Source of the DNA: Escherichia coli
Lineage (GTDB): Bacteria > Pseudomonadota > Gammaproteobacteria > Enterobacterales > Enterobacteriaceae
Reading direction: 5' to 3' (one strand)
DNA length: 64,000 nt
Assembly (NCBI RefSeq): GCF_003334405.1
Contig: NZ_QOWM01000012.1
Translations under genes and position numbers: made by a program
Notes under the pieces: generated by a model
What the model was told of the DNA's origin: nothing
Seen by the model: only the letters and a program-made list of their open reading frames with translations
The model's database searches: none
Shown here: positions 1 through 64,000 of the stretch, piece by piece
How the letters are laid out: every line of letters starts with the position of its first letter
How positions within the stretch are numbered: the stretch's first letter is position 1

Positions 1-121
1 AATCGTGAAACTGGCGCATCAACTGCTGATGCAGTGCCGGAAGGCGTCGCCAGCGTTGCTTGTCGAGGGCTTCATTCATCGCCTCGACCAGTGCGAAAAG
101 TTGCCTGCGTTGTTTTTCCAT
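1..121 (-). CDS. N-terminal part of the gene following lafC in the lafB-lafC operon (candidate LafD/FliT-like export chaperone); runs off the window edge
   Basis: ATG at 121 on the minus strand reads MEKQRRQLFALVEAMNEALDKQRWRRLPALHQQLMRQFHD..., 5 bp after the lafC stop; position matches the lateral flagellar lafA-B-C-D order; assignment by position only. Confidence 0.3.
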   Translation of the reverse strand, partial: MEKQRRQLFALVEAMNEALDKQRWRRLPALHQQLMRQFHD

Positions 122-125
122 CGTC

Positions 126-518
126 TTAACCCAGCTTGCCCGAAAGCCCTTCCCAGCCTTCGCGCAGGTTGCTTAAGATCAGCATCACTTCATCGATTTT
201 CTCTGCCGATAATTCGCCGCTGGCCTCATACAATCGGTAAACGCAGTGGTCATAGAGTCGCGAAAGGTTGACCACCAGCTCACCGCCGGTTTCAAACTCC
301 AGCGAACTGGTAAGCGCATTGAGAATGTCGATGCATTTATTGATGCTCTGGGCTTTCTTCTCGAAACGCCGCCCTTCAATATGGCTTTTGGCGCGTTCCA
401 GCTCGTCCATCAGGCCAGAAAACAGCACCAGCACCAGTTCCAGAGGCGATGCCGCCGCAGTACGCGCCGCGAGATCGATCTCTTTATATTGTGAATAGCC
501 GTCCTGTACTTGGTACAT
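126..518 (-). CDS. lafC: Flagellar export chaperone FliS-like (lateral system)
   Basis: 130-aa ORF, FliS-like size and helical sequence, directly downstream of the FliD-like gene. Confidence 0.8.
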   Translation of the reverse strand: MYQVQDGYSQYKEIDLAARTAAASPLELVLVLFSGLMDELERAKSHIEGRRFEKKAQSINKCIDILNALTSSLEFETGGELVVNLSRLYDHCVYRLYEASGELSAEKIDEVMLILSNLREGWEGLSGKLG

Positions 519-540
519 CTTTAGGGATATTCCTTCTGAG

Positions 541-1857
541 TTACGCGAATGCCGCCATGCTGGCTTTCATGGTGTACACCTCGACCAGCGTGTTGGTGTA
601 CTCCTCGAGATAACGGTCGTAGTTGGCGTTATAGGTATCGGTAAGCTGATCGCCTTCGTCCTGAATTTTGCTCATCTGATCGTCAATGTTCTGCTGGCGC
701 AGGGTGATGATGCCGTTGCTGGAGTCCGTGTAGGTGTTAATCAGGTCGTCCATCTGCGCCACCATGCTGTTGTCGCCAACGAAAATAGAGGTCAGACCGT
801 CAGGATTTTTCGCCATTTCGTCGTTGAACTGGTCGGAGTCAATCTGTAAGTGGCCGTGAGAATCAAGCGTGATGCCATAGTCAACAATCGACACGCCGTT
901 GTAGTTGGCATGGGCGATGTCATCGAGCTGGTTCGCCAGTGAATTGAGTCCGGCGTCGCCTGCAAATACCCCGGCGCTGGTACTGTCATCACCATGAGTA
1001 GTCAGTGAATCAACCGTATCAATCAAGGTGTTATAGGCATCGACAAAGGTCTGTACTTTCTCCTGACTGGCGCTGGAATCTTCGCTGATGTTAAAGGTAG
1101 TGAGATCGCTGTCAGAATCGCTGACTTCGGTGAAAGTCATGGTGACGCCGGGGATCACATCATCAAATGTATTGCTGCTGTTGGTGATCTCAGGCCCTGT
1201 GGCGCTACCGAGATGAATAATCGCGTCCTGAGCGGAGGAAACATCCGTGGCAACGGGCGCGCTGGCGCTATCGTTGCTGGCATCATGCCCCGTTACGCTC
1301 ACCGAAAACGCGCTCTGCGCCCCGGTGCTATCCGAGGTGAGCATAATCGTGGTGGTGCCGTCGGTTTTTACCAGCGCAGCCGACACGCCCGGATTGTCAT
1401 CGGAGTCGTTAATCGCATTCACCAGTTCACTGGCGTCGATAAAACCGTCGCCGTCACCGTTCTGATCCGCCGCCGCCAGATCAATATCCATGGTGCTGTC
1501 GCCCATGGTCATTTCGAACGTCCCCGTCGCAGAAAAGGTGTCATCACCCATACTGAACGTGGTCTGCTGCCCCTGCGCCAGTTGTTCAACGAAAAACGAG
1601 TAGCTTCCCGCCTGCGCCTGCGAGTTAGCGGAAACGGTCGCCGAGTCATTATTGCTGGTGGCAGCGAAGGTCACCGGGCCGTCGGTATCGCTGTTTAGCG
1701 CATCCACGGCGCTCTGGAAATCGCTCAACGCCGAGCTGAGCGAGTCCAGGCCGCTGCTTTCGGCATCCAGCTCCGTTTGCTTCTCCTGCAAGTTTGCCGC
1801 CTGAGTGGCGACATCTGCATAAGCGATTTCTTGCGCAATGGTTCTTGGGTTGATCAT
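541..1857 (-). CDS. lafB: Flagellar filament cap / hook-associated protein 2 (FliD-like)
   Basis: 438-aa ORF with FliD-like conserved N and C termini and a Ser/Thr/Asp-rich centre; sits between flagellin and the FliS-like gene. Confidence 0.8.
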   Translation of the reverse strand: MINPRTIAQEIAYADVATQAANLQEKQTELDAESSGLDSLSSALSDFQSAVDALNSDTDGPVTFAATSNNDSATVSANSQAQAGSYSFFVEQLAQGQQTTFSMGDDTFSATGTFEMTMGDSTMDIDLAAADQNGDGDGFIDASELVNAINDSDDNPGVSAALVKTDGTTTIMLTSDSTGAQSAFSVSVTGHDASNDSASAPVATDVSSAQDAIIHLGSATGPEITNSSNTFDDVIPGVTMTFTEVSDSDSDLTTFNISEDSSASQEKVQTFVDAYNTLIDTVDSLTTHGDDSTSAGVFAGDAGLNSLANQLDDIAHANYNGVSIVDYGITLDSHGHLQIDSDQFNDEMAKNPDGLTSIFVGDNSMVAQMDDLINTYTDSSNGIITLRQQNIDDQMSKIQDEGDQLTDTYNANYDRYLEEYTNTLVEVYTMKASMAAFA

Positions 1858-1888
1858 TGATGACTCCGGATAACGATGTCAGGTTATT

Positions 1889-1904
1889 GGCAAAAGGCGT
1901 GCCA
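1889..1904 (-). promoter_or_regulatory. sigma54 (-24/-12) promoter upstream of lafB
   Basis: Minus strand reads TGGCACG-cctt-TTGCC (plus-strand ttggcaaaaggcgtgccaa), matching the TGGCACG-N4-TTGCW consensus, about 30 bp upstream of the lafB ATG. Confidence 0.6.
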
Positions 1905-2040
1905 ATAATTTTTATGTGAATAATCAATAGATTGAAAAATGGGCGGAAAGGCCATTTCCGGTCTGGTGGAAATACGCCTGCCGCAGAAAGAACAACACCG
2001 CCCGCAGGCGGTGTTGAGACTGATGACAAACGCAACACTG

Positions 2041-2140
2041 CCTGATGCGCTGCGCTTATCAGGCCTACAAGGTTTCTGCAATATATTGAATTTGCAATAT
2101 TTTGTAGGCCGGATAAGGCGTTCACGCCGCATCCGGCAAG
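2041..2140. repeat. REP/BIME element pair between lafB and lafA
   Basis: cctgatgcgctgcgcttatcaggcctac ... gtaggccggataaggcgttcacgccgcatccggca, the palindromic REP consensus. Confidence 0.8.
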
Positions 2141-2147
2141 TCCGCCA

Positions 2148-3062
2148 TTACTGCAGCAGGCTGGAAACCATGCTGGACATGCTGTTGGACTGTTTCAGCA
2201 TGGTGATGCCGGTCTGCATCAGCACCTGCTGTTTGGTCATATTGGACGCTTCCGTAGCGTAGTCGGTATCCATGATGTTACCGATAGCAACTTCGGTGTT
2301 GTCCTGCATACTGGTCAGGTTATTAGCCGTGTCGTTCAGACGGTTGATAGACGCACCCAGCTTGGACTGGATCTGCGAAACATCATCCATCGCGGTAGAA
2401 ATGCTGGTGATCATCTGGTTAGCCGAGCCAGACGCAGTCAGTTCAGTACCGCCAGAAACGCCTGCGGTGCCTGTGGTGTCTGCCTGATCCGCACTGAAGG
2501 AGTTGCTGATAGCAGAAAGGTCAGTCACCAGCGTGTTCAGTTGGCTAGAGATGTTCACGGTCATGGTGTCGGAAGATTCCGCGCCCACCTGGAAAGTTAC
2601 CGCGCTCTGGAACAGGCCGTCAGTACCGGTGTTGCTGGTGCCGGAAACACCGAACAGGTTGGTGCCGCCGTAGGTGGTGTTTTGCAGCATGTCAGACATC
2701 TGCTGGCCCAGTTCGTCGTATTCGTCCTGCATCGCCTGCAGATCGTCGTCGCTGTAGGTGCCGTTCGCTGCCTGAGTTGACAGGTCTTTCATACGACCCA
2801 GCACGTCAGACATTTCGTCGAACATGCTGTCGGCGGTTTGCAGCATCGCGGTGGCATCATTGATGTTGCTCAGCGCAACATCCATACCGCTGGACTGTGC
2901 TGTCAGACGGTTAGCAATTTGTTTGCCTGCGGCGTCATCGGCAGAAGAGTTAATCCGGTTACCTGTCGCCAGGCGTTCCATAGATGTAGACAGAGAAGAG
3001 CTGCTTTTGCTGATTGCATTAACGGCGGCCATTGAGGCGTTATTGGTGTTAATAGATAACAT
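2148..3062 (-). CDS. lafA: Lateral-type flagellin (short flagellin without large D2/D3 domains)
   Basis: Starts MLSINTNNASMAAVN... at ATG 3062 behind an AAGGAG RBS; conserved flagellin N and C termini (..QVLMQTGITMLKQSNSMSSMVSSLLQ); the track ORF start at 3128 is an upstream in-frame extension. Confidence 0.9.
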   Translation of the reverse strand: MLSINTNNASMAAVNAISKSSSSLSTSMERLATGNRINSSADDAAGKQIANRLTAQSSGMDVALSNINDATAMLQTADSMFDEMSDVLGRMKDLSTQAANGTYSDDDLQAMQDEYDELGQQMSDMLQNTTYGGTNLFGVSGTSNTGTDGLFQSAVTFQVGAESSDTMTVNISSQLNTLVTDLSAISNSFSADQADTTGTAGVSGGTELTASGSANQMITSISTAMDDVSQIQSKLGASINRLNDTANNLTSMQDNTEVAIGNIMDTDYATEASNMTKQQVLMQTGITMLKQSNSMSSMVSSLLQ

Positions 3063-3107
3063 GATACTGCTCCTTGGGATTAATCGTTTTCGTTTCGATA
3101 CCCTGTA

Positions 3108-3133
3108 AAAACGACACCTCGGGAGCAAACTTA
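3108..3133 (-). promoter_or_regulatory. Candidate sigma28-like (class III) promoter for lafA
   Basis: Minus strand TAAGTTT-N11-GTCGTTTT versus the FliA consensus TAAAGTTT-N11-GCCGATAA: good -35, partial -10 (4/8). Confidence 0.3.
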
Positions 3134-3496
3134 AAACCGCCGTTAAAAAAATTTCACTGCGGTTTATCTGATGCCACTTTTAGCTAAAAAAAGCAGAGTT
3201 TAAATTCAGATAAAAAGATTATTAGCAATATCTGCCACATGGCCAGGTATCAAAATATGTCTTTATCAAACGCTTGATATAGTTAAGATTACCATCAATT
3301 AACGCGTTTTCTTCTCAATGTACTGATGCCAAAATTTACATTGCGTTGCAAATAGTACACATTTGGCTATTGTACCTGTCCTGTCATTTCGTTACATTTC
3401 CACGCCATATAGTGATTAAGAATAATCCTATTACCATAAAATATTAATTATCACGCAGAAAAATCATCTTCTCAGGGACGTATAAGACTGTGCTTT

Positions 3497-4390
3497 ATGC
3501 AAAGCACTATCAGGAAACATTTATCCCTTGCTAAGGTAAACTCAACTATGAGTATTATTATCAACAACTGGCGGATGGACCCGTCGCTTAATGCCTTAAT
3601 ACATTGCGAAACGGGTGAAACACGTCGTCTCGGCGAATACCATTTTATTTTGCTGGAAACATTAGCAAAAAATGCCGATGTGGTTTTATCGCGATCTTAT
3701 TTATGTGCCGAAGTATGGAAGAACCGCATTGTCGGCGGTAACAGCCTGCCGACGGCGATACATGCATTACGCGTTGCTATCGACGATGATGGCAAACAAC
3801 AGAACATTATTAAAACCATCCCGAAAAAAGGTTACCTGTGCAATAAAGAGTATGTGTCTTTGCCGGAGTCATCGCCTGCGGAAGCGCTGATTATTACCAA
3901 CCAGGTACAGGAAACTGTGCCAGGAGAGATATCTTCGACAACCCTGCCTGTGCCTGTTAGAAAAAAACATAAAGGACTGATGGGGTTAGCGTTGACCGCG
4001 GCTGTTATATTTATTGGCTCGACCGTGGGGTATTCACACTTGAAAAGTACACCTGACGCCCCGCAACTGGTAAAAGAGTCAATTAACAGCCCAAGAATAA
4101 AAATATTTCACCTTAGTTCTGGAAAAGAAAATAATTCCGCACCGTTACTGTCACAAACCCTCGCACCAGGAAAAGACAAACTCGATAATTTATTGTCAGC
4201 GCATAATATGACAATGACAACCTATTATAAATATGTTCGTAACCGACTGGAGAGTGATATTGTTCTGCGCAACCAGTGCAACGGTAGCTGGCAATTAACC
4301 TTTAATGTGGATGAGTGGCAGAATAGCGATATTAATAGCGCGATGTATCAGAATTTAGAGAAGTTGTTAAATACTGTGCAGAAGTGCTGA
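3497..4390 (+). CDS. lafZ: ToxR/CadC-like membrane-anchored transcriptional regulator (OmpR-type winged helix, one TM segment, periplasmic domain)
   Basis: N-terminal region resembles an OmpR/PhoB-type DNA-binding domain (..TIPKKGY); hydrophobic segment GLMGLALTAAVIFIGSTVGY; divergent from lafA; the true start may be the internal Met at 3548. Confidence 0.55.
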   Translation: MQSTIRKHLSLAKVNSTMSIIINNWRMDPSLNALIHCETGETRRLGEYHFILLETLAKNADVVLSRSYLCAEVWKNRIVGGNSLPTAIHALRVAIDDDGKQQNIIKTIPKKGYLCNKEYVSLPESSPAEALIITNQVQETVPGEISSTTLPVPVRKKHKGLMGLALTAAVIFIGSTVGYSHLKSTPDAPQLVKESINSPRIKIFHLSSGKENNSAPLLSQTLAPGKDKLDNLLSAHNMTMTTYYKYVRNRLESDIVLRNQCNGSWQLTFNVDEWQNSDINSAMYQNLEKLLNTVQKC

Positions 4391-4448
4391 TGAGTGCCAA
4401 TATATGCCGGATGCGACGCTAAACGCGTCTTATCCGGCCTACCGATAA

Positions 4449-5426
4449 TTATCCCAATAAACTCCTCACCGTCTGGCTGGAAATTCGCGCCTGACCATTC
4501 ACCGCCTGCAATAACACCTGATAGTTATGATTCGCGCTATCCAACACGCCGCCGAGATTTTCCGACGCCTGCACGGCGTTTTCCGTTTGCGGGAAGCGGG
4601 ACATGCCGTCGATCAACTGGCGGGCTTTTTCCTGCTGCACCGCCATTTGCGCGCGCTGCTGATTAATGTTTTCTAACATCTGGGAAATCCCTGCCCCGCC
4701 CTGTTGCAGGCTTTGCGCTAAACGCTCGGCCTGCGACGGTTCGGCAAAGGTTTTTAGCGGCATAAACGCCGACTTATCACCATCGGTGCGCACGCTTAAG
4801 GTGCTTTCAATGTTGGGCCACTGCTTTTCGGTGGTGGAGAAGCTGATGCCGTCCGCTTGCTGATGCAGTTGCACACCCACGCGGCGCAGGGCGTTGGTCA
4901 GCCGCGTCTGATACTGCGCGGCGCTGTCATCCTCAGACAGCATCACCGCCGAAAGCTGAGTCTGCCGCCCGTCAGAGACGCTGAACATGCGCGTTCCCGG
5001 CGTGGGGTTGTGTACGAGATTCGCCAGATCCGGCGAGTGAAAAGTCACCCGCGCCTCGCCCTGCAACACTGGCTGCAACTGGCGGTCTACCGCACCGCCG
5101 GAAAGCGCGGTGCGTTTGTCCAGCATCTGCATCAGCGCCGTACTCTGCGCCTGCCCGCCCTTACGCTGGCTGTGACGATAATCGAGCAACTGCTGCTCCA
5201 GTTGCCCGAGGTAGTGATCCGCCTGCTGCAACGTGGTGAGCTGGTCGTTAAGCTGCACGCTGTAACGCTGCGGGCGAGTGGTAATCAGCGGCGAGGCCGG
5301 ATATTCACTCGCCGTCGCCGGGAGTTTTTGCCGCACCGCCTGAGTGGGCGCAACGGTTGACGACGATACCGCAGCGCTATGCGCGCTGCCGGTGGCGAGT
5401 GACGAAGAAGTAAGTCCGACCTGCAT
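4449..5426 (-). CDS. lafW: Flag-2 protein of uncertain function (LafW-like, possible hook-associated/axial protein)
   Basis: 325-aa ORF directly downstream of lfgL; Gln/Ser-rich with a flagellar axial-protein-like C terminus; naming by position in the cluster. Confidence 0.45.
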   Translation of the reverse strand: MQVGLTSSSLATGSAHSAAVSSSTVAPTQAVRQKLPATASEYPASPLITTRPQRYSVQLNDQLTTLQQADHYLGQLEQQLLDYRHSQRKGGQAQSTALMQMLDKRTALSGGAVDRQLQPVLQGEARVTFHSPDLANLVHNPTPGTRMFSVSDGRQTQLSAVMLSEDDSAAQYQTRLTNALRRVGVQLHQQADGISFSTTEKQWPNIESTLSVRTDGDKSAFMPLKTFAEPSQAERLAQSLQQGGAGISQMLENINQQRAQMAVQQEKARQLIDGMSRFPQTENAVQASENLGGVLDSANHNYQVLLQAVNGQARISSQTVRSLLG

Positions 5427-5442
5427 ACGGTTCCTGAAAGAG

Positions 5443-6372
5443 TTAGAGAACGCTGAACAAATTCAACTCACTCACTTTCGAGTAAGTCTTGAGAGTAGCT
5501 TCCATTGCCACTTCCAGTCCGGTAAAGGTGATCGACGCCGGGCCGTAATCGAGATCCTGTAAAGAACCAATCAACTCATCATTAGAGGTAGAAATATCGG
5601 TCTGCGCATCGCTCAGCATCGACATGGTGTTCTGCGTCTCGCCAAGCGACGCAATTGAGGCGTTGAGATCGTCCGAAGCGGTATCCACCACATCAACGGC
5701 GTTCTGAATATCGCTCTGCACCTGCGGATCTGCCGGGTCAACGTTGGGGGCTTGCAACTCCTGAGAGAGCGAATTGAGCGTGTTGAGCACATCTAAATTG
5801 CTACCGAAGAAATCGCTCGCCGCCACGTTGGTATCCACTTCCACGCCGTTCGAAACGGTGGTCTGGCGGTGGTCGCTGTTGCCCTGATAGCTGTAGCTAT
5901 CGGTCACGCCGTCGCCGTCATCGTCCACCGCCACAATCGGCGGCTGATCGTTGATAGTGCCGCCAAACACGTAGTGCCCGTCTTCGTCCTGATAGTTCAG
6001 CGCCGCGACCATTGATTCGGTGAGCGACTCAATATCCTGCCCGAGACTTGCGAGCGAATCGGCGGTATTGGTGCCGTTCGCTGCTTCCAGCAGGTCGTCA
6101 CGCACCGCCAGCAGGCTGTTGTTGACGCCATCGAGAATTGATTCCTGCTGGCTTAACCCCGCCGACGCGGAGTCGATATTGCTCTGATACTGCTCAATCG
6201 CCGACTGCTGGCGGTTTAACTGGGTAATGCGCGTGGCGGCGATCGGGTCATCGGACGGCTGCAAAATCTGCTTGCCGGTTGCCATCTGCTCGACCACATG
6301 CGCCAGATCGCCGGAGAGATCATTAAAACTTTGCGTCATCGAGACGTAGGTTTGTTGGGTGGTTACTCGCAT
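5443..6372 (-). CDS. lfgL: Flagellar hook-associated protein 3 (FlgL-like)
   Basis: FlgL/flagellin-like N terminus (MRVTTQQTYVSMTQSFNDL...) and position after the FlgK-like gene; the track ORF start at 6396 is an in-frame extension. Confidence 0.8.
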   Translation of the reverse strand: MRVTTQQTYVSMTQSFNDLSGDLAHVVEQMATGKQILQPSDDPIAATRITQLNRQQSAIEQYQSNIDSASAGLSQQESILDGVNNSLLAVRDDLLEAANGTNTADSLASLGQDIESLTESMVAALNYQDEDGHYVFGGTINDQPPIVAVDDDGDGVTDSYSYQGNSDHRQTTVSNGVEVDTNVAASDFFGSNLDVLNTLNSLSQELQAPNVDPADPQVQSDIQNAVDVVDTASDDLNASIASLGETQNTMSMLSDAQTDISTSNDELIGSLQDLDYGPASITFTGLEVAMEATLKTYSKVSELNLFSVL

Positions 6373-6386
6373 TTTCGCGCTCCCGC

Positions 6387-7763
6387 TTAGCTGCACATTT
6401 CCAGCACCGAATCGAAAATCTCGGCCCCGGCGGAAATGACTTTCAGATTGGCTTCATAAATTTGTTGATAGGTGATCAGGTTAACCGCCTCTTCGTCCAT
6501 GCTGACGCCGCTGACGCTGCTCTGCTGGTTTTGCGCTGCGGAATAGACATTGGACGCGGCATCGACTTCCGTCTGGTTTTGCTGGCTGTAAATGCCGATA
6601 TTGCTGATGATTGACGAGCACGCCTGCCCGACCGTCACACTGCCAAGATTGGCAATTTCCAGCGGTTCGGTGGAGATGTTGATCAGCGCCTGCAGGTTGT
6701 CGCTGTTACCGCTTTCGTCCGGCGAACTGGAAAACGCCAGCTCATCGGCGGTGATATCCGGGTTAACGGTCAGTGGGCCATCGGCATTGCTGGCGTCATA
6801 AATAAACAGCGGCTCGCCGGGGTTACCGTTGAGATCGTAGCCCTGCGCCAGCTGGTTGTTGACCGCATCGGCAAACTGCGAGGCCATGCTGTTGATGGTG
6901 TCGGTCAACGGCGTCAGCACATCGTTTTGATAATCAAACAGTGCGCCTAATGAACCTCCAGTGTCGGTGGTCATCGTCGAGGTGGTGCCAGCGAAGGTCA
7001 GCGACATGGTCGGCGTGCCGTCGGCGTTGGTTTCCAGCGCGATGGTCGAGCTTTGTTGCCCGCTCACCAGCGGCTGACCGTTTTTCAGGGTGACGTTGTA
7101 GTTGCCCTGGTCGTCGATATTGACCTGCACTTCCATCATCCCGCTCAGTTCTTCCACCATCTGATCGCGGGCGTCGTACAGCGCAGAGGCGTTATCACCG
7201 TTGGCTTCGGCCTGAGCAATTTGCTGGTTATAGCTGGCGATACCGCTGGTGAGCGTGTTGATTTGCGACACCATCGCCTGCTGCTGGCTGATGATTTCCG
7301 TGCTTTGCGAGTCGACGTAATCGAGCGTGTTATCAATACGCAACGACAGCGCCCCGGCTTCGCTGATCACCTGCTCGCGCAGGGCGGAATCATCGGGGCT
7401 GGTGGTCGCTTCGTTAAGGGCGGCGAAGAAGTTATCGAAGCCGCCGCTCAGGCTGCTGTTATCGTCGCTTAGTACCGCTTCCAGTTGGCTGAGATACCCC
7501 TGCTGGGTGCTGTAATAGCCGTAATCGCTGGCGGCATACCACACCTGATTCACCTGATACTGGTTGGAGACGCGGCGAATGCTGTCCACCTGTACGCCGT
7601 TACCGGCGCTGTTCGGCGAACCGCCGCTGGCACCGATGGTGCTGATCTCCGCCACCTGGCGAGTGTAGCCAGTGATCATGGCGTTAGCGGTGTTTTGCGC
7701 CGTGACGTTCAGCTCCACCTGCGCGGTTGATGCGCCGCTGTAGCCGATGTTAATCATGTCCAT
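6387..7763 (-). CDS. lfgK: Flagellar hook-associated protein 1 (FlgK-like)
   Basis: 458-aa ORF with FlgK-like N terminus (MDMINIGYSGASTAQVELNVTAQNTANA) and C terminus. Confidence 0.85.
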   Translation of the reverse strand: MDMINIGYSGASTAQVELNVTAQNTANAMITGYTRQVAEISTIGASGGSPNSAGNGVQVDSIRRVSNQYQVNQVWYAASDYGYYSTQQGYLSQLEAVLSDDNSSLSGGFDNFFAALNEATTSPDDSALREQVISEAGALSLRIDNTLDYVDSQSTEIISQQQAMVSQINTLTSGIASYNQQIAQAEANGDNASALYDARDQMVEELSGMMEVQVNIDDQGNYNVTLKNGQPLVSGQQSSTIALETNADGTPTMSLTFAGTTSTMTTDTGGSLGALFDYQNDVLTPLTDTINSMASQFADAVNNQLAQGYDLNGNPGEPLFIYDASNADGPLTVNPDITADELAFSSSPDESGNSDNLQALINISTEPLEIANLGSVTVGQACSSIISNIGIYSQQNQTEVDAASNVYSAAQNQQSSVSGVSMDEEAVNLITYQQIYEANLKVISAGAEIFDSVLEMCS

Positions 7764-7834
7764 GTTGGATCCTTACCGGTAAATCGTGCCGGTTAAAAGC
7801 GGCGTGAAGATGGGGATTCTTAAATTCCGTAAAC

Positions 7835-8060
<226 letters not shown>

Positions 8061-8066
8061 GGAGCC

Positions 8067-8366
8067 TCACCTATGCTTCGGCGACAACTGCTTCACAATC
8101 ATCGCCGCAATCCCAATCCCGTGCTGCTGCGCCAGGGTGTTACACAACTCATCGTCATAAAATCCCTGCATCATGCGCACCGAATCGCTGTTAAATGGGT
8201 TATCTTTCGAATCAAACAACTCGTTGGTTTTACGCATCTCTTTCAGCATGTTGCGTAAAAAAATCGCCTCAAACTGTTCGGCGGCCTGCCTGATATCATT
8301 GGCCTGAACCTTCGGCCCCATTAACGCATCGCTGCCGTCAATCCCGCCGCTGCCGTTAACTTTCAT
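8067..8366 (-). CDS. lfgJ: FlgJ-like rod-assembly protein, rod-binding domain only (no muramidase domain)
   Basis: 99-aa ORF resembling the FlgJ N-terminal rod-binding domain (..AAEQFEAIFLRNMLKEMRKT..); stop overlaps the lfgI start. Confidence 0.7.
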   Translation of the reverse strand: MKVNGSGGIDGSDALMGPKVQANDIRQAAEQFEAIFLRNMLKEMRKTNELFDSKDNPFNSDSVRMMQGFYDDELCNTLAQQHGIGIAAMIVKQLSPKHR

Positions 8367-9481
8367 CAGATCACCTCCAGGTCGGCATCCAGCGCGCCCG
8401 CTTCATGCAGCGCCTGCAAAATTGACATAATGTCATCCGGCGTCGCACCTAAACTGTTCAACGCATTGACCAGCGTTTTCAGGCTGCTCGACTCCGGCAA
8501 ACTCACCACGCCCGGACGGGCATGATTCACCGCGATATTGCTCTGCGGCGTTACCGCTGTGCGCCCGCCCGCAAAGGCATTCGGCTGGCTGACGTTGCTG
8601 GTTTCGTTAATCGAAACGGTCAAACTGCCGTGCGACACCGCCGCCGCGTGCAGCGCAACGCCATCGCCCATCACCACCGTGCCGGTACGCGAGTTAAACA
8701 CCACGCGAGCGCGGATTTTCTCTGCCTGCACCTGCACATCGTCCAGTTGCGACATAAACGCCACCCGCGCACCGGGGCTGGTAGGCGCACGCACGGTAAC
8801 GTTGGTGGAACTCTGTGCGGTGGCAATGCCACCAAACGAGGCGTTAATCGCCGCCGCAATGTTGTTAGCGTCTTTAAACGACGGACGTTTCAGGTTGAGG
8901 GTGATAGTGTCGCCCATCTGAAAATCGCTGGGGATCTCGCGCTCCACCGTTGCGCCGTTAGGAATTAACCCGGCGGTTGGAGTATTAACCGTTACGCTGG
9001 AGCCACTAGCCCCGGTGGCGTTCATCCCGCCGACCACCACGCTGCCCTGCGCCAGGGCATACACTTCACCATCTGCGCCGTGCAACTGCGTCAACAGCAA
9101 GGTGCCGCCGCGAATACTTTTCGCATCGCCAATCGACGAGACGGTGACATCAATGGTCTGCCCGCGCGAGTACATCGGCGGCAACGTGGCGCTCACCGCC
9201 ACTGCGGCGACGTTTTTCACCTTCGGGTCGATTTTATTCGGCAACTGCACGCCAAACTGGCGCAGCATATTGGTGATGGTCTGGTTGGTGAATTTGACCT
9301 GGTTTTTATCACCGGTACCGTCGAGGCCGACCACCAGGCTGTAGCCGACCAGTTGGTTTTCACGCACGCCCTGTACGTTAACCAGTGACTCCAGCGATTG
9401 CGCCAGCACCACGCCGGGTAGCGCCAGGCTTACGGCTACGACCACTGTTTTTATCCAGTTTTGCATTGCACTCTCCGGCAT
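8366..9481 (-). CDS. lfgI: Flagellar P-ring protein (FlgI-like)
   Basis: 371-aa ORF with signal peptide and FlgI-like sequence throughout. Confidence 0.9.
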
Positions 9482-10146
9482 TAAATCGGGAACAGAGGAT
9501 GGTTAAACAACCGCGTCAGCCAGCCTGCGGCATTGGCGTCGCTTAACGCGCCACGTCCGGCATAGGAGATACGGGCGTCGGCGATCCGCTGGGAGGAAAC
9601 CGAGTTGTCGTTCTGGATGTCGTCGGCGCGCACCAGGCCGCTTAAGCGGATGTACTCATCGCCCTGGTTGAGGGTGAGCCATTTCTCGCCGCGAATTTCC
9701 AGGATGCCGTTGGGCTGCACCGCATGGACGGAAACGGTGATCTCCCCGCGCAGGCTGTTCTGCTGCTGGGAAGTGGCGCTGCCGTCAAAGTCGCGGTTGG
9801 CGTCGATAGAGCCGGAAAGCTTATCTTTAGTGTGACCAAAAATGGTCGGTGCGCCGATATCGACGGTGTTGCTTTTGCCGAAGTTGGTTTTCGCCTGTTT
9901 GCTCGACTGGGTGGATTCTTCGAGGATCACCGTCAGGATATCGCCCACGCGATAAGCCCGCCGATCGGCGGTCAGCGACCAGTTGTAGCCAGTTTCAAAT
10001 ACACCGCCAGCACGCCCGTCTGCCGGAGGCGGTGCTTCGGTTTTCGGTGGCGCAAAGTATGCGTCGTCTTTTTTGACCAGAATGGCCTGCGATTCACACC
10101 CGCTAAGCAGGGGAAGCAGTGCCACCAGCCAGAGATAATTTTTCAC
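9481..10146 (-). CDS. lfgH: Flagellar L-ring lipoprotein (FlgH-like)
   Basis: 221-aa ORF with lipoprotein signal (LLSGC) and FlgH-like sequence. Confidence 0.9.
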
Positions 10147-10189
10147 GTTCTGCCTGTTTTAAATACAGTGAGTTATGTGCTCTTGTAGG

Positions 10190-10340
10190 TCGGATAAGAC
10201 GCGTCAGCGTCGCATCCGACAACAAGCGTGTGCACATTGCCCGATGCGCGTGTGGACGGTTTATAAACGGTTAATCAACCAAACTATGTGCACCGTCCAC
10301 TCGCTTATCGTGCCTACAAGGGCGTCAGCGTCGCATCCGA
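10190..10340. repeat. REP-like palindromic elements between lfgH and lfgG
   Basis: gtaggtcggataagacgcgtcagcgtcgcatccgac ... gcctacaagggcgtcagcgtcgcatccgac. Confidence 0.6.
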
Positions 10341-10349
10341 CATTTCGCC

Positions 10350-11135
10350 TTACAGCGTCTGGCTGATGTACTGCAACATATCGTCCGCCGCCGACACCAT
10401 TTTGGCGTTCATCTCGTACGCGCGTTGCACCGTAATCATCGCCACCATTTCGTTGACGATATCCACGTTCGAGCCTTCCAGTGCGTTGTCCTGCAAAGTG
10501 CCAAGCCCATCTTCGCCCGGCACACCTTCTGTCGGCTGACCGCTGGCGGCGGTTTCCAGATACAGGTTGTCGCCCTCGGCGGAAAGCCCCGCCGGGTTGG
10601 CGAAGTTAACCAGCGTCAGTTGCCCTAACTCGGTCGCGTCGCTGTCGCCGGGTAAGATCGCCGTCACTGTGCCATCCTCACCAAACGCGACGTTGGTGGC
10701 CCCTGCCGGAACGTCGATTTCCGGCTGCAACGGCAAGCCCTGCGAGTTGGTCAGCACGCCGTCGGCGTTCACCTGCAAGTTGCCATCGCGGATATAGGCG
10801 ATATCGCCGTTAGCCTTTTGCACCTGCAAAAATCCCTGCCCCATAATGGCGACATTCATCGCGTTGTCGGTGGTTTCGACGTTGCCTTCGGTGAAGGTTT
10901 TCTGGGTACCGACAATGCGCACGCCGCTACCGAATTGCAGCCCGGTCGGCATGATGTTGTTCTGGTCGAGCATCGCGCCCGGCGCTTCCTGGGTCTGGTA
11001 GAACAGATCCTGAAACATCACCCGGTCGCGCTTGAAGCCGGTGGTATTAACGTTGGCGATGTTGTTGGCAATCGCGCTCATTTCAGCATCCTGCGCCGAG
11101 AGGCCGGTTTTGCTGATCCATAATGCTGCGTTCAT
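10350..11135 (-). CDS. lfgG: Flagellar distal rod protein (FlgG-like)
   Basis: 261-aa ORF with FlgG-like N terminus (..WISKTGLSAQDAEMSAIANNIANVNTTGFK) and C terminus. Confidence 0.9.
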   Translation of the reverse strand: MNAALWISKTGLSAQDAEMSAIANNIANVNTTGFKRDRVMFQDLFYQTQEAPGAMLDQNNIMPTGLQFGSGVRIVGTQKTFTEGNVETTDNAMNVAIMGQGFLQVQKANGDIAYIRDGNLQVNADGVLTNSQGLPLQPEIDVPAGATNVAFGEDGTVTAILPGDSDATELGQLTLVNFANPAGLSAEGDNLYLETAASGQPTEGVPGEDGLGTLQDNALEGSNVDIVNEMVAMITVQRAYEMNAKMVSAADDMLQYISQTL

Positions 11136-11164
11136 GGTGGTAAATTCCGTGTTATTTTTGGGCC

Positions 11165-11212
11165 GCGGTTGCCGGATGCGGCGTGAACGCCTTATCCGGC
11201 CTACGATGTGCG
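11165..11212. repeat. REP element between lfgG and lfgF
   Basis: gccggatgcggcgtgaacgccttatccggcctac. Confidence 0.8.
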
Positions 11213-11213
11213 G

Positions 11214-11951
11214 TTACGAGCCGCGCAATAAGCGGTTGCCCGCGTCGCTGATATCTTCGGCGGTTTTCATCATCTTGATCTGCGCTTCGAACTGGCGGTT
11301 CATGGCGATGGACGACATCATTTCGCTCACCGCCGAGACGTTGCTGCCCTCGAGAAAACCGCCGCTGACTTTGATATTTTCATCGCGCTGGGCCGGAACG
11401 CCGTCCGCCGTTATCAACATCCCTTCAGGATTTTTCGCCAGGTTAGCGACCGGGATATCCACCAGCTTCAGGCGGTCGATATCCATCGTCGCGGTCACGT
11501 CGCCGTCATCGGGCGTCACCGACAGCGTGCCGTCGCTGCCAAACGAAGCAATGGCATTCGGCGGCAGAATGATCGGGCCGTTATCCCCCAGCACCAGATT
11601 GCCGTCGATGGCCAGTTGCCCCTGGTCGTCCTGCTGAATGTTGCCGTTGCGGGTATACACTTCGTTGCCGTTTTTATCCTGCACCGCAATGTAACCCGCG
11701 CCCTGAATCGCCACGTCCAGCGGGCGTTCGGTTTTCTCCGCTACACCCGTGCTGTCGTTCACGCCGCTGGCCCCTTCCTGCGCCATATAGCGCGTGTCGA
11801 AGCCGCCGCCTTTCACCTTGTCGTTGGTTGCCATTGCCATATCGGCGCGAAAACCGTTGGTGTTGACGTTCGCCAGGTTGTTGGCGCTAATCTGCTGCTC
11901 GTACAGGGTCTGAGAAGCACCGCTCAGGGCGGTATAAATCAGGCGGTCCAT
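11214..11951 (-). CDS. lfgF: Flagellar proximal rod protein (FlgF-like)
   Basis: 245-aa ORF with rod-protein N-terminal motif (..ANNLANVNTNGFR). Confidence 0.9.
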   Translation of the reverse strand: MDRLIYTALSGASQTLYEQQISANNLANVNTNGFRADMAMATNDKVKGGGFDTRYMAQEGASGVNDSTGVAEKTERPLDVAIQGAGYIAVQDKNGNEVYTRNGNIQQDDQGQLAIDGNLVLGDNGPIILPPNAIASFGSDGTLSVTPDDGDVTATMDIDRLKLVDIPVANLAKNPEGMLITADGVPAQRDENIKVSGGFLEGSNVSAVSEMMSSIAMNRQFEAQIKMMKTAEDISDAGNRLLRGS

Positions 11952-13153
11952 TACATTGCCTGGAACAGCGCGTCATCGAGCTGCGTGCTGGTAGCGATAA
12001 CTTTGGTGTTGGCCTGATAGTTACGCTGGGCGGTCATCAGGTTGACCAGTTCGCTGGTGATATCGACGTTAGAGCTTTCGAGCACGCCGGACGACAGCGT
12101 ACCGCAGGTACCGGAGCCGGGAACGCCAATCAGCGGGGTACCGGATTCCCCGGTTTGTACCCACGCGGTGCCGCTTACCGCTTCGAGTCCGTTTTCATTC
12201 GGGAAAGTCGCCAGCACCACCTGGCCCTGCAACATGCGCTCGCCGTTGCTGTAGGTAGCGTAAACTTTGCCATCGTCATCGACCTGCACACCGTTCTGAG
12301 TCGCGGAAGCGTAGCCGTTGGCGGCGTTGGTGGTGACCGAGAAGTCCGAGCCGTATTGCGTACAGGTCGAGTAATCGACGGTTAAGTCGATGGGTGCGGC
12401 GGCGTCGGTTTGAAATTCAATGGTCTGCGGCGTGGTTGGCGAGGTCAGCTTCCCGGTGTTCGGGTCGAAGGTTAACGTCGTCGCCGGAACACCAGTCTGC
12501 TGCTGACCGTCGAAGGTGTACTGCACTTCCCAGGTGTTATCGCTGGTTTTGGTGAAGTACTGGCATACCGAATGTTCGTTGCCTAATGAGTCATATACCG
12601 TGGTGGTGTAGCTGTCGGTGTACGAGCTGCTGTTGGTCGCATCAAACGGTACGGTTGTACGGTCGATAGCATCGTCGCTGGCATCGAAGTTGGCGGTAAA
12701 AGTCAGGCTGCTGCTGGCCTGCGCCGGGATATTGCCGGTTTTGATCTGGATATCGGTGACCGTACCGGTTTGCAGAGTGCCAGTGTCATCGACCGGATAG
12801 CCCTGCAAATAAGCGCCCGAGGCGTTGACGATATAGCCGTTTTTGTCGGTTTCAAACGATCCGGCGCGGGTGTAGGAAATGTTGCCCGCGCTGTCGCAGG
12901 TAACAAAAAAGCCGTCGTCGTTAATCGCCAGATCCAGCGCGTTACCGGTGGAGACCAGCGAACCGCCGCGCGAAATGCTCTGCGCCGTACCCGCCACGCT
13001 GACGCCCATCGCCTGACTTCCGGCATACATAGCTGAAAACTGAGTGGTCATCGACTTATAGCCCACCGTTCCGGCGTTGGCGATGTTGTTACTGATCCCG
13101 TCCAGTTGTTCGTTAACGGCATTCAGCCCCGTCGCGGCAATTTCATAACTCAT
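11951..13153 (-). CDS. lfgE: Flagellar hook protein (FlgE-like)
   Basis: 400-aa ORF with FlgE-like termini. Confidence 0.9.
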   Translation of the reverse strand: MSYEIAATGLNAVNEQLDGISNNIANAGTVGYKSMTTQFSAMYAGSQAMGVSVAGTAQSISRGGSLVSTGNALDLAINDDGFFVTCDSAGNISYTRAGSFETDKNGYIVNASGAYLQGYPVDDTGTLQTGTVTDIQIKTGNIPAQASSSLTFTANFDASDDAIDRTTVPFDATNSSSYTDSYTTTVYDSLGNEHSVCQYFTKTSDNTWEVQYTFDGQQQTGVPATTLTFDPNTGKLTSPTTPQTIEFQTDAAAPIDLTVDYSTCTQYGSDFSVTTNAANGYASATQNGVQVDDDGKVYATYSNGERMLQGQVVLATFPNENGLEAVSGTAWVQTGESGTPLIGVPGSGTCGTLSSGVLESSNVDITSELVNLMTAQRNYQANTKVIATSTQLDDALFQAM

Positions 13154-13199
13154 TGTGTCTTCCTGTTAATTCAAATTTTGACAGCGTGCCCGTTGTTTT

Positions 13200-13290
13200 G
13201 CCGGATGCGGCGTGAACACCTTATCCGGCCTACAAAACAATGCAGTTTCATGTAGGCCTGATAAGCGAAGCGCATCAGGCAATTTGGCAC
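13200..13290. repeat. REP element pair between lfgE and lfgD
   Basis: ccggatgcggcgtgaacaccttatccggcctac ... gtaggcctgataagcgaagcgcatcaggc. Confidence 0.8.
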
Positions 13291-13296
13291 CGGACA

Positions 13297-14010
13297 TCAC
13301 GCCACATCACTGTCGGCATCGGGTACGCCAAACTGGCTAATCATGGTGAACGGCACTTCGCCCACGCCTGCAACGTTGAGCACCGGAGAGCTGCCGTCGA
13401 GCGGGATGCGCACATCTTCTACTTCGCCGGAGACTTCAATCGGCACCTCTTCTTCGCCGGTGTTGGTCACCACCGAAACGTCGTAATCGCCCGGCGGGAT
13501 GCCGTAATCGGCGGGATCCACCGAGAAATCCACCTGGCCTGGCCCGACGGACGAACTACCTTGCGGGATCAGCGAGACGGTGTAGTCATCGCCTGCGGCA
13601 TCGGTAAAGTGGAGATCGGCGGTGGTACAGGCGTCGTCCAGCGTGGCGCGACCGTTAATGGTCTGGTCGCTGACCTGCAAGGCGGTGGTCTGCACCATAA
13701 TGTCGTCGCCCACCAGGTTGCCGAGCGCCATCACCTGAATGTTGCTCATCAGCACCGCGTTGGTGTTGGCCTGCACGCTCATCTCTTCCATCATCGCCAC
13801 CTGCGCCATCGACGAAAGCTGGTCGATATATTCGGTGGCGTCGGTTGGGTCGGTCGGGTCCTGGTTTTGGATCTCGGCGACAAACAGCGTCAGGAAGGTA
13901 TCGACGGGCGAGCTATCGCTGCTGCTTGTCGTGTCGCTGGCCGCCACATTATTGCTTTCCGCCGTGGCGGTCGGCTGCGGCGATTGCGCATTCAGCGCCA
14001 GGGTATTCAT
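13297..14010 (-). CDS. lfgD: Flagellar hook capping/assembly protein (FlgD-like)
   Basis: 237-aa ORF with FlgD-like N-terminal region, between FlgC and FlgE homologues. Confidence 0.85.
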   Translation of the reverse strand: MNTLALNAQSPQPTATAESNNVAASDTTSSSDSSPVDTFLTLFVAEIQNQDPTDPTDATEYIDQLSSMAQVAMMEEMSVQANTNAVLMSNIQVMALGNLVGDDIMVQTTALQVSDQTINGRATLDDACTTADLHFTDAAGDDYTVSLIPQGSSSVGPGQVDFSVDPADYGIPPGDYDVSVVTNTGEEEVPIEVSGEVEDVRIPLDGSSPVLNVAGVGEVPFTMISQFGVPDADSDVA

Positions 14011-14441
14011 CAGGCTTCTCCCAGTTTCAGCAAACTTTGCTGCATACTTTTCACGTTGTTGAGCACATCGACATTGGTTTCGAAATCGCGCGAAGCCGAC
14101 ATCATGTCCGCCATCTGTTCCACCACGTTGACGTCGGGATACCAGACATCCCCGTTAGCATCCGCCAGAGGTGAATGCGGTTCATAGCGTTTCACCGCCC
14201 CGCCGGTTTGCAGCACGTCCTGCACCTGCACGCTGGCAGCGTCAATGGCATGACGATGTGTACCCGCCAGCAAGCTGTGGTGATACACCGCCGCAAACAC
14301 CGGGCTGCGCGCTTTATACGCCTGCGCCTCGCTACCGGCAGGCGCCTCGGCGTTCGCCAGGTTACTGGCGACGGTATTCAGGCGAATGGTCTGTGCCGTC
14401 ATCGCCGAGCCGGAAATCTGATAGATATCAGTAAATGACAT
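14010..14441 (-). CDS. lfgC: Flagellar proximal rod protein (FlgC-like)
   Basis: 143-aa ORF, MSFTDIYQISGSAMTAQTIRLNTVASNLANA.., FlgC-like; reading frame intact. Confidence 0.9.
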   Translation of the reverse strand: MSFTDIYQISGSAMTAQTIRLNTVASNLANAEAPAGSEAQAYKARSPVFAAVYHHSLLAGTHRHAIDAASVQVQDVLQTGGAVKRYEPHSPLADANGDVWYPDVNVVEQMADMMSASRDFETNVDVLNNVKSMQQSLLKLGEA

Positions 14442-14443
14442 GC

Positions 14444-14779
14444 TTATTTCCCTTCAATGGCCTCTCTGATGCCGCTGATTTGCAGATTCAGAAAGGTCAG
14501 ACTGCTTTGATAATCCATACTATTTTGTGAAAACCGCGCCTGTTCGCTGTTCAGCTCCACGGTGTTGCCATCTTCCGACGGCTGCATCGGCACGCGGTAC
14601 TGGACATCCACCGCCGCGTTATTTGCCCGTTGCATCTCCCTGGCAAAATCAATATCTTTAGCCTTGAAATTTGGCGTATCGACGTTCGCCAGATTCGCAG
14701 TCAGTAGCTCGGTCCTCTCAAGACGTAACTTCACTGCCTGCGGATGTACTCCCAATGCCTGTTGAAAACTGATCCCCAT
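14444..14779 (-). CDS. lfgB: Flagellar proximal rod protein (FlgB-like)
   Basis: FlgB-like sequence from MGISFQQAL.. (ATG 14779, RBS AGGAGT); the track ORF start at 14809 would place the sigma54 transcription start inside the CDS. Confidence 0.85.
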   Translation of the reverse strand: MGISFQQALGVHPQAVKLRLERTELLTANLANVDTPNFKAKDIDFAREMQRANNAAVDVQYRVPMQPSEDGNTVELNSEQARFSQNSMDYQSSLTFLNLQISGIREAIEGK

Positions 14780-14816
14780 TTCCTGCGTCACTCCTGCTTC
14801 AATCCGCATACGCTAA

Positions 14817-14832
14817 GCAATCGCCGTGCCAT
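14817..14832 (-). promoter_or_regulatory. sigma54 (-24/-12) promoter of the lfgB rod/hook operon
   Basis: Minus strand reads TGGCACG-gcga-TTGCT (plus-strand agcaatcgccgtgcca), an exact match to TGGCACG-N4-TTGCW, about 35 bp upstream of the lfgB ATG and followed by an AGGAGT RBS. Confidence 0.7.
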
Positions 14833-14860
14833 TTTTTAAGTGACTGATGAGAAAGGGTTT

Positions 14861-15598
14861 ATGAGTTTTCAATTTTGCAGGCGGAAGTTTTATTTCCTCC
14901 TGGCGCTGGCCTTACCGGGCTACGCCGCCGTCCACCCCGTGCAGCACAGCGCGCGGGAACAAGTCAACGCCCAGGTGCTGAATGCCGCGAGCCAAAAAAT
15001 TGAATCGCTGGCGCAACAGCGGCAGTGGCATGACTATCACTACACCTTTAAGGTCTACATTCCCTCGCAGATTGCGACCGCCGCGCCCTGTGCGACTACA
15101 CCCGGCGTTACGCTCACTTCGCCTGCGGAAATCGCCCTCAACCGGATGAACTTCACCGTCAGTTGCCCGCAAAGCTGGCAGATGAACGTGGCGGTGCGCC
15201 CGGATGTGCTGGTGCCGGTGGTGATGACAAAGTCACTGGTTGCCCGCGATACGCCGCTCACGGCAAATGATGTGGAGTTGAAGCCCTACAACGTCAGCGC
15301 CCAGCGCAGGGAGGTGTTGATGGAACTCGATGACGCGATTGGTTTCAGCAGTAAACACGCGCTGCAACCAGGCAGGCCAATCACCAAAGAAGAGCTGGTG
15401 TCTCCGGTGCTGGTCGGGCGCGATCAGCCGGTGATGATTGTTTACCAGAGCGCGGGGATCACCGCCTCGATGCCCGGCGTGGCGCTGAAAAATGGTCGCA
15501 AAGGCGAGATGGTGAAAGTGCGTAACGCCAGCAGCCAGCGGGTCATCAGCGCGATGGTGGCGGAAAGCGGCGTGGTGACAACGGTAAGCGCGGAGTAA
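14861..15598 (+). CDS. lfgA: Flagellar P-ring assembly chaperone (FlgA-like)
   Basis: Signal-peptide-bearing ORF divergent from lfgB; ATG 14861 has a better RBS than the GTG at 14840; the C-terminal region resembles FlgA. Confidence 0.7.
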   Translation: MSFQFCRRKFYFLLALALPGYAAVHPVQHSAREQVNAQVLNAASQKIESLAQQRQWHDYHYTFKVYIPSQIATAAPCATTPGVTLTSPAEIALNRMNFTVSCPQSWQMNVAVRPDVLVPVVMTKSLVARDTPLTANDVELKPYNVSAQRREVLMELDDAIGFSSKHALQPGRPITKEELVSPVLVGRDQPVMIVYQSAGITASMPGVALKNGRKGEMVKVRNASSQRVISAMVAESGVVTTVSAE

Positions 15599-15612
15599 TT
15601 TGCGCTGGCGAT

Positions 15613-15641
15613 TAAAGTTTTGCCGCCTGTTAACCGCTTTA
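15613..15641 (+). promoter_or_regulatory. Candidate sigma28-like promoter for lfgM-lfgN
   Basis: Exact -35 TAAAGTTT at 15613-15620, then a partial -10 (ACCGCTTT, spacer 12) versus GCCGATAA; 38 bp upstream of the lfgM ATG. Confidence 0.35.
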
Positions 15642-15678
15642 CCGGAGTAACCCACCCAAATACCGAGACGAGGTTGCG

Positions 15679-15957
15679 ATGAAAATCACCCCGACTATGC
15701 CAGGCAATCGCCCAACAACCACAACGGCAGGCTCCAGCCAGCCGCGCAAAACCACGGCGACCACCACCACGACGCTGAGCGCCGACGACATTACTCAGGC
15801 GGGATTGCAGTCTGCCCAGCAAACGCTGAACGACCAGCAAGAGAGCGATATCGACAGCAACAAAGTGGCGCAAGTGCAGGCGATGCTGGCGTCCGGCAGC
15901 CCGCAAGTGGACACTGAACAGTTAGCCAGCGACATGCTGAGTTTTTTCCAGAACTAA
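15679..15957 (+). CDS. lfgM: Anti-sigma-28 factor (FlgM-like)
   Basis: 92-aa ORF with Thr-rich N terminus and FlgM-like C-terminal helix region; position before the FlgN-like gene. Confidence 0.7.
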   Translation: MKITPTMPGNRPTTTTAGSSQPRKTTATTTTTLSADDITQAGLQSAQQTLNDQQESDIDSNKVAQVQAMLASGSPQVDTEQLASDMLSFFQN

Positions 15958-15969
15958 GAGGCCGATGAA

Positions 15970-16398
15970 GTGAGTATCCGGTTACAACAGGTGAAGGCGT
16001 TGTTGCAGGGAATTCGTGACGACGACGCGCTGTATGATTCCCTGCGCGAACGTCTCCAGCGCCAGCGGATCTGCATGATTCGCCGCGCCAGCGAGGAGTT
16101 GCTGGCGGTAAACGATGAGATTACGCATCACTATGAGCAGTTACACAGCCATAGCCATCAGCGGCATAGCCTGCTGAAAATGCTCGGTGTTAGCGTAAAT
16201 CGTGACGGTCTGGCGCAGGTGTTTGCCTGGCTTCCGGCGGTACAAAAAGCGGCAGCACAACAATTGTGGCAACACCTTGAGCAAAAAGCGGAACGCTGCA
16301 AAGCCTACAACGATAAAAACGGCGAGTTGTTGATTCGCCAGTATGAATTTATTCAGTCGTTTTTAGGCAGCGAAGCAGATTTTCTGTATCAGGAATAA
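15970..16398 (+). CDS. lfgN: Flagellar export chaperone (FlgN-like)
   Basis: 142-aa helical ORF, GTG start, directly downstream of the FlgM-like gene. Confidence 0.65.
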   Translation: MSIRLQQVKALLQGIRDDDALYDSLRERLQRQRICMIRRASEELLAVNDEITHHYEQLHSHSHQRHSLLKMLGVSVNRDGLAQVFAWLPAVQKAAAQQLWQHLEQKAERCKAYNDKNGELLIRQYEFIQSFLGSEADFLYQE

Positions 16399-16525
16399 CG
16401 ACAATACCTTCCCCCATCGCGGAAACGGATTTTCCGCCTGATTGCCAATCCCTTGTTTTTGACTACAAAAAATCCCGGCACGCTTATTGCACATCCTGCA
16501 CAGCATTAAAGACTGGAAGCCACCT

Positions 16526-17455
16526 ATGAGTTTTATTGAATGTTACGAACCGGAATACGTGCGCAATTTTATGACGCAATACCCCGGTTCGCCTTTATAC
16601 GTCCGCAAGGTGTGGAAAAACGAGATTCGCCTGAGCCTGATGCTGACAGAGCCAGAAAGCTGCGAAGCGATGCTCAACGATGTCAGGGCCTTTGATTTAC
16701 AGCTCACCTACCGTCCTGTGGAAGAAAATGCCGCAGAGCTTTCCGCGCGCGATGCGATAGTAAACCAGGTGATTTTGAGTACCCTCACGCTCCGTGATTT
16801 AACACCAGAACTGTCATTGTATGCCGTCGGTATCCTGCTCTCCCGCGCCAGTAAAATGCCGGGCAGAGACGGAGATATTCTTGCCCGTTTGACGACGCTG
16901 CCGCAGGCGCTGGCCGATCATGCGAAAAAAGGCATCCTACAGGCACAGTTCGCCCAGCTGCCGCCCGTGCCACAGCTGGTGCGTCACCTGGCCACGTTAC
17001 TCGGGAGTTTTACGTTTGACTGGTCGATTTTGCCGGAAAGCCCGCGCAAAACTTCGCTGCCGTTGCAGATGCCTTTGCTGACGCTGCATGACGCTAACAG
17101 CGAAGCCCTGTTACAACAGCAGCTTCAGACGCAGTGGCAAACCACCTGGCAACAGCATTTTGCCACCGCGCCCTGGATGATGCGTAACTGGCTGATTTAC
17201 CGCGTTTACCACGATGTGATTGGGCAGACTGACGGGGCGGATTATTTCCCGCTGGTGTGCGATTTTTATCTCCTCCGCACGTTAATCAGTTTATGGACGC
17301 TGGATGGTTCTTCGCTGCGGCAGGAGGATATTTTCGCCCTCTTTGCCATGTTTGAACGCTGGCGAGCCAGTGAAAATGCGCTGTTGGTTCGCCAGCAAAT
17401 TCAGTCGTTATGTGCCGCCGACCCGCTGCTTTCAGCGTTTTCGCTGCTAACGTGA
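16526..17455 (+). CDS. Hypothetical protein in the flagellar modification island
   Basis: 309-aa ORF from MSFIECYEPEYVRNF.. (RBS GGAAG); Gln/Leu-rich, no family recognised by eye; codirectional with lfgN and the glycosyltransferase gene. Confidence 0.5.
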   Translation: MSFIECYEPEYVRNFMTQYPGSPLYVRKVWKNEIRLSLMLTEPESCEAMLNDVRAFDLQLTYRPVEENAAELSARDAIVNQVILSTLTLRDLTPELSLYAVGILLSRASKMPGRDGDILARLTTLPQALADHAKKGILQAQFAQLPPVPQLVRHLATLLGSFTFDWSILPESPRKTSLPLQMPLLTLHDANSEALLQQQLQTQWQTTWQQHFATAPWMMRNWLIYRVYHDVIGQTDGADYFPLVCDFYLLRTLISLWTLDGSSLRQEDIFALFAMFERWRASENALLVRQQIQSLCAADPLLSAFSLLT

Positions 17456-17457
17456 GT

Positions 17458-17600
17458 CGCTCTGTGCGCGCTTTGCCCCTCACCCTAACCCTCTCCCCAA
17501 AGGGGCGAGGGGACCGATCGAGCACAGTGTTAAAATCGGCGCTGATTTTCTCCCTCTCCCTGTGGGAGAGGGTTGGGGTGAGGGCATCAGCGCGCACATT
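17458..17600. repeat. GC-rich imperfect inverted repeat, boxC-like intergenic element
   Basis: gcccctcaccctaaccctctccccaaaggggcgagggg ... ctctccctctccctgtgggagagggttggggtgagggc; the family assignment is from memory. Confidence 0.4.
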
Positions 17601-17633
17601 CATCACATTCACCCATTAACTCACCCAAACACC

Positions 17634-20078
17634 ATGCCAACACCAACCATCATCAAAACACTCAACACCCACCGCGAAAAACCGTTTGTCAGCGTCGTCA
17701 CGCCAACCTGGAACCGCGGCGCATTCCTGCCGTACCTGCTCTATATGTACCGCTATCAGGATTACCCGGCAGACCGCCGCGAACTCATCATCCTCGACGA
17801 TTCCCCACAAAGCCATCAACACATCATCGACCGCCTGACCAATGGCACGCCGGAAGCCTTTAACATCCGCTACATCCATCACCCGGAAAAACTGCCGCTG
17901 GGCAAAAAACGCAACATGCTCAACGAACTGGCGCGCGGCGAATACATCCTCTGCATGGACGATGACGACTACTACCCGGCAGATAAAATCTCTTACACCA
18001 TCGCCATGATGCAAAAACACCGGGCGCTCATCTCCGGCTCCGATCAGATCCCCATCTGGTACAGCCACATCAACCGCATCTTTCAAAGCCGCAGCTTTGG
18101 CCCGCATAACATCCTCAACGGCACCTTTTGCTATCACCGTAACTACCTGAAAAAGCACCGTTACGACGATGATTGCAATTTAGGCGAAGAGAAACGTTTC
18201 ACCGACAATTTCAGCGTAAACCCGCTGCAACTGCCCGGCGAGCGCACGATTCTGTGTATCTCGCATAGTCAAAACACCTTTGATAAAGATTTTATTCTCG
18301 GGGCCAGCACGCCAGTAAACGCGGCGCTTACGGATATCGTCCGCGATCCGCTGCTGCGCAATGCTTATCTGAGTCTGCATAACGCCACTCATCACCAGGC
18401 GATCAACCATCAGGCGATCGATCAGATCGTTCTGCTGAATCTGGATAAACGCCCGGATCGCTTACAACAGATCCGTGAAGAACTGGCATTGCTGCATATT
18501 CCACCTGAGAAGATCACCCGCCTTGCCGCCAGTGAAGATGAAAACGGTCAACGGGGCCGCCGTCAGTCGCACTTACAGGCGCTGCGCCTGGCGCAACAGC
18601 ACGGCTGGCAAAACTACCTGCTGCTGGAAGATGACGCGGTTATTCTCAAGCAGGAGAAACATATTCAGGTACTGAACACGCTGCTGGCGAGCCTGGCGAA
18701 AATTCCCTGGCAGGTGATGATCCTCGGTGGCGAAATTTCGCAGGGAACGATGCTAAAAAGTTTGCCGGGGCTGGTGCACGCGCGGGACTGCCGCAAAGTG
18801 TGCGCGTATCTGGTGAACAGCCGCTACTACCCGCAACTGGCGCAGCAGATGAGCAACGATGAGCACTCGCTGGAAGCCTGCTGGCAGCCGCTGCTACGCG
18901 CCGACAAATGGCTGGCCTGTTACCCGAGCCTTTGCTACCAGCGACCGGGTTTTAGTGATATCGAGAAAAAAACGACTGATAATATTGCTCACTATTTCAA
19001 TAAGTTACCCGTAGCCACCAAGCCATCTACATTACCCATCGCCGATACCATCGGCTTTTTTATGGAAACCTCATTCCACTACACGCTGTACCGCCCAATC
19101 ATCACCGCTCTACAGGCGCAGGGGCAGAGCTGCACACTAGTGATCAATGACCGCGTGTTTAAACCGTTTCTTGATGAGATGCTGGAAACACTGAAAAACA
19201 TCGACGATCCGCAGCTTAAAGGTATGCGTCTGTCAGAAATGCAGACACATGGTCAGCGGGTGAAATGCCTGGTCAGCCCCTACCACACGCCTGCGCTCAA
19301 TGGCCTGGCGGCGGTGAACATCCGCGCTATGTACGGCTTAGCCAAAGAGACGTGGAACCACGCCGACTGGAATCGTTTTTACCAAAGCATTTTGTGTTAT
19401 AGCCACTACAGTCAGCAGGCGCTGGCGCATTTCGGCAGCGCAAAAGTGGTCGGCAACCCGCGCTTCGACGCCTGGCATAACGGCACGTTCGATCGCGCGT
19501 TGCCGGAAAACATCCAATCAGATTACCGTAAACCTACGGTGCTCTATGCCCCAACGTTTAGCGCATTAAGCTCCCTGCCCCACTGGGCTGAAAAATTGGG
19601 CCGCTTGAGCGGTGATGTGAACCTGATTTGCAAACTGCACCATGGCACCTGCTCACGCCCGGAAGAAGCAGCATCGCTGGCCCTGGTGCGCAGGCATTTA
19701 AAACAGCGCACCGACTCCGCCCGCCACACGCTGGCGCTGCTGGCAAAAGCCGATTACGTGCTGACCGATAACAGCGGGTTTATTTTCGATGCTATCCACG
19801 TTGATAAGCGGGTGATCCTGCTCGACTTTCCGGGCATGAATGATTTGCTCGACGGTGAGAAAAGTTATTCCACGGCAGAGAGCGCCGACCAGCGAATCCG
19901 CGAAATATTGCCGGTTGCTCATGATGTTGCAGAACTGCGTTATTTGTTGTCAGAGGCGTTTGACTGGGGGTCGGTGCAGGCGCGGCTTACGGAGATTCGC
20001 CATCACTATTGCGATGCGTTTATGGATGGCAAGGCGGGAGAACGGGCGGCGATTGTGATTGTGGAGGCGCTGGGGTAA
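17634..20078 (+). CDS. Three-module putative glycosyltransferase: GT2-like N terminus, GT25-like middle, TagF-like CDP-glycerol glycerophosphotransferase C terminus
   Basis: N terminus VSVVTPTWNRGAFLP..ILDDSP..CMDDDDYY (GT2 DxD); middle IVLLNLDKRPDRLQQIREEL.. (GT25-like); C terminus PTVLYAPTFS.. and YVLTDNSGFIFDAIHVDKRVILLDFP (TagB/TagF-like); start taken at ATG 17634 because the track start lies in the repeat. Confidence 0.7.
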   Translation: MPTPTIIKTLNTHREKPFVSVVTPTWNRGAFLPYLLYMYRYQDYPADRRELIILDDSPQSHQHIIDRLTNGTPEAFNIRYIHHPEKLPLGKKRNMLNELARGEYILCMDDDDYYPADKISYTIAMMQKHRALISGSDQIPIWYSHINRIFQSRSFGPHNILNGTFCYHRNYLKKHRYDDDCNLGEEKRFTDNFSVNPLQLPGERTILCISHSQNTFDKDFILGASTPVNAALTDIVRDPLLRNAYLSLHNATHHQAINHQAIDQIVLLNLDKRPDRLQQIREELALLHIPPEKITRLAASEDENGQRGRRQSHLQALRLAQQHGWQNYLLLEDDAVILKQEKHIQVLNTLLASLAKIPWQVMILGGEISQGTMLKSLPGLVHARDCRKVCAYLVNSRYYPQLAQQMSNDEHSLEACWQPLLRADKWLACYPSLCYQRPGFSDIEKKTTDNIAHYFNKLPVATKPSTLPIADTIGFFMETSFHYTLYRPIITALQAQGQSCTLVINDRVFKPFLDEMLETLKNIDDPQLKGMRLSEMQTHGQRVKCLVSPYHTPALNGLAAVNIRAMYGLAKETWNHADWNRFYQSILCYSHYSQQALAHFGSAKVVGNPRFDAWHNGTFDRALPENIQSDYRKPTVLYAPTFSALSSLPHWAEKLGRLSGDVNLICKLHHGTCSRPEEAASLALVRRHLKQRTDSARHTLALLAKADYVLTDNSGFIFDAIHVDKRVILLDFPGMNDLLDGEKSYSTAESADQRIREILPVAHDVAELRYLLSEAFDWGSVQARLTEIRHHYCDAFMDGKAGERAAIVIVEALG

Positions 20079-20084
20079 ACCGCG

Positions 20085-20172
<88 letters not shown>

Positions 20173-20195
20173 AAATACATCTCTGTTTTAGTACT

Positions 20196-20591
20196 TTATA
20201 AAAGCCCTCTAATCACCTCAATAATCCCCGTCGTCGACACCGACGGCGTGCGGGGGAAATAGACCACCTCACAAATATACGCAAAGCTGTCAAACTTCCC
20301 TGCCCAGTCATCCCCCATCACTAAAATATCCGCACTGTACCCGCGCAAATACTCCGCTTTTTGCTCCAGCGACTCTTCCAGAAATACGCCATCCACGCAC
20401 GCCAGCCCGGCGATGATCGCCATGCGGTCATCCTGATGGTAAACCGGTGCCCTGCCCTTTTTGGCGATGTTCAGGGCGTCGGACGATACGCCGACCAGCA
20501 GCCGCTCGCCCAATGCGCGGGCGCGTTGTAAAAGGCGCAGATGACCGACATGAAACACATCGAAGGTGCCGAAGGTGATGACCGTTTTCAT
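20196..20591 (-). CDS. Cytidylyltransferase of the TagD family (glycerol-3-phosphate cytidylyltransferase-like)
   Basis: MKTVITFGTFDVFHVGHLRLLQRARALG.. has the (H/T)xGH nucleotidyltransferase motif; about 131 aa; ATG 20591 lies 3 bp after the lfiJ stop; the track ORF start at 20729 is an extension. Confidence 0.75.
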   Translation of the reverse strand: MKTVITFGTFDVFHVGHLRLLQRARALGERLLVGVSSDALNIAKKGRAPVYHQDDRMAIIAGLACVDGVFLEESLEQKAEYLRGYSADILVMGDDWAGKFDSFAYICEVVYFPRTPSVSTTGIIEVIRGLL

Positions 20592-20593
20592 GG

Positions 20594-21028
20594 CTACTCC
20601 GCTAATTTGTGCCGCAGCCAGCACTGCACGGCGATGTCGTCCACCGCTTTTTGCGCTTTCGCCGTGGCGCTTTCTTGTTGCTCGCGGCGTTTGTCGTCCA
20701 GCGTCAGGGCGACTACTTTCTCTTCGCACGCCGCCGCCGTGAGGTTTTTCTGCATTCGCGTGGCTTTGATATTGGCCAGCGTTTTTTCCTGCTCCTGCCA
20801 GGCGATTACCTTGCGCAGGGTGCCTTTGTAGCCGCTGACGTTTTTCAGCGATTCCACCGACACCGCCGCACCCGCAGATGTTTTCTCGACAAGGTAGCCT
20901 AACGCCTTGATATTGTTGTCATAACCCGCGCAAATCTGTTTTTGCTTTGCCAGCTCGACGGTTTTGTCTTTGACCGATTTATCCCGCAGGCGCTGCAACT
21001 GCGCCAGGGTGTCGATGATTTGTCGCAT
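20594..21028 (-). CDS. lfiJ: Flagellar export protein FliJ-like
   Basis: Helical ~145-aa ORF (MRQIIDTLAQLQRLRDKSVKD..) directly after the FliI-like gene. Confidence 0.7.
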   Translation of the reverse strand: MRQIIDTLAQLQRLRDKSVKDKTVELAKQKQICAGYDNNIKALGYLVEKTSAGAAVSVESLKNVSGYKGTLRKVIAWQEQEKTLANIKATRMQKNLTAAACEEKVVALTLDDKRREQQESATAKAQKAVDDIAVQCWLRHKLAE

Positions 21029-21030
21029 AG

Positions 21031-22368
21031 TTACTGTTCTGCCTTTTTGGCACAAGGAAAGAGGATTTGCAGGCGGCTTTGCACCAGTTCGAGGGAGGCG
21101 GGTTCGCGCATCTCCTGGCGCAAAAATCGCTCAATGGCCGGAAACATTTTCACCGCTTTGTCGACGCTGGCGTCGGCACCTGCCACATAGCCGCCGAGCG
21201 GGATCAGAGGTTTGATCTCCATATAGGCGGCATAGTTTTGCTTTAACGCGCGGGCGGATTGCTGATGTTCCAGGCTGGTGACCTGGTTCATGCAGCGGCT
21301 GATCGACTGGCCGATATCAATGGCCGGATAGTGCCCCGCTTCCGCCAGTTTGCGGGTTAATACGATATGCCCGTCCAGCACCGCGCGCGCGCAGTCGACA
21401 ATCGGATCTTGCTGGTCGTCACCTTCCGCCAGCACGGTGTAGATGGCGGTCATCGATCCCGCGCTTTCGCTGTTGCCTGCGCTTTCGACCAGTTTGGGGA
21501 TCATGCCGAATGCCGATGGCGGATAACCTTTGGTGGCGGGCGGTTCGCCGAGCGAGAGGGCGATTTCCCGCTGCGCCATCGCGTAGCGGGTCAGGGAATC
21601 CACCAGCAGTAAGACGTGATGCCCGCGGTCGCGAAACCAGGCGGCGATGGAGTGGCACAGTTCGGTGGCTTTCAGACGCATCAGCGGCGATTCATCGGCA
21701 GGCGCGACGACGACGATAGACTTTGCCAGCCCGTCCGCGCCCAGCGAGTGGTCGATAAACTCTTTCACTTCGCGCCCGCGTTCCCCAATCAGCCCAACCA
21801 CCACGATATCGGCTTTGGTCTGGCGGGTGATCATCCCCAGCAGCACGCTTTTCCCGACGCCGCTGCCTGCCATTAGTCCGACGCGCTGGCCTTTGCCGAT
21901 GGTCAGCAGGCCGTTGATCGCTTTCACGCCCACGTCCAGCGGTTCGTCTACCGAACGACGAGTTAAGGGATTAACCGAGGGCGGCAACGGCGGCAGAAGG
22001 TCGTTGCCGTTCAGGCGGCCTTTGCCATCCAGCGGTTCGCCGAGGCCATTCACCACGCGGCCTAACCAGCTTTCGCCTATCAGGATGTCGTGGGCTTTTT
22101 CTTCCGGGAAGACGCGTGCGCCTGCCATCAGGCCGACCGGCTGTTTAAACGGCATTAAATAGGTGATGTCGCGATTAAAGCCCACGGCCTGCGCGTCGAT
22201 CAGCGTGTGATTGGCACTTTCGATGCGGCACAGCTGCCCGGTCATTAGCGGGCAGCCGACACTCTCCAGCAGGATGCCGTTAAGGCGCACCAGCCGCCCG
22301 GCGACGCGGGCCAGCGGGATCGACTCCAGCGAGCGCAGGGCGTTATCGAACGCAGAAAAATCACTCAC
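21031..22368 (-). CDS. lfiI: Flagellum-specific ATPase (FliI-like)
   Basis: 445-aa ORF with Walker A GSGVGKS and F1/FliI-type ATPase sequence. Confidence 0.9.
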   Translation of the reverse strand: MSDFSAFDNALRSLESIPLARVAGRLVRLNGILLESVGCPLMTGQLCRIESANHTLIDAQAVGFNRDITYLMPFKQPVGLMAGARVFPEEKAHDILIGESWLGRVVNGLGEPLDGKGRLNGNDLLPPLPPSVNPLTRRSVDEPLDVGVKAINGLLTIGKGQRVGLMAGSGVGKSVLLGMITRQTKADIVVVGLIGERGREVKEFIDHSLGADGLAKSIVVVAPADESPLMRLKATELCHSIAAWFRDRGHHVLLLVDSLTRYAMAQREIALSLGEPPATKGYPPSAFGMIPKLVESAGNSESAGSMTAIYTVLAEGDDQQDPIVDCARAVLDGHIVLTRKLAEAGHYPAIDIGQSISRCMNQVTSLEHQQSARALKQNYAAYMEIKPLIPLGGYVAGADASVDKAVKMFPAIERFLRQEMREPASLELVQSRLQILFPCAKKAEQ

Positions 22369-23071
22369 CCTGCGACTCCGGCGTGAGTGTTTCTTTCAGC
22401 GCGGTCATGCATTGTTCAAGGCGATGCTCGCAGCCGATATCCAGTTCGGATTTGTCGGTGATCACCCGGCATTCGCCCGGTGGCAGATCCGGCGAAGGCG
22501 TCAGCCCCCATTCGCTGACCTTTTCCGGCACCGCGTCGCGCAGGCGGTTAAACTCTTCCGTACTCAGCATCACTTGCAGGGTTTCCGGCATCGCCGGGAA
22601 GGCCGCCAGCGCCTCTTCCACCAGCGCCAGCAACTGCGTCGGTTGCAGCGCCAGTTCGCAGCGGATCACCTGCCGCGTCACCTTTTCCACCAGTTGCAGC
22701 AAATCTTCCCGCTGTTTACGTTCGATATGGGCGAGAAAGTCGTTCACTTTACCGGTGATGGCTTCCAGCGGCTGCGCCGCCTCAACAAACTGTTTGCGCC
22801 CTTCCTGCTGCCCGGCGAGACTGCCTTCGGTGTAGCCCTGGCGTCGCCCCTCGGCAAAACCTTGCTGATGACCTTCGCTAAAGCCCTGCTCCTGACCTTC
22901 GGTCATTCCCTGAGCAAAACCTTTTTGCAGCCCTTCCTGAAAACCGTCCATCAACTGGCGCTGGTAATCGGCGGCGCTAATGCTGGCGGTGAGCGGTTCT
23001 CCGGTCACCGCACGCTGGCGCGGCGGGAAGCGGTGCAGGCGATAGCGCCCGCGCAGTGTTTCAATGGTCAT
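22361..23071 (-). CDS. lfiH: Flagellar assembly protein FliH-like
   Basis: 236-aa ORF between the FliG-like and FliI-like genes; overlaps lfiI by 8 bp. Confidence 0.75.
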   Translation of the reverse strand: MTIETLRGRYRLHRFPPRQRAVTGEPLTASISAADYQRQLMDGFQEGLQKGFAQGMTEGQEQGFSEGHQQGFAEGRRQGYTEGSLAGQQEGRKQFVEAAQPLEAITGKVNDFLAHIERKQREDLLQLVEKVTRQVIRCELALQPTQLLALVEEALAAFPAMPETLQVMLSTEEFNRLRDAVPEKVSEWGLTPSPDLPPGECRVITDKSELDIGCEHRLEQCMTALKETLTPESQGE

Positions 23072-23074
23072 GGG

Positions 23075-24085
23075 TTACTCCGCCGTCTGTTCCGCAAAGA
23101 GCTGTAGCTGAATTTCGCCCGCCTCTTCCAGTTCACGGGCGATGCCCATGATTTCGCGGCGGATCTGTTCGATACGGCTGACCGGCACCGGCCCCAGGCG
23201 CGCGGTGATCGCTTCCAGTTGTTGCACCTGACGTTTTGGCATTACCGCGTAAATCGAGCGCCGCAACAGGGCTTCGGTGCCTTTCAGCGCCACCGCCCAG
23301 TCTTCCATCGGCACTTCGTCGAGCAGACGTCGACGTACCTCTTCGTTCTGGCGGCTGAGGATAAAGAAGTCGTACATCTCATCCTGGAGCTGCTCCAGCA
23401 CCTCTTCGTCGCGCTCGCGCATCTGGTCGAGGATCACCTGCTGGTTACCCTGGAAGCGGTTGACGATATCCGCCGCCTGTTTGATGCCTTTCACCTTCGA
23501 GCCATGTTCAGAGAGCACCGACAGGCCGCGTTCGATCAGCCTGTCCAGTTCATCCACCACGTCGCGGTTAACGTCGTTGAGTTTCGCCACCCGATAGAGA
23601 ATTTCGTTTTGCACCGATTCATTGAGATACGAGAGCACCGCCGCCGAGATTTCCGGCGTCAGAAACGCGAGGAACACCGCCTGTAATTGCAAATGCTCTT
23701 CGGAGATCAGCATCGCCAGCTGGCGTGGTTCCACCCATTGCAGGCGCGCCATCCGCGAGCGGATCTCATCGCCGTAGATGCCGTTGATCACGCTGCTGGC
23801 GATCTCGGTGCCGAGGGCTTTGTTGAGAATACCCTGCAACATGGATCGCGATGCGCCGTTGATCCCGCTCTGTTCGCGGAACTCATCAAAGAAGTTATTG
23901 ATCACTTTGCGCGCCATGCTGGTTTTGACGCCGGAAAGCCGCGCCATGTTTTCGCTCAGGCGCACTACTTCTTCGCGGCTGAGTTTTTGCATCACCGTCG
24001 CCGCCGCCTCTTCGCCCAGACACAGCAGCAGGATCGCCGCCTGTTCCAGGTAGCTGTTGCTCTTATTTGTTGTCAATTCGCTCAT
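23075..24085 (-). CDS. lfiG: Flagellar motor switch protein FliG-like
   Basis: 336-aa ORF with FliG-like middle and C-terminal domains. Confidence 0.85.
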   Translation of the reverse strand: MSELTTNKSNSYLEQAAILLLCLGEEAAATVMQKLSREEVVRLSENMARLSGVKTSMARKVINNFFDEFREQSGINGASRSMLQGILNKALGTEIASSVINGIYGDEIRSRMARLQWVEPRQLAMLISEEHLQLQAVFLAFLTPEISAAVLSYLNESVQNEILYRVAKLNDVNRDVVDELDRLIERGLSVLSEHGSKVKGIKQAADIVNRFQGNQQVILDQMRERDEEVLEQLQDEMYDFFILSRQNEEVRRRLLDEVPMEDWAVALKGTEALLRRSIYAVMPKRQVQQLEAITARLGPVPVSRIEQIRREIMGIARELEEAGEIQLQLFAEQTAE

Positions 24086-25709
24086 TGCTGGTGATCCATT
24101 GTCTGAGAACTTCGGCTACGCGATCGGTGTCGCTCATGGCCAGTTTTTGCAGGAACTCGAGTTTCACTTCGAGGCCGGAACTCTGCGAAGGCAGGCTGTC
24201 ATCGCCGGGCAGCGACGGCAGATCGACGTTTTTGCGCTCCTCTTCCGGCATAGCGATCCACGGTTCGCTGACAGCTTCCGGTTCTGGTGTGATAACCGGC
24301 GCACGCACCGCCGTCAGGCGTTTCATTACCGGGCGCACCACAAAGAACAGCAACAACAGCGCCAGCAGGCCGCAGCCAATCAGCCGCACCCAGGCCAGCA
24401 CGCTGTCATCTTTCCACAGCGGGATCACCGGTTCGACCGGGACCACCTGCGGGACAAAGTTAAGCAGTGAAAGCGTCAGGTTATCTCCACGTTGCGCGTC
24501 GATCCCGGCGGCATTGTTCAGCAACGCGGTAAGCTGCGTGGTCTGTTCCGGCTTCCAGTTTTTCAGCGCCGGGGCGTTTTGATTGAGCACCACCGCCACG
24601 TTGAGGCGTTTCACCGCAAAGCCGGGATGCTGAATATGCTGGACGCTGCGGTCGTAAGAGTAATCGCGCTTGCTTTCGCTGTGTTTGGATAACGCTTCCG
24701 GCGAGCGATTTTCTTCCGTGCCGTTGGTCATCTGATTCGCCGCAACCGGCGGACGGTTGCTGAGAGAGCCGGGCACACCCATCGCCACCTGATTGGTGTC
24801 GCTGTCCAGCACGCTCTCTTCGCGGTTTATTTTCGGCGCGTCTCCGTAGTGTTCCTGAGTTTCGTCGATGGTGCTGAGGTCGAGATCCGGCATCACGCTG
24901 ACACGGTAATTCCCGCTGCCGACCAGCGAATCCAGCACGTTCGCCACGCTGGCGCGGGTTTTGTCCTGAATGTCTTTGAGGATCTGATCGCGTTTACGGG
25001 TAGCGGCAGAGACCGCCTCGCCCGCGCCAATGCCGTCGGTTAGCAGATTTCCCGCCTGATCGACGACGCTGACTTTGCTGGCCTGCAGCCCCGGAATACT
25101 GCCGGAAACCAGATGCACGATGGCGTTCACCTGGTCCATATTCAGCTTCGCGCCGTAGTGCAGACGCACCACCACCGAGGCGCTGTTTTGCGGCTCATCG
25201 CTGACCACAAACGAGCTTTCTTCGTTGAGCGCCAGATGCACCCGCGCGCTCTCCACCGCGTCCAGCGACATAATGCTCTGCGCCAGCTCCCCTTCGAGGC
25301 TGCGTTTATAGCGCACGTTCTGCACGAACTGGCTGCTGCCGAGCACTTCGTCTTTGTCCATCAGCTCGTAGCCGCTGGGCAATATCGCCTGCACGCCTTT
25401 CGCGGCAAGGGTCATACGCGTTTTCGACAGTTCATCTTCCGGCACCAGAATCTGCCCGCTCTGCGGGTCGATGCGGTAGCTGAGCTTTTCGCCGTCCAGC
25501 ACCGTGACAATCTGCGACACGGGCAGATTTTCCTGGCGTCCGTAGAGCGAAACGTAGCCGCGATTACCGGTCCACAGCACGCTGACGATAATCGCCGTCG
25601 CCGCCACGGCAAGCCCCACTCCCGCCATCAACGCCCAGCGTTTGTTATCTACGAGACGCAGTCGAAACGCCGGAAACGCCTGGGTTAACTTCTTTATTTG
25701 TGCATTCAT
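24063..25709 (-). CDS. lfiF: Flagellar MS-ring protein FliF-like
   Basis: 548-aa ORF with N- and C-terminal TM segments and FliF/YscJ-like sequence. Confidence 0.85.
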   Translation of the reverse strand: MNAQIKKLTQAFPAFRLRLVDNKRWALMAGVGLAVAATAIIVSVLWTGNRGYVSLYGRQENLPVSQIVTVLDGEKLSYRIDPQSGQILVPEDELSKTRMTLAAKGVQAILPSGYELMDKDEVLGSSQFVQNVRYKRSLEGELAQSIMSLDAVESARVHLALNEESSFVVSDEPQNSASVVVRLHYGAKLNMDQVNAIVHLVSGSIPGLQASKVSVVDQAGNLLTDGIGAGEAVSAATRKRDQILKDIQDKTRASVANVLDSLVGSGNYRVSVMPDLDLSTIDETQEHYGDAPKINREESVLDSDTNQVAMGVPGSLSNRPPVAANQMTNGTEENRSPEALSKHSESKRDYSYDRSVQHIQHPGFAVKRLNVAVVLNQNAPALKNWKPEQTTQLTALLNNAAGIDAQRGDNLTLSLLNFVPQVVPVEPVIPLWKDDSVLAWVRLIGCGLLALLLLFFVVRPVMKRLTAVRAPVITPEPEAVSEPWIAMPEEERKNVDLPSLPGDDSLPSQSSGLEVKLEFLQKLAMSDTDRVAEVLRQWITSNERIDNK

Positions 25710-25713
25710 AGGG

Positions 25714-26055
25714 TTAGATCGACATACTCATCAGGTCGTTAAACCCGGTGGCGATTTTATTGCGCACCTGCACCAGCGCGGAGAAAGAGAGCGACGCCTG
25801 CTGGCTGGCGATCATCGCACCTGCCAGGTCATCACTTTTGCCCGTGTCGACAGCCGTTTGCTGCTGCTCCGCCACCTGCTGGAACTGATCAACATGACCA
25901 AGCGCGCCGTACATAATGCGGTTAAACGACACGTCCGGGTCTGTGGAACTGAAGGTCATGGCGGGTAGCACCGGCGCCTGGGCGTTGGCCTGCATCCGCT
26001 GCACGTCCTGCATGATTTGCGCCTGCATGGTGCTGTTGATTGTGGTAATGCTCAT
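25714..26055 (-). CDS. lfiE: Flagellar hook-basal body protein FliE-like
   Basis: 113-aa ORF with a FliE-like C terminus; begins 14 bp after the lafK stop. Confidence 0.8.
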   Translation of the reverse strand: MSITTINSTMQAQIMQDVQRMQANAQAPVLPAMTFSSTDPDVSFNRIMYGALGHVDQFQQVAEQQQTAVDTGKSDDLAGAMIASQQASLSFSALVQVRNKIATGFNDLMSMSI

Positions 26056-26069
26056 TTTTAACTTCCGGG

Positions 26070-27056
26070 TCAGGAGAAAACTTCGATACCTTGCTTGCGC
26101 ATGGAGGCCAGTCGATAGCGCAGTGCGCGCGGGGTAATGCCTAACAGGTCGGCGATTTTGCTGCGGTTGCCCTGATATTTACGCATCAGGTCAGCGATAT
26201 ATTGATACTGGGCGCTTCGTCCGTGCTGGCCCAAATCGCTGGTTTCGGCAATGTGGACGGCGGGCTGAACAGGCCATTGCAGTTCGCTGCGGTCGGCAAC
26301 GTCCGTTTCCGGCAGGCCTAAGGCATCCGGGTAAATCACGCCGTCGCGATTTAAAATCATTCCCCGCTGAATGGCGTTCTCCAGCTGGCGCACGTTGCCG
26401 GGCCAGCGGTAATTGAGCAGCGCCCGGCGGGTAGATTCTGAAAGGGTGATATTTTTCACCAGCACCGTGGAGTACTTTTTTATAAATGACTCTGCCAGCG
26501 GAATAATATCGTTCAGACGTTCACGCAGTGGCGGCATGGTAATAGGAATAACCGCCAGACGATAATAGAGATCTTCACGAAAACGCCCGGCAGCCACTTC
26601 CTGTTCAAGGTTTTTATTGGTGCAGGCAATCAGGCGAAAATTGAGTTTAATTTGTCGGTTGCTGCCTAATCGCTCAACCTGTTGCTCCTGCAATACGCGT
26701 AATATTTTGGCCTGTAGCGCCAGCGGCATATCGCCAATTTCATCGAGTAATAAGGTGCCGTTATTCGCTAGTTCCATTTTTCCTGGCACACTGGCAATTG
26801 CGCCGGTAAATGCGCCTTTGTCGTAGCCAAATAATGTAGCTTCCAGCATGTTTTCCGGGATCGCTGCACAGTTCACGCCGATATAGGGCGCGTTATCATT
26901 TTCACCAAAGGCTACGGTGTGAATATATTTCGCCACGCATTCTTTGCCCGCGCCGGTTTCGCCCTGAATGAGCACCGGCACGTTAAATGCGGCGACACGC
27001 TTTGCCAGAGTAAAAGCGTTAATGCTGGAAGCGGCAGTTGCAATAAGTTCAGACAT
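26070..27056 (-). CDS. lafK: sigma54-dependent transcriptional activator without a receiver domain (AAA+ domain plus C-terminal HTH)
   Basis: Walker A GETGAGKE, GAFTGA motif (YDKGAFTGA), Walker B LLLDEIGDM, C-terminal HTH; the protein begins directly at the AAA+ domain (328 aa). Confidence 0.85.
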   Translation of the reverse strand: MSELIATAASSINAFTLAKRVAAFNVPVLIQGETGAGKECVAKYIHTVAFGENDNAPYIGVNCAAIPENMLEATLFGYDKGAFTGAIASVPGKMELANNGTLLLDEIGDMPLALQAKILRVLQEQQVERLGSNRQIKLNFRLIACTNKNLEQEVAAGRFREDLYYRLAVIPITMPPLRERLNDIIPLAESFIKKYSTVLVKNITLSESTRRALLNYRWPGNVRQLENAIQRGMILNRDGVIYPDALGLPETDVADRSELQWPVQPAVHIAETSDLGQHGRSAQYQYIADLMRKYQGNRSKIADLLGITPRALRYRLASMRKQGIEVFS

Positions 27057-27177
27057 AGGGTGAACGATATCAGTAGCGACAGAAAACAGGATATTGTGAA
27101 GCGTATCACCGGCGGGATTAACAAGTTCGAATTAAACGATAATAAAAATATTATTTTATGGTAAACAATGAGTTATC

Positions 27178-27275
<98 letters not shown>

Positions 27276-27442
27276 GTGTTATGACGATGCCTGATATCTA
27301 GCCCTTTAATAATTTAATTATTTTTTCATCCTATTAATAATTTGCCCCTTTCACTCCCCCTCTATTTAATACCTCACCTTGTGTCACTGCCGGATTTGCG
27401 TGCACAAAATCGCCCATACCATTACAGCAGAGAAAGTAAGCC

Positions 27443-28294
27443 ATGCTGAAGTACAGTAAAACGCCAGGCATCTTTAAATTAGAAGGTAATCGGCTCGGAC
27501 GCCCCTACCATCACCTGCCGACCCTGTTTACGGGGAATTTTGACGTGATTGATTCGCATCTGGGCAGCTACTTTCTCAAAAAGCATCGCAGCAATATCAC
27601 CTTAAAAAAGATTGGCTGCGAAATGGATATTATTAATAAAAACGCTGAACTAATGATTTCCCAGGTCGGGCATCTGGCGTTTGATATTGATCGCTCCTTG
27701 CTGTTAATGCTGCTGGGCAATTTTTATGGTCTGGAGTCGTCTCTTGAAGAGGCGAAAGCGCATAACGGCCTGCCGACCAAAACCGAAACACGATTAAAGA
27801 ACCGACTCGCGCTGGATATCTGCACGCTGATATTTAATCTGCAAACCTCCGGTATTGCGCTGAAATTAAAGCTGGACAGCAGCACGGTGATTACCCACTG
27901 GGCGTATCAATTAACCTTTACCCTTGCGGGCGATGAAGAGAGCTGTTTTCGTATTTTGCTCGACGACGCCCACACCGATTTTATTTTAAATCTGATCCGC
28001 CACAGCGAGCACAGTAAACCGCAGCAGGTGGCGAAATCCGTCAATAAACCGGCCCTGATTAAAGAGATCATCCGCTCCCTGCCGCTGACCCTGAACGTCA
28101 AAATCGCCGAGCTATCGATGAATGTCGCGGATCTCACGCAGATAAAAGCCGGGGATATTTTACCCATCTCGCTGGGAGAAACGTTCCCGGTGGCGATTGG
28201 GCAATCTGAATTATTTAGCGCCCTGATTGTGGAAGACAAAGACAAACTGTTTTTGTCGGAGCTGGCGGGCAAAAATGAGAATAGCCATGAGTAA
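27443..28294 (+). CDS. lfiM: Flagellar motor switch protein FliM-like (no N-terminal CheY-binding motif)
   Basis: 283-aa ORF ahead of the FliN-like gene with a SpoA-like C-terminal segment (GDILPISLGETFPVAIGQSELFSALIV); no LSQxEIDxLL motif at the N terminus. Confidence 0.6.
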   Translation: MLKYSKTPGIFKLEGNRLGRPYHHLPTLFTGNFDVIDSHLGSYFLKKHRSNITLKKIGCEMDIINKNAELMISQVGHLAFDIDRSLLLMLLGNFYGLESSLEEAKAHNGLPTKTETRLKNRLALDICTLIFNLQTSGIALKLKLDSSTVITHWAYQLTFTLAGDEESCFRILLDDAHTDFILNLIRHSEHSKPQQVAKSVNKPALIKEIIRSLPLTLNVKIAELSMNVADLTQIKAGDILPISLGETFPVAIGQSELFSALIVEDKDKLFLSELAGKNENSHE

Positions 28295-28658
28295 GCAAGA
28301 AGATATTTTAGCCGGGGATTTTGGCCTCACCGATGAAGTTGCGCCTGTCGCAAAATCCGCCGACGCTGAAACGCTGGTCACCCGCCTGGAAGACCGTTTT
28401 TCCGACTCGATGACGCTGCTAAAACGCATTCCGGTGACCTTAACGCTGGAAGTGTCGTCGGTGGAGATCATGTTAGCCGACCTCCTTAACATCGACGACG
28501 ACACGGTGATTGAGCTGGATAAACTCGCCGGGGAGCCGCTGGATATTAAAGTGAACAATATCCTGCTGGGCAAAGCGGAAGTGGTGGTGGTCAACGAGAA
28601 GTACGGCCTGCGCGTGCTGGAATTTAACACCCGCGATATCAACGACCTGGCACCATGA
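28287..28658 (+). CDS. lfiN: Flagellar motor switch protein FliN-like
   Basis: SpoA domain (..IELDKLAGEPLDIKVNNILLGKAEVVVVNEKYGLRVLEF); start taken at ATG 28287. Confidence 0.8.
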   Translation: MSKQEDILAGDFGLTDEVAPVAKSADAETLVTRLEDRFSDSMTLLKRIPVTLTLEVSSVEIMLADLLNIDDDTVIELDKLAGEPLDIKVNNILLGKAEVVVVNEKYGLRVLEFNTRDINDLAP

Positions 28659-29407
28659 AACGCCGCACTCAACTGACGCTGGGCCTTGGGCTGCTGGCGC
28701 TTGCGCCGCTGGCAATCGCCCAGGGCGGCGATATTGCGCTGCTTAACGTGGTCACCCACGGCAACACTCAGGAGTACAGCGTCAAAATTCAGGTACTGAT
28801 TCTGATGACCCTCGTCGGTTTGCTGCCGACGATGGCGCTGATGATGACCTGCTTTGCGCGCTTTATTATCGTGCTGTCGCTGCTGCGCCAGGCGCTAGGG
28901 CTGCAACAAACGCCGCCAAACCGCATTCTGATTGGCATTGCGCTCTCCCTCACCATGCTGGTGATGCGCCCCATCTGGCTCAATATTTACGACCACGCAG
29001 TAGTGCCGTTCGAAAACGATCAGATTACCCTGACCGATGCGTTAAGCACCGCCGCGACGCCACTCAAACGCTTTATGCTGGCGCAGACCGACAAAAAAGC
29101 GATGGCGCAAATCATGACCATCGGAGGCGCGAAGGGCAATGCCGCCGACCAGGATCTCTCTATCGTGGTGCCCGCCTATGTGTTGAGCGAGCTGAAAACC
29201 GCTTTCCAGATTGGCTTTATGATTTACATCCCGTTTCTGGTTATCGACCTGATTGTCGCAAGCGTACTGATGGCGATGGGGATGATGATGCTGTCGCCGC
29301 TGATTGTTTCGCTGCCCTTTAAGCTGATGCTGTTTGTGCTGATCGACGGCTGGTCGCTGACCATCGGCACGCTCACCACCAGCATTCGCGGGCTGGGGCT
29401 GGGCTGA
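28655..29407 (+). CDS. lfiP: Flagellar export apparatus protein FliP-like
   Basis: 250-aa multi-TM ORF with FliP-like motifs (..FQIGFMIYIPFLVIDL..). Confidence 0.9.
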   Translation: MKRRTQLTLGLGLLALAPLAIAQGGDIALLNVVTHGNTQEYSVKIQVLILMTLVGLLPTMALMMTCFARFIIVLSLLRQALGLQQTPPNRILIGIALSLTMLVMRPIWLNIYDHAVVPFENDQITLTDALSTAATPLKRFMLAQTDKKAMAQIMTIGGAKGNAADQDLSIVVPAYVLSELKTAFQIGFMIYIPFLVIDLIVASVLMAMGMMMLSPLIVSLPFKLMLFVLIDGWSLTIGTLTTSIRGLGLG

Positions 29408-29409
29408 TT

Positions 29410-29682
29410 ATGTTGACCGTAGACGTTGCCGCCGACATTGTCGCCAGCGGCATAAAAGTAGTGATTTTGCTGGTTTCGGTACTGGTGGTGCCGAGTTTGC
29501 TGGTCGGCCTGCTGGTGAGCGTGTTCCAGGCGGTAACGCAGATTAACGAACAGACCCTGAGCTTTTTGCCGAGGCTGATTGTCACGCTGGTGGTGCTGGG
29601 CGTGTGCGGCAAATGGATGATTATCCAGTTGCATGATCTCTGCATTCACCTGTTTACCCAGGCCGCCCTGCTGGTGCATTAA
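29410..29682 (+). CDS. lfiQ: Flagellar export apparatus protein FliQ-like
   Basis: 90-aa two-TM ORF, FliQ-like. Confidence 0.9.
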   Translation: MLTVDVAADIVASGIKVVILLVSVLVVPSLLVGLLVSVFQAVTQINEQTLSFLPRLIVTLVVLGVCGKWMIIQLHDLCIHLFTQAALLVH

Positions 29683-29683
29683 G

Positions 29684-30466
29684 ATGCGCACAAGCGACGT
29701 TACGCAACTGATGGATCTGGCGCTGGGGCTGTGGTTTCCCTTTGTGCGCATTATGGCGTTTCTGCGCTATGTGCCAGTGCTGGATAACAGCGCCCTGACC
29801 GTGCGCGTGCGGATTATTTTGTCGCTGGCGCTGGCAATCATCATCACGCCGTTAATTCCGCATCCCATTCCCCACGACCTGCTTTCACTCAACAGCCTGA
29901 TCCTGACGGTGGAGCAAATTTTATGGGGCATGTTATTCGGGCTGATGTTTCAGTTTTTGTTTCTGGCGCTACAGCTGGCCGGGCAAATTCTCTCGTTCAA
30001 TATGGGGATGAGCATGGCGGTGATGAACGACCCGAGCAGTGGCGCATCGACCACCGTGCTGGCGGAGCTCATCAACGTCTACGCGATCCTGCTGTTTTTT
30101 GCCATGGACGGGCATCTGCTGCTGGTGAGTGTGCTGTATAAGGGCTTTACCTACTGGCCGATTGGCAACGCGCTGCATCCGCAAACCCTGCGCACCATCG
30201 CGCTGGCCTTTAGCTGGGTGCTGGCGTCCGCATCGCTGCTGGCGCTGCCAACCACTTTTATCATGCTGATTGTGCAGGGCTGCTTTGGCCTGCTCAACCG
30301 CATTGCGCCGCCGCTGAACCTTTTTTCACTCGGTTTTCCCATCAACATGCTGGCGGGGCTGGTCTGCTTTGCCACCCTGCTCTACAACCTGCCGGATCAC
30401 TATCTGCATCTGGCGAATTTTGTGTTGCAGCAACTCGACGCGCTGAAAGGTCACTATGGCGGATAG
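29684..30466 (+). CDS. lfiR: Flagellar export apparatus protein FliR-like
   Basis: Multi-TM ORF; start taken at ATG 29684 just after the lfiQ stop. Confidence 0.85.
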   Translation: MRTSDVTQLMDLALGLWFPFVRIMAFLRYVPVLDNSALTVRVRIILSLALAIIITPLIPHPIPHDLLSLNSLILTVEQILWGMLFGLMFQFLFLALQLAGQILSFNMGMSMAVMNDPSSGASTTVLAELINVYAILLFFAMDGHLLLVSVLYKGFTYWPIGNALHPQTLRTIALAFSWVLASASLLALPTTFIMLIVQGCFGLLNRIAPPLNLFSLGFPINMLAGLVCFATLLYNLPDHYLHLANFVLQQLDALKGHYGG

Positions 30467-31595
30467 CAGCAGCGAAGAAAAAACAGAAAAACCCTCGGCG
30501 CAAAAGCTGCGTAAAGCGCGTGAAGAGGGGCAACTGCCGCGCTCGAAGGATATGGGGCTGGCGGCGAGCCTGTTTGCGGCGTTTGTGGTGATCTCCAGCA
30601 GCTTCCCGTGGTATGCCGATTTTGTGCGCGAGAGTTTTATCAGCGTGCATCAGTACGCGCAGGAGATTAATAACCCGGAGGTGATCGGCCAGTTTCTGCG
30701 CCATCACCTGTTAATACTCGGCAAGTTTATTCTCACCTTGCTGCCGATGCCCGCTGCCGCGCTACTCTCTTCGCTGGTGCCCGGCGGCTGGCTGTTTCTG
30801 CCGAAAAAAATCCTCCCGGATTTCAGCAAAATCAGCCCGTTAAAAGGCATTGGGCGGCTGTTTTCCAGTGAACATCTGGCGGAAACGGGAAAGATGACGG
30901 TGAAGTCGGTGGTGGTGCTGGTGATGCTGTGGGTAAGCCTGCGCAATAACTTTGCCGCCTTTCTCGGCCTGCAGGCGCTACCGTTCAAACTGGCGATGAA
31001 TGAGGGTTTATCGCTCTACGCCTGCGTGATGCGCAACTTTGTCATCCTGTTTATCTTCTTTGCGTTAATCGACGTGCCGCTGGCGAAAGCCCTGTTTACC
31101 AAAGGGCTGAAGATGACCAAACAGGAGCTGAAAGAAGAGTATAAAAACCAGGAAGGCAAGCCGGAAGTGAAGGCGCGCGTGCGGCGTCTGCAACGGCAGT
31201 TGGCGATGGGGCAAATTCGCAAAGTGGTGCCGAAAGCCAACGTGGTGATCACCAACCCGACCCACTACGCCGTGGCGTTGCAGTATGACTCGTCGCGCGC
31301 CGCCGCGCCGTTTGTGGTGGCGAAAGGCACCGATGAAATCGCCCTCTATATTCGCCAGGTCGCCGCTGAGAATCAGGTGGAAGTGGTCGAGTTCCCGCGA
31401 CTGGCGCGCTCGGTTTACTACACCACCCAGGTGAACCAGCAAATTCCGTTTCAGCTTTACCGGGCCATCGCCCACGTTCTGACCTACGTCCTGCAAATGA
31501 AACACTGGCGCGAGGGTGCACAGCCGCGCCCGGCCCTGAACAGACATATTTCCATTCCCAAAGAGGTGCTTAAACTGGATGGCGAAAACAACTAA
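30456..31595 (+). CDS. lfhB: Flagellar export apparatus protein FlhB-like
   Basis: 379-aa ORF with the NPTH autocleavage motif (VVITNPTHYAVAL). Confidence 0.9.
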   Translation: MADSSSEEKTEKPSAQKLRKAREEGQLPRSKDMGLAASLFAAFVVISSSFPWYADFVRESFISVHQYAQEINNPEVIGQFLRHHLLILGKFILTLLPMPAAALLSSLVPGGWLFLPKKILPDFSKISPLKGIGRLFSSEHLAETGKMTVKSVVVLVMLWVSLRNNFAAFLGLQALPFKLAMNEGLSLYACVMRNFVILFIFFALIDVPLAKALFTKGLKMTKQELKEEYKNQEGKPEVKARVRRLQRQLAMGQIRKVVPKANVVITNPTHYAVALQYDSSRAAAPFVVAKGTDEIALYIRQVAAENQVEVVEFPRLARSVYYTTQVNQQIPFQLYRAIAHVLTYVLQMKHWREGAQPRPALNRHISIPKEVLKLDGENN

Positions 31596-33672
31596 ATCGT
31601 TCCTCGCGCTGCTGCGCGGCGGCAATCTCGGCGTGCCGCTGGTGATCCTGTGTATTCTGGCGATGGTTATTTTGCCGCTGCCGCCTGCGCTGCTGGATAT
31701 TCTGTTCACCTTCAACATTGTGCTGGCGGTGATGGTGCTGCTGGTGGCGGTGTCGGCGAAACGACCGCTGGAATTCAGCCTGTTCCCGACCATTTTGCTG
31801 ATCACCACCTTAATGCGCCTGACGCTTAACGTTGCTTCTACGCGCGTGGTGCTGCTGCACGGGCATCTCGGCGCGGGCGCGGCGGGTAAGGTGATTGAGT
31901 CGTTTGGTCAGGTGGTGATCGGCGGCAACTTTGTCGTCGGCTTCGTGGTGTTTATCATCCTGATGATCATCAACTTTATTGTCGTCACCAAAGGGGCCGA
32001 GCGTATTTCCGAGGTTTCTGCCCGCTTTACCTTAGACGCGATGCCCGGCAAACAGATGGCGATTGACGCCGATCTTAACGCCGGATTGATCAACCAGGCG
32101 CAGGCGCAAACCCGGCGTAAAGATGTTGCCAGCGAGGCCGATTTCTACGGCGCGATGGACGGGGCATCGAAGTTTGTGCGCGGGGACGCCATCGCCGGGA
32201 TGATGATTCTGGCGATCAACCTGATCGGCGGCGTCTGTATCGGGATCTTCAAATACAACCTGAGCGCCGATGCTGCCTTCCAGCAGTATGTGCTGATGAC
32301 CATCGGCGACGGCCTGGTGGCGCAGATCCCTTCCCTGCTGCTCTCCACCGCGGCGGCGATTATCGTCACCCGCGTCAGCGACAACGGCGATATCGCCCAT
32401 GACGTGCGTAACCAGCTGCTGGCAAGCCCGTCGGTGCTCTACACCGCCACCGGGATTATGTTCGTGCTGGCGGTGGTACCGGGAATGCCGCACCTGCCGT
32501 TTTTGCTGTTCAGCGCCCTGCTTGGTTTTACCGGCTGGCGGATGAGCAAACAGCCGCTGGCGGCGGAGGCGGAAGAGAAAAGCCTCGAAACGCTGACCCG
32601 CACCATCACCGAAACCAGCGAGCAGCAGGTCAGTTGGGAAACCATTCCGCTGATCGAGCCTATCAGTTTAAGCCTCGGTTACAAACTGGTGGCGCTGGTG
32701 GACAAAGCACAGGGTAACCCGCTCACCCAGCGGATTCGCGGCGTGCGGCAGGTGATTTCTGACGGCAACGGCGTGCTGCTGCCGGAGATCCGCATTCGGG
32801 AAAACTTCCGCCTTAAGCCCAGTCAGTACGCCATTTTCATCAACGGCATAAAGGCTGATGAAGCGGATATTCCGGCGGATAAACTGATGGCCCTGCCCTC
32901 CAGCGAAACCTACGGCGAGATTGACGGCGTGCAGGGGAACGACCCGGCGTACGGGATGCCGGTCACCTGGATCCAGGCGGCGCAGAAAGCGAAGGCGCTG
33001 AATATGGGGTATCAGGTGATCGACAGCGCCAGCGTGATCGCTACCCATGTAAATAAGATTGTGCGCAGCTATATTCCTGATTTGTTTAACTATGATGATA
33101 TTACGCAGTTGCATAACCGTTTATCGTCGACGGCACCGCGTCTGGCGGAAGATTTGAGCGCGGCGCTCAATTACAGCCAGTTGCTGAAAGTGTACCGGGC
33201 GCTGCTGACCGAAGGCGTTTCCCTGCGCGATATCGTCACCATCGCCACCGTGCTGGTCGCCAGTAGCACGGTGACGAAAGATCATATTCTGCTGGCGGCC
33301 GATGTGCGCCTGGCATTGCGGCGCAGCATTACCCATCCGTTCGTTCGCAAGCAGGAGCTGACGGTGTATACGCTGAATAATGAGCTGGAAAATCTGCTGA
33401 CCAACGTGGTGAATCAGGCGCAACAGGGCGGGAAAGTGATGCTCGACAGCGTGCCGGTCGATCCGAATATGCTCAACCAGTTCCAGAGTACGATGCCACA
33501 GGTGAAAGAGCAGATGAAAGCGGCGGGGAAAGACCCGGTGCTGCTGGTGCCACCGCAGCTGCGCCCTTTGCTGGCGCGTTATGCAAGGTTGTTTGCGCCG
33601 GGGCTGCATGTGCTGTCGTATAACGAAGTGCCGGATGAGCTGGAGTTGAAGATTATGGGGGCGTTGATGTAA
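31579..33672 (+). CDS. lfhA: Flagellar export apparatus protein FlhA-like (full length)
   Basis: 697-aa ORF with the FlhA TM region and cytoplasmic domain; no frameshift. Confidence 0.9.
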   Translation: MAKTTKSFLALLRGGNLGVPLVILCILAMVILPLPPALLDILFTFNIVLAVMVLLVAVSAKRPLEFSLFPTILLITTLMRLTLNVASTRVVLLHGHLGAGAAGKVIESFGQVVIGGNFVVGFVVFIILMIINFIVVTKGAERISEVSARFTLDAMPGKQMAIDADLNAGLINQAQAQTRRKDVASEADFYGAMDGASKFVRGDAIAGMMILAINLIGGVCIGIFKYNLSADAAFQQYVLMTIGDGLVAQIPSLLLSTAAAIIVTRVSDNGDIAHDVRNQLLASPSVLYTATGIMFVLAVVPGMPHLPFLLFSALLGFTGWRMSKQPLAAEAEEKSLETLTRTITETSEQQVSWETIPLIEPISLSLGYKLVALVDKAQGNPLTQRIRGVRQVISDGNGVLLPEIRIRENFRLKPSQYAIFINGIKADEADIPADKLMALPSSETYGEIDGVQGNDPAYGMPVTWIQAAQKAKALNMGYQVIDSASVIATHVNKIVRSYIPDLFNYDDITQLHNRLSSTAPRLAEDLSAALNYSQLLKVYRALLTEGVSLRDIVTIATVLVASSTVTKDHILLAADVRLALRRSITHPFVRKQELTVYTLNNELENLLTNVVNQAQQGGKVMLDSVPVDPNMLNQFQSTMPQVKEQMKAAGKDPVLLVPPQLRPLLARYARLFAPGLHVLSYNEVPDELELKIMGALM

Positions 33673-33691
33673 GTATCCAGCATTGGTGCAC

Positions 33692-33900
33692 AACTGCCGG
33701 ATGCGGCGTGAACGCCTTATCCGTCCTACCGTTCAGGCACAAGTTTGTAGGCATGATAAGACGCGCCAGCGTCGCATCAGGCATCTGCGCATAACTGCCG
33801 GATGCGGCATAAACGCCTTATCCGGCCTACCGATCCGGCACAAGTTTGTAGGCATGATAAGACGCGCTAGCGTCGCATCAGGCATCTGCGCACAATTATG
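33692..33900. repeat. REP/BIME cluster adjacent to rayT
   Basis: Four REP units: gccggatgcggcgtgaacgccttatccgtcctac, gtaggcatgataagacgcgccagcgtcgcatcaggc, and a second similar pair. Confidence 0.85.
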
Positions 33901-34393
33901 AAATGATACGCTCCCCGGCACTAAAATCCGTTACGTCCCCCGCCCAATCGATGGGATATAACCCTCGCGCGACATCGCGATGGAACGTTGAGAATGGCCA
34001 ATCACTCACTTGCTTTACCCAACCATGCTTTACTGGATTTATATAAATATAATCAACATGATGCCTATAATCTTTGGTATTGCGGATGGCGTGCTCCCAA
34101 AAACGTGGTTGCCAGATATTTTTCAATCCACAAGCATGGGTAAATTGCTTTTTAATTTCCCGCCAGCGCGAGGAAAAATCATCATCGCCTTCAGGTAATG
34201 TCCAGATACAGTGCATATGCTCTGGCAAAACGACCCAGGCGTTGATTTCAAAAGGCCTGTCTCGCTTAACTTTAATAATGGCGTGACGGAGCATCTGGTA
34301 CTGGGTGGTCAAAAGTTGGCTTCGACGATTTCGTAAATTCACCGTGAAAAACCATGTTCCCCCCTTGATGTAATAACGACGATATTCAGACAT
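33896..34393 (-). CDS. rayT: REP-associated tyrosine transposase (IS200/IS605-like TnpA_REP)
   Basis: 165-aa ORF with an HuH motif (..LPEHMHCIW..) and catalytic-Tyr region, flanked by REP clusters. Confidence 0.8.
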   Translation of the reverse strand: MSEYRRYYIKGGTWFFTVNLRNRRSQLLTTQYQMLRHAIIKVKRDRPFEINAWVVLPEHMHCIWTLPEGDDDFSSRWREIKKQFTHACGLKNIWQPRFWEHAIRNTKDYRHHVDYIYINPVKHGWVKQVSDWPFSTFHRDVARGLYPIDWAGDVTDFSAGERIIS

Positions 34394-34479
34394 GGCGACT
34401 CCTTTTTCTCAACGGTAAGAAGAAAAGGAAAGGTTGGCAATGAGGTTGTTTTATATCGGGAAAGCGGCTCGCAAATATT

Positions 34480-34572
34480 CGCGGGCTCGTAGGCATGATA
34501 AGACGCGCCAGCGTCGCATCAGGCACCTGCGTACAACTGCCGGATGCGGCGTAAACGCCTTATCCGTCCTAC
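34480..34572. repeat. REP element pair
   Basis: gtaggcatgataagacgcgccagcgtcgcatcaggc ... gccggatgcggcgtaaacgccttatccgtcctac. Confidence 0.8.
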
Positions 34573-35318
34573 AAAATCGTCTCTTCCGTCAAAATCCTGC
34601 GCGCGCCCAAAAAATGGTCCTGCCAGAAAGGTTCGGCTAATCGGCTTATCCGAATGGTTTCGCCGGTACGTGGCGACTCGATAAATTGCCCATCGCCCAA
34701 ATACACGCCCATATGATCGGCTATCTCGCGGCTGTGGATATGGAAAAACAGCAAATCTCCCCGGCGCAGGTCGTTGTTCGCCACAATCGTTGCCCGGCGA
34801 TAGTGGTACATCTCATTGGCCGTGCGCGGGAGCTTAGCCTCAAGGATCTTGTTGTAGGCATAAAAAACCAACCCGCTACAGTCAAAGCCTTTATCAGGCC
34901 GCGTACCGCCCCAGACGTAAGGCTTGCCAAGCTGCTGCTCCAGGCGGTGAATCGCCACTTCGGTAATGTTATGCAGATGGTCGCTGCTTAAAAAGTGGTT
35001 GTTTTCCGCCAGCGCCTGCCAGCGTCTGTCACTCGCCTTGAGCGGAGCAGGAAACCATTCTGGATGCTGTTTTATCTGCTCCCGGTTGTGCTGGCGTAGC
35101 GCCCTTTTGCTTTCGGCATTGCCTTCCACAATATAGCTGGCCTGCTTTTTCAGATGAGTTTGGTACTGTTTTAATAAACGCGCACGGTTTTGCATCCGCT
35201 GGCGGGCGGCGTAGCTGAAAGAGATATGTGATGTGGTGGCGCTGGCAAATGAAGAAAACGGCAAACAAATCAACAGTAATCCCGACAATACAAAGGATGG
35301 AATCGACGGCAAGGACAT
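34569..35318 (-). CDS. yafL: NlpC/P60-family peptidoglycan endopeptidase lipoprotein
   Basis: NlpC/P60 catalytic region (..FDCSGLVFYAY.. Cys; ..DHMGVYLG.. His); start taken at the internal Met preceding the signal peptide. Confidence 0.8.
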   Translation of the reverse strand: MSLPSIPSFVLSGLLLICLPFSSFASATTSHISFSYAARQRMQNRARLLKQYQTHLKKQASYIVEGNAESKRALRQHNREQIKQHPEWFPAPLKASDRRWQALAENNHFLSSDHLHNITEVAIHRLEQQLGKPYVWGGTRPDKGFDCSGLVFYAYNKILEAKLPRTANEMYHYRRATIVANNDLRRGDLLFFHIHSREIADHMGVYLGDGQFIESPRTGETIRISRLAEPFWQDHFLGARRILTEETIL

Positions 35319-35495
35319 ACTCAATAATGGCTGGTCATGCTTTAATGTTGCAGTGTATCCCGGATCGTTTCTGAACAAACTTAATAAACCATTATTATAA
35401 AATTAACATATATATTTCAGTTAATTATGTAAAAACATCCGTTTATTAAATTACTCATGGATTGTCGCTGTTGCTCATTTGAGCTACAATTCAAG

Positions 35496-35511
35496 CTGAA
35501 TAAATATACAG
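35496..35511 (+). promoter_or_regulatory. LexA (SOS) box upstream of dinJ
   Basis: CTGAATAAATATACAG matches CTG-N10-CAG, 17 bp upstream of the dinJ ATG. Confidence 0.5.
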
Positions 35512-35527
35512 CACAGGAGATACCCCA

Positions 35528-35788
35528 ATGGCTGCTAACGCGTTTGTTCGCGCCCGAATCGATGAAGATCTGAAGAATCAGGCAGCGGACGTACTGGCCG
35601 GGATGGGGCTGACCATCTCTGACCTGGTTCGCATAACCCTCACAAAGGTCGCGCGTGAAAAGGCATTGCCGTTTGATTTACGCGAGCCTAATCAATTAAC
35701 CATTCAATCAATCAAAAACAGCGAAGCTGGCATTGATGTTCATAAGGCCAAAGACGCCGATGATTTATTTGATAAATTAGGAATTTAA
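35528..35788 (+). CDS. dinJ: Antitoxin of the RelB/DinJ family
   Basis: 86-aa ORF, MAANAFVRARIDEDLKNQAADVLAGMGLTISDLVRITL.. Confidence 0.9.
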   Translation: MAANAFVRARIDEDLKNQAADVLAGMGLTISDLVRITLTKVAREKALPFDLREPNQLTIQSIKNSEAGIDVHKAKDADDLFDKLGI

Positions 35789-35790
35789 AT

Positions 35791-36069
35791 ATGATTCAAA
35801 GGGATATTGAATACTCGGGACAATATTCAAAGGATGTAAAACTTGCACAAAAGCGTCATAAGGATATGAATAAATTGAAATATCTTATGACGCTTCTTAT
35901 CAATAATACTTTACCGCTTCCAGCTGTTTATAAAGACCACCCGCTGCAAGGTTCATGGAAAGGTTATCGCGATGCTCATGTCGAACCGGACTGGATCCTG
36001 ATTTACAAACTTACCGATAAACTTTTACGATTTGAGAGAACTGGAACTCACGCGGCGCTCTTTGGGTAA
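35791..36069 (+). CDS. yafQ: Toxin of the RelE/YafQ family (mRNA interferase)
   Basis: 92-aa ORF 3 bp downstream of dinJ with a RelE-like C terminus. Confidence 0.9.
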   Translation: MIQRDIEYSGQYSKDVKLAQKRHKDMNKLKYLMTLLINNTLPLPAVYKDHPLQGSWKGYRDAHVEPDWILIYKLTDKLLRFERTGTHAALFG

Positions 36070-36224
36070 AGCCCGCTTCCGATGAAATTTGTAAACCCTG
36101 CGCCGACAGGCTTGCGTAAAACTCTTTTGGTGATAATGTGAGCCTTCCAAATCCAGACTATTCCGATTTGGGATCCATTTTGCCGTCCTGGCGTGTGTAA
36201 CCGTTTTATCAAGGAATAAGCAGT

Positions 36225-36965
36225 ATGCGTAAAATCGCATTAATTCTTGCGATGTTGTTGATCCCGTGCGTTTCATTTGCCGGTTTGCTGGGCAGCAGTA
36301 GCTCTACCACGCCTGTGAGCAAAGAGTATAAGCAGCAGTTGATGGGATCCCCTGTCTACATCCAGATCTTCAAGGAAGAACGTACGCTCGATCTCTACGT
36401 CAAAATGGGCGAGCAATATCAACTGCTCGACAGCTATAAAATCTGTAAATATTCCGGCGGCTTAGGGCCAAAACAGCGTCAGGGCGATTTCAAAAGCCCG
36501 GAAGGGTTTTATAGCGTCCAGCGTAATCAGTTAAAACCAGACAGCCGTTACTACAAAGCGATTAATATTGGTTTCCCCAATGCCTATGACCGTGCGCATG
36601 GTTATGAAGGGAAATACCTGATGATCCACGGCGATTGTGTTTCCATCGGCTGCTACGCAATGACCAATCAGGGTATTGATGAGATATTCCAGTTCGTTAC
36701 TGGTGCGCTGGTGTTTGGTCAGCCGAGCGTGCAAGTGAGTATTTACCCGTTCCGCATGACCGACGCCAATATGAAGCGCCATAAATATTCCAACTTTAAG
36801 GACTTCTGGGAGCAACTGAAGCCGGGTTACGACTACTTTGAGCAAACCCGTAAGCCACCAACCGTTTCTGTGGTCAATGGTCGTTACGTGGTCAGCAAGC
36901 CGTTAAGCCACGAAGTTGTGCAGCCACAACTGGCATCAAACTACACGCTCCCCGAGGCAAAATAA
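36225..36965 (+). CDS. yafK: YkuD-fold L,D-transpeptidase-like periplasmic protein
   Basis: Signal peptide and YkuD catalytic motif (..[17 protein letters not shown]..). Confidence 0.85.
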
Positions 36966-37703
36966 GCGCCATTCGCCTGGCATAATCTTTTGCCAGGTTT
37001 CATTGCCCGTCAGCGGCTGTGTTGCAATCACCGTGACCACATCATTCGGTGTGGTCTGCGAGCTGAAGTCGATTTCCACATCCTGATCCAGCAACGTTGC
37101 CACGCCAAACGGCGCGCGGCGGGTGATCCAGTGTAAATTAGTCGAGCAATACGCCATTACATAGCGCCCGTCCGAAAGCAGCATGTTGAAAACGCCCTTC
37201 TGCCGCAGTTCATCCGCCAGTGAGGCGATATATTTAAATACCGCCGCCATGTTGCCCGGTGTGCGCGGGTAACGCTGCGTTAATTTATGCAGGAGCCAGC
37301 AGAAGGCTTTTTCGCTGTCGGTTTCGCCTACCGGGCGGAAGTTGCCGGTTTCCAGTGATTTGTAGCCCGTCAGTTGTCCGTTATGGGCATAAGTCCAGTT
37401 ACGCCCCCATAACTCGCGGGTAAATGGGTGAGTATTTTCCAGCGCCACCTCGCCCCGATTAGCCTGGCGAATATGAGCCACCACCGAACAGGATTTTATC
37501 GGGTAGTCCTGGACAAGTTTGGCGATGGGGGAATTAAAGCTGGGTTGTGGATCTTTAAATGTGCGACAGCCTTTACCTTCGTAAAAGGTAATGCCCCAGC
37601 CATCTTTATGTGGCCCGGTTCCACCACCACGCTGTACAAGCCCGGTGAAACTAAAGCAGATATCGGTAGGGACGTTGGCGCTCATCCCGAGCAATTCGCA
37701 CAT
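36936..37703 (-). CDS. yafJ: Class II glutamine amidotransferase-like protein
   Basis: Begins MCELLGMS.. with the N-terminal nucleophile Cys2; 255 aa. Confidence 0.85.
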
Positions 37704-37769
37704 GGGTAACCTCCACAACAGCGGGAGCGCATGGCCCCCGGCGAAGATTGATTTAAGAATTTTCAGGTC

Positions 37770-37912
37770 GGATGCGGCGTGAACGCATTATTCGGCCTAC
37801 GGTTCGCGTACAGATTTGTAGGCATGATAAGACGCGTCAGCGTCGCATCAGGCATCAGCGCACAAATGCCGGATGCGGCGTAAACGTCTTATCCGGCCTA
37901 CGCCAGACTTAC
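37770..37912. repeat. REP/BIME cluster between yafJ and gmhA
   Basis: Three REP units (gtcggatgcggcgtgaacgc.., gtaggcatgataagacgcgtcagcgtcgcatcaggc, gccggatgcggcgtaaacgtcttatccggcctac). Confidence 0.8.
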
Positions 37913-38487
37913 TTAACCATCTCTTTTTCAATCAACTGGATCAGGATATGGATCACTTTAATGTGAATCTCCTGAATGCGGTCGGCATAACCAAAGTGCG
38001 GTACGCGAATTTCGATATCCGCCGTGCCAGCCATTTTGCCGCCGTCTTTACCGGTCAGGGTGATCACTTTCATTCCCTTCTCACGCGCCGCTGCGATCGC
38101 TTTGATCACGTTTGCAGAGTTACCGGAGGTGGAGATCCCCAGCAGTACATCGCCTTCGCGACCTACCGCTTCAACGTAGCGGGAGAAAATATCATTGAAA
38201 CCGAAATCATTACCGACGCAGGAAATATGACTAACGTCAGAAATAGCAATCGCCGGGTAGCCCGGACGGTTTTCACGGTAGCGACCGGTCAACTCTTCGG
38301 CAAAGTGCATAGCGTCGCAATGGGAACCGCCGTTGCCGCAGGAAAGCACTTTGCCACCGGCTTTAAAGCTGTCTGCTAACAGGACCGCCGCGCGCTGAAT
38401 GGCGTGAATATTGGCGTCATCTTTTAAAAAGTTAGCCAGCGTTTCCGCCGCTTCGTTCAGTTCGTTACGAATAAGATCCTGGTACAT
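37909..38487 (-). CDS. gmhA: Phosphoheptose isomerase (sedoheptulose-7-phosphate isomerase)
   Basis: SIS domain; 192-aa product from [17 protein letters not shown].. Confidence 0.9.
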
Positions 38488-38688
38488 GAGGATATCCTTC
38501 AGCATAAATGTAATAGACAAAATGCAGTGTACCGGATACCGCCAAAAGCGAGAAGTACGGGCAGGTGCTATGACCAGGACTTTTTGACCTGAAGTGCGGA
38601 TAAAAACAGCAACAATGTGAGCTTTGTTGTAATTATATTGTAAACATATTGCTAAATGTTTTTACATCCACTACAACCATATCATCAC

Positions 38689-38705
38689 AAGTGGTCAGAC
38701 CTCCT
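38689..38705 (+). promoter_or_regulatory. FadR operator-like site in the fadE leader
   Basis: AAGTGGTCAGACCTCCT resembles the FadR consensus AACTGGTCNGACCTGTT, just upstream of the fadE start. Confidence 0.45.
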
Positions 38706-38726
38706 ACAAGTAAGGGGCTTTTCGTT

Positions 38727-41171
38727 ATGATGATTTTGAGTATTCTCGCTACGGTTGTCCTGCTCGGCGCGTTGTTCTATCACCGCGTGAGCTTATTTAT
38801 CAGCAGTCTGATTTTGCTCGCCTGGACAGCCGCCCTCGGCGTTGCTGGTCTGTGGTCGGCGTGGGTACTGGTGCCTCTGGCCATTATCCTCGTGCCATTT
38901 AACTTTGCGCCTATGCGTAAGTCGATGATTTCCGCGCCGGTATTTCGCGGTTTCCGTAAGGTGATGCCGCCGATGTCGCGCACTGAGAAAGAAGCGATTG
39001 ATGCGGGCACCACCTGGTGGGAGGGCGACTTGTTCCAGGGCAAGCCGGACTGGAAAAAGCTGCATAACTATCCGCAGCCGCGTCTGACCGCCGAAGAGCA
39101 AGCGTTTCTCGACGGCCCGGTAGAAGAAGCCTGCCGGATGGCGAATGATTTCCAGATCACCCATGAGCTGGCGGATCTGCCGCCGGAGTTGTGGGCGTAC
39201 CTTAAAGAGCATCGTTTCTTCGCGATGATCATCAAAAAAGAGTACGGCGGGCTGGAGTTCTCGGCTTATGCCCAGTCTCGCGTGCTGCAAAAACTCTCCG
39301 GCGTGAGCGGGATCCTGGCGATTACCGTCGGCGTGCCAAACTCATTAGGCCCGGGCGAACTGTTGCAACATTACGGCACTGACGAGCAGAAAGATCACTA
39401 TCTGCCGCGTCTGGCGCGTGGTCAGGAGATCCCCTGCTTTGCACTGACCAGCCCGGAAGCGGGTTCCGATGCGGGCGCGATTCCGGACACCGGGATTGTC
39501 TGCATGGGCGAATGGCAGGGCCAGCAGGTGCTGGGGATGCGTCTGACCTGGAACAAACGCTACATTACGCTGGCACCGATTGCGACCGTGCTTGGGCTGG
39601 CGTTTAAACTCTCCGACCCGGAAAAATTACTCGGCGGTGCAGAAGATTTAGGCATTACCTGTGCGCTGATCCCAACCACCACGCCGGGCGTGGAAATTGG
39701 TCGTCGCCACTTCCCGCTGAACGTACCGTTCCAGAACGGACCGACGCGCGGTAAAGATGTCTTCGTGCCGATCGATTACATCATCGGCGGGCCGAAAATG
39801 GCCGGGCAAGGCTGGCGGATGCTGGTGGAGTGCCTCTCGGTAGGCCGCGGCATCACCCTGCCTTCCAACTCAACCGGCGGCGTGAAATCGGTAGCGCTGG
39901 CAACCGGCGCGTATGCTCACATTCGCCGTCAGTTCAAAATCTCTATTGGTAAGATGGAAGGGATTGAAGAGCCGCTGGCGCGTATTGCCGGTAATGCCTA
40001 CGTGATGGATGCTGCGGCATCGCTGATTACCTACGGCATTATGCTCGGCGAAAAACCTGCCGTGCTGTCGGCTATCGTTAAGTATCACTGTACCCACCGC
40101 GGGCAGCAGTCGATTATTGATGCGATGGATATTACCGGCGGTAAAGGCATTATGCTCGGGCAAAGCAACTTCCTGGCGCGTGCTTACCAGGGCGCACCGA
40201 TTGCCATCACCGTTGAAGGGGCTAACATTCTGACCCGCAGCATGATGATCTTCGGACAAGGAGCGATTCGTTGCCATCCGTACGTGCTGGAAGAGATGGA
40301 AGCGGCGAAGAACAATGACGTCAACGCGTTCGATAAACTGTTGTTCAAACATATCGGTCACGTCGGTAGCAACAAAGTTCGCAGCTTCTGGCTGGGCCTG
40401 ACGCGCGGTTTAACCAGCAGCACGCCAACCGGCGATGCCACTAAACGCTACTATCAGCACCTGAACCGCCTGAGCGCCAACCTCGCCCTGCTTTCTGATG
40501 TCTCGATGGCAGTGCTGGGCGGCAGCCTGAAACGTCGCGAGCGCATCTCGGCCCGTCTGGGGGATATTTTAAGCCAGCTCTACCTCGCCTCTGCCGTGCT
40601 GAAGCGTTATGACGACGAAGGCCGTAATGAAGCCGACCTGCCGCTGGTGCACTGGGGCGTACAAGATGCGCTGTATCAGGCTGAACAGGCGATGGATGAT
40701 TTACTGCAAAACTTCCCGAACCGCGTGGTTGCCGGGCTGCTGAATGTGGTGATCTTCCCGACCGGACGTCATTATCTGGCACCTTCTGACAAGCTGGATC
40801 ATAAAGTGGCGAAGATTTTACAAGTGCCGAACGCCACCCGTTCCCGCATTGGTCGCGGTCAGTACCTGACGCCGAGCGAGCATAATCCGGTTGGCTTGCT
40901 GGAAGAGGCGCTGGTGGATGTGATTGCCGCCGACCCAATTCATCAGCGGATCTGTAAAGAGCTGGGTAAAAACCTGCCGTTTACCCGTCTGGATGAACTG
41001 GCGCACAACGCGCTGGTGAAGGGGCTGATTGATAAAGATGAAGCCGCTATTCTGGTGAAAGCTGAAGAAAGCCGTCTGCGCAGTATTAACGTTGATGACT
41101 TTGATCCGGAAGAGCTGGCGACGAAGCCGGTAAAGTTGCCGGAGAAAGTGCGGAAAGTTGAAGCCGCGTAA
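38727..41171 (+). CDS. fadE: Acyl-CoA dehydrogenase
   Basis: 814-aa product from [14 protein letters not shown].. with acyl-CoA dehydrogenase domains. Confidence 0.9.
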
Positions 41172-41177
41172 ATGAAT

Positions 41178-41204
41178 AACGGAGCCGAAAGGCTCCGTTT
41201 CTTT
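41178..41204 (+). terminator. Rho-independent terminator after fadE
   Basis: ggagccgaaaggctcc hairpin followed by gtttcttt. Confidence 0.6.
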
Positions 41205-41213
41205 ATCCGCTAA

Positions 41214-41687
41214 TTATTTAAAATTAAAGCCATCCGGATGGTTTTCCAGGCTGCCGGTCAACGCCGCGAACAACACCGTTTTACCATCAATCGAAAGCGC
41301 ATCGTTCACATTCAGCCAGGTGAGTTTCTCTTGCGACGTTTTCTCATCAATAGTCGAGAACAGCCCCGTCATCTGATTAGATTTCTCGGACCACATCACA
41401 GCGATACGTTGCGAGCCACAGTCATGCGGTTTGCACGCGCTCATCACCTGATACGTCTCATCTCCCAACGTTACGGTTTGTGCGGGAGTATAAGTACCGC
41501 CTTTCATCACCCAGGCAGGCAGCTTATGCCCTTGTACCATCTGATTAAATGCAGCTTTGGTGGTTTCGCCCTTTGCAAGGCTGCTAATGGTTAAATCATC
41601 CTGCGCCATTGCACTGGTGGCGATGACCAGAGCGGCGACTGTCGTTATTGCCTTAAACATCATTCCTCCCGAGCTTATCCTGCCCAT
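41214..41687 (-). CDS. ivy: Inhibitor of vertebrate (C-type) lysozyme
   Basis: 157-aa signal-peptide ORF with the conserved CKPHDC motif. Confidence 0.85.
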   Translation of the reverse strand: MGRISSGGMMFKAITTVAALVIATSAMAQDDLTISSLAKGETTKAAFNQMVQGHKLPAWVMKGGTYTPAQTVTLGDETYQVMSACKPHDCGSQRIAVMWSEKSNQMTGLFSTIDEKTSQEKLTWLNVNDALSIDGKTVLFAALTGSLENHPDGFNFK

Positions 41688-41840
41688 GTTATTAACCTCC
41701 TAAAGCCTGGCGATAACACGATAATTTGCAAATCAGATATTTCCAATATCAGCATTTGTTATCAATTTATTCTGCGCTAAGGCAACTGCCTGATAAGGTG
41801 TTAAAGTTATAAAACCCTTCGCATAAAGGAGTTGTACACC

Positions 41841-42611
41841 GTGCCTGGTTTGAAGATTACGCTTTTGCAGCAACCACTGGTGTGGATGGATGGTCCTGCC
41901 AACCTGCGTCATTTTGATCGTCAACTGGAAGGTATTACCGGGCGCGATGTGATCGTTCTACCGGAGATGTTTACCAGCGGCTTTGCCATGGAAGCGGCAG
42001 CTTCGTCGCTAGCACAAGATGACGTAGTGAACTGGATGACAGCTAAGGCGCAGCAGTGCAATGCGCTGATTGCAGGCAGTGTTGCATTACAAACGGAGTC
42101 TGGTTCGGTTAACCGCTTTTTGCTGGTTGAGCCGGGCGGCACGGTACATTTTTATGATAAGCGTCATCTGTTCCGCATGGCAGATGAGCATCTACATTAT
42201 AAAGCGGGCAATGCGCGAGTGATTGTGGAATGGCGCGGCTGGCGTATTTTGCCGCTGGTGTGCTACGACTTACGTTTTCCTGTGTGGTCGCGCAATCTCA
42301 ACGATTATGACCTCGCCCTGTACGTCGCCAACTGGCCTGCTCCGCGCTCTCTGCACTGGCAGGCATTGCTGACGGCCCGCGCGATTGAGAATCAGGCGTA
42401 TGTGGCGGGATGCAATCGCGTCGGCAGCGATGGCAACGGCTGCCATTATCGCGGTGACAGCCGGGTGATTAATCCGCAAGGAGAGATTATCGCTACTGCC
42501 GACGCGCATCAGGCAACGCGCATTGATGCGGAGCTGTCGATGGCAGCATTGCGGGAATATAGAGAAAAGTTTCCGGCATGGCAGGATGCGGATGAGTTTA
42601 GGTTGTGGTGA
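41841..42611 (+). CDS. yafV: Nitrilase-superfamily omega-amidase
   Basis: CN-hydrolase fold (catalytic Cys in ..LPLVCYDLRFP..); GTG start at 41841. Confidence 0.85.
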   Translation: MPGLKITLLQQPLVWMDGPANLRHFDRQLEGITGRDVIVLPEMFTSGFAMEAAASSLAQDDVVNWMTAKAQQCNALIAGSVALQTESGSVNRFLLVEPGGTVHFYDKRHLFRMADEHLHYKAGNARVIVEWRGWRILPLVCYDLRFPVWSRNLNDYDLALYVANWPAPRSLHWQALLTARAIENQAYVAGCNRVGSDGNGCHYRGDSRVINPQGEIIATADAHQATRIDAELSMAALREYREKFPAWQDADEFRLW

Positions 42612-42651
42612 GTGGGGGTTGTGTTTAAGGACGGGGAGAGTCGGGGTATTA

Positions 42652-43788
42652 CTACGAAAGCCCGCTCCCCGCAAGGACTGACGCCAGGTAGTTTCTGTCC
42701 ATGGCTGCTTTTCGCATCTTACGTCTTAACCCTGCCTTGAATACCTTCTCATTCGTCAAAATATTAATAGCAATGTGCCGTATCCCTGAAAATAATTCTG
42801 CTGCGTTTCCTCTTCTTATTTTGTAGTCGTCTTCATTCATTACCACGTCCAGACGCCTGTGCAGCTTATTCTCCACGTGCCAGTGGTTTCGGATTGCTGT
42901 GGCGAACTTCTCTGCGGTTAAATCAGCAGAACTGATATAATATCTGACCGTCATTTCTGGCTCTTTCTTTTGTTCTGCTATTATTGACCGAAAGGAGACT
43001 GCCACGCATAATTTCTTCAGCCCTTTCCATTCAAACGTGAAATCAATAAGTTCATCAGGGACATCGCAAACAATATGAAGACGGATTTCTTCTCTGCCGT
43101 GACTCTTTTCACTCATTGCGTAACTGTCATGCGCTGGATTATTTAATTCTTTCAGCGGAAATTTTTCCTCAAAGGCTTTATTTAGCCGCCCCTGGTTTCC
43201 TTTTACCGCGAATAAATAATCACCTCCCTGTTTTTGTATCTTCTCTGCAATATCTTTCTGGCAACCCATCGCATCAGTTGTGATGATTTTTCCTTTAATA
43301 TCCAGCATGTTAAGAAGTTCTGGGATAGCTGTAATCTCATTAGATTTCTCATCCGTCCTGATCTGTCCGATGACCAGACTGTGCATTGTTGAGAACGCAC
43401 TAATGACATGAATCGCTCCCTTGCGGCGACTCTTGTCATAAGAATGCCGGAGTGTTTTTCCATCAATTGCGATGACGTCTTTATCATCTGAAGTATGGCA
43501 ATCTCGCATCCAGTTAATAAAGCACTCGTGAAATTTTGAAGGACTGATACAGGATACAACTCTGGCGATGGTATCGTGAACAGGAATACCATTTTCAAAA
43601 TCACCATATTGTTTTAAAAAATCGAGATGTGTTTCCCCAAAATCCTCTATATCTTCCCAGCCTTCTGCACCAGAAATAACGGCACAAATAGTCAACAGTA
43701 GAATATCCGATAATTTATGTTCCACTTTCCAGGCTTGTCTGTAATCGGGGATAATAGAAATATGTTCCATCAATTTTTTAAGTTCCAT
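42652..43788 (-). CDS. ISAs1-family (H-repeat-associated) transposase
   Basis: 378-aa ORF, apparently intact, with an H-repeat/ISAs1-type transposase sequence; the element ends were not mapped. Confidence 0.8.
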
Positions 43789-44218
43789 TTTGTTCTCCTT
43801 AATTATGTAAGGAGTATTTGATCATGTATAAGCAATAAAAAACAGCTTCAGGTAATGAGGAATATCTCAATTTTTAAACATAAAATGCGAATTATTTAGT
43901 ACAAAAAATCAGCGTTACGTGATCTTTCCCTGCCCCTGCGCTCACTACCATGGCTCTTTACCACAGCAGCCGGGGTTGTTTGGGACCGACTTCCGACAGC
44001 AGATCCCGGTGGGCCTGCCACCATCTCTTCACAAGCTTATGCTTATTACATGCAAAACGTCCCGTTTTGCATCTTTGTGCCTACGGCACACCGGTGATCT
44101 TTCCCTGATGAGGGATATATTAACTATTGAACATTAGCGCGAATTATTTAGTGCAAAAAATCAGCATCACGTGATGCTTTTCCTGCTATTAATAACCTCC
44201 TCTATTTAACTATATTTT

Positions 44219-44611
44219 TCATTGATGCAATTCGTAGATTTGAAGAAGTTCAACTGCCACATTTTTATTTTTACTATCGCAATTTTTATACCATACCCAT
44301 GCTTCCGTATTTTTTACTTTTTTTAAATCATCCATAATAAAATCCCCACCAAAAACAGTAAAATACAATGTTTCCTCATTAAAAATAAAACTCACTGCCC
44401 CCCCCTCTTTTATTTTAATTTCCGCTTCATTTGTGTTCAAATCAACTTTTTTAATTACTCCATGTAAGTTGGGTTTTGATAGTTTTTCTACGCCACCATC
44501 AGGAGCGGGTAATATACATCGTTTAAGAACTTTAGCATTTGCACATCCAATAACCCAAATTAGAATGCACACTCCCATGTTAATCGCATTAACGTGTCTT
44601 AAAACGTTCAT
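44219..44611 (-). CDS. Candidate immunity lipoprotein for the adjacent Rhs C-terminal toxin
   Basis: Small AT-rich ORF immediately downstream of and overlapping the Rhs tip; internal Met gives the signal-peptide/lipobox-like start [15 protein letters not shown]. Confidence 0.4.
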
Positions 44612-46017
44612 ATCTAATTCTCTCTCCAGGATGCGAATACATCCAACTTGTCACTTTCTTACACAACTCATCTACATCTTCATTCTGTGCACGGGTACAT
44701 CCCATAGTTGGTTTCCAGCCTTGTCGAGGAGCATAAGGATCGCGCAACGATGATCCCCCACCATGTAGCCATCTTGCTCTAGTATCTGTAGTATAGATCT
44801 TCGTTGTGCCATATGCTGCCGATATTCCTGATTCATTTGTCTCACAACCAACGACTTCACCTGTATATGGATCACCAGCACCACGTTGAGAACGACGATC
44901 AATTCTATTGCTACTATCAAAAGTCATTGAATCACCTGTTTCAGGATCATAATAAATAGTCACTCCTCCAGTCATATCAGTAAGAACAAGAGGAGTTTCA
45001 GCACCTGCCCGGTCTGGAGCGGGAGGCCCATATACACTTATAACTCGTTCTAACCCCAGTGGATCAGTGTAACGTATTGGTACCAGTGGATACGTGTATA
45101 GATTTATTCCCCCCTTCAACCCTATCGGATCCTGGGTGATATACCGCCCCTGCAACGGATCGTAGTACCGGTGACGGTTGTAATACAGTCCCGACTCCTC
45201 ATCATACTGCTGCCCCGGCAGACGGAGTGACTGTTGAAGGTGCTGCGCACTGGTTTCGCCCAGCAGGTTTCCCCATTCGTCATACTCCCCGCACCACGCC
45301 GTTTCCCCTTCCGGGCTGATAAGCGCCTGCGGCAGTCCCCGGTGGTCACAGTGGTAAAGATGAAGTTTCCTCTCCGGGATGTATTCCGCCTCCATCTGCG
45401 CGGCCATCTGTTCCGCCGTCAGCCCGCACTGCGCAAGCCATGCCTCACTCTCCGCACTCACCGCTCCCGCGCGCAGTTCCCGCTCCAGCCTCCCCAGCAT
45501 CACCGCCAGCTCCGCCGGGAGCGTCACACCCGTGTCCTCCTGCAACACCTCCGCCAGGCTCCGGTGCCGCGCCTTCGCCTGTTCGCCATTCTCTGTTTCG
45601 ATTCTGATGAGCGGCGTGAAGCTCCCCGGCTGGTATACCGTCTGGATACGCGTGGTGCCGGTCTGTACCGTCGTCAGCCTGTCACCGTCCCACCCGTACC
45701 ATGTCACCTCCGGTTTACGCGACAGCGACATCCACCCCGTCAGGTCACGCTCCCGCCGCCATACCCGTTTTCCCGTCCGGCGGCCCAGCGGGTCATAGAG
45801 GTACCGGCTCTCCACCTGTGGTTCGCCGTGCTGTATCCGCGTGTAGAACACCAGGCGGTGCTGGCTGTCGTAGTGGTAGTGGTGGGTCCGCTCGTCGTGC
45901 ATCCGTATCACCCCTTCCGGGATGCGGTCCGTCTTCTCCGCCAGCCTGCCGTATTCATCGTGGCGGTAGACATAGTGCGCATCTTCCGCGATGCGGTTAC
46001 CCGGCGTTTTCCCCGAT
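44589..46017 (-). pseudogene. Orphan Rhs C-terminal fragment: distal core, DPxGL boundary and variable C-terminal toxin domain
   Basis: ..[31 protein letters not shown] followed by a ~150-aa divergent tip; no N-terminal Rhs core; the frame stays open upstream of the track start to about 46017. Confidence 0.7.
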
Positions 46018-48511
46018 GCTGGTTGAGTGGCTTAAAGAGGGCTGGCTGCTGGCGTCGGCTGAGATGCAGCACAGCGAACTGCGCGGCGGCGTGTTGCTGC
46101 TGGCCCTGCTGCATTCGCCGCTGCGTTATATACCGCCTGCTGCCGCCCGGCTGTTGACCGGCATTAACCGTGACCGTCTGCAACAGGACTTTGTGCAGTG
46201 GACACAGGAGTCGGCGGAATCAGTCGTGCCGGATGCAGACGGTAAAGGCGCAGGCACAATGACGGACGCCTCTGACACCCTGCTTGCCCGCTATGCCAAA
46301 AACATGACCGCAGACGCCCGTAACGGCAGGCTTGACCCGGTACTGTGCCGCGACCACGAAATCGACCTGATGATCGACATTCTCTGCCGCCGCCGTAAAA
46401 ACAACCCGGTGGTGGTGGGCGAAGCGGGCGTGGGCAAAAGCGCACTGATTGAAGGGCTGGCGCTGCGCATCGTGGCAGGCCAGGTGCCGGACAAGCTGAA
46501 AAACACCGATATCATGACCCTTGACTTGGGCGCATTGCAGGCCGGGGCGTCGGTGAAGGGTGAATTCGAAAAACGTTTCAAAGGGCTGATGGCGGAGGTC
46601 ATTTCCTCCCCGGTGCCGGTCATTCTGTTTATCGACGAAGCACATACCCTGATTGGCGCGGGCAACCAGCAGGGCGGGCTGGATATCTCCAACCTGCTCA
46701 AACCGGCGCTGGCGCGCGGCGAGCTGAAAACCATCGCCGCCACCACCTGGAGCGAGTACAAAAAATACTTCGAAAAAGATGCCGCCCTGTCGCGCCGCTT
46801 CCAGTTGGTGAAGGTCAGCGAACCCAACGCTGCCGAAGCCACCATTATTCTGCGCGGTCTGTCGGCGGTCTATGAACAGTCTCACGGCGTGCTGATTGAT
46901 GATGACGCCTTGCAGGCCGCTGCGACATTAAGCGAGCGTTATCTCTCCGGGCGTCAGTTACCGGACAAAGCGATTGATGTGCTGGATACCGCCTGCGCCC
47001 GTGTGGCCATCAACCTGTCGTCGCCGCCGAAGCAAATCTCGGCGCTGACCACTCTGAGCCACCAGCAGGAGGCGGAAATTCGCCAGCTTGAGCGCGAGCT
47101 TCGCATCGGACTGCGTACCGACACATCACGGATGACAGAGGTGCTGGTGCAGTATGATGAAACGCTGACGGCGCTGGATGAACTGGAAGCGGCCTGGCAC
47201 CAGCAGCAGACGCTGGTCCGGGAGATTATCGCGCTGCGCCAGCAGTTACTGGGCGTGGCAGAGGACGATGCGGCGCCGTTGCCGGACGCAGATACCGTGG
47301 AGGATACGCAGCCAGAGTCAGAGTCAGAACAGGATAATACCGGTGCCGTACCGGCTGATGAGGCCGACAGAGAACAACCGGAAGAGACCGCTGAAACAGT
47401 TTCCCCGGTACAGCGGCTGGCCCAGCTCACTGCCGAACTGGACGCCCTGCATAACGACCGGTTGCTGGTCTCCCCGCACGTCGATAAAAAACAGATTGCG
47501 GCGGTGATTGCCGAATGGACCGGCGTGCCGCTCAACCGCCTGTCGCAGAATGAAATGTCGGTCATCACCGACCTGACGAAATGGCTGGGTGACACCATCA
47601 AAGGCCAGGACCTGGCGATTGCCAGCCTGCATAAGCATCTACTGACCGCACGCGCCGACCTGCGTCGTCCGGGACGCCCGCTCGGTGCGTTCCTGCTGGC
47701 TGGCCCCAGCGGTGTGGGTAAAACCGAAACCGTCCTGCAACTGGCAGAGCTGCTCTACGGCGGTCGCCAGTACCTGACCACCATCAATATGTCCGAATTC
47801 CAGGAGAAACACACCGTCTCGCGGCTGATTGGTTCGCCTCCGGGCTACGTTGGCTACGGTGAAGGCGGCGTACTGACCGAAGCGATTCGTCAGAAACCCT
47901 ACTCGGTAGTACTGCTCGATGAAGTGGAAAAAGCGCACCCGGATGTGCTCAACCTGTTCTACCAGGCGTTCGATAAGGGCGAAATGGCAGACGGTGAAGG
48001 CCGCCTGATTGACTGCAAAAATATCGTCTTCTTCCTGACGTCCAACCTCGGCTACCAGGTAATAGTCGAGCATGCCGATGACCCGGAAACCATGCAGGAA
48101 GTACTGTATCCGGTGCTGGCCGACTTCTTCAAACCTGCCCTGCTGGCGCGTATGGAAGTGGTGCCGTATCTGCCGCTGTCGAAAGAGACGCTCGCCACCA
48201 TTATCGCCGGAAAACTGGCCCGTCTGGATAACGTGCTGCGCAGTCGCTTTGGTGCAGAAGTGGTCATTGAACCGGAAGTGACGGACGAAATCATGAGCCG
48301 CGTCACCCGCGCGGAAAACGGCGCGAGGATGCTGGAATCGGTCATCGATGGCGACATGCTACCGCCGCTCTCGCTGCTGCTGTTGCAGAAAATGGCGGCT
48401 AACACGGCGATTGCCCGGATTCGGTTGTCGGCAGTGGACGGCGCATTTACGGCAGACGTGGAAGATGCTCAGAACGACGAGTCCGTCACAAAGGATGAAA
48501 CGGTTTTATGA
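46017..48511 (+). pseudogene. clpV: 5'-truncated ClpV/TssH (type VI secretion AAA+ ATPase)
   Basis: Two AAA+ modules (GEAGVGKS.. and GPSGVGKT..) preceded by only part of the N domain; the first ~100 codons of the track ORF are antisense to the Rhs fragment. Confidence 0.7.
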
Positions 48512-49170
48512 GCAGGTTGCGCGTTTTCCGGCAGACAGGATGGTTTATCGCGGGCCTGATGACGGGCTTACCCGCCACTGCCGCGCCCGCAGAAGCATCG
48601 TCAATGGCCGGTGTGGCGGTCGCCGTCGCCACCACGACCCCGCCGGATGCGACAGCCACGTTACAGGCCATACAGTCCTGTCGGCGGGAGTCCGCGGCGC
48701 TGGAGCGGCTTGACTGCTATGACCGCCTGCTGGCACCGCTGTCCCCGTCAGGGTTTGACGGGGCGCTGGTCAAAGCCGGTTTTGTGGGCGAGGCCTGGAC
48801 CCGCGCCACAGAGCAGGAAAAACGCCGCGAGGGCAACACCACAGAACTGCTGGTGACGCAGGTGCCGGGGGAGCGCCCGACGGTGGTGATAACCACCCCG
48901 GCTATCGGTCATGTTCCGCCACGCCCGGTGCTGATGTTCAGTTGCGTGGACAATATCACCCGGATGCAGGTGGCGCTGATGCACCCTCTGGATGTCCATG
49001 ATATCGCCGTCACTCTGAATGCCGACAACCGGGCATTGCGCAGCCACTGGTTTGTGCGCGAGAACGGCACCCTGCTGGAGTCCAGCCGGGGGTTATCCGG
49101 GATTGATGAAATTAAGCAACTGTTCGGCGCAAAAACGCTGACGGTGGATACCAGGGACGACGTATCGGGC
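48508..49170 (+). CDS. VasI-like T6SS-associated periplasmic protein; 3' end appears fused to the tssM fragment
   Basis: Signal peptide and a ..AALERLDCYDRLL.. motif; start overlaps the clpV stop (ATGA); the reading frame switches into tssM-homologous sequence near 49170. Confidence 0.4.
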
Positions 49171-49175
49171 CTTAT

Positions 49176-51074
49176 GTGGAACAGACCTATCTGCAACTGC
49201 TGGAGCAACGTTACCTGCCCTCGCTGTTTAACGGGCTGGTCAAAGCGATGAACGCCGCGCCGCCGGAGAGTGAAGAAAAACTCGCGGTGCTGCGCGTAAT
49301 GCGAATGCTGGAGGACAAAAGCGGACGTAACAATGAGGTGGTGAAGCAGTATATGGCAAAACGCTGGAGCGAAAAATTCCACGGCCAGCGCGATATCCAG
49401 GCACAACTGATGTCCCATCTTGACTACGCGCTGGCTCATACTGACTGGCATGCAGAGCGTCAGGCGGGCGACGGTGACGCCATCAGCCGCTGGACGCCAT
49501 ATGACAAGCCCGTGGTATCAGCACAGAAAGAACTGAGCAAACTGCCTGTCTACCAGCGGGTTTACCAGAGCCTGAAAACGCGGGCGCTGGGCGTTCTTCC
49601 TGCCGACCTCAATCTGCGTGACCAGGTAGGGCCAACCTTTGACCAGGTGTTTACATCTGCCGATGACAACAAACTGGTTGTTCCACAGTTTCTTACCCGT
49701 TACGGCCTGCAAAGCTATTTTGTAAAACAGCGCGATGAACTGGTTGAACTGACGGCGATGGATTCCTGGGTACTTAACCTTACCCGCAGCGTGAAATACA
49801 GTGACGCCGACCGCGCGGAAATCCAGCGCCAGTTGACCGAGCAGTATATCAGCGACTACACCGCCACCTGGCGGGCCGGGATGGACAATCTGAATATCCG
49901 CAATTTTGAGTCCATCGGACAACTGACCGGGGCGCTGGAGCAGGTTATCAGCGGCGACCAGCCTTTGCAGCGGGCGCTGACCGTCCTGCGTGACAACACA
50001 CAGCCAGGCGTCTTTTCTGAAAAACTCTCTGCCAAAGAACGGGAGGAAGCCCTGGCAGAGCCGGATTACCAGTTACTCACCCGCCTCGGGCATGAATTCG
50101 CCCCGGAAAACAGTACCCTGGCAGTACAGAAAGACAAAGAAAGCACGATGCAGGCCGTGTATCAGCAACTCACCGAGTTGCACCGCTACCTGCTGGCAAT
50201 CCAGAACGCGCCTGTACCAGGGAAATCGGCGCTGAAAGCCGTGCAGTTACGGCTTGATCAGAACAGCAGCGATCCGATATTCGCCACCCGCCAGATGGCA
50301 AAAACGCTGCCTGCTCCGCTCAACCGCTGGGTTGGCAGACTGACTGACCAGGCCTGGCATGTGGTGATGGTGGAGGCTGTTCATTATATGGAAGTGGACT
50401 GGCGCGACAGCGTGGTGAAACCGTTTAACGAGCAACTGGCAAATAACTATCCGTTTAATCCGCGTTCTGCACAGGATGCCTCACTGGATGCCTTCGAACG
50501 CTTCTTTAAACCGGATGGCATACTGGATACCTTCTACCAGCAGAACCTGAAGCTGTTTATCGATAATGACCTGAGTCTGGAGGATGGCGATAACAACGTC
50601 ATTATTCGCGAAGATATTATTGCGCAACTGGAAACTGCGCAGAAAATCCGTGACATCTTCTTCAGCAAACAGAACGGTCTGGGAACATCCTTTGCCGTGG
50701 AAACGGTATCGCTTTCAGGCAATAAACGCCGCAGTGTACTGAACCTTGACGGTCAGTTAGTCGATTACAGCCAGGGCCGTAACTATACCGCCCATCTGGT
50801 CTGGCCTAACAACATGCGCGAAGGCAACGAAAGTAAGCTGACGCTCATCGGCACCAGCGGCAACGCGCCGCGCAGTATCAGCTTCAGCGGGCCGTGGGCG
50901 CAGTTCCGCCTGTTCGGGGCCGGACAACTGACCGGAGTACAGGATGGCAACTTTACCGTGCGCTTTAGCGTGGACGGTGGCGCGATGACCTACCGTGTGC
51001 ATACCGACACGGAAGATAACCCGTTCAGCGGTGGGTTGTTCAGCCAGTTTGGTCTGTCAGACACACTGTACTGA
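49176..51074 (+). pseudogene. tssM: TssM (IcmF-like) C-terminal fragment; N-terminal TM/NTPase portion missing
   Basis: About 630 aa resembling the middle and C-terminal TssM regions; too short for a full TssM (>1100 aa). Confidence 0.6.
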
Positions 51075-51084
51075 GGAGGCAGGG

Positions 51085-52437
51085 ATGAATAGTAACGTAC
51101 TGACACAAACTATCGTTACCGGCAGTGACCCGCGCGGGCTGCCGGAATTCAGCGCCATCCGCGAGGAAATAAACAAAGCCAGCCACCCGTCACAGCCTGA
51201 GCTGAACTGGAAACTGGTGGAGTCGCTGGCGCTGGCGATTTTTAAAGCCAACGGTGTGGATTTACACACCGCCACCTACTATACGCTTGCCCGGACACGG
51301 ACACAGGGACTGGCGGGATTCTGCGAAGGTGCGGAACTGCTGGCGGCAATGGTAAGCCACGACTGGGATAAGTTCTGGCCGCAGGGCGGCCCGGCGCGTA
51401 CTGAAATGCTGGACTGGTTTAACTCCCGAACCGGCAATATTCTGCGTCAGCAAATCTCCTTTGCGGAATCCGACCTACCACTGATCTACCGCACAGAGCG
51501 GGCATTGCAGCTTATCTGCGATAAGCTCCAGCAGGTGGAACTGAAGCGCGTTCCGCGCGTGGAGAATCTGCTCTATTTTATGCAGAACACGCGTAAACGG
51601 CTTGAACCCCAGCTGAAGAGTAACACTGAGAACGCCGCACAGACCACGGTCAGAACGCTGATTTATGCCCCGGAAACACAGGCATCTTCCACACCAGAAG
51701 CGGTAGTGCCTCCCCTGCCCGGCCTGCCTGAGATGAAAGTGGAAGTGCGCAGTCTGACAGAGAATCCCCCACAGGCCAGTGTGATAAAGCAAGGCAGTAC
51801 GGTAAGAGGGTTTATCGCAGGGATCGCCTGTTCAGTGGCTGTCGCCTCAGCATTGTGGTGGTGGCAGGTCTATCCGGTGCAGCAGCAACTGTTACAGGTT
51901 AACGACACCGCTCAGGGCGCAGCAACGGTGTGGATGGCCTCACCTGAACTCGAAAACTATGAGCGCAGGCTGCAACAACTTCTTGATACCTCCCCGGTAC
52001 AGCCGCTGGAAACCGGGATGCAGATGATGCGTGTTGCCGACAGTCGCTGGCCGGAAAGCCTGCAACAGCAACAGGCCTCGACACAATGGAATGAGGCACT
52101 CAAAACCCGCGCACAGAGTAGCCCGCAGTTGCGTGGCTGGTTGCAGACCCGCCAGGACTTACATGCTTTTGCAGATCTAGTGATGCAGCGCGAGAAAGAG
52201 GGACTAACCCTTTCCTATATCAAAAATGTCATCTGGCAGGCGGAGCGGGGACTGGGGCAGGAAACACCCGTTGAGTCTCTGTTGACGCAGTACCATGATG
52301 CCCGTGCGCAGAAGCAGAATACAGATGCGCTGGAAAAACAAATTAATGAGCGACTCGAAGGTGTGTTAAGCCGCTGGCTGCTGCTGAAGAATAACGTCAT
52401 GCCAGAGGCGGCAACCGGTACCACGGCCGAAAAATAA
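51085..52437 (+). CDS. ImpA-N-domain T6SS protein with a central TM segment (VasL-like, TssA-related)
   Basis: N-terminal ImpA-like region (..GSDPRGLPEF..LNWKLVESLALAIF..), TM segment GFIAGIACSVAVASALWWW; ATG 51085 with GAGGAGG RBS. Confidence 0.6.
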   Translation: MNSNVLTQTIVTGSDPRGLPEFSAIREEINKASHPSQPELNWKLVESLALAIFKANGVDLHTATYYTLARTRTQGLAGFCEGAELLAAMVSHDWDKFWPQGGPARTEMLDWFNSRTGNILRQQISFAESDLPLIYRTERALQLICDKLQQVELKRVPRVENLLYFMQNTRKRLEPQLKSNTENAAQTTVRTLIYAPETQASSTPEAVVPPLPGLPEMKVEVRSLTENPPQASVIKQGSTVRGFIAGIACSVAVASALWWWQVYPVQQQLLQVNDTAQGAATVWMASPELENYERRLQQLLDTSPVQPLETGMQMMRVADSRWPESLQQQQASTQWNEALKTRAQSSPQLRGWLQTRQDLHAFADLVMQREKEGLTLSYIKNVIWQAERGLGQETPVESLLTQYHDARAQKQNTDALEKQINERLEGVLSRWLLLKNNVMPEAATGTTAEK

Positions 52438-52460
52438 TTATTTAATTAAAGGAGATTATC

Positions 52461-52943
52461 ATGGCAAATATAAGTTATTTATCTTTGAGTGGAGAGACAC
52501 AAGGGCTAATTTCAGCAGGTTGCTCAACGCTTGATTCTGTCGGAAACAAAGCGCAGCCAGAACATAAAGATCAGATCATGGTTTATGCGTTAATGCATTC
52601 CATCTCAAGAAGTCAAAATGTCAATCATCATGAATTAATTATCACCAAACCGGTTGATAAATCCTCACCATTGCTGGCAAAAGCACTTAGTGACAATGAA
52701 AAAATGGCAATATGTGAATTTATACTCTACCGAACCAGTAAAGCGGGTATTTACCAGCCTTATTATAAAATAAATCTGTCAAAAGCCCGAATATCAAGTA
52801 TTGATTTTGTCACACCGCATGCTGTCCTGGAAAAAGAACTGGAACCACAGGAGAGAATTGCCTTTATTTATGAAGATATTTCCTGGGAGCATACGTTAGC
52901 CGGTACGAATGCAATGAGTAAATGGCAGGATCGTGTACAGTAA
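52461..52943 (+). CDS. hcp: Hcp (TssD) type VI secretion tube protein
   Basis: 160-aa ORF with the Hcp-like core ..ITKPVDKSSPLLAKALSDNEKMAICEFILYR.. Confidence 0.8.
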   Translation: MANISYLSLSGETQGLISAGCSTLDSVGNKAQPEHKDQIMVYALMHSISRSQNVNHHELIITKPVDKSSPLLAKALSDNEKMAICEFILYRTSKAGIYQPYYKINLSKARISSIDFVTPHAVLEKELEPQERIAFIYEDISWEHTLAGTNAMSKWQDRVQ

Positions 52944-52986
52944 CTTACTGTAATAACATAATAAATTACTATTGCGGAGAGATAAA

Positions 52987-53901
52987 ATGGCTGGTTTAAG
53001 GAATAACAACAACACACAGAATGCACAGTGGGCTGATTATGTGGGTGACATTCTTCGGGGGGCTCAGCCGATAAACCAGCTAGTACCTCAGCACCCTTAT
53101 CTTAACGACGTCCCACTCATTGATGAGTTAAGGCATCAGAACACTCATCATGTTATTCCCTTGACACTTGATGTTGCAAAAAAAATACTCAGCCCAATAA
53201 CATCATTTGATTACATTCATTTTATCACTACACATCCTTCAGGTATAAAAGATACACTCGCCTGGTTAGTTAACGCGGGTAAATTAATGACTGAGTTTGA
53301 TGACAATGGGAAAATTATATTTAACCTTAATGCCTTAAAGTATACAAAAGCAAGTTACTTTGAAATACTTGGAGAGAAATATATAAAAATCACAACATCC
53401 AGCCCCTGGCTTTTAGAAAAGCTCGGTAAATATATTTTCTCTTCACGAGCGCCTCAAGTTCTGGAACTCGCTATTGGCTGGCGAGGAGCTTTATCTGAAT
53501 CAATAAAAGGAGTTAAGTTCTGTATCTGGTTTTCAGTAGCCTGGAGAACCATAGAATTTATTATGAGTTCAGAGCGAGATCTGGTTAATTTTCTTGGCGA
53601 TTTTTCAATGGATGTGGCCAAAGCAGTTATAGCCGGTGGTGTTGCAACCGCTATTGGAAGTCTGGCTTCTTTTGCCTGTGTTAGCTTTGGCTTTCCAGTA
53701 ATTCTTGTCGGAGGAGCAATTTTACTGACAGGGATAGTGTGTACAGTTGTTTTAAATGAAATCGATGCTCAATGCCATTTATCAGAAAAATTAAAATATG
53801 CAATTAGAGATGGACTAAAACGGCAACAGGAACTTGATAAATGGAAAAGGGAAAACATGACTCCATTTATGTATGTTCTTAACACTCCACCCGTGATATG
53901 A
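52987..53901 (+). CDS. Hcp-linked putative membrane-active toxin with a C-terminal glycine-zipper hydrophobic domain
   Basis: AT-rich ORF directly after hcp; C terminus GGVATAIGSLASFACVSFGFPVILVGGAILLTGIVCTVVL; no family recognised by eye. Confidence 0.4.
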   Translation: MAGLRNNNNTQNAQWADYVGDILRGAQPINQLVPQHPYLNDVPLIDELRHQNTHHVIPLTLDVAKKILSPITSFDYIHFITTHPSGIKDTLAWLVNAGKLMTEFDDNGKIIFNLNALKYTKASYFEILGEKYIKITTSSPWLLEKLGKYIFSSRAPQVLELAIGWRGALSESIKGVKFCIWFSVAWRTIEFIMSSERDLVNFLGDFSMDVAKAVIAGGVATAIGSLASFACVSFGFPVILVGGAILLTGIVCTVVLNEIDAQCHLSEKLKYAIRDGLKRQQELDKWKRENMTPFMYVLNTPPVI

Positions 53902-53910
53902 GGATTAACC

Positions 53911-54390
53911 ATGCGTTTACATGTTAAATTAAAAGAGTTTCTTTCGATGTTTTTTATGGCCATATTATTTTTCCCTGCATTCAATGCTTCTTTGTTTTTT
54001 ACCGGAGTTAAACCTCTATATTCAATAATAAAATGCTCCACGGAAATATTTTATGATTGGAGAATGTTGATTCTGTGCTTCGGTTTCATGTCGTTTTCCT
54101 TTTTAAATATTCATGTAATTTTACTTACGATAATAAAATCATTCTTAATCAAAAAAACGAAGGTAGTCAATTTCGCCACAGACATAACAATACAGCTAAC
54201 TCTTATATTTTTACTAATAGCTATCGTAATAGCACCTTTAATAGCTCCTTTTGTCACAGGATATGTCAATACTAATTATCACCCCTGCGGTAATAATACG
54301 GGAATTTTCCCAGGAGCAATCTATATTAAAAATGGCATGAAATGTAATAATGGATATATTTCTCGCAAGGAAGATTCAGCAGTTAAATAA
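53911..54390 (+). CDS. Small multi-TM inner-membrane protein (YkfM-like by size and position); candidate immunity protein
   Basis: 159-aa AT-rich ORF with three or four hydrophobic segments, 10 bp downstream of the putative toxin gene. Confidence 0.45.
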   Translation: MRLHVKLKEFLSMFFMAILFFPAFNASLFFTGVKPLYSIIKCSTEIFYDWRMLILCFGFMSFSFLNIHVILLTIIKSFLIKKTKVVNFATDITIQLTLIFLLIAIVIAPLIAPFVTGYVNTNYHPCGNNTGIFPGAIYIKNGMKCNNGYISRKEDSAVK

Positions 54391-54526
54391 TTAAATATTC
54401 TAAAACAAACAGTTTTTAACTCCGGATTCCATGTCCTTTCTTGCACTGTCTTTGTCAAGAAAAATTTCTTATGCAAAGAATTTTGTATTATTGCCGCCAG
54501 AAATTCCTGGCGGCAGATATAATTTA

Positions 54527-55312
54527 TTATTGATAGCGGTTAACCAAATCTTTTACCATCGCTTTATAGGTCTTTTGCTTAAGTTGCATGATTTGCTGCT
54601 CTGTCATATCAGTCGTACTGGCTTCATTCTTGTCGGGCAATGGTGGAAGCACTTTATATTCATAATTCACCGGCGACCAGGTAGCCCACTCACCTGTTGC
54701 CACATCCACCAGCGTGAAACGTACCAGGTAGCGCAGGGAGATAGCGTCAGTGAGTTTGTCATTTTTATAGTCGGACCATACTGTTGATTTCAGCGCAGAG
54801 TCATATTTTCCTGTCTGCAACATATCCTGGTAAACAATAATCGCTTTCTGATGTCCTTTTGCAGCCACAAAACGCAGTGCCTGCATCCAGTTCATATTCT
54901 CAGCACTGGCAACATCCTCGTTCTCATTTTTATCTTTGTTTTTGTTACAAGTCAGAGGCTTTTGCCTGTCCGGGATACCAGAGAATGTGGAAACAGTATA
55001 ATATTTTCGCATCTCCTCCTGCATAATGGTTTCCGGTGCGCGGTTGCCGGATTGAACAAGTATTACAGGAGAATTAAGGGGAACGCGGAACTCATCTCCA
55101 TCAAGCGCAGCTTGAATATCCTCTTCGGATACGGCCAGAGTGGTTTCATTACCGAATAAATCTTTGTCTGTCAGTTGCTGGGGAGTGTTTTTATTAATAT
55201 TACTTTGTGTGACTTGAGCTTTTTTCTTCTTTTCATCAATAGAAGATTCAGAGGCACATCCTGCAAGCAGCGAGAATAACACACATATGCAACAAAGCTT
55301 TTTTGAATTCAT
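54527..55312 (-). CDS. yafT: Lipoprotein YafT-like
   Basis: 261-aa ORF with lipoprotein signal (LLAGCAS), next to aspV. Confidence 0.75.
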
Positions 55313-55579
55313 AATTGGACACTCCCTCGCCTGTCATAATGATTAGAATATTTAGCATTGATAACGGACTCTAATTATATACCTCACTTAAATAATAACA
55401 AACAAAATCAATTTGAAATATACATTCATTTAATCAATATAAATTTATTCTCTAGAAATATATTTAAGCTGAATGGTTCGATATCATTATTGAATTTTAA
55501 TGAATGAGACAACAAGCGAGAATCACGCACCTACGCCAGAGTAAAATCATTGAACAGAGAAATGGTGGAATTCAAATAC

Positions 55580-55610
55580 AAAAAAACCGCAAAATTAAAA
55601 ATCTTGCGGC
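55580..55610 (-). terminator. Rho-independent terminator downstream of aspV
   Basis: Minus strand ccgcaagatttttaattttgcgg followed by a T run. Confidence 0.5.
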
Positions 55611-55639
55611 TCTCTGAACTCATTTTCATGAGTGAATAG

Positions 55640-55716
55640 TGGCGGAACGGACGGGACTCGAACCCGCGACCCCCTGCGTGACAGGCAGGTATTCTAACCG
55701 ACTGAACTACCGCTCC
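55640..55716 (-). tRNA. aspV: tRNA-Asp (anticodon GUC)
   Basis: Reverse complement is GGAGCGGTAGTTCAGTCGGTTAGAATACCTGCCTGTCACGCAGGGGGTCGCGGGTTCGAGTCCCGTCCGTTCCGCCA. Confidence 0.95.
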
Positions 55717-55848
55717 GCGTTGTGTTCCGTTGGGAACGAGGCGAATATTACGGATTGCCTCGACCTTCGTCAACGGTTTTTCTCATCTTTTGAATCGTTT
55801 GCTGCAAAAATCGCCCAAGTCGCTATTTTTAGCGCCTTTCACAGGTAT

Positions 55849-56580
55849 TTATGCTCGCCAGAGGCAACTTCCGCCTTTCTTCTGCACCAGATCGAGACGG
55901 GCTTCATGAGCTGCAATCTCTTCATCTGTCGCAAAAACAACGCGTAACTTACTTGCCTGACGTACAATGCGCTGAATTGTTGCTTCACCTTGTTGCTGTT
56001 GTGTCTCTCCTTCCATCGCAAAAGCCATCGACGTTTGACCACCGGTCATCGCCAGATAAACTTCCGCAAGGATCTGGGCATCGAGTAATGCCCCGTGCAG
56101 CGTTCGTTTACTGTTATCTATTTCGTAGCGAGCACATAACGCATCGAGGCTGTTGCGCTTACCGGGAAACATTTTCCTCGCCACCGCAAGGCTATCGGTG
56201 ACCTTACAGAAAGTATTGGTCTTCGGAATATCGCGCTTAAGCAACGAAAACTCGTAGTCCATAAAGCCGATATCGAACGCTGCGTTATGGATCACCAACT
56301 CCGCGCCGCGAATATAGTCCATGAACTCATCGGCTACTTCGGCAAACGTGGGCTTATCGAGCAAAAATTCATCGGCAATACCATGTACGCCAAAGGCTTC
56401 CGGATCCACCAGCCGATCGGGTTTGAGATAAACATGGAAGTTATTGCCCGTCAGGCGACGGTTCACCACTTCAACGGCACCAATCTCAATGATCTTGTGG
56501 CCTTCATAGTGCGCACCAATCTGGTTCATACCGGTGGTTTCGGTATCGAGAACGATCTGGCGTGTAATTGCAGTGCTCAT
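55849..56580 (-). CDS. dnaQ: DNA polymerase III epsilon subunit (3'-5' proofreading exonuclease)
   Basis: 243-aa product [19 protein letters not shown].. with DEDDh exonuclease motifs. Confidence 0.9.
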
Positions 56581-56644
56581 AGCGGTCATTTATGTCAGAC
56601 TTGTCGTTTTACAGTTCGATTCAATTACAGGAAGTCTACCAGAG

Positions 56645-57112
56645 ATGCTTAAACAGGTAGAAATTTTCACCGATGGTTCGTGTCTGGGCAATCCAGGACC
56701 TGGGGGTTACGGCGCTATTTTACGCTATCGCGGACGCGAGAAAACCTTTAGCGCTGGCTACACCCGCACCACCAACAACCGTATGGAGTTGATGGCCGCT
56801 ATTGTCGCGCTGGAGGCGTTAAAAGAACATTGCGAAGTCATTTTGAGTACCGACAGCCAGTATGTCCGCCAGGGTATCACCCAGTGGATCCATAACTGGA
56901 AAAAACGTGGCTGGAAAACCGCAGACAAAAAACCAGTAAAAAATGTCGATCTCTGGCAACGTCTTGATGCTGCATTGGGGCAGCATCAAATCAAATGGGA
57001 ATGGGTTAAAGGCCATGCCGGACACCCGGAAAACGAACGCTGTGATGAACTGGCTCGTGCCGCGGCGATGAATCCCACACTGGAAGATACAGGCTACCAA
57101 GTTGAAGTTTAA
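56645..57112 (+). CDS. rnhA: Ribonuclease HI
   Basis: 155-aa product [26 protein letters not shown]..; divergent from dnaQ. Confidence 0.9.
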
Positions 57113-57831
57113 GCCTGTGGTTTACGACATTGCCGGGTGGCTCCAACCGCCTGGCGAATTCGTGGCTTGTTTTTACTCTGTTTCATCGGATTTAGCGTTA
57201 AAGGAATAGTCCGTTTCCGGGCAACAATAAGTTGTAAGCAACCAAGCGCAGGAATATGCGCATTCAATAGTTTTCCTCCGTGTTTGTTCCACGGGAGAAC
57301 GTGGAAACGGCTGGCGTGTAGCACTTCAAAATTCAACAAAGAGAGCCAGTCCAGCTGCCGCATCAGAGTAAACATCCGGCTGTTATAGGGCGAGGTTTTG
57401 CGCAATACCGGCACAAGTTTGCGTAATCCCATAAAACTGATGGGATTGAAGCCACTAATGACCAGCCAGCCATCATCAATCAATACCCGATCGGCTTCAC
57501 GCAATAAACGATGCGGATCGGTGCACCACGGCAATGTATGTGCCAGTAGACAAACATCAACGGATTTATCGGCAAAAGGAAGATGAAGTGGGTCCGCCTG
57601 TACCTGGACGGGCATTCCTTGCGCAGAAACATTCACTTGATGAGAAACCGCGCACGCTTCGCAATTGATTTCTGCGCTTAAATTGCCAATCTTAAGCAGA
57701 TGAAAACCATACATTTTAGTGAACCACGGGTTGAGCTGGCGCTCCAGCGCCTTGCGATAAAGCTTTCCCCAGGGCAAATCGCCCCAGCAATCAGGAGCCA
57801 CGACAGTTTGAGGGACTCTTGCCGGTTTCAT
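57109..57831 (-). CDS. yafS: SAM-dependent methyltransferase-like protein
   Basis: 240-aa product from [16 protein letters not shown].. Confidence 0.8.
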
Positions 57832-57861
57832 CACAACCTTCCGTTTCACACTGAGAGGTAA

Positions 57862-58620
<759 letters not shown>

Positions 58621-58691
58621 TAAAACTTTCTTGTCATCGGCTCCGTTCGCCGTTATGATCGGTCGTCTTTTAAGCAACTATTGACACACAC

Positions 58692-60050
58692 ATGAAGGCA
58701 AAAGCGATATTACTCGCCTCTGTCCTGCTCGTGGGTTGCCAGAGTACCGGCAACGTTCAACAGCACGCACAGAGCCTTTCTGCAGCTGGTCAAGGGGAAG
58801 CAGCAAAGTTTACAAGTCAGGCACGATGGATGGACGATGGGACGTCTATCGCGCCAGATGGTGACTTGTGGGCTTTCATTGGCGACGAGCTAAAGATGGG
58901 AATTCCGGAAAATGACCGGATTCGCGAACAGAAACAGAAATATTTACGCAATAAGAGCTATCTCCACGATGTAACTTTACGGGCAGAGCCGTATATGTAC
59001 TGGATAGCAGGGCAAGTTAAAAAACGTAACATGCCTATGGAACTGGTACTACTACCCATAGTGGAGAGCGCTTTTGATCCTCACGCAACGTCTGGCGCCA
59101 ATGCCGCAGGCATCTGGCAGATCATTCCGAGCACGGGGCGCAATTATGGTTTGAAACAGACCCGCAATTATGACGCGCGTCGCGATGTTGTTGCTTCAAC
59201 AACTGCCGCGCTGAATATGATGCAGCGTCTGAACAAAATGTTTGACGGCGACTGGCTTCTGACCGTAGCGGCTTATAACAGCGGCGAAGGTCGGGTCATG
59301 AAGGCAATTAAAACGAACAAAGCGCGTGGGAAATCCACGGACTTCTGGTCGTTACCGTTGCCGCAGGAAACGAAGCAGTACGTGCCTAAAATGCTGGCAT
59401 TGAGTGATATTCTCAAAAACAGCAAGCGTTATGGCGTACGTCTGCCAACGACCGATGAAAGCCGTGCTCTGGCGCGTGTGCACCTGAGCAGCCCGGTTGA
59501 AATGGCGAAGGTAGCAGATATGGCGGGGATTTCCGTCAGCAAGCTGAAGACATTCAACGCTGGCGTAAAAGGCTCCACGCTGGGCGCAAGTGGCCCGCAG
59601 TACGTGATGGTGCCAAAGAAGCATGCAGATCAACTGCGTGAATCTCTGGCTTCAGGCGAAATTGCTGCTGTACAGTCGACGCTGGTTGCCGACAATACGC
59701 CGCTTAACAGCCGTGTTTACACCGTACGCTCTGGCGACACGCTTTCAAGTATCGCTTCACGTCTCGGCGTAAGCACCAAAGATTTGCAGCAGTGGAACAA
59801 ACTGCGCGGATCTAAGCTGAAGCCAGGCCAAAGTTTGACGATTGGTGCAGGCAGTAGCGCACAGCGACTGGCAAACAACAGCGATAGCATTACGTATCGT
59901 GTGCGCAAAGGCGATTCGCTTTCAAGCATTGCTAAACGCCACGGCGTGAACATCAAAGATGTGATGCGCTGGAACAGCGACACTGCGAATCTGCAACCAG
60001 GCGATAAGCTGACGTTGTTTGTGAAAAACAACAACATGCCAGATTCCTGA
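58692..60050 (+). CDS. mltD: Membrane-bound lytic murein transglycosylase D (LysM-containing)
   Basis: Lipoprotein signal (LLVGCQS), SLT domain, C-terminal LysM repeats (YTVRSGDTLSSIASRLGV.. and YRVRKGDSLSSIAKRHGV..). Confidence 0.9.
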   Translation: MKAKAILLASVLLVGCQSTGNVQQHAQSLSAAGQGEAAKFTSQARWMDDGTSIAPDGDLWAFIGDELKMGIPENDRIREQKQKYLRNKSYLHDVTLRAEPYMYWIAGQVKKRNMPMELVLLPIVESAFDPHATSGANAAGIWQIIPSTGRNYGLKQTRNYDARRDVVASTTAALNMMQRLNKMFDGDWLLTVAAYNSGEGRVMKAIKTNKARGKSTDFWSLPLPQETKQYVPKMLALSDILKNSKRYGVRLPTTDESRALARVHLSSPVEMAKVADMAGISVSKLKTFNAGVKGSTLGASGPQYVMVPKKHADQLRESLASGEIAAVQSTLVADNTPLNSRVYTVRSGDTLSSIASRLGVSTKDLQQWNKLRGSKLKPGQSLTIGAGSSAQRLANNSDSITYRVRKGDSLSSIAKRHGVNIKDVMRWNSDTANLQPGDKLTLFVKNNNMPDS

Positions 60051-60066
60051 CAAACCAGATAATAAA

Positions 60067-60096
60067 AAGGCACCGATTCCCCCGGTGCCTTTTTTA
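60067..60096 (+). terminator. Rho-independent terminator after mltD (convergent with yafE)
   Basis: ggcaccgattcccccggtgcc hairpin followed by tttttt. Confidence 0.6.
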
Positions 60097-60097
60097 T

Positions 60098-60721
60098 TTA
60101 TGCCGCTTTATGTGCATCTACCATGATGATATCACTGGTGAAAAAGCCATCATTCTGCAAGGCAAAATACGTTCTCACCTCTGTCGATGCGCTCTGTTGG
60201 TAAATGCGAATAGCGTCTACTAACGCTTCTGGCGTACGCATTCTCGCGACCCATGAAGAAAATTCCAGCGGTAACTTATCTGTAATTAAATTATCAACTA
60301 TCAGATTGGCTTCATTGATTAACGTCAACCACTCACCGCTGGCGTAGTTTCGTACGTGAGAGGTATCGCGTAATGCTTCTACCGTCTGTAACCAGATGTC
60401 GCGCACTGGGTGACCCGGAGACATTACGTCCATCACAATCAGCCTACCGCCAGGTTTCAATATCCTATTCACTTCTCGCAGTGCTGCACCAACATCATGC
60501 CAGTGATGGGCAGAATAACGGCTGATAACAATATCAAATGCGTTATCGGCAAATGGCAGACTTTCGGCATATCCCTGGCGGGTGGTGATATTTTTCAGTT
60601 GCCGGGCTTCGGCAGCTTGTGCCACGACATCCAGCATGTGGGCAGATAAGTCATACGCCACCACCGCGCTCACGTTTTGCGCAGCGCCAAACGTTGGTCT
60701 GCCCTGTGGCAGACCTGACAT
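60098..60721 (-). CDS. yafE: SAM-dependent methyltransferase
   Basis: 207-aa ORF with methyltransferase motif I (..ILKPGGRLIVMDV..). Confidence 0.8.
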   Translation of the reverse strand: MSGLPQGRPTFGAAQNVSAVVAYDLSAHMLDVVAQAAEARQLKNITTRQGYAESLPFADNAFDIVISRYSAHHWHDVGAALREVNRILKPGGRLIVMDVMSPGHPVRDIWLQTVEALRDTSHVRNYASGEWLTLINEANLIVDNLITDKLPLEFSSWVARMRTPEALVDAIRIYQQSASTEVRTYFALQNDGFFTSDIIMVDAHKAA

Positions 60722-60724
60722 ACC

Positions 60725-61576
<852 letters not shown>

Positions 61577-61765
61577 CTACTGTTATAGGGATTTTAGCTC
61601 ACTCTTTCAACGAGCAATTGTATATTGTTATGTAAGCAAGTGCTTACACCGGTCAGAATTTTGCTCATTATGGAGAACATTAAATCGCATGACATATCAC
61701 GCATCCTGATGGTTTAATGACAAATAAATTCAAAATATCTCTTCTATTTTGCAACAGGAGCAAAA

Positions 61766-62680
61766 ATGAAAGCCACGTCGGAAGAACTCGCCATTTTTGT
61801 TTCGGTCGTCGAAAGCGGCAGCTTTAGCCGGGCAGCGGAACAATTAGGGCAAGCAAACTCAGCGGTAAGCCGGGCGGTGAAAAAGCTGGAGATGAAACTT
61901 GGCGTTAGCCTGCTTAATCGGACCACGCGACAACTTAGCCTGACGGAAGAAGGCGAGCGTTATTTTCGTCGCGTACAGTCAATTTTGCAGGAGATGGCAG
62001 CGGCAGAATCAGAAATTATGGAGACGCGTAATACACCGCGTGGACTGTTACGGATCGATGCCGCAACTCCAGTGGTGCTGCACTTTCTGATGCCGTTAAT
62101 TAAGCCTTTCCGTGAACGCTATCCGGAAGTCACTTTGTCGCTAGTCTCCTCCGAAACGATTATTAATTTGATCGAAAGAAAAGTGGATGTCGCGATACGC
62201 GCTGGTACGTTAACGGATTCCAGCTTACGTGCCAGGCCGTTATTTAACAGTTATCGAAAAATTATCGCCTCCCCCGATTATATTTCCCGCTACGGGAAGC
62301 CAGAAACGATCGACGATTTAAAGCAACATATTTGCCTGGGATTCACTGAACCCGCTTCCCTCAATACCTGGCCGATAGCCCGTAGCGATGGACAATTACA
62401 TGAGGTGAAGTACGGTTTGTCATCCAATAGTGGGGAAACACTGAAACAGCTTTGCCTGAGTGGCAACGGGATTGCGTGTTTGTCCGACTACATGATCGAC
62501 AAAGAAATCGCTCGCGGAGAATTGGTGGAGTTAATGGCAGATAAAGTGTTGCCAGTGGAAATGCCATTCAGTGCCGTCTATTACAGCGACCGTGCGGTAA
62601 GTACGCGCATCCGGGCTTTTATCGATTTCCTTAGCGAGCATGTAAAAACAGCTCCCGGAGGAGCTGTCAGAGAGGCTTAA
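61766..62680 (+). CDS. yafC: LysR-family transcriptional regulator
   Basis: N-terminal LysR HTH (..[32 protein letters not shown]..) and substrate-binding domain. Confidence 0.8.
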
Positions 62681-63480
62681 TCCCATTCAGGAGCCAGACC
62701 TTCCGGGCTAACCAGGCGGTCGTTGCAATCCAGTGCGGCGATCGCTTTTTTATCTTCGGCATCAAGCTGTAAATTTTGTGCCTTAAGATTACTTTCCAGG
62801 TTTTTACGTTTAGTAGAAGAAGGAATTACTGAGTAACCTTCCCCCATAGCCCACGCCAGAATCACTTGTGCCGGAGTCGCATTGTGTTTAGCTGCGATAC
62901 GAGCAATAACCTCATCTTTCAGGGCCTTACCATACGCCAGCGTCATATAGGAAGTAATATGGATGCCGTGCTGTTTAGCCCAGGCAACCACTTTACGGTT
63001 TTGCAGATAAGGAGAGAGTTCAATCTGGTTAGTAGCGATGTTTTCAGCACCAACAGCAGCAATCGCTTTTTCCATCAACGGGATCGTGAAGTTGGAAATA
63101 CCGATCTCACGCGTCAGCCCTTGTTTTTTGGCTTCCAGCAGCGCCTGCATAAACTCTTCAACAGAGACTTCATCGTTTGGTGACGGCCAGTGGATTAGCG
63201 TCAGATCAACATAATCGGTACGCAATTTTTGCAGGCTCTCTTTCAGACTTGGGATCAATTTGTCTTTGCTGAGATTTTCAATCCAGATTTTAGTGGTGAT
63301 GTAGAGTTCATGACGTGGCACGCCACTTTCTGCAATCGCCTGACCTACTGCGGCTTCGTTATCATAGATTTGTGCGGTATCAATTGCGCGATAACCAAGT
63401 TCAAGCGCCGTTATCACAGATGAAATAACAACGTCGTCTTTCAGACGGAAAGTACCTAAACCAAATGCAGGGATAGCCAT
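62677..63480 (-). CDS. dkgB: Aldo-keto reductase (2,5-diketo-D-gluconate reductase B-like)
   Basis: 267-aa ORF with aldo-keto reductase motifs (..[11 protein letters not shown].., ..LIHWP..). Confidence 0.85.
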
Positions 63481-63602
63481 AATATGCCTCTTTTAATGCT
63501 ATTTTCGTTAACTGAGGTGATTATGGGCTTCAGACTGTTGAGGAAAAAGAGCGTAAAATGCAGAGGATTTTTGCGATTCTGGCAATAATAGATATACAGA
63601 CG

Positions 63603-63634
63603 AAAAAAAACCTCGAGCGTTAACTCGAGGCTTC
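63603..63634 (-). terminator. Rho-independent terminator downstream of aspU / the rrn operon
   Basis: Minus strand cctcgagttaacgctcgagg followed by tttttttt. Confidence 0.6.
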
Positions 63635-63642
63635 TTAATAAG

Positions 63643-63719
63643 TGGCGGAACGGACGGGACTCGAACCCGCGACCCCCTGCGTGACAGGCAGGTATTCTAA
63701 CCGACTGAACTACCGCTCC
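63643..63719 (-). tRNA. aspU: tRNA-Asp (anticodon GUC), distal gene of an rrn operon
   Basis: Identical 77-nt tRNA-Asp sequence as at 55640-55716, 52 bp downstream of the 5S rRNA. Confidence 0.95.
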
Positions 63720-63771
63720 ACCGAATTCTTTTACAACCACCGGTTTTATGACCGGCTTACTGCTTAATTTG

Positions 63772-63891
63772 ATGCCTGGCAGTTCCCTACTCTCGCATGG
63801 GGAGACCCCACACTACCATCGGCGCTACGGCGTTTCACTTCTGAGTTCGGCATGGGGTCAGGTGGGACCACCGCGCTACGGCCGCCAGGCA
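63772..63891 (-). rRNA. rrfH: 5S ribosomal RNA
   Basis: Reverse complement reads TGCCTGGCGGCCGTAGCGCGGTGGTCCCACCTGACCCCATGCCGAACTCAGAAGTGAAACGCCGTAGCGCCGATGGTAGTGTGGGGTCTCCCCATGCGAGAGTAGGGAACTGCCAGGCAT (120 nt). Confidence 0.95.
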
Positions 63892-63983
63892 AATTCTGTT
63901 TTATCAGACCGCTTCTGCGTTCTGATTTAATCTGTATCAGGCTGAAAATCTTCTCTCATCCGCCAAAACAGCTTCGGCGTTGT

Positions 63984-64000
63984 AAGGTTAAGCCTCACGG
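63984..64000 (-). rRNA. rrlH: 3' terminus of 23S rRNA (partial, continues beyond the window)
   Basis: Reverse complement of aaggttaagcctcacgg is CCGTGAGGCTTAACCTT, the 23S 3' end, at the expected spacing from the 5S gene. Confidence 0.6.

Follow-up and report, generated by a model that had tools for sequence, protein, structure and literature searches.

The Flag-2 locus of enteroaggregative Escherichia coli 042 was reportedly described by Ren et al. in 2005, and the distribution of Flag-2 (about 15-20% of E. coli) as well as its architecture have already been catalogued. Experimentally active relatives are the lateral systems of Vibrio parahaemolyticus, Aeromonas hydrophila and Plesiomonas shigelloides, and Flag-2 of Yersinia enterocolitica; MotY is essential in the Vibrio lateral system and Maf-5 in that of Aeromonas. 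To our knowledge, the use of Flag-2 by E. coli has never yet been demonstrated, and the main question for the system is whether E. coli ever uses it, and for what. Intact copies have been published for strains W and Crooks (PMC3032704), EC958 (PMC4637896) and PCN033 (PMC4578781). In EC958, LafA was not detected and no Flag-2 motility was observed at 28 or 37 °C (PMC4637896), and the swarming observed in W and Crooks could not be ascribed to Flag-2 (PMC3032704).

Here we describe a Flag-2 region that is very probably the undeleted form of an allele of which K-12 retains only the two ends, its genes within the analysed DNA being undamaged. Taken alone, this observation matters little, since Flag-2 has been known since 2005 and intact copies exist in several strains. 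As a substrate for the question of use, the allele is convenient, with flanks nearly identical to those of K-12, no visible lesion and conserved regulatory motifs.

Locus identity and boundaries

The window, i.e. the whole 64,000-nucleotide stretch of E. coli DNA that was analysed, carries the E. coli Flag-2 (lateral-type) locus at positions 1-33672. The lfhA stop codon lies at 33672 and is followed by rayT (yafM; 33896-34393, minus strand; NF047646, 179 bits), its conserved neighbour on the right; the left-hand flank, dinB, lies off the window. This is the position known for enterobacterial Flag-2 loci, with rayT/yafM-yafL as one border and dinB as the other. The preliminary description had named the locus Flag-2, placed it at 1-33672 and put lafS, lafT and lafU outside the window. 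Its identification is borne out by the gene set, the profile matches, the rayT flank and near-identity to FORC_081, the nearest genome; the coordinates are correct, and lafE, lafF, lafS, lafT and lafU are indeed not within the window. Of lafD, which is cut by the left edge, the window has the initial 40 codons (1-121, minus strand); the gene is a PGAP-annotated CDS in FORC_081 (L001 9810-10121, equivalent to window positions -190 to 121), and the window and FORC_081 are identical over this stretch.

The left junction, between lafU and dinB, lies beyond the window and was seen in FORC_081, 042 and four other carriers; in all of these left flanks lafD/E/F/S/T/U are followed by dinB. In FORC_081, lafD-lafU are annotated as intact, with protein accessions common to other strains. 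The expectation that lafS, lafT and lafU would follow just past the left edge is in line with all six of these left flanks.

All 14 genes of cluster 1 (lfhAB-lfiRQPNM-lafK-lfiEFGHIJ) are present at 20594-33672, uninterrupted and with their order kept, as are, likewise uninterrupted, the 14 of 14 genes of cluster 2 (lfgNMABCDEFGHIJKL, lfgC included) at 5443-16398 and the in-window part of cluster 3 (lafW, lafZ, lafA, lafB and lafC) at 126-5426. The locus is real, correctly identified and already known, and its function is putative.

Gene content and integrity

Each of the 36 genes contained entirely in 1-33672 has a reading frame free of internal stops, and the finding of intactness covers these 36 genes, most of lafD and lafE/F/S/T/U lying outside. 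Gene length equals that of the E. coli 042 orthologue exactly in 31 of 35 comparable genes; lfgD, lafK, the glycosyltransferase and the cytidylyltransferase are 2-9 residues off the 042 lengths, and lfgC was left out of the comparison because the 042 copy is frameshifted. For the canonical flagellar genes, NCBIfam profiles are covered nearly end to end (FlhA 3-677/678, FliI 2-433/434, FlgC 3-136/137, LafA NF033376 1-304/304), with LfiM matching its profile over the C-terminal part only; LafW and LfgN gave no NCBIfam profile match. The earlier claim that every in-window gene is full-length, lfhA and lfgC included, therefore stands. The coding share of the region is 92%, and translational coupling is suggested by the many start/stop overlaps. 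Two candidate defects were rejected: at the position of the internal stop annotated in lfiI of FORC_081, the window has CAG (Gln45), and the 118 bp by which the window differs in length from most other carriers belong to the intergenic BIME/REP array between lfgK and lfgJ.

The filament genes comprise lafC (126-518, minus strand; FliS-type flagellin export chaperone, 130 aa; TIGR00208, 79.2 bits with a cut-off of 53.75; 100% identity to 042), lafB (541-1857, minus; FliD filament cap protein of 438 aa, with residues 22-432 matched by FliD profiles; equal in length to 042, 97.9% identity) and lafA (2148-3062, minus; lateral flagellin, 304 aa; NF033376 lat_flg_LafA_1, 667.8 bits with a cut-off of 440; 99.7% identity to 042). 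The following gene, lafZ (3548-4390, plus), encodes a ToxR/CadC-like membrane-anchored winged-helix regulator of 280 aa, with a weak CadC/OmpR-type N-terminal match, one hydrophobic segment at residues ~152-171 of the translation and 95.7% identity to 042. The Flag-2-specific lafW (4449-5426, minus; 325 aa, equal in length to 042, 96.6% identity), whose name is taken from PMC6993521, encodes a putative hook-associated protein; flag-1 has no orthologue of either LafW or LafZ (PMC6993521).

Hook-filament junction proteins are encoded by lfgL (5443-6372, minus; TIGR02550, 196 bits) and lfgK (6387-7763, minus; TIGR02492, 347 bits, 2-437/437). The BIME/REP array (7764-8066), shorter than in most carriers by one repeat unit, separates lfgK from the genes for rod, L/P rings, hook and hook cap, lfgJ, I, H, G, F, E, D, C and B (8067-14779, minus), all of which match their profiles over full length. 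LfgJ is a rod-binding-only FlgJ of 99 aa, with no muramidase domain in the profile search, and lfgC is intact at 143 aa. On the plus strand, lfgA (P-ring chaperone), lfgM (anti-sigma28) and lfgN (chaperone) occupy 14861-16398, with TIGR03170 and TIGR03824 above their cut-offs and lfgN of 042 length.

Variable region 1 (VR1, 16526-20591) holds flagellin-modification genes: lafV (16526-17455, plus), encoding a FliB-like lysine N-methylase with a weak NF038110 match (42.6 bits, below the cut-off of 85); a GT2 glycosyltransferase gene (17634-20078, plus; PF00535) with a weak TagB/F-like C-terminal part (PF04464); and a TagD-like cytidylyltransferase gene (20196-20591, minus), which spans TIGR01518 at a sub-cut-off score. 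This content agrees with the description of VR1 in PMC6993521. Profiles identify lafK-lfiEFGHIJ (20594-27056, minus) as genes for the sigma54 activator, FliE, the MS ring, FliG and the FliH/I/J export ATPase complex, with lfiI intact at 445 aa, and lfiMNPQR-lfhBA (27443-33672, plus) as those for the switch proteins and export gate, FlhA scoring 775 bits.

Strain 042 (NC_017626.1) has the chromosomal site, gene order and orientation found here, and at the protein level identity to 042 is 90-100% for 35 of the 36 in-window products, mostly 96-100%. Apart from the four gene lengths given above, 042 differs in its frameshifted lfgC, in BIME copy numbers and in a RelE/ParE-HTH toxin-antitoxin pair between lafW and lafZ, which the window lacks. 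By their published descriptions, W, Crooks, EC958 and PCN033 have an intact lfgC, as in the window; W and Crooks share the lack of the toxin-antitoxin pair (PMC3032704), and PCN033 has a LafK with a full sigma54 activation domain, as here (PMC4578781). The Flag-2 locus of W contains a Mu prophage (PMC3032704). Unlike this comparison set, the window allele belongs to a K-12-like lineage, its flanks being 99.9-100% identical to MG1655.

Predicted apparatus

By homology, the cluster encodes a complete second flagellum. The export gate would be formed by LfhA/B and LfiP/Q/R, the export ATPase complex by LfiH/I/J, the MS ring and switch by LfiF/G/M/N, and rod, rings and hook by LfgB-J; LfgK/L and LafB would serve as junction and cap proteins, and LafA, with its chaperone LafC, as flagellin. 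A flagellin-modification module is predicted to consist of the LafV methylase, the GT2/TagB-like transferase and the TagD-like cytidylyltransferase. Rotation would be powered by the stator LafT/LafU, both encoded off the window. With its ORFs intact, the locus may be capable of building a flagellum, and its expression, assembly and motility would be expected by analogy with homologous lateral systems.

Several traits of the active relatives recur in this locus: a predicted hierarchy of LafK/sigma54 and LafS/sigma28, one contiguous cluster that lacks chemotaxis genes, a lateral flagellin of short length and a single-domain FlgJ. Unlike those lateral systems, the allele has no motY or maf-5 homologue among its 42 annotated Flag-2 genes, both being likewise absent in W and Crooks (PMC3032704) and in EC958 (PMC4637896); further differences are the presence of LafW and LafZ and the lack of an N-terminal receiver-like domain in LafK. 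MotY and Maf-5 may not be needed by the enterobacterial version.

In its translation, LfiM lacks the N-terminal CheY-binding peptide (LSQxEIDALL type) of chemotaxis-controlled FliM proteins, which would suit an apparatus used mainly for protein export or adhesion and not for locomotion. Such a use was put forward as speculation by De Maayer et al. for strains with Flag-1, on the basis of cargo genes in the variable regions of other taxa (PMC6993521). For the present locus we regard it as very unlikely, however: effector-like cargo was not found, VR1 holding flagellin-modification genes only and VR2 being empty, and the full filament set (LafA, cap and junction proteins) is conserved and joined by stator genes in related genomes, as a propeller needs.

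Regulatory sequences

LafK comprises Sigma54_activat (PF00158) from residue 6, AAA lid and HTH_8 domains, with GETGAGK (residue 32) as its Walker A motif and GAFTGA at residue 81; the domain search gave no receiver domain. Perfect sigma54 promoter cores lie 33 nt upstream of the lafB start (TGGCACGCCTTTTGC; 1890-1904, minus strand) and 38 nt upstream of lfgB (TGGCACGGCGATTGC; 14817-14831, minus), and a near-perfect core with one mismatch lies 36 nt upstream of lafV (CGGCACGCTTATTGC; 16476-16490, plus). At all three sites, which are also present in 042, the GG/GC core is kept in six other alleles, the lafV site being invariant in five. Perfect TGGCAC-N5-TTGC occurs three times in the 64 kb, two of these occurrences being the lafB and lfgB sites, where about 0.1 would be expected by our own estimate from base counting. 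For PCN033, sigma54 sites have been described upstream of lfgB and lafB (PMC4578781). The window scan found no sigma54 site ahead of lfiM or lafK, and no recognisable Shine-Dalgarno sequence was found for lafK. The LafK domains, GAFTGA and the conserved sites before lfgB, lafB and lafV agree with the sigma54/LafK control proposed in the preliminary description.

A terminator-like hairpin with a T-rich tail (1993-2016, minus; a consensus match only) is located after lafA, upstream of the lafB promoter. Upstream of lafA lies TTAAGTTT-N11-GTCGTTTT (3108-3134, minus), a candidate promoter of sigma28 (LafS) type, whose two hexamer-like blocks, unlike the spacer, show no change across six alleles, and which matches the E. 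coli FliA consensus in part only; we consider it the putative LafS promoter of lafA.

In the proposed circuit, LafK, as a receiver-less sigma54 enhancer-binding protein, would activate the sigma54 promoters of lfgB-L/lafW, lafB-U and lafV-GT2. The lafB operon would include lafS (sigma28), off the window, and once the hook is finished, export of the anti-sigma factor LfgM would allow LafS to turn on lafA. A working, conditionally expressed second motility organelle in this K-12-like commensal background, switched on via LafZ and LafK, is a possibility that we hold only tentatively and with some doubt; low temperature, viscous medium or surface contact could be its cues. If it is realised, this strain or close relatives (e.g. 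Z142-1) would offer a natural 'pre-deletion K-12' for a first Flag-2 function in E. coli.

Divergence, distribution and the K-12 deletion

Between the window and 042, dN/dS is 0.05 at a dS of 0.18 (31 genes), which indicates long-term purifying selection on the locus. The window and FORC_081 are separated by 11 SNPs in 37 kb, eight of them nonsynonymous. Neutrality predicts about 8.4 such changes and the long-term dN/dS about 1.5; these recent SNPs look neutral. Five SNPs are private to the window, four of which change a residue (LfgG T115I, LafV A152V, GT2 H213Q and G643S).

The private changes, including T115I in the rod protein LfgG, are one place where a strain-specific lesion could be hidden; the six genes beyond the left edge (most of lafD, and lafE/F/S/T/U) are another, and a lafT frameshift was present in one of four sampled carriers. 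We nevertheless consider it unlikely that the apparatus of this strain is non-functional, be it through a harmful amino-acid substitution encoded in the window or through a frameshift or stop within lafD-lafU. The nearest genome has lafD-lafU annotated as intact, as noted above, and the private changes are single substitutions, none of them in the catalytic motifs checked, with the LafK and LfiI motifs unaffected.

The Flag-2 locus occurs in ~826 of 5426 complete E. coli genomes (about 15%); in about one third of the genomes that carry any Flag-2 DNA, the locus is incomplete. Among the four sampled, randomly spread carriers, three have a fully intact locus; an unbroken Flag-2 in E. coli is already on record and common among carriers. 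The closest relatives of the window allele carry knockouts, namely a nonsense mutation in lfiI of FORC_081 (Q45*) and the K-12 deletion. Together with the frequent partial loci, the share of nonsynonymous recent SNPs and the absence of LafA expression from the intact EC958 locus (PMC4637896), these knockouts would suit an allele that is intact on paper but cryptic, i.e. transcriptionally silent in a K-12-like lineage and drifting to loss, with no disabling hit yet. In addition, the regulatory gaps at 2-4 kb and 26-28 kb are AT-rich (GC 0.47-0.49) and would lend themselves to H-NS silencing. We regard this explanation as plausible, if short of probable. Against it, constraint was strong for most of the divergence between the 042 and window alleles, promoter cores are conserved while spacers vary, and most of the randomly spread carriers are fully intact; moreover, very recent SNPs are expected to be rich in nonsynonymous changes also where selection acts, and the set of 11 is small. 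The contrast between strong old constraint and repeated recent inactivation, a modest population-genetic pointer, suggests that Flag-2 is of benefit in certain niches, while in others E. coli can do without it.

That the region is the undeleted form of the K-12 allele follows from the comparison with MG1655, which at the same site shows only adjacent lfhA (fhiA) and lafU (mbhA) pseudogenes, the remnants that the preliminary description had named for K-12. These are the two ends of the window allele, with 99.9-100% identity. The K-12 loss amounts to ~35.5 kb, from lafU codon ~52 to lfhA codon ~131, with a 3-bp ATC microhomology at the junction, and of positions 1-33672 K-12 keeps only ~31972 to 33672.

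Identity and organization of the locus

Over its first 40 kb, the window matches E. coli chromosomes. No identical record was found in the E. coli collection searched; the closest one, from strain FORC_081 (NZ_CP029057.1, from 2409214), differs at 11 single bases over the first 37 kb and shows no indel there. In the RefSeq annotation of FORC_081, window 1-33672 is part of a lateral-type flagellar cluster, Flag-2, and both this annotation and the gene content agree with the identification made in the preliminary description. From left to right, the window contains codons 1-40 of lafD (1-121, minus strand), which is cut by the left edge, lafC, lafB and lafA, the divergent lafZ, lafW, lfgL to lfgB (minus strand), lfgA, lfgM and lfgN (plus strand), three modification genes (lafV for a FliB-like methylase, a gene for an 814-residue GT2 glycosyltransferase and one for a TagD-like cytidylyltransferase), lfiJ to lfiE with lafK (minus strand), and lfiMNPQR with lfhBA (plus strand), ending at 33672. 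To the right of lfhA follow rayT (33896-34393), yafL, dinJ-yafQ, dpaA, yafJ, lpcA and fadE, in that order; from rayT to fadE, this is the K-12 neighbourhood in reverse reading. The flagellar region is 92% coding, with overlaps of 1-23 nt in eight gene pairs, as in translationally coupled operons, and a clear Shine-Dalgarno sequence at 21 of 36 starts; lafK and the GT2 gene are without one. The annotated Flag-2 gene set of this allele contains no genes for FliO, MotY or Maf-5. The locus is a typical representative of an established family, without a distinguishing feature; its difference from 042 (the enteroaggregative reference Flag-2 strain), K-12 and FORC_081 is simply the absence of their lesions.

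The larger part of lafD lies to the left of the window, as do lafE (FliK-like), lafF (FliL), lafS (sigma28), lafT (MotA) and lafU (MotB-like) in full length. In FORC_081, lafD to lafU follow directly, annotated as intact, and are succeeded by dinB. 042 also has these six genes, as do four carriers sampled at regular intervals along the similarity ranking; three of the four have every Flag-2 gene annotated as intact, and the fourth has a frameshifted lafT. The preliminary description, which had placed the motor and sigma genes outside the window, is correct for what the window shows; the absence of the left flank leaves a genuine gap.

Integrity of the flagellar genes

The expected structural, export and regulatory genes had been described as full-length, including lfhA and lfgC, and for the genes wholly inside the window this was borne out by direct translation, with no internal stop in any of the 36. 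Length is equal to that of the 042 orthologue in 31 of the 35 comparable genes, with LfgD, LafK, the GT2 enzyme and the cytidylyltransferase 2-9 residues off. For lfgC, a clean 143-codon reading frame in the window, the length comparison is impossible because the gene is itself frameshifted in the 042 record, a lesion held to have killed the Flag-2 system of that strain. The canonical flagellar proteins cover NCBIfam models nearly end to end and mostly score above the curated cut-off of at least one model, as for LafA (667.8 bits with a cut-off of 440, model positions 1-304 of 304), FlhA (775 bits, 3-677 of 678), FliI (772 bits, 2-433 of 434), FlgE (534 bits, 1-402 of 402) and FlgC (130 bits, 3-136 of 137). 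For LfiM, the profile match is confined to the C-terminal part, LafW and LfgN have no NCBIfam match, and LfgJ consists of the rod-binding module only, without a muramidase domain. With this gene content, the locus may be capable of building a flagellum.

Two possible lesions were considered and rejected. An 'internal stop' assigned by PGAP to lfiI of FORC_081 raised the possibility of a hidden lesion in the window; base 22236 is exactly where the two sequences differ, and codon 45 of the window encodes Gln, which makes the stop specific to FORC_081. An in-frame deletion was suggested by the two-piece match of LfgB (111 residues) to the 148-position FlgB profile, together with a shortfall of 118 bp over the first 25 kb relative to most other carriers. 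LfgB has 111 residues in every allele examined, and the 118-bp indel corresponds to one BIME/REP unit in the lfgK-lfgJ spacer (7764-8066), touching no gene.

Relation to the K-12 remnant

That K-12 retains only remnants of lfhA and lafU at this site was stated in the preliminary description and agrees with MG1655, in which nothing is left between rayT and dinB but two adjoining pseudogenes, lfhA (1713 bp) and lafU (756 bp). K-12 was aligned to the left flank of FORC_081 joined to the window, yielding two blocks of 99.93% and 100% identity, which meet at lafU (6505-6507 of the FORC_081 locus L001) and lfhA (window about 31969-31972) with a 3-bp ATC microhomology. As both end blocks are near-identical, K-12 has lost about 35.5 kb of essentially this allele, and the window shows the K-12 lineage as it was before the deletion.

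Selection

In a comparison of the window with 042, the 31 genes of equal length have a dS of 0.18, a dN of 0.009 and a dN/dS of 0.05, which indicates that the proteins were under strong purifying selection during most of the divergence of the two alleles. Values are highest in lfgM, lafV and lafZ (0.19-0.23) and lowest in the structural and export genes. The differences to FORC_081 (4167, 7310, 8558, 10792, 16980, 18187, 18272, 19560, 20840, 22236 and 26868) change the protein in eight of 11 cases, one being the FORC_081 nonsense codon in lfiI; five are private to the window, and four of these change a residue (LfgG T115I, LafV A152V, GT2 H213Q and GT2 G643S). In contrast to the long-term value, the eight nonsynonymous changes are near the number expected under neutrality (about 8.4) and well away from that expected at a dN/dS of 0.05 (roughly 1.5), in a comparison of small numbers (n=11) and of recent polymorphism, in which slightly deleterious changes are always enriched. 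Together, the near-neutral recent changes and the K-12 deletion on a near-identical background fit an episodic relaxation of selection.

Distribution and previous reports

At least 80% of window 1-25000 is present in 826 of 5426 complete E. coli genomes, and at least 80% of window 25001-40000 in 845 of 5426, so that carriers make up about 15%; an evenly spaced sample suggests that partial loci are present in several per cent more. Among flag-2-positive Enterobacterales, 78% were found to have the full 39-gene core (De Maayer et al., PMC6993521). Intact Flag-2 in E. coli is already known: W and Crooks (PMC3032704), EC958 (PMC4637896) and PCN033 (PMC4578781) have all been described as carrying an intact locus in which lfgC is undamaged. 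In EC958, deletion of lafA had no effect on motility and a fliC mutant was non-motile, with LafA undetectable at 28 and 37 °C (PMC4637896). Our literature search found no later paper showing Flag-2 function in E. coli. The modest value of the present locus lies in offering clean, K-12-like material for asking whether E. coli ever uses Flag-2.

Regulatory elements

LafK (328 residues) comprises a sigma54-interaction AAA+ domain from residue 6, with Walker A motif GETGAGK, GAFTGA at residue 81 and an AAA lid, and a C-terminal Fis-type HTH. Domain search and translation revealed no receiver or other sensory domain, so that LafK activity would depend on how strongly the protein is expressed or on a partner protein. 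For the strict -24/-12 pattern TGGCAC-N5-TTGC, there are three matches in 64 kb, with about 0.1 expected by chance (our estimate from base counting). Two have the right orientation and precede the start codons of lafB and lfgB by 33 and 38 nt, respectively; both were already reported for PCN033 (PMC4578781); the third (57531-57545, minus strand) lies inside the yafS coding region and was taken as chance. A site with one mismatch, CGGCAC-N5-TTGC, is found 36 nt upstream of lafV. All three flagellar sites retain their GG and GC cores in six other alleles, with varying spacer and flanking bases. The pattern scan found no sigma54 site upstream of lfiM or lafK, and a sigma70 scan of the gap before these genes remained at chance level.

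Upstream of lafA, the motif TTAAGTTT-N11-GTCGTTTT (3108-3134) has both blocks invariant in six alleles and a variable spacer, and is a candidate LafS promoter, sigma28-like and matching the FliA consensus only partly. A scan with the FliA consensus (TAAAG-N15-GCCGATAA, up to three mismatches, with a spacer one base too long) gave chance-level matches, none of them in the expected gaps. A terminator-like hairpin of lafA is located at 1993-2016. LafZ combines an OmpR/ToxR-type winged helix with a single hydrophobic span and a C-terminal part; it is therefore plausibly a ToxR-like membrane regulator providing input to the cascade.

Flagellin modification

Besides the FliB-like methylase and the TagD-like cytidylyltransferase, the modification module encodes a GT2 domain joined to a region that weakly resembles CDP-glycerol glycerophosphotransferases; this set matches the commonest content of variable region 1 (VR1) catalogued by De Maayer et al. 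(PMC6993521). From this content, the flagellin is predicted to be methylated on lysine, and is probably decorated with a glycerophosphate-containing glycan. The lafV-GT2 spacer (17456-17633), which is shorter in strain NIST0056 (114 bp), contains G+C-rich inverted repeats of the CCCTCTCCC...GGGAGAGGG type, which resemble E. coli boxC elements.

Repeats, insertions and the neighbouring island

Nine spacers in or bordering the flagellar cluster, some of them internal to operons, contain REP/BIME elements (1858-2147, 4391-4448, 7764-8066, 10147-10349, 11136-11213, 13154-13296, 20079-20195, 27057-27442 and 33673-33895). REP-core matches number 17 in the first 33.9 kb versus one in 38-64 kb, and Rfam naRNA4 matches are located at 7900-7977, 27184-27260 and 33750-33827. 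The rayT gene adjoining lfhA encodes a REP-associated transposase.

Alleles of the 042 type carry a RelE/ParE toxin and HTH antitoxin pair between lafW and lafZ (10887-11537 in the 042 locus L004, 14362-15012 in the 118UI locus L011), whereas this spacer holds a single REP in the window; the pair is likewise absent from W and Crooks (PMC3032704). In other carriers, HicAB replaces rayT at the lfhA end (loci L008 and L009), or a fic gene is present in VR1 (locus L010). Given this varied cargo, the edges and variable regions of the locus are insertion hot spots.

Further to the right, a decayed type VI secretion island (42652-54400) is found beside the aspV tRNA gene (55643-55716). It contains an ISAs1 transposase gene (42652-43788), a group II intron D1-D4 fragment (43902-44022), an Rhs C-terminal fragment, a truncated tssH, vasI, and remnants of tssA and tssM, followed by VasL, hcp and ykfM. 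Compared with strain MARGA_4, the island has lost a further 2.69 kb at about 49150, and with it the 5' part of tssM. In FORC_081 the island is different, with IS1 present and the Rhs piece larger.

Follow-up and report, generated by a model that had tools for sequence, protein, structure and literature searches.

The gene at positions 2148-3062 (minus strand) of the 64,000-nucleotide stretch of Escherichia (E.) coli DNA analysed here, which as a whole is referred to as the window, encodes with practical certainty the filament subunit LafA of the lateral-type flagella (Flag-2) of E. coli. The overall explanation that we favor, by analogy with better characterized systems, is that LafA, with its Ser/Thr-containing loops, is probably O-glycosylated by a linked set of enzymes once Flag-2 is switched on. 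Such a modification is plausible, but the Ser/Thr content of the protein does not imply it; the case for it is made solely by the linked enzymes.

The lafA gene, the Flag-2 locus and the prediction that a Flag-2 flagellin is glycosylated have all been published, i.e., the idea is not new. The E. coli locus was first described by Ren et al. in 2005, as cited in PMC4637896. In a survey of 592 Flag-2 loci, De Maayer et al. (2020) reported that 341 encoded glycosyltransferases, 342 LafV and 235 TagD, and also noted TagB; GT2-1 was the commonest type of glycosyltransferase (222 Enterobacteriaceae). They predicted that Flag-2 flagellins are modified by glycosylation, in a teichoic-acid-like manner and by methylation (PMC6993521). 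Apart from data on the Plesiomonas lateral flagellin, to which legionaminic acid is attached, our search of the literature found no mass spectrometry data on enterobacterial Flag-2 flagellins, including E. coli LafA.

The lafA gene and its locus

The lafA reading frame extends on the minus strand from an ATG at 3062 to a stop codon at 2148-2150 and encodes 304 amino-acid residues. An alternative start, a TTG at 3128, is possible in the listed open reading frame; the ATG at 3062 is the annotated lafA start and yields the canonical flagellin N-terminus, MLSINTN. A Shine-Dalgarno sequence, AAGGAG (3070-3075, minus strand), ends 7 nt 5' of this ATG and is conserved in an alignment of the upstream regions. 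At the nucleotide level the gene shows 100% identity to sequences that carry the annotation "lateral flagellin LafA" in many complete genomes of E. coli, and the protein matches the NCBIfam model NF033376 (lat_flg_LafA_1) with 667.8 bits (cut-off 440) over residues 1-304 of 304. This full-length match, together with the Flag-2 context, bears out the description in a first-pass annotation of a short lateral-type flagellin of about 305 residues. The termini are conserved, as was also stated there; the Pfam domains Flagellin_N (PF00669, residues 4-138, E 1e-34) and Flagellin_C (PF00700, residues 219-303, E 2e-21) are located at the two ends and leave a centre of 80 residues. The mass of LafA computed from the sequence is 31,726 Da with Met1 and ~31,595 Da without this residue, which is expected to stay on the protein since it is followed by Leu.

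A cross-species alignment of the region upstream of lafA revealed a sigma-28-type promoter motif, TTAAGTT-N12-GTCGTTT, at 3109-3134 (minus strand). The motif occurs once in the 64-kb window, compared to 0.01 occurrences expected by chance. In 18 species, with LafA identities as low as about 45-50%, the motif is conserved along with its spacing. A scan for sigma-70 promoters near lafA returned four sites against 2.5 expected in shuffled sequence, i.e., it performed no better than chance. On the 3' side the gene is followed by an intrinsic terminator hairpin (1993-2016, minus strand), composed of a 10-bp stem with seven G-C pairs and a T-rich tail. The 3' untranslated region also harbors REP-type repeats (2008-2158), which include a match to the Rfam family ES036 at 2061-2103 (44.6 bits, gathering threshold 37.6), weaker naRNA4-like matches close by and an inverted repeat in which 2055-2070 pairs with 2102-2117. 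Because lafA has its own sigma-28-type promoter as well as its own terminator, it is probably expressed late, as a single-gene transcript.

The gene is flanked by lafB (fliD) and lafC (fliS) on one side and by lafZ, lafW and the genes lfgL to lfgA on the other, and the order of lafA and its immediate neighbors (lafZ/lafW and lafB/lafC) is common to about 50 species. Beyond lfgA the locus continues with a variable region, followed by lfiJ to lfiE, lafK, lfiM to lfiR, lfhB and lfhA; the genes lafD to lafU are located past the left end of the window. The regulators of Flag-2 include the sigma-54 activator LafK and the sigma factor LafS. Positions 1-44055 of the window are 99.9% identical (BLAST) to strain 300709, in which all Flag-2 genes of this stretch are annotated as intact, and the sole difference in length between the two is found in the copy number of REP elements at 7845-8054. 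All Flag-2 genes of the window are open.

A single copy of lafA is found in each of 1278 E. coli genomes, out of 5426 complete ones, while E. coli K-12 is devoid of Flag-2. The allele of the window belongs to a minority group, with 44 genomes at least 99% identical to it and 1231 at 95-99% identity. It differs from the common ST131 allele at 33 nucleotides, where 32 of the changes are synonymous and one is non-synonymous (D61G). The resulting dN/dS of 0.008 at a dS of 0.17, with dN=0 in the centre of the protein, indicates that the gene is kept functional by strong purifying selection. The comparison of these two alleles yielded no sign of diversifying change in lafA, i.e., of the type of change for which the FliC H antigens are well known.

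LafA architecture and Ser/Thr content

An AlphaFold model of LafA, which was based on 33 orthologues and has a mean pLDDT of 73.9, is composed only of the D0 and D1 domains. The D0 helices comprise residues 5-32 and 268-303, while those of D1 comprise residues 40-100, 105-128 and 213-265. The D2 and D3 domains are absent, in agreement with the earlier statement that LafA lacks a large domain of this type. The central segment (residues 139-218; 2409-2648, minus strand) is instead made up of a first loop, a conserved block with a beta-hairpin (155-169) and a single extra helix (172-190), and a second loop, which is modelled with low confidence at residues 191-212. Both loops are variable. Loop 1 (residues 138-151, GVSGTSNTGTDGLF; 2610-2651, minus strand) is a loop also in the model and contains insertions and deletions across the 33 orthologues, as does loop 2 (residues 190-216, SADQADTTGTAGVSGGTELTASGSANQ; 2415-2495, minus strand), where the pLDDT is <50 at residues 191-195 and 198-206. 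The orthologue alignment shows conservation of the block that separates the two loops (GLFQSAVTFQVGAESSDTMTVNISSQL). The two peptides quoted in the first-pass annotation as typical of the LafA centre coincide exactly with the variable, indel-bearing loops.

The best solved structures matched by the LafA model in Foldseek are D0/D1-only flagellins or filament cores, and include Shewanella FlaA/FlaB, the Pseudomonas (P.) aeruginosa core, Bacillus (B.) subtilis Hag, a Kurthia flagellin and Caulobacter FljK. LafA shares the two-domain architecture with FlaA/FlaB, Hag, FljK and the Kurthia protein, all matched with a probability of 1.0, although the sequence identity is only 23-34%. In other D0/D1-only flagellins O-glycans are located on the central loops. 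In LafA, residues 138-151 and 190-216 would make up the exterior of the filament.

The LafA centre had been described as dense in Ser and Thr, which holds in so far as these residues make up 33.8% of the centre (45% if Gly is included) compared to 26.3% of the whole protein, 21.7% of the N domain and 26.7% of the C domain. The enrichment of the centre over the rest is, however, marginal (hypergeometric P=0.055), and residues 1-45 are as rich as the centre, reaching 37% in 30-residue windows. With Gly included the enrichment is clearer (P=0.007). Across the 33 orthologues the Ser/Thr content of the centre varies from 26% to 39%. The corresponding values are 23.4% for the centre of E. coli K-12 FliC and 11.3% for that of B. 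subtilis Hag (sequence verified against PDB entry 6gow), both of which we take to be unglycosylated flagellins. For the entire proteins, the Ser/Thr content is 26% in LafA compared to 14% in Hag.

A relation between Ser/Thr density and a linked glycosyltransferase was sought across species. Flag-2 loci were gathered from 78 species by means of a search with LfgF, the flagellin was extracted and the variable region was scored for a homologue of the transferase described below; the resulting comparison covers 44 species and refers only to transferases encoded in the Flag-2 variable region. The median Ser/Thr fraction of the flagellin centre was 0.28 for loci with a transferase homologue (n=31) and 0.20 for those with an empty variable region (n=13; Mann-Whitney P=0.08). 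When the comparison was confined to short flagellins within the distant clade, the means were 0.241 with (n=17) and 0.265 without the transferase (n=9; Mann-Whitney P=0.42). In Tatumella and Rosenbergiella the variable region is empty, yet the flagellin centres have a Ser/Thr fraction of 0.28-0.41, and in several loci that do carry a transferase this fraction is only 0.17-0.21. Thus, in these 44 species Ser/Thr density is not significantly associated with a linked glycosyltransferase. The overall trend mostly reflects phylogeny, because the clade of E. coli and Citrobacter is both Ser/Thr-rich and equipped with the enzyme, while Yersinia, where the Flag-2 flagellins are longer and rich in lysine, lacks the variable region.

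The lateral flagellins of Aeromonas (A.) hydrophila offer an experimental example; in strain AH-1 their masses equal those predicted from the sequence, i.e., they are unmodified, and in strain AH-3 they are glycosylated (PMC4691044). From the lack of a significant association across species and the unmodified AH-1 proteins it follows that Ser/Thr density is not to be taken as evidence of modification, and its use as a pointer to modification, as in the first-pass annotation, was given up.

Candidate modification genes in the Flag-2 variable region

Three genes that together form a candidate modification module are found at 16526-20591, between lfgN and lfiJ. They had been referred to as adjacent to lafA; candidate modification genes are indeed present in the same Flag-2 locus, but at a distance of 13.5-17.5 kb from lafA. 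The first (16526-17455, plus strand) is located downstream of lfgN and encodes a LafV-like protein of 309 residues, a weak relative of the lysine N-methylase FliB. The FliB model NF038110 matches it with 42.6 bits, below the cut-off of 85, over profile positions 105-363 of 373, and a Pfam scan of the protein gave no matches.

The second gene (17634-20078, plus strand) encodes a transferase of 814 residues with three domains, i.e., a GT2 domain (~12-250), a GT25-like domain (~262-455) and a TagF-like domain (~468-814). The N-terminal domain is recognized in Pfam as Glycos_transf_2 (E 2e-17). When the protein and 29 homologues were each scanned, GT2 was found in 17 of the 30 sequences, Glyphos_transf in 12 and Glyco_transf_25 in two; in the 814-residue protein itself the Glyphos_transf (TagF-like) match is weak (E 0.009). 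An AlphaFold model (mean pLDDT 89.5) displays the three domains. Conserved features include a DDDD motif at residues 109-112 as well as H482, H669 and H670. In Foldseek, domains 1 and 2 match the tandem GT-A pair of the human collagen galactosyltransferase COLGALT1, an enzyme that O-glycosylates proteins, and the C-terminal GT-B domain resembles the teichoic acid polymerase TagF from Staphylococcus (S.) epidermidis (target-normalised TM-score about 0.6) and also TarL, another teichoic acid enzyme. The sequence identity to COLGALT1 and TagF is 11-15%. We know of no solved or characterized protein in which GT2, GT25-like and TagF-like domains are combined.

The third gene (20196-20591, minus strand) encodes a TagD-like cytidylyltransferase of 131 residues and starts 3 nt past the end of lfiJ (fliJ). 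The protein matches the glycerol-3-phosphate cytidylyltransferase model TIGR01518 over its full length (E 2e-33), with a score of 115 bits that falls below the equivalog cut-off of 165. This score, together with the weak match of the TagF-like domain, makes the identity of the donor substrate uncertain.

The genes for the LafV-like protein and the transferase are found downstream of, and in the same direction as, lfgA-lfgM-lfgN. The modification genes are therefore embedded in flagellar operons, either by their orientation with lfgAMN or by their position 3 nt after lfiJ. At least 80% of the module is present in 1278 E. coli genomes, a number equal to that for lafA when the two are compared as totals rather than genome by genome. 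From gene location alone we infer that LafA is the protein substrate of the 814-residue transferase.

The closest worked-out parallel is the type A pathway of C. difficile 630 (CD0240-CD0244), which employs the same types of enzymes and is also encoded beside flagellar genes. There, CD0240 (a GT2 enzyme) adds GlcNAc, CD0242 (a cytidylyltransferase) makes the CDP-donor and CD0244 (TagF-like) moves the phospho-linked group to the sugar, such that GlcNAc-phospho-N-methylthreonine is formed on Ser/Thr of the flagellin (PMC10714395). The E. coli module differs in that a single protein, of 814 residues, contains both the GT2 and the TagF-like part, with the GT25-like domain between them, and in that it contains neither a methyltransferase nor a homologue of CD0241. 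Furthermore, because the E. coli cytidylyltransferase is TagD-like, it suggests glycerol phosphate instead of the phosphothreonine of C. difficile.

Lateral flagellins of a type similar to LafA are O-glycosylated in A. hydrophila AH-3 and Plesiomonas (P.) shigelloides. The sugars attached there are nonulosonic acids, either pseudaminic or legionaminic acid. Systems of this type, which is also represented in Campylobacter, employ Maf-type transferases as well. Neither Maf nor pse/leg biosynthesis genes are annotated in the Flag-2 locus, and the three module proteins match no such family; Maf-type glycosylation with nonulosonic acids was therefore rejected as the modification of LafA.

Proposed modification of LafA

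By analogy with the C. difficile pathway, Ser/Thr residues in the LafA loops would, once Flag-2 is switched on, be O-glycosylated in the cytoplasm prior to export of the protein. Conserved Ser/Thr residues at positions 163, 164, 166, 168, 172, 186 and 188 would be further candidate sites. The candidate enzyme is the 814-residue GT2/GT25-like/TagF-like protein encoded downstream of lfgA-lfgM-lfgN, while the TagD-like enzyme would provide the donor, an alcohol phosphate activated with CDP, for which CDP-glycerol is the most likely candidate. These enzymes would give rise to a short glycan composed of one or two sugars with a phosphodiester-linked cap, most likely glycerol phosphate, in analogy with C. 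difficile type A. The strength of this proposal differs between its parts. That LafA is glycosylated at all appears to us somewhat more probable than the opposite, while the phosphoglycerol cap, which is modelled on C. difficile, is put forward tentatively. The same caution applies to the complete proposal, according to which induced E. coli LafA may bear a teichoic-acid-like O-glycan of one or two sugars with a phosphoglycerol cap, made by the fused enzyme and the TagD-like protein; we consider it possible rather than probable.

Alternatively, LafA may be exported unmodified, in which case the loops rich in Ser, Thr and Gly would simply have the composition that small, uncharged, exposed loops usually have in this clade of flagellins, and the transferases would serve another target, for instance a different protein of the flagellum or a polymer of the envelope. 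We regard this alternative as less probable, but it draws on several of the data discussed above, i.e., the whole protein is Ser/Thr-rich (26%) with the buried N-terminal D0 segment equal to the centre (37%), the enrichment of the centre is marginal (P=0.055), the Tatumella and Rosenbergiella centres reach 0.28-0.41 at loci where the variable region is empty, the 44 species display no significant association and the lateral flagellins of A. hydrophila AH-1 bear no modification. It is more difficult to reconcile with the location of the transferase and cytidylyltransferase genes inside flagellar operons, with a genome count that equals that of lafA and with the C. difficile pathway, in which the same set of enzyme types is applied to flagellin; moreover, the locus does not suggest an alternative substrate. 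Modification of LafA by lysine N-methylation, rather than glycosylation, is much less probable still. A weak FliB-like gene, encoding the LafV-like protein, is present within the module, and methylated Flag-2 flagellins have been proposed by De Maayer et al. (PMC6993521). However, the match to FliB reaches only half of the cut-off (42.6 versus 85 bits), lacks the first ~100 profile positions and is accompanied by a blank Pfam result, and LafA contains six lysines, none of which is found in residues 139-218. The weak match and the lysine-free centre make methylation of the exposed centre unlikely, and lysine methylation was rejected as the main modification on these grounds.

A different objection is that Flag-2 could be a silent relic in E. 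coli, such that LafA is never made and the question of its modification is moot. The first described Flag-2 locus, i.e., that of strain 042, reportedly carries a frameshift in lfgC. In strain EC958, where lfgC is intact compared with strain 042, Kakkanat et al. (2015) found normal motility in a lafA mutant, and cultures in LB broth or soft agar at 28 or 37 °C gave no LafA signal on western blots, i.e., neither the protein nor Flag-2-dependent motility was seen under the conditions tested (PMC4637896). Nevertheless, the dN/dS of 0.008 at a dS of 0.17, the open state of all Flag-2 genes in the window, which share 99.9% identity with a locus that is intact according to its annotation, the conservation of the promoter motif in 18 species and the retention of the locus in 1278 of 5426 genomes speak against a relic, and we consider this explanation improbable. 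Glycosylation of LafA by the linked module, upon activation of Flag-2, thus remains the reading that we prefer.

If the proposal is correct, LafA would, to our knowledge, be the first E. coli flagellin shown to be glycosylated, and no other flagellin would be known to be decorated with phosphoglycerol. A practical lesson that applies in either case is that Ser/Thr richness should not be counted as evidence for flagellin glycosylation. The set of enzymes encoded in the Flag-2 locus, on the other hand, leads to a specific prediction of the chemistry, which mass measurements can test. If confirmed, the modification would represent a new flagellin glycan chemistry in a very well studied species, and it would help to explain the purpose of the cryptic Flag-2 system.

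Candidate modification genes of the variable region

The variable region of the Flag-2 locus, i.e., the stretch between lfgN and lfiJ, harbors three genes, which encode a LafV-like protein, an 814-residue transferase and a TagD-like protein. The gene for the LafV-like protein (window 16526-17455, plus strand) is related to that of the lysine methylase FliB, with a match that falls below threshold and a product that is N-terminally shorter than FliB; LafA, the presumed target of the LafV-like protein, contains no lysine within its exposed centre (residues 139-218). The transferase (17634-20078, plus strand) is a fusion of GT2, GT25-like and TagF-like domains, each of which is also found as a stand-alone protein. 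The GT2 and GT25-like domains are similar to the human protein O-glycosyltransferase COLGALT1 (collagen galactosyltransferase). Among cluster representatives, relatives that span the full length of the fusion are scarce, with two at 65% and 40% identity.

The Flag-2 flagellins of Yersinia (loci L058, L059, L069, L073, L077, L079) are 350-407 residues long, with a centre that is rich in lysine and poor in Ser/Thr, and the variable region is absent from these six loci. The flagellins of Tatumella and Rosenbergiella (loci L057, L064, L065, L071, L074) are short and very rich in Ser/Thr (a fraction of 0.28-0.41 in the centre), and the variable region is likewise absent from their loci.

Sequences flanking lafA

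Upstream of lafA, a sigma-28-like motif, TTAAGTT-N12-GTCGTTT, is found on the minus strand (3109-3134). A single copy is present in the window, and the motif is conserved ahead of lafA across 18 enterobacterial species. The -10 element, GTCGTTTT, deviates from the classical FliA consensus GCCGATAA, and the motif may therefore be specific for the lateral sigma factor LafS. The 3' untranslated region of lafA (1993-2158) contains REP-type repeats followed by a strong terminator hairpin; here, a match to the Rfam family ES036 exceeds the gathering score, and naRNA4-like matches are also found. In K-12, a small RNA, FliX, is annotated at the 3' end of fliC.

Repeats and genomic setting

Several REP repeats are found in the Flag-2 locus, and the gene for RayT, a tyrosine transposase associated with REP elements (33896-34393, minus strand), assigned by its position and 99.9% identity to E. 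coli strain 300709, directly adjoins lfhA at the edge of the locus. Between lfgJ and lfgK (7845-8054), the window and strain 300709 carry different numbers of REP-type repeats, which amounts to a difference of ~118 nt. Within the variable region, a GC-rich inverted repeat (17470-17595) separates lafV from the transferase gene, and a 90-nt repeat (20086-20175), with many matching places in every E. coli genome, lies between the transferase and TagD-like genes, whose ends converge here. Beyond the locus, the segment at 42650-54300 is rearranged relative to strain 300709 and contains type VI secretion system fragments, RHS genes and insertion sequences. Among the 1278 lafA copies in the E. coli genome collection, two are carried on plasmid-labelled records.

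Conservation of LafA within E. coli

Two lafA allele groups are found in E. coli. Comparison of the window copy (2148-3062) with that of a second genome (L002:20001-20915) yielded a DNA divergence of ~3.6%, a single residue difference and a dN/dS of 0.008. The FliC H antigen is hypervariable; in contrast, LafA shows almost no variation within the species.

Follow-up and report, generated by a model that had tools for sequence, protein, structure and literature searches.

A conserved two-part motif upstream of late genes in the Escherichia coli Flag-2 (lateral flagella) locus: candidate promoters for the lateral sigma-28 factor LafS

The FliA class 3 promoters of the primary flagellar system (flag-1) of E. 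coli and Salmonella carry a TAAAG-like -35 box and a -10 box with a G..CG upstream edge, and they are placed before the flagellin gene, flgMN, and flgKL. The Flag-2 sites described here share these features, and the two systems are also alike in possessing a sigma factor of the FliA/WhiG family and in encoding a FlgM-type anti-sigma factor downstream of one promoter. They differ in the upstream tier, which is sigma-54/LafK in Flag-2 and FlhDC/sigma-70 in flag-1. The same gene set and the same tier logic (LafK/sigma-54, then a lateral sigma-28, then the late genes) are found in the lateral systems of Vibrio parahaemolyticus, Aeromonas hydrophila, and Plesiomonas shigelloides. RNA-seq of Plesiomonas revealed that FliA_L controls fliC_L, flgMN_L, and flgKL_L, and that the fliD..lafTU operon is also FliA_L-dependent (PMC11242183; see also PMC3658858). 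The first three correspond to the units that bear the motif in E. coli Flag-2. No usable consensus for lateral sigma-28 factors was found in the literature searched, the original accounts of the Vibrio and E. coli 042 promoters lying outside its scope, and the same literature yielded no evidence of Flag-2 expression in E. coli. An Aeromonas caviae locus (L082) had weaker similarity to Flag-2 proteins, is probably not lateral, and was uninformative.

The window (the whole 64,000-nucleotide stretch of E. coli DNA that was analysed) represents the Flag-2 locus, with lafS lying immediately to its left within the lafB..lafU gene string. An earlier note on this DNA had tentatively proposed that lafA and lfgM-lfgN share a sigma-28-like class III promoter motif, driven by LafS with a slightly different -10 preference. 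The elements to which it pointed are in place: TAAAGTTT is present without mismatch on the plus strand upstream of lfgM, TAAGTTT is located at 3127-3133 on the minus strand inside the longer element TTAAGTTT upstream of lafA, and T-rich, CG-containing -10 elements follow the -35 8-mer after 11 bases at lafA and 12 bases at lfgM. TAAAGTTT occurs exactly only once in the window; as 1.39 copies are expected by chance, this lone copy is not significant by itself. When compared with the canonical pattern TAAAGTTT-N11-GCCGATAA, the lafA and lfgM sites match at 11-12 of 16 positions, like approximately 220 other places in the 79 kb that were scanned. A scan for the canonical pattern with up to three mismatches returned a single match, located within coding sequence near 31.9 kb, and did not recover either of the reported sites. 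Since the canonical scan misses the sites and relaxed scoring buries them, the canonical model is wrong for these sites. The -10 elements, which the earlier note took for weak, partial matches to GCCGATAA, instead represent a box of their own that is conserved and reads GYCGYTTT (with Y for C or T).

Comparison of 33 syntenic Enterobacterales Flag-2 loci, many of which are close relatives, revealed a shared motif composed of cTTAAG(T/A)(T/A)T, a spacer of 12 (sometimes 11) bases, and G(T/C)CG(C/T)TTT. It is present 5′ of every lafA and every lfgM in these loci, where the gene is contained, so that the conservation on which the earlier note had made its proposal depend extends to both genes in all 33 loci, and the proposed difference in -10 preference is seen against all seven of the K-12 promoters discussed below. 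Among the distinct upstream regions of the other Flag-2 loci, the two blocks keep both their spacing and their distance to the start codon in 27/27 regions for lafA (approximately 42-45 nt from the ATG in most) and 26/26 for lfgM (23-91 nt, mostly 23-54 nt), while the sequence between the blocks shows no conservation. The divergence of these spacers indicates that the loci have been separate long enough for positions free of constraint to vary. Cross-training gave the same picture: a matrix built from the lafA sites detects the site in 26/26 lfgM regions, and one built from the lfgM sites does so in 27/27 lafA regions, each with p<=0.01 against shuffles (53/53 in total). The training sites were chosen by a regular expression, which builds in part of the column invariance; this concern is eased by the cross-training and by loci that fail the expression yet are detected by the matrix. 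Thus, although the matches within the window are at chance level, their conservation among orthologues makes the sites highly significant.

The motif is restricted to a small number of late genes. Among 25 Flag-2 gene upstream regions, only those of lafA (100%), lfgM (100%), and lfgK (79% at p<=0.02, the lfgK sites having been kept out of the matrix training) carry it; the other 22 are essentially negative. The motif is placed before the flagellin, flgMN, and flgKL units and is absent from the hook-basal-body operons. No LafS-type motif was found upstream of lafB, lafT, lafS, lafZ, lfgL, lafW, lfgA, or lfgB, or in the single lafU upstream region tested. For the FliA_L response of fliD..lafTU (lafB..lafU) known from Plesiomonas, the Enterobacterales loci offer no counterpart motif upstream of lafB, lafS, or lafT. 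A candidate internal promoter before lafF-lafS (TGAAGTTT..GCAGTTTA) was rejected, as the weak matrix matches upstream of lafF, at -49, are limited to close relatives and reach approximately 5 bits. In the 79 kb scan, the three top matrix matches are the sites of lafA (28.3 bits), lfgM (26.6 bits, an exact fit to the degenerate pattern), and lfgK (18.5 bits, two mismatches to that pattern). The lfgK site was absent from the earlier note, as were the sigma-54-type promoters at lfgB and lafB. At the corresponding place upstream of lfgK, cTTAAGAA-N12-GYCGYT occurs in 33/33 loci. The -35 box is T(T/A)AAGTTT at lafA and lfgM, resembling TAAAGTTT, and differs at lfgK. The spacer between the 8-mers is 12 bases in most instances and 11 bases at the Escherichia lafA and a few other sites. 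Within the set, the E. coli sites deviate most from the general pattern, given the A-first -10 box of lfgM, the 11-base spacer of lafA, and the -35 box TTAAGAAT of lfgK. The coordinates of these features are summarized in Table 1.

Table 1. Features of the E. coli Flag-2 locus discussed in the text (positions in the window)
Feature	Position	Strand	Remark
Terminator-like hairpin 3′ of lafA	1993..2016	-	ten-pair stem, 7 G-C pairs, T-rich tail
sigma-54-type promoter TGGCACGCCTTTTGCC before lafB	1889..1904	-	one mismatch to TGGCAC-N5-TTGCW
lafA, lateral flagellin	2148..3062	-	NCBIfam NF033376, 667.8 bits vs cut-off 440; RefSeq annotation concurs
lafA transcription start (predicted)	~3099-3100	-	
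lafA promoter (probable)	3104..3136	-	conserved motif, matrix match
lafA -10 GTCGTTTT	3115-3108	-	extends as ..TTTTTACA to 3104
lafA -35 TTAAGTTT	3134-3127	-	followed by 11-base spacer
A/T tract AAATTTTTTTAA	3143..3154	-	~10 nt upstream of lafA -35
lfgK-lfgL-lafW, hook-associated proteins	4449..7763	-	RefSeq annotation; presumed transcription unit of the lfgK promoter
lfgK transcription start (predicted)	~7787	-	
lfgK promoter (probable)	7792..7825	-	conserved motif, matrix match
lfgK -10 GCCGCTTT	7803-7796	-	motif position
lfgK -35 TTAAGAAT	7823-7816	-	followed by 12-base spacer
sigma-54-type promoter TGGCACGGCGATTGCT before lfgB	14816..14831	-	exact TGGCAC-N5-TTGCW match
lfgM promoter (probable)	15611..15644	+	conserved motif, matrix match
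lfgM -35 TAAAGTTT	15613-15620	+	followed by 12-base spacer
lfgM -10 ACCGCTTT	15633-15640	+	A-first instead of G
lfgM transcription start (predicted)	~15649	+	
lfgM (anti-sigma-28) and lfgN (chaperone)	15679..16398	+	RefSeq annotation

The motifs are thus, with good probability, real class III (late) promoters of Flag-2, and LafS would be the sigma factor most likely to read them. The -10 box retains the G and the CG of the FliA-type box: among the 27 distinct sites, its first base is G or A, its second base is T or C, and the CG is invariant, an invariance that is partly imposed by the search expression and is confirmed by the loci found with the matrix only. It differs from the flag-1 box at position -11, where a pyrimidine replaces A, and in its tail, where a run of T stands in place of TAA; the spacer is usually 12 bases, although 11 bases occur at some sites. 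In E. coli K-12, the seven flag-1 promoters that were examined all share xxCGATA(A/T) and an 11-base spacer. For the lafA -10 box GTCGTTTT, the FliA-type form, with a changed -11 base and tail, would be GTCGATAA. The seven K-12 promoters score at most 12 bits with the Flag-2 matrix, and a scan of 58 kb of flag-1 and chemotaxis DNA with this matrix gave no match above 16.1 bits.

These comparisons bear on whether the sites are read by the primary flagellar FliA, alone or together with LafS, which would leave the two systems cross-wired rather than insulated. Such a reading draws on the nearly canonical -35 box (exact at lfgM), on the retained G and CG of the -10 box, and on the base-reading residues common to FliA and LafS. 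We nevertheless consider it unlikely, as the -11 A and the ATAA of the seven K-12 FliA promoters occur in 0/27 distinct Flag-2 sites (C is found in 17 and T in 10, followed by TTT), the usual spacer is 12 and not 11, canonical scoring places the sites at background, and the motif tracks a LafS-type sigma factor into betaproteobacterial loci and one Vibrio lateral locus. This co-variation in sequence, together with the Plesiomonas RNA-seq, points to LafS rather than FliA as the sigma factor.

LafS passes the models NF009091 (447 bits vs cut-off 339) and TIGR02479 (202.2 vs 189.6) and narrowly misses the narrower FliA model NF005413 (198.8 vs cut-off 201). Koo et al. in 2009 reportedly assigned the FliA residues D81, R84, and R91 to the reading of GC and CG in the -10 box; all three residues are conserved in LafS. 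The same residues and -10 reading, as well as a role of the flipped-out A at -11 in sigma-28 promoters, are addressed in PMC12784957. The specificity loop of LafS (RY-G.PD..F, 9 residues; RYGLPDEGFAGYA) is one residue shorter than that of FliA (RY-D...G..F, 10 residues; RYDALQGTAFTTYA) and G-first instead of D-first. This shorter loop may account for the pyrimidine and T run that replace the -11 A and TAA. Tentatively, and at somewhat less than even odds, LafS-type sigma-28 factors would constitute a separate specificity class, in which the shorter G-first loop reads a pyrimidine at -11 in place of the otherwise near-universal flipped-out A, and the -10 box insulates FliA and LafS from one another. 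If such a specificity switch through the sigma-2 loop is true, it would explain how two sigma-28 paralogues can run two flagellar systems in one cell without cross-talk, the rule by which promoter melting involves the reading of -11A would have a counter-example, and the two factors would form a natural orthogonal sigma-28 pair with a nearly shared -35 box and a simple swappable determinant. FliA and LafS are present together in E. coli, Citrobacter, and related genera that bear Flag-2.

A search for LafS homologues listed only close Enterobacterales relatives, and a search of representatives was used for sorting the loop types. The LafS loop type accompanies the motif in betaproteobacterial relatives. 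Loci of Comamonas, Aquincola, Ideonella, Craterilacuibacter, Parazoarcus, and others, in which FlgI is approximately 60% identical to LfgI, have TTTAAGT-N~15-GGTCGCC in front of flgK, the flagellin gene, and the flgN region, along with a sigma factor containing a 9-residue G.PD..F loop; the tail of their -10 box is GC-rich (GTCGCC), whereas that of Flag-2 is T-rich. In the lateral locus of Vibrio campbellii, TTAATC-N14-RYCGCCTCT is located upstream of lafA and flgK_L and approximately 200 nt upstream of fliD_L, and the motif occurs there with a G-first loop of normal length. In ECF sigma factors, a variable specificity loop decides the flipped-out -10 base, and the -10 motifs contain CG(T/C). 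A remark on the ECF loop and the flipped -10 base is available (PMC12784957). LafS is not an ECF factor but belongs to group 3, having a sigma-3 domain and a -35 box of the TAAAG type, and the likeness is mechanistic only.

The conserved blocks could alternatively be operators for a DNA-binding regulator (a LafZ-like transmembrane regulator or LafK) instead of sigma elements. The divergent arrangement of lafZ and lafA over a 485-bp A/T-rich gap and the conserved A/T tract just upstream of the -35 box would suit an operator; this is nonetheless quite improbable, since the blocks fit the sigma-28 layout in sequence, spacing, and start-codon distance, precede exactly those operons that are sigma-28-dependent in a related system, and do not repeat one another in direct or inverted orientation; activators of the LafK type act at sigma-54 promoters, which were found at other operons and not at these sites. 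A chance origin of the sites in A/T-rich intergenic DNA, as the non-significant counts in the window alone would permit, has a negligible probability and is already refuted by the cross-training (53/53), the gene specificity (22 other upstream regions essentially negative), and the conservation profile, in which the sites hold fixed positions across all orthologous loci and the spacer varies.

With the sites read as LafS-type promoters, the Flag-2 system of E. coli and other Enterobacterales has a two-part layout: the hook-basal-body and lafB operons are preceded by sigma-54 promoters, and the flagellin gene, the LfgM/LfgN unit, and the unit for hook-associated proteins each have a LafS-type promoter. 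The sigma-54-type promoters of lfgB and lafB define the earlier tier; TGGCA(C/T)-N5-TTGC is also found upstream of lafB in other Flag-2 loci, the sigma-54-driven lafB operon includes lafS, and LafK contains a sigma-54 interaction domain. The lfgB and lafB operons would be transcribed from these promoters with LafK presumably as the activator. LfgM passes the FlgM model TIGR03824 (45.5 bits vs cut-off 40.75) and, by analogy with FliA/FlgM, may keep LafS inactive up to the point of its own export by the hook-basal body. At that point, the three LafS-type promoters would fire, with RNA polymerase containing LafS binding the two-part site before lafA, lfgMN, and lfgK-lfgL-lafW and starting transcription approximately 8 nt downstream of the -10 box. 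The analysis supplies exact boxes and predicted start sites for this scheme. Canonical sigma-28 matrices miss these promoters, and the new matrix is usable for finding further members of the LafS regulon. The differing -10 box could allow the two flagellar systems to be controlled separately.

No sigma-70-like promoter was found at the lfgM or lfgK site or overlapping the lafA site, and the predicted RNA fold of the lafA 5′ UTR is no better than that of shuffled sequences (z-score 0.09). The A/T tract upstream of the lafA -35 box resembles an UP element and may act as one; in the information profile, a conserved AAAAATTTTT block matches its position in the lafA alignment and is weaker at lfgM. 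The hairpin that follows lafA would make lafA a single-gene transcript.

The locus is annotated in RefSeq as Flag-2 (lateral flagella), and its window 2000-16500 stretch is matched at 100% identity in E. coli FORC_081, with at least 80% of it present in 829 complete E. coli genomes. Both -35 sites of the proposed shared promoter motif exist, TAAAGTTT at 15613-15620 (+) upstream of lfgM and TAAGTTT upstream of lafA (minus strand, 3127-3133), and each is followed by a T-rich, CG-containing stretch. With a chance expectation of 1.39 for TAAAGTTT, the two sites are not significant from the window alone. A search for canonical TAAAGTTT-N11-GCCGATAA with up to three mismatches recovered neither site; their canonical match is 11-12 of 16 positions, equalled at ~220 places in 79 kb, and within the compared set the E. 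coli sites are the most atypical.

Coordinates of Flag-2 genes and promoter features (window positions, except where flagellar locus L001 or L080 is named)
Feature	Coordinates	Strand	Remark
lafB	541-1857	-	RefSeq
lafA	2148-3062	-	RefSeq
LafZ-like regulator	3548-4390	+	RefSeq
lafW, lfgL, lfgK	4449-7763	-	RefSeq
lfgJ to lfgB	8067-14779	-	RefSeq
lfgA	14861-15598	+	RefSeq
lfgM	15679-15957	+	RefSeq
lfgN	15970-16398	+	RefSeq
lafS (sigma-28 gene)	L001 12542-13258		immediately left of window, within lafB..lafU gene string
Terminator-like hairpin after lafA	2016-1993		
lfgK site	7825-7792	-	ATTTAAGAATC-cccatcttca-CGCCGCTTTTAAC; 29 nt before lfgK start codon
Sigma-54-type promoter of lfgB	14816-14831	-	TGGCACGGCGATTGCT
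Sigma-54-type promoter of lafB	1889-1904	-	TGGCACGCCTTTTGCC
LafS-type site of V. campbellii fliD_L	L080 8120-8153	+	ATTAAATCTTT-N10-GGTCGCCTTTTTT

LfgI, used as query with one genome per species, gave 76 loci; 32 of these (L002-L032 and L061) represent syntenic Flag-2 loci of Enterobacterales, extending from Escherichia as far as Rahnella, Rosenbergiella and Tatumella. When the conservation check suggested in the earlier note was run on Flag-2 loci, the same two blocks recurred upstream of lafA and lfgM at fixed start-codon distances, namely T(T/A)AAGTTT(t), 12 bases (11 at Escherichia lafA), and (G/A)(T/C)CG(C/T)TTT(T)A. Conservation also covers an A/T tract (AAAAATTTTT type) situated ~10 nt before the lafA -35 box (3143-3154 (-)) and, more weakly, its counterpart at lfgM (~15590-15600 (+)); the tract could be a UP element or a regulator site. 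Escherichia and Citrobacter share an almost unchanged lafA 5' UTR (GTATCGAAACGAAAACGATTAATCCCAAGGAGC; 3063-3099 (-)), but the more distant loci do not; RNA fold prediction for this UTR gave no improvement over shuffled sequence.

The canonical sigma-28 -10 box is (-15)GCCGATAA(-8) (2026 structure paper, PMC12784957), and the K-12 flgM, flgK, fliC, fliD, tar, motA and fliA promoters all combine a TAAAGTTT-like box with xxCGATA(A/T) 11 bases downstream. The Flag-2 box retains the canonical G and CG and departs from the remainder of the box in all seven promoters, which supports the different -10 preference suspected earlier: the base after CG is C in 17, T in 10 and A in none of 27 distinct sites, followed by TTT. 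With the Flag-2 matrix, the seven K-12 promoters score at most 12 bits, and 58 kb of flag-1 and chemotaxis DNA contained no match above 16.1 bits. Recognition by FliA, the sigma factor of flag-1, is unlikely, since the -10 portion never missing from FliA promoters is absent here.

The three best matrix matches in the window and its left flank are lafA (28.3 bits), lfgM (26.6 bits) and a site upstream of lfgK (18.5 bits), and cTTAAGAA-N12-GYCGYT occurs at the equivalent place in 33/33 lfgK regions. Among the distinct upstream regions of 25 Flag-2 genes, the fraction with a significant match is 1.00 for lafA and lfgM, 0.79 for lfgK, just 0.13 with low scores for lfgL and lfgC, and ~0 for almost all others; lfgB and lafB have sigma-54-type promoters in place of the LafS-type motif. 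A sigma-70-like promoter was sought at the lafA, lfgM and lfgK sites and none was found. The sigma-28 layout of the sites, and their being limited to late operons, make a LafZ or LafK operator an improbable reading. Chance resemblance is excluded by the conserved blocks around a freely varying spacer and by cross-trained matrices (training sites picked by regular expression in phylogenetically related loci): the one built from lafA sites alone ranked the lfgM site best in 26/26 distinct regions (each p<=0.01 versus shuffles), and the one built from lfgM sites alone recovered the lafA site in 27/27. Six loci (L017, L021, L024, L029, L030 and L061) failed the seed expression, yet the matrix located their site at the homologous place. 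A site upstream of lafF was rejected, its weak matches being confined to close relatives. The lfgJ-lfgK gap (7840-8060), directly upstream of the lfgK promoter, consists of REP/BIME repeats (ggccggataaggcgtttacgccgcatccggc and two copies of gcctgatgcgacgctg.cgcgtcttatcaggcctac), which explain the ~39 megablast places obtained for each E. coli genome.

Regarding the proposed recognition of these promoters by LafS, this protein passes FliA/WhiG family models and retains D81, R84 and R91. Its loop, RY-GLPDEGFAG-YA, is one residue shorter than RY-DALQGTAFTT-YA of FliA, with G replacing D60. Recognisable loops occur in 105 representative FliA relatives: 90 are 10 residues long, mostly D-first, and 15, carried by the closest relatives of LafS, are 9 residues long (13 G-first). 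Some E. coli carry a 1-base frameshift at the lafF end that fuses FliL-like LafF to LafS (..LLVKKWSSSNHQADINMLQDV..; 400 aa; L001 12542-13745, left of the window; proteins P0001 and P0005); the product would be a sigma-28 that is inactive or tethered to the membrane.

In the proposed model, sigma-54, presumably with LafK, drives lfgB-J and lafB..lafS..lafU; following the FliA/FlgM paradigm and the gene content, LafS would be produced but kept bound by LfgM until hook-basal body completion led to LfgM export, whereupon LafS would fire PlafA, PlfgM and PlfgK. Setting the G of GYCG to -15, with a conserved A ~16 nt downstream, places the likely start sites at ~3099 (-), ~15649 (+) and ~7787 (-). 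As no terminator was found in the lfgA-lfgM interval, read-through from lfgA into lfgM is possible. In the variable region that follows lfgN, a sigma-54-like box, CGGCACGCTTATTGCA (16476-16491 (+)), immediately precedes a hypothetical ORF (16526-17455) and a large glycosyltransferase gene, which suggests LafK/sigma-54 control of these accessory genes.

Sigma-28 promoters for lateral flagellar late genes are established. Reviews describe a LafK/sigma-54, sigma-28, late-gene hierarchy in Vibrio and Aeromonas (PMC3658858; PMC4481668), and RNA-seq of a Plesiomonas shigelloides fliA_L mutant placed fliC_L, flgMN_L, flgKL_L and the fliD..lafTU operon under lateral sigma-28 (PMC11242183), the first three being exactly the units with the motif here. 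Promoters go unmentioned in the Enterobacterales Flag-2 survey (PMC6993521). The sites in E. coli and Enterobacterales count as new members of the sigma-28 class, the one at lfgK being an addition of this analysis. Novelty may extend to the distinct -10 box and to its co-variation with the sigma-2 loop, or Vibrio work may already describe part of this.

In betaproteobacterial loci (FlgI ~60% identical to LfgI), TTTAAGT-N-GGTCGCC precedes flgK, flagellin and the flgN region, and the G.PD..F loop of LafS recurs in their sigma factor. A Vibrio campbellii lateral locus has TTAATC-N14-(G/A)(T/C)CGCCTCT in front of lafA and flgK_L, and also ~200 nt upstream of fliD_L. A pyrimidine at -11 therefore characterises the lateral (LafS) lineage and is no peculiarity of E. 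coli. The more distant locus L048 has canonical TCAAGTTC-N11-TCCGATAA. The fliD_L site is followed by sigma-54-like GGCAC-N5-TTGC, and judging from these motifs the V. campbellii fliD_L operon may have both promoter types, unlike Enterobacterales. Two PLSDB entries filed as plasmids are a 2.06-Mb V. campbellii replicon (NZ_CP050465.1), very likely chromosome 2, and a chromosome-sized 4.94-Mb Aeromonas caviae replicon (NZ_AP026896.1). The window has an intact copy of the export ATPase gene lfiI (21031-22368 (-)); in FORC_081, near-identical apart from this, G->A at window position 22236 introduces a premature stop at codon 45, and lfiI is listed there as a pseudogene.

Follow-up and report, generated by a model that had tools for sequence, protein, structure and literature searches.

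LafZ, a predicted ToxR/VtrA-type membrane-anchored transcription factor of the Escherichia coli Flag-2 locus, and the loss of its periplasmic partner gene

Introduction

CadC, the pH and lysine sensor of Escherichia coli, is a bitopic membrane protein with a ToxR-like topology; it has 512 aa, senses through a region of ~320 aa that comprises two subdomains, and works with LysP. In the bile-salt receptor VtrA/VtrC of Vibrio parahaemolyticus, which belongs to a T3SS2 context, VtrA is described as an OmpR-type winged helix followed by a single transmembrane (TM) helix and, at the C terminus, by a small alpha/beta domain in the periplasm (PMC4933562, PMC9214523), and the pair is presented as an obligate heterodimer (10.1101/2022.09.02.506320). 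According to the reports on these systems, VtrA depends on VtrC, and ToxR loses stability when ToxS is missing (PMC4933562, PMC7265457). ToxR is a global regulator with two periplasmic cysteines, one of them at or next to the C terminus, and a C-terminal cysteine is typical of ToxR/VtrA-like proteins in general (PMC9214523). The periplasmic domain of ToxR is reported to be constrained by a disulfide (PMC7265457, PMC8359183), and the toxS gene does not overlap toxR (PMC9214523). The same two-gene logic recurs in TcpP/TcpH, PsaE/PsaF, YqeI/YqeJ, GrvA/FidL and MarT/FidL, in which the start of the second gene often overlaps the regulator gene near the codon of the C-terminal cysteine (PMC9214523). 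These pairs control adhesins, toxins or T3SS, and most cassettes of the TcpP/PsaE type lack the C-terminal helix that is present in VtrA and ToxR (PMC9214523).

For the lateral flagella of Vibrio and Aeromonas, a cascade has been described in which LafK and sigma-54 act first and LafS and sigma-28 follow (PMC4481668); LafK, a sigma-54 activator, is the master regulator of lateral flagella in Vibrio. Cluster 3 of the Flag-2 locus has the gene order lafWZABCDEFSTU, in which LafZ is listed as a putative transmembrane regulator without a Flag-1 counterpart, and LafZ, LafK and LafW together serve as markers of the locus (PMC6993521, PMC7526173); lafZ itself is a marker conserved in most Flag-2 loci (PMC6993521). 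As related by papers that cite Ren et al. (2005), the gene received its name in 2005, with the label “putative transmembrane regulator.” The gap between lafW and lafZ figures in a published Flag-2 survey as “VR2,” horizontally acquired cargo with an average of one hypothetical protein. In E. coli EC958, Flag-2 is not expressed under laboratory conditions, and LafA was undetected (PMC4637896). Our full-text literature searches found no experimental study of LafZ.

Because the identity of lafZ and its broad function class are already in the literature, the present work is a refinement rather than a discovery. It adds the structural placement of LafZ, a partner gene that E. coli has lost, and the arrangement of promoters in the locus. 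What is new is that a small periplasmic partner gene has been lost beside E. coli lafZ, whereas nearly all other enterobacteria have kept it.

Results

The window, that is, the whole stretch of 64,000 nt of E. coli DNA that was analysed, covers the Flag-2 (lateral flagella) locus, and many E. coli chromosomes match its bases 3000-4500 with 100% identity. The region is carried by 1276 of 5426 complete E. coli genomes (about a quarter), and in 1262 of these carriers at least 80% of it is covered. The open reading frame (ORF) reported in the first-pass annotation at 3497..4390 on the plus strand is present and is lafZ, which is predicted to encode a ToxR/VtrA-type membrane-anchored transcription factor of E. 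coli Flag-2. In the RefSeq annotation, the gene is flanked on one side by fliS, fliD (lafC, lafB) and lafA and on the other by lafW (annotated as a hypothetical protein), flgL and flgK, every one of them on the opposite strand. Both the window and this annotation place lafZ between lafW and lafA and divergent from lafA, which is its position in Flag-2 cluster 3. The 95-100% matches of E. coli proteins in this position, together with the description in PMC6993521, point to sameness with LafZ of E. coli 042 (CAH19147.1).

The position between lafA and lafW is held by 59 of the 80 loci of the LafZ family and is conserved across Enterobacteriaceae, Yersiniaceae and Budviciaceae, with the divergent arrangement kept in most lafZ loci; the link of LafZ to lateral flagella is one of synteny. 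The other ~21 loci, mainly from Erwinia and Pantoea, are not beside flagellar genes, and the family is thus not obligatorily flagellar. The GC content of lafZ is 43% (53% for the window), and the gene and its upstream region form a low-GC island, with 32-46% GC against 52-63% in the flanking genes.

The start codon had been placed at ATG 3497. However, ATG 3548 is much likelier and is almost certainly the true start, giving a protein of 280 aa that opens with MSIIINNW: it is the RefSeq start, the orthologues, drawn from six genera and including sequences of Escherichia, Pseudocitrobacter, Citrobacter and metagenomes, all open with MSI(I/V)(I/V)N, and the alignment with ToxR starts at residue 3 of the 280-aa protein. 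In the alignment of the spacer, 3497-3547 contains gaps in Pseudocitrobacter and Phytobacter, and a longer form from the in-frame ATG 3497 is formally possible within Escherichia. The full-length 280-aa form dominates the sequence clusters, the main one of which has 2295 member sequences. A longer lafZ product is annotated by some pipelines, as 300-aa entries. The coordinates of the gene, its domains and the surrounding elements are collected in Table 1.

Table 1. Coordinates of lafZ, its domains and nearby elements in the window
Feature	Position	Strand	Remarks
lafA-lafZ divergent spacer	3064..3547	.	484 bp, 35% GC
Putative sigma-28-like lafA promoter, TTAAGTTT-N11-GTCGTT	3110..3134	-	47-71 bp 5' of lafA ATG
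Conserved block AGATTATTAGCAATA	3216..3230	+	candidate regulator binding site; conserved from Escherichia to Citrobacter
Conserved block TTTACATTGCGTTGCAAAT (3335-3353) and TATTGT (3368-3373)	3335..3373	+	longest conserved run in the distal spacer
Conserved GTTACATTT (3391-3399), then putative sigma-70-like TTTCCA-18-AATAAT	3391..3426	+	
In-frame upstream extension, 17 codons	3497..3547	+	probably 5' UTR; coding not conserved outside Escherichia
Candidate Shine-Dalgarno sequence AAGGT	3533..3537	+	10 nt 5' of ATG 3548; AGG conserved across genera
lafZ coding sequence	3548..4390	+	280 aa and stop; RefSeq WP_000022372.1; likely true start
Cytoplasmic OmpR/ToxR-type winged-helix DNA-binding domain	3554..3847	+	residues 3-100; Trans_reg_C, 8b4b match
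Variable juxtamembrane linker	3848..3973	+	residues 101-142, ends in RKKHK; length and sequence vary (alignments A1, A3)
Single transmembrane helix	3974..4036	+	residues 143-163; Kyte-Doolittle 1.85
Periplasmic domain, predicted VtrA/ToxR fold	4037..4387	+	residues 164-280; topology beta2-alpha-beta3-alpha
Cys244 codon	4277..4279	+	first of the invariant periplasmic pair; 51/51 (A3), 49/49 (A5)
Cys280 codon	4385..4387	+	C-terminal residue, second invariant cysteine (A3, A5)
REP element in lafZ-lafW gap	4406..4442	.	GCCGGATGCGACGC...GCGTCTTATCCGGCCTAC; in the place of the partner in relatives

An OmpR-type winged helix had been proposed for the N terminus, and the Pfam domain Trans_reg_C was indeed found there (i-E 4e-13, 49.7 bits; residues 42-114 of the 297-aa ORF) as the sole Pfam domain of the protein. 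By sequence, the best match of LafZ among solved structures is the DNA-binding domain of V. cholerae ToxR (8b4b, E 3.7e-8), followed by that of CadC (5ju7, E 2.3e-6), and the winged helix is nearly invariant across Escherichia and Citrobacter. A receiver domain was sought in LafZ with no Response_reg match, and the winged helix lies at the extreme N terminus; a two-component response regulator of the OmpR/PhoB kind was ruled out, as LafZ has no receiver (REC) domain. For the DNA-binding domain, the full-length AF2 model was set aside (shallow alignment, pLDDT 30-70).

The linker that follows has a pLDDT <50 in the AF2 model. Beyond it, the protein has only one strongly hydrophobic segment, with RKKHK on its N-terminal side, which agrees with the single TM helix of the first-pass annotation. 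The maximum of the Kyte-Doolittle profile over 19-mers falls on ORF residues 160-178 (GLMGLALTAAVIFIGSTVG), and the AF2 model places the helix at residues 143-164. The RKKHK stretch ahead of this segment fits the positive-inside rule with a cytoplasmic N terminus, and the topology predicted from hydrophobicity and charge is N-in, C-out. The description “ToxR/CadC-like” holds in its first half, for both the DNA-binding domain and the periplasmic fold, but LafZ is not a CadC equivalog: against NCBIfam NF007540 it scored 33.2 bits with a cut-off of 400, residues 52-121 alone were aligned, and the sensor part is of ~115 aa. Many LafZ proteins are named “CadC family” by NCBI.

The ~115 residues after the TM helix correspond to the periplasmic domain that had been estimated at ~100 aa, and they are predicted to adopt a compact alpha/beta fold (pLDDT 91.9 for the model of this domain). 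In a Foldseek search with the domain, VtrA chains appeared at ranks 2, 5, and 6, and a separate fold comparison gave about 7 for HPF/YfiA proteins, which have the same topology, 6.2 for the periplasmic domain of V. vulnificus ToxR (6uue_A), and 5.2 for that of CadC (3ly7_A). The modelled domain has a VtrA/ToxR-type beta2-alpha-beta3-alpha fold, and its order of secondary-structure elements and C-terminal cysteine match those given for VtrA and ToxR (PMC9214523). In the PDB profile search, the periplasmic profile (A5) showed no sequence similarity to any solved structure, and the relation of LafZ to the periplasmic parts of ToxR and VtrA, like the presumed one of its family's partner protein to ToxS and VtrC, is at the level of fold and architecture only. 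Among 1.84 billion representative proteins, a profile of the periplasmic part alone matched 56 clusters only; nearly all full-length matches have ~300 aa and end with this domain, and all aligned matches carry an N-terminal winged helix. In the 51-sequence alignment, Cys244 and Cys280 are the only invariant periplasmic residues, an arrangement that resembles the cysteine pair of ToxR.

The term “one-component,” applied to LafZ in the first-pass annotation, misleads for the family, whose members elsewhere form co-component cassettes of two genes; in lacking a partner, E. coli is the exception. Outside the Escherichia/Pseudocitrobacter clade, an overlapping ORF for a TM-anchored periplasmic partner is present in 72 of 75 family loci, whereas a systematic scan found it neither in the window nor in any of the 12 loci of that clade. 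The partner, first seen in the non-flagellar loci, is of ~155 aa; its ORF opens within the final 20-29 nt of the regulator gene but in a different frame, and the protein combines a hydrophobic N-terminal stretch with a periplasmic part in which (F/Y)YDL...SPDDNRF is conserved. Flag-2 loci with the partner occur in Citrobacter, Enterobacter, Kluyvera, Buttiauxella, Yersinia, Rahnella, Budvicia, Pragia, and Leminorella, and no Escherichia member of the partner family was found. Where the source names these proteins, it does so only as “hypothetical protein.” The Pfam scan of the partner returned no domain, ToxS included, and the PDB profile search (A6) returned no match, ToxS and VtrC included.

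In the Escherichia/Pseudocitrobacter clade, a gap of 58 bp, occupied by a REP element, separates lafZ from the end of lafW. The tail LNEM..C, widespread among LafZ proteins, also encodes the start codon of the partner, and in this clade it has drifted to LNTVQKC. An Rfam scan of 2900-4600 gave only sub-threshold matches to the REP-derived naRNA4, including one at 4396-4439. A 90-aa ORF at 4394..4666 (+) was rejected as a partner, being antisense to lafW and beginning in the REP element. For a 132-aa Citrobacter ORF 3' of lafZ, the reading as a soluble, unrelated protein was rejected once the overlapping start revealed a hydrophobic N terminus, which had been missed because the gene caller had missed that start.

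A hallmark of co-component systems, an adjacent partner gene, is thus present in the LafZ family and absent beside E. coli lafZ. By gene organisation, the family belongs to the VtrA/VtrC co-component class: LafZ has the domain order of VtrA, and the partner of its relatives resembles VtrC in being anchored by a TM segment, in its periplasmic location and in the overlap of its ORF with the 3' end of the regulator gene. The differences are that neither the periplasmic domain of LafZ nor the partner has sequence similarity to VtrA/VtrC, that in E. coli the partner gene is missing altogether, and that the genomic context is flagellar. Compared with ToxR/ToxS, the partner gene overlaps the regulator gene, and LafZ is embedded in one locus. 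LafZ shares the C-terminal helix of VtrA and ToxR. Overall, the DNA-binding domain of LafZ is closest to ToxR in sequence, and its periplasmic domain is closest to VtrA in fold.

In the clade without the partner gene, the DNA-binding domain evolves with a dN/dS of about 0.05 and the periplasmic domain with one of 0.07-0.18 (dS up to about 1.7), whereas the evolution of the linker and the TM helix is nearly neutral. Cys244 and Cys280 are both kept.

The region between lafA and lafZ had been described as 370 bp, AT-rich and shared. It is AT-rich (35% GC vs 53% for the window), but as lafA starts at 3063, the spacer to ATG 3548 measures 484 bp, or 433 bp when counted to ATG 3497; in 15 orthologous loci, it spans 435-781 bp with 33-40% GC. 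Nor is it simply a shared control region, given that lafA has its own conserved sigma-28-like promoter. Both elements of this promoter are invariant or nearly so in 11 aligned sequences from six named genera, and the motif is unique in the Flag-2 part of the window. The alignment suggests a sigma-28-type variant: a search for the canonical FliA promoter TAAAGTTT-N11-GCCGATAA with at most three mismatches found none near lafA or lafZ, and it missed the lafA promoter because the latter is a variant, found by alignment only.

The remaining conserved blocks are found towards lafZ, at a distance of 150-330 bp from lafA. The block at 3335..3373, which is unique in the Flag-2 part of the window, could be a tandem wHTH site with a spacing of 11 bp (TTTACA/TTGCAA) and/or a sigma-70 promoter (TTGCAA-16-TATTGT). 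None of TTTACATTNNGTTGCAAAT, GTTACATTT, AGATTATTAGCAATA and the tandem TTKMMA-N5-TTKMMA recurs elsewhere in the Flag-2 locus, and the conserved blocks within this locus do not define a LafZ binding motif. No convincing motif common to the upstream regions of lafZ and lafK was found, with lafK upstream sequences taken from E. coli and three Citrobacter species; the lafK upstream region, 27057-27442 in the window, has conserved AT-rich blocks of its own, with at most a weak ATTATTA/GCAAAT resemblance to those upstream of lafZ.

Elsewhere in the locus, we identified two sigma-54 sites: the one upstream of lfgB (14816-14831) is perfect, and the one upstream of lafB (1889-1904) has a single mismatch. 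Motifs of the sigma-54 or sigma-28-like kinds found for lfgB, lafB and lafA were absent upstream of lafZ and lafK. This layout fits a LafK-then-LafS cascade and leaves lafZ and lafK without a cascade promoter. LafK itself (26070..27056, minus strand) is a protein of 328 aa with AAA+ and HTH_8 domains only. Like LafZ, it is a regulator that the lateral locus encodes and Flag-1 lacks, but it is a cytoplasmic AAA+ enhancer-binding protein, and in E. coli it has no sensory domain.

Discussion

The role we propose for LafZ is, most likely, that of an envelope-sensing input to Flag-2 expression, and we assign a probability of roughly 0.6 to the reading as a whole, in which LafZ is the bitopic regulator of the ToxR/VtrA class that feeds an envelope signal into the Flag-2 hierarchy. 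LafZ would bind DNA while anchored in the inner membrane, without a phosphorelay, and the state of its periplasmic domain would set how stable the cytoplasmic winged helices are and how they oligomerise and, through this, promoter occupancy. An intradomain disulfide probably governs this state; in the relatives, so would a complex with the lipocalin-like partner, which is co-translated and would form the ligand pocket. The likeliest job of LafZ would be to pass a signal from the envelope or the environment to the hierarchy from above, with its own upstream region (AT-rich and probably silenced by H-NS) and/or lafK as candidate sites; the LafK/sigma-54 promoters (lfgB, lafB) and the LafS/sigma-28 promoter (lafA) would then follow.

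A direct action of LafZ on its neighbours, the filament genes lafA and lafB, by way of the shared divergent region would accord with the conserved divergence of lafZ from lafA and with the several conserved blocks in the long AT-rich spacer. However, the conserved sigma-28-type promoter lies close to the lafA ATG, lafB has a sigma-54-like site, both sites fit the LafK-then-LafS cascade of Vibrio and Aeromonas (PMC4481668), and the remaining conserved blocks are on the lafZ side. Because lafA has its own promoter, direct control of lafA and lafB by LafZ is neither needed nor indicated, and we regard it as improbable. The lack of a cascade promoter for lafZ and lafK favours a place for LafZ upstream of the cascade, where it would act on lafK and/or on itself rather than directly on lafA. 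Still harder to credit is the proposal that LafZ regulates non-flagellar genes (envelope, adhesion, virulence) and merely hitch-hikes in a variable region of Flag-2, although ~21 of the 80 LafZ-like loci, in Erwinia, Pantoea, Kosakonia and Pluralibacter, are cassettes with a partner that stand apart from flagellar loci, a low-GC island covers lafZ together with its upstream region, the lafZ-lafW junction is the known insertion hotspot VR2, and other co-component systems control adhesins or T3SS (PMC9214523). The lafA-lafW position is conserved across three families, lafZ is a marker of most Flag-2 loci, and a Rouxiella strain with Flag-2 only and without lafZ is non-motile, which is a single anecdote (PMC6993521); we therefore consider this proposal very unlikely.

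The consequences of partner loss bear on the state of the E. coli protein. Given the need of VtrA for VtrC and the instability of ToxR without ToxS, LafZ without a partner might be inactive by analogy. Taken to its end, this would make E. coli LafZ a dead relic, unstable or locked off for want of an obligatory VtrC-like partner, and one reason for the silence of Flag-2. The REP element in place of the partner in all 12 loci of the clade, the partner family without Escherichia members, the drifted tail, the obligate heterodimer described for VtrA/VtrC and the undetected LafA of EC958 all speak for such a relic; against it stand the dN/dS of the periplasmic domain in the partner-less clade, the two retained cysteines, the dominant full-length form and the high coverage of the region among the genomes that carry it. 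The purifying selection and the dominance of the full-length form argue against simple decay, without implying activity, and we judge the relic unlikely. Since the partner has been lost but the periplasmic domain is under purifying selection, LafZ of Escherichia and Pseudocitrobacter probably still signals, alone or with a different partner. A tentative reading, with a somewhat better but still modest chance of being correct, sees E. coli LafZ as a “widowed” co-component sensor, in which deletion of the overlapping VtrC-like partner in the Escherichia/Pseudocitrobacter Flag-2 lineage would have left either a stand-alone sensor or a regulon locked off. If the locked-off version is true, forced dimerisation of LafZ or a Citrobacter-type partner would switch on Flag-2 in E. 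coli.

LafZ is the sole Flag-2 regulator with an extracytoplasmic domain and, thus, an obvious handle on what turns Flag-2 on; with Flag-2 of EC958 silent in the laboratory (PMC4637896), it remains the obvious candidate switch. The loss of the partner in E. coli offers a concrete hypothesis for this silence, and placement among the VtrA/ToxR co-component systems tells experimenters what to try with LafZ.

The partner has been on record before, filed as anonymous VR2 “cargo” and, in Yersinia, as part of a cassette of unknown function. In the latter case, Kinch et al. (PMC9214523) list BZ17_3283/3282 of Y. pseudotuberculosis, with a periplasmic domain at 235-348 and an overlapping “lipocalin” partner, in a paper whose main text never mentions flagella. 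The Flag-2 orthologue of LafZ in Y. pseudotuberculosis has 348 aa and an overlapping partner of 148 aa, and, judging from the lengths, the two are very probably BZ17_3283 and BZ17_3282.

A probable partner gene overlapping lafZ

In relatives outside the Escherichia/Pseudocitrobacter clade, lafZ, which encodes a ToxR/VtrA-type membrane-anchored putative regulator, overlaps at its stop codon with a conserved gene of ~155 aa, the overlap being 20-29 nt at the four loci in the table and about 70 others. The partner protein has a hydrophobic N terminus followed by a periplasmic (F/Y)YDL...SPDDNRF domain, and occurs as two subtypes, MKW... and an MKC... form in Citrobacter that carries two cysteines. 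The protein lacks any Pfam domain, the only name given to it is "hypothetical protein," and the start codon of the Citrobacter version is wrongly annotated. The published Flag-2 survey classes the gene as cargo of VR2, the lafW-lafZ gap treated there as a variable insertion region; we consider its product probably a VtrC/ToxS-like partner of LafZ.

LafZ-like regulators also reside away from Flag-2, in Erwinia, Pantoea, Winslowiella, Kosakonia, Pluralibacter, Silvania, Cedecea colo and Limnobaculum, with no Flag-2 genes within 5 kb (loci L034, L035, L038-L040, L042, L044, L046, L048, L050, L051, L061, L064, L068, L070, L071, L074, L075, L080 and L082, as well as L029). At each of these except L071, the overlapping gene is present. 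These regulators are either orphans remaining after Flag-2 loss or paralogues with other targets.

The lafZ-lafW gap in the Escherichia/Pseudocitrobacter clade

The 58 bp separating lafZ from lafW, at precisely the site of the partner gene in relatives, are taken up by a REP element (GCCGGATGCGACGC...GCGTCTTATCCGGCCTAC; window 4406-4442). This element is kept across the loci of Escherichia and Pseudocitrobacter with one exception: L004 carries a toxin-antitoxin pair (HTH_3 and Gp49) at this position. An ST131 study described "lafWZ" as a putative toxin/antitoxin system missing from EC958 (PMC4637896); the two genes were apparently mistaken for the toxin-antitoxin pair that strain 042 carries as an insertion between lafW and lafZ (cf. 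PMC3032704).

Candidate promoters and LafK in the Flag-2 locus

The sigma-28-like lafA promoter variant is kept from Escherichia through to Enterobacter sp., and a search with the canonical FliA consensus fails to pick it up. LafK, with the two domains listed in the table only, therefore lacks a receiver or sensory domain. Its upstream region (window 27057-27442, 386 bp) holds two REP elements, and the AT-rich blocks GCAAATTATTAATA and AATAATATTTTTATTATCGTTTAATTC upstream of lafK are shared with Citrobacter.

Candidate Flag-2 promoters, lafK and four of the probable partner genes (L-numbers, genomic loci of LafZ family members)
Feature	Position	Strand	Description
sigma-28-like promoter variant	window 3110-3134	-	TTAAGTTT-N11-GTCGTT; 47-71 bp upstream of lafA ATG
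putative sigma-54 promoter	window 14816-14831	-	TGGCACGGCGATTGCT, perfect consensus; inside 81-bp lfgA-lfgB spacer
sigma-54 site	window 1889-1904	-	TGGCACGCCTTTTGCC, one mismatch; 32 nt upstream of lafB
lafK	window 26070-27056	-	328 aa; sigma-54 AAA+ and HTH_8
partner gene	L003:6929-7402
partner gene	L016:5929-6408
partner gene	L034:5854-6318
partner gene	L091:6001-6447

Sequence variation and composition around lafZ

Together with its upstream region, lafZ forms a low-GC island (window 3000-4400, 32-46% GC) within a locus of 52-63% GC; such low GC is typical of H-NS-bound regulatory regions. One E. coli LafZ variant (P0002) reaches 297 aa through a 17-residue tandem duplication (KESINSPRIKIFHLSSG x2) where the periplasmic domain begins, and not through an N-terminal extension. 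The lfgJ-lfgK spacer (window 7764-8066) contains REP-like repeats and falls 118 bp short of its counterpart in strain 300709, a strain otherwise identical to the window around lafZ.

Follow-up and report, generated by a model that had tools for sequence, protein, structure and literature searches.

Single-domain FlgJ proteins have been recognized since the early 2000s and form a well-known class, to which LfgJ of the E. coli Flag-2 system, already named and annotated by RefSeq as 'rod-binding protein', belongs. The Flag-2 system was reportedly described by Ren et al. in 2005, and the name LfgJ is said to date from there. The N-terminal half of Salmonella FlgJ alone reportedly still conferred weak motility in the hands of Hirano, Minamino and Macnab in 2001. 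How, then, is the cell wall opened for the rod of a flagellum whose FlgJ consists of the rod-binding domain only? In the Flag-1 system FlgJ's C-terminal domain is a GH73 β-N-acetylglucosaminidase (PMC7277832, PMC8517470). In the Fla1 system of R. sphaeroides a single-domain FlgJ acts as scaffold and is bound by SltF, which is encoded in the flgG operon (PMC7277832), and in Borrelia burgdorferi a single-domain FlgJ interacts with the SLT-domain enzyme BB0259, the gene of which is unlinked (PMC8517470). The lateral systems of Vibrio and Aeromonas are proven swarming organelles according to the literature, whereas Flag-2 of E. coli has not been seen to work; in the ST131 strain EC958 LafA is not expressed and no Flag-2 motility was detected under the conditions tested (PMC4637896).

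How does LfgJ compare with these proteins? With Flag-1 FlgJ of Salmonella and E. coli (NCBIfam TIGR02541) it shares the N-terminal rod-binding module, the position of the gene and the 1-nt overlap with flgI, but Flag-1 FlgJ continues for about 210 further residues, and in the 313-residue K-12 protein Pfam recognizes a Glucosaminidase domain (PF01832, GH73) at residues 160–295 in addition to the Rod-binding domain at residues 50–97. With LfgJ of the Vibrio and Aeromonas lateral systems it has in common the position in the order flgI-flgJ-flgK-flgL-lafW-lafA and the single Rod-binding domain, albeit in proteins of 118–132 aa that are only 34–37% identical to E. coli LfgJ over the domain; moreover, V. 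harveyi and A. veronii likewise have no lytic gene in the 8 kb flanking the locus on either side. Unlike in R. sphaeroides, where FlgJ and SltF form a pair, no SLT-domain gene, and hence no operon-encoded enzyme of this type, is found within the Flag-2 locus. Borrelia FlgJ with BB0259 comes nearest as a model for a partner whose gene lies outside of the cluster, and it is this situation that Flag-2 LfgJ resembles most, as its partner, if there is any, would be encoded elsewhere; the Borrelia flagellum, however, is a spirochaete periplasmic flagellum, and FlgJ is needed there for hook and filament and not for the rod. Finally, the lateral FlgJ of Plesiomonas is encoded in a syntenic cluster of the lateral or Flag-2 type and has a rod-binding module of the lateral type but, unlike LfgJ, carries a GH73 glucosaminidase domain.

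lfgJ and its surroundings in the Flag-2 island

The window, that is the whole stretch of 64,000 nucleotides that was analyzed, contains a Flag-2 (lateral-type) island with its chromosomal surroundings and is 99.9% identical to strain FORC_081. The assignment to Flag-2 is based on a contiguous lfh-lfi-lafK-lfg-laf cluster that extends from dinB/lafU to lfhA/yafL and is separate from flag-1. In the annotated order lafC…lafA, lafZ, lafW, lfgL-K, lfgJ-I-H-G-F-E-D-C-B and lfgA-M-N are followed by modification genes and these by lfiJ…E, lafK, lfiM…R and lfhB-A; past lfhA and outside of the island lie rayT, yafL, dinJ-yafQ, dpaA, others and then mltD. The gene order of the Flag-2 cluster has been described before (PMC6993521). 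In RefSeq the product encoded between those annotated as FlgI and FlgK in this cluster is a 'rod-binding protein' (Table 1), and the order lfgI-lfgJ-lfgK of the window is kept as flgI-flgJ-flgK in 9 other loci, including all lateral-type ones examined. In the frame of lfgJ no ORF longer than the 99 codons is possible. The ATG of lfgJ (8366-8364) and the TGA stop codon of lfgI (8368-8366) overlap by 1 nt (TGATG), as flgI and flgJ do in K-12, and this overlap together with the Shine-Dalgarno sequence suggests translational coupling of the two genes.

Table 1. Positions of lfgJ and associated features in the window, and FlgJ proteins of lateral-type clusters in other genera
Feature	Position	Strand	Length	Description
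lfgJ coding sequence	8067..8366	-	99 aa	ATG start; ORF, Pfam Rod-binding, RefSeq 'rod-binding protein'
lfgJ translation start region	8364..8385	-		GGAGG Shine-Dalgarno sequence 7 nt before ATG
Rod-binding domain PF10135, codons 42-93	8088..8243	-		Pfam, E 5.9e-14
Stretch homologous to the FlgJ N-terminus, codons 22-98	8073-8303	-		BLASTP and tblastn versus K-12 FlgJ
lfgI, P-ring protein gene	8366..9481	-		adjoins lfgJ upstream, one operon; ORF, RefSeq FlgI
lfgK, hook-filament junction protein gene	6387..7763	-		next after lfgJ downstream; ORF, RefSeq FlgK
lfgJ-lfgK spacer	7764..8066	.	303 nt	two tandem REP/BIME units of ~118 nt
lafW	4449..5426	-		only ORF in the lfg/laf operon region that is conserved but unassigned
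yafL	34569-35318			C40 peptidase
mltD	58692-60050			SLT-type lytic transglycosylase domain
Aeromonas veronii lateral FlgJ	L008:9116-9514		132 aa	Rod-binding only
Vibrio harveyi lateral FlgJ	L009:9104-9460		118 aa	Rod-binding only
Photobacterium swingsii lateral-type FlgJ			169 aa	Rod-binding only
Tolumonas lateral-type FlgJ			108 aa	Rod-binding only
Gallaecimonas kandeliae lateral-type FlgJ			131 aa	Rod-binding only
Tatumella lateral-type FlgJ			124 aa	Rod-binding only
Citrobacter lateral-type FlgJ			100 aa	Rod-binding only
Plesiomonas shigelloides lateral FlgJ	L006:10001-10987		328 aa	Rod-binding and Glucosaminidase

Among 5426 complete E. coli genomes lfgJ is present as a single copy in 1274, designated 'rod-binding protein' in every record listed, and the dual-domain flgJ of Flag-1 is present in all 5426 and, therefore, in every Flag-2-positive strain. 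Between the window and the ST131 allele lfgJ differs at 5 nonsynonymous and 8 synonymous positions, corresponding to a dN/dS of 0.14, and for lfgG, H, I, K, L and lafW of the same two E. coli lineages dN/dS is 0.01–0.09 at a dS of 0.15–0.35; this comparison within E. coli was used because synonymous sites are saturated versus Citrobacter, rendering dN/dS unusable. The low values for lfgJ and its neighbors indicate that the system is under purifying selection and not in decay. lfgJ is thus a real and maintained gene, as evident from its Shine-Dalgarno sequence, the overlap with lfgI, the flgI-flgJ-flgK synteny, the dN/dS and its occurrence in 1274 genomes. Close strains differ in the intactness of Flag-2, as lfiI, the gene for the FliI-like ATPase of Flag-2, is an intact ORF of 445 codons in the window (21031-22368, minus strand) but annotated as pseudogene with an internal stop in FORC_081 (L001:33332-34669), though the two sequences are otherwise so similar.

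Domain content of LfgJ and of the Flag-2 locus

Pfam detects a single domain in LfgJ, Rod-binding, which is matched over its full length (profile positions 1–51 of 51), and no match to PF01832, placing LfgJ, together with the location of its gene between flgI and flgK, in the Rod-binding family and not among the dual-domain FlgJ proteins. In BLASTP, residues 22–98 of LfgJ align with residues 30–102 of K-12 FlgJ at 35% identity. The NCBIfam equivalog model for dual-domain FlgJ, TIGR02541, aligns with LfgJ over positions 21–91 of 294 at 67.8 bits (cut-off 193), and the other NCBIfam FlgJ models stay below threshold with their N-terminal 70–100 positions alone being covered. A multiple alignment locates the difference: LfgJ ends a few residues past the conserved '…VKQLSP' motif, the point at which dual-domain FlgJ proteins go on into a linker and the GH73 domain with the sequence 'AQAALE(S/T)GWG…'. 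AF2 models LfgJ with low confidence (pLDDT 53) as an all-helical protein with 20 disordered N-terminal residues, a hydrophobic Sec-type N-terminus appears to be absent, and a search of the PDB sequences with the rod-binding domain returned no solved homolog. Close homologs of LfgJ, 104 in number, are mostly about 100 aa long (88–134 aa when full-length, plus shorter partial entries). They come from Citrobacter, Leclercia, Scandinavium, Buttiauxella, Dryocola, Pseudescherichia and Siccibacter, a hydrolase domain is absent from all of them, and PF10135 is the only recorded Pfam domain in most. These data confirm that LfgJ is the rod-binding module of the FlgJ N-terminus only, without the domain that cuts the cell wall. 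The initial annotation had proposed exactly this for the 99-residue protein, and the domain search that it recommended found Rod-binding only and no hydrolase domain. It had also described enteric Flag-1 FlgJ as carrying a C-terminal muramidase, which is correct as to the presence of an extra hydrolase domain but not as to its type, as GH73 is a β-N-acetylglucosaminidase and not strictly a muramidase.

Database names deserve some caution in this family. The NCBIfam models NF009349, NF009350, NF009351 and NF009352, which match LfgJ and at 97–140 positions have the size of single-domain FlgJ proteins, are named 'peptidoglycan hydrolase', the UniRef name of the C. rodentium ortholog begins with 'Lateral flagellar pe…', and apparently some UniRef entries are misnamed as well. 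Such names are misleading for short FlgJ families because these proteins are devoid of a hydrolase domain.

Could a hydrolase be hidden elsewhere in the locus? A tblastn search of the whole window with FlgJ's C-terminal domain yielded nothing significant and no GH73-like sequence. A weak match within lfgH (9570-9686, E 0.016) lies in a frame different from that of lfgH and was judged to be due to chance. Searches with MltD and YafL found in the whole window mltD and yafL themselves only. The spacer between lfgJ and lfgK is occupied by two REP/BIME units, which form a direct repeat (D1) of 92 nt with 90% identity, and gave no tblastn signal, ruling it out as a hiding place for a hydrolase; its length varies between E. 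coli lineages, being 303 nt in the window and 189 nt in the ST131 strain 751. For the REP core GCCTGATAAGACGCG the window contains 9 occurrences, compared with 0.12 expected. REP sequences are located in the spacer and also at 4424, 10189, 27245, 33751-33866, 34493 and 37822, and rayT, the gene for a REP-associated tyrosine transposase, is located at the edge of the island (about 33896-34393). Among Flag-2 proteins lacking a clear flagellar assignment, the NCBIfam scan identified LafZ as CadC/ToxR-like regulator, LafU as MotB/OmpA protein, a protein of 322 aa as FliB-like (flagellin lysine methylase) and a protein of 838 aa as glycosyltransferase, after which comes a cytidylyltransferase; for LafD and LafW no NCBIfam family was found. 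Considering annotation tables, NCBIfam and, for LafW, Pfam, none of all Flag-2 genes encodes an SLT, M23, C40 or amidase domain. The Flag-2 locus thus encodes no peptidoglycan-cleaving domain, and neither LfgJ nor the spacer nor the unassigned ORFs contain the hydrolase domain that an overlooked adjacent ORF might have supplied.

LafW was considered as the missing lytic enzyme and rejected. It has no significant match in Pfam either, its family profile gives weak matches to flagellins among PDB sequences (E 0.003–0.05), and Foldseek with the AF2 model (pLDDT 71) returns flagellins as best hits (E 2e-7 to 4e-4) and FlgL/HAP3 next. As judged by profile and model, LafW is predicted to be an axial-family protein similar to flagellins and HAPs and not a lytic enzyme. 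In every lateral-type cluster examined a LafW of 325–361 aa without Pfam or NCBIfam family is encoded directly after lfgL (in addition to lafW of the window at L006:13628-14677, L007:12653-13675, L008:11783-12790, L009:12000-13028, L010:12751-13752, L012:10073-11158, L013:9739-10773 and L014:9747-10769). Its C-terminus, 'AQAN.SRQTVV.LL', resembles the C-terminal helix of flagellin, and LafW looks like an uncharacterized extra axial or junction protein that is specific to lateral flagella.

Lateral-type clusters of other genera

HMMER, run in full against 1.84 billion representative proteins, yielded 5016 matches, of which the nearest ones beyond the cluster of E. coli and Citrobacter are all 103–132 aa long, among them proteins of 124 aa in Tatumella, 132 aa in Buttiauxella and 117 aa in Enterobacter ludwigii. 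For the comparison of loci FlgI served as anchor and the neighboring genes were read together with their Pfam content, and the choice of loci is therefore independent of the architecture of FlgJ. In seven other lateral-type genera FlgJ contains the Rod-binding domain only (Table 1), and dual-domain FlgJ was encountered in the lateral-type cluster of Plesiomonas only. No SLT, M23, C40 or amidase domain is encoded in the flanking 6–10 kb on either side in 8 other lateral-type loci. A single-domain LfgJ devoid of a hydrolase is thus the norm for lateral-type flagella, including those of genera in which the lateral flagella work. This finding changes the perspective of the initial annotation, which had presented the single-domain architecture as a peculiarity of this system; it is ordinary, the form that lateral flagella normally have and a variant of FlgJ that is well known.

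What happened in Plesiomonas? The length of 328 aa agrees with the table of the Plesiomonas paper, in which the protein is called FlgJL. Its N-terminal domain is closest to that of the lateral protein of V. harveyi (54% identity), and in comparison with the polar FlgJ of Plesiomonas itself the GH73 domains are 58% and the N-terminal domains 43% identical, suggesting that the hydrolase domain was gained. The lateral FlgJ of Plesiomonas would thus be a chimera that secondarily captured the GH73 domain of its polar paralog, and its glucosaminidase hints at a possible advantage of having a dedicated enzyme. The opposite scenario, that E. coli LfgJ arose by secondary loss within the lateral lineage, was rejected on account of the seven other lateral-type genera with single-domain proteins and of the C-terminal domain of the Plesiomonas protein, which is nearest to the one in the organism's polar paralog. 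Four matches that seemed to be single-domain proteins (P0120-P0123) were discarded as fragments of dual-domain polar FlgJ frameshifted in a poor assembly. On the metagenome contig in question (L004:10001-10999) FlgJ appears split into separate genes for Rod-binding (123 aa) and Glucosaminidase (179 aa), and most flagellar genes of the contig are frameshifted, an assembly artifact that mimics single-domain FlgJ in protein databases.

Opening of the cell wall for the Flag-2 rod

We consider it likely, with a probability of roughly 80%, that LfgJ acts as cap and assembly scaffold of the Flag-2 rod with nothing but the rod-binding module, and that the wall is opened by activities encoded elsewhere in the chromosome. 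This reading builds on the observed domain content, on a locus free of lytic genes, on purifying selection and on the norm among lateral flagella; as regards export, capping and the origin of the lytic activity it is inferred. By analogy to FlgJ, LfgJ would be exported through the type III export gate of Flag-2 and would, likewise by analogy to Salmonella FlgJ, sit on the growing rod (LfgB/C/F/G) during polymerization; the capping role is carried over from the Salmonella protein by virtue of homology in a domain of about 50 residues. Since no peptidoglycan-cleaving domain is encoded in the Flag-2 locus, the hole for the rod should be made by activities encoded outside of it, most likely by redundant housekeeping lytic transglycosylases, of which E. 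coli has many, and hydrolases, and possibly, alternatively, by the glucosaminidase of Flag-1 FlgJ upon co-expression of both systems. Opening of the cell wall by an enzyme encoded elsewhere is plausible by analogy to SltF and BB0259. The initial annotation went further in stating that the system must recruit a separate peptidoglycan-cleaving enzyme, which is too strong a conclusion from these two cases, as Flag-1 FlgJ is available in each of the 5426 genomes and as the N-terminal half of Salmonella FlgJ is said to be sufficient for weak motility.

Use of the glucosaminidase domain of Flag-1 FlgJ by the Flag-2 rod in trans, which would allow LfgJ to manage without an enzyme of its own, would fit to the occurrence of Flag-1 flgJ in all Flag-2-positive strains and also to the dual-domain polar FlgJ (for example VP0784, 'rod assembly protein/muramidase') of genera with single-domain lateral LfgJ, Vibrio, Aeromonas and Photobacterium being dual-flagellated genera. 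Such a dependence on Flag-1 is nevertheless unlikely: the conditions of expression typically differ between polar and lateral systems, and Flag-1 FlgJ is delivered through the basal bodies of Flag-1, so that an action at Flag-2 sites is not obvious. Furthermore, Tatumella ptyseos, Tatumella having a single-domain LfgJ, is reported to be motile without flag-1 (PMC6993521). If this is so, systems of this type do not strictly need a Flag-1 FlgJ. It could also be imagined that no lytic activity, dedicated or recruited, is involved and that the lateral rod passes through gaps arising from normal peptidoglycan turnover, as none of the loci examined contains a lateral-specific lytic enzyme and as Salmonella FlgJ without its C-terminal half is, as mentioned, reportedly still functional to some degree. 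The rod, however, is much wider than the native pores of peptidoglycan. In addition, the single-domain systems that were studied in depth required a specific enzyme each time, SltF (PMC7277832) and BB0259 (PMC8517470), which makes passage through such gaps quite improbable.

Is LfgJ instead a truncated remnant that lost its hydrolase half while a Flag-2 system without function decayed? Most E. coli have Flag-2 deleted, and in some strains it is inactivated, as by the frameshift in lfgC of strain 042 and the internal stop in lfiI of FORC_081, it is not expressed in EC958 (PMC4637896), and REP elements fill the space after lfgJ. This idea can hardly be upheld, however, as the short architecture of LfgJ is found across eight genera, including Vibrio and Aeromonas with lateral flagella that in well-studied members are functional according to the literature, as lfgJ and its neighbors are under strong purifying selection, as tblastn detects no trace of GH73 3' of lfgJ, and as Plesiomonas, the one dual-domain case, looks like a secondary gain.

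No statement about a lytic enzyme for any lateral flagellum was found in the literature searched, and two comparative papers on enterobacterial flag-2 discuss neither FlgJ nor peptidoglycan. One could speculate that lateral-type flagella, as in Vibrio, Aeromonas, Photobacterium and enterobacterial Flag-2, constitute a class without a peptidoglycan-cleaving enzyme of its own that depends on a specific partner, either one particular housekeeping lytic transglycosylase that LfgJ recruits or the primary FlgJ in trans, and from which Plesiomonas escaped by recapturing the glucosaminidase domain of polar FlgJ; we regard such a generalization as doubtful. If the primary FlgJ did act in trans, the second flagellar system would rely on the first for its mechanism.

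Two lytic enzymes encoded in the window, YafL and MltD, had been proposed as candidates by location, and both genes lie where the initial annotation placed them (Table 1). Recruitment of one of them by LfgJ as specific partner would be supported, in the case of MltD, by its SLT-type lytic transglycosylase domain, the class to which SltF of R. sphaeroides and BB0259 of Borrelia belong, and by the motility of H. pylori, which according to Roure et al. in 2012 reportedly depends on MltD and Slt. Yet mltD is present in 5425 and yafL in 5411 of the 5426 E. coli genomes, as compared to 1274 for lfgJ, so that neither co-varies with Flag-2; YafL as a C40 (NlpC/P60) endopeptidase represents a class without precedent in rod penetration, and no lytic gene is linked to the lateral clusters in eight other genera. 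Moreover, the two genes are set apart from the island, yafL by about 0.9 kb and mltD by about 25 kb past its end at lfhA, with housekeeping and toxin-antitoxin genes, IS elements and a T6SS remnant in between and with yafL on the strand opposite to lfhA. Both are core genes that over 99% of E. coli have, with or without Flag-2, and their proximity is uninformative; location therefore does not single them out, nearness of a gene to mltD or yafL should not serve as a lead, and a specific partnership of LfgJ with either of them is very unlikely.

As to the two genes themselves, yafL is unusually divergent, being at least 99% identical to the allele of the window in 927 genomes only and 90–95% identical in 3444, unlike mltD, which is at least 95% identical everywhere in E. 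coli. Downstream of the island are also located dpaA, encoding a peptidoglycan-Lpp amidase, and ivy, encoding a lysozyme inhibitor (window about 36000-46000, from L002 8439-14825). The clustering of dpaA, ivy, yafL and mltD is regarded as coincidental as far as Flag-2 is concerned, because these genes are present in K-12-type genomes without Flag-2.
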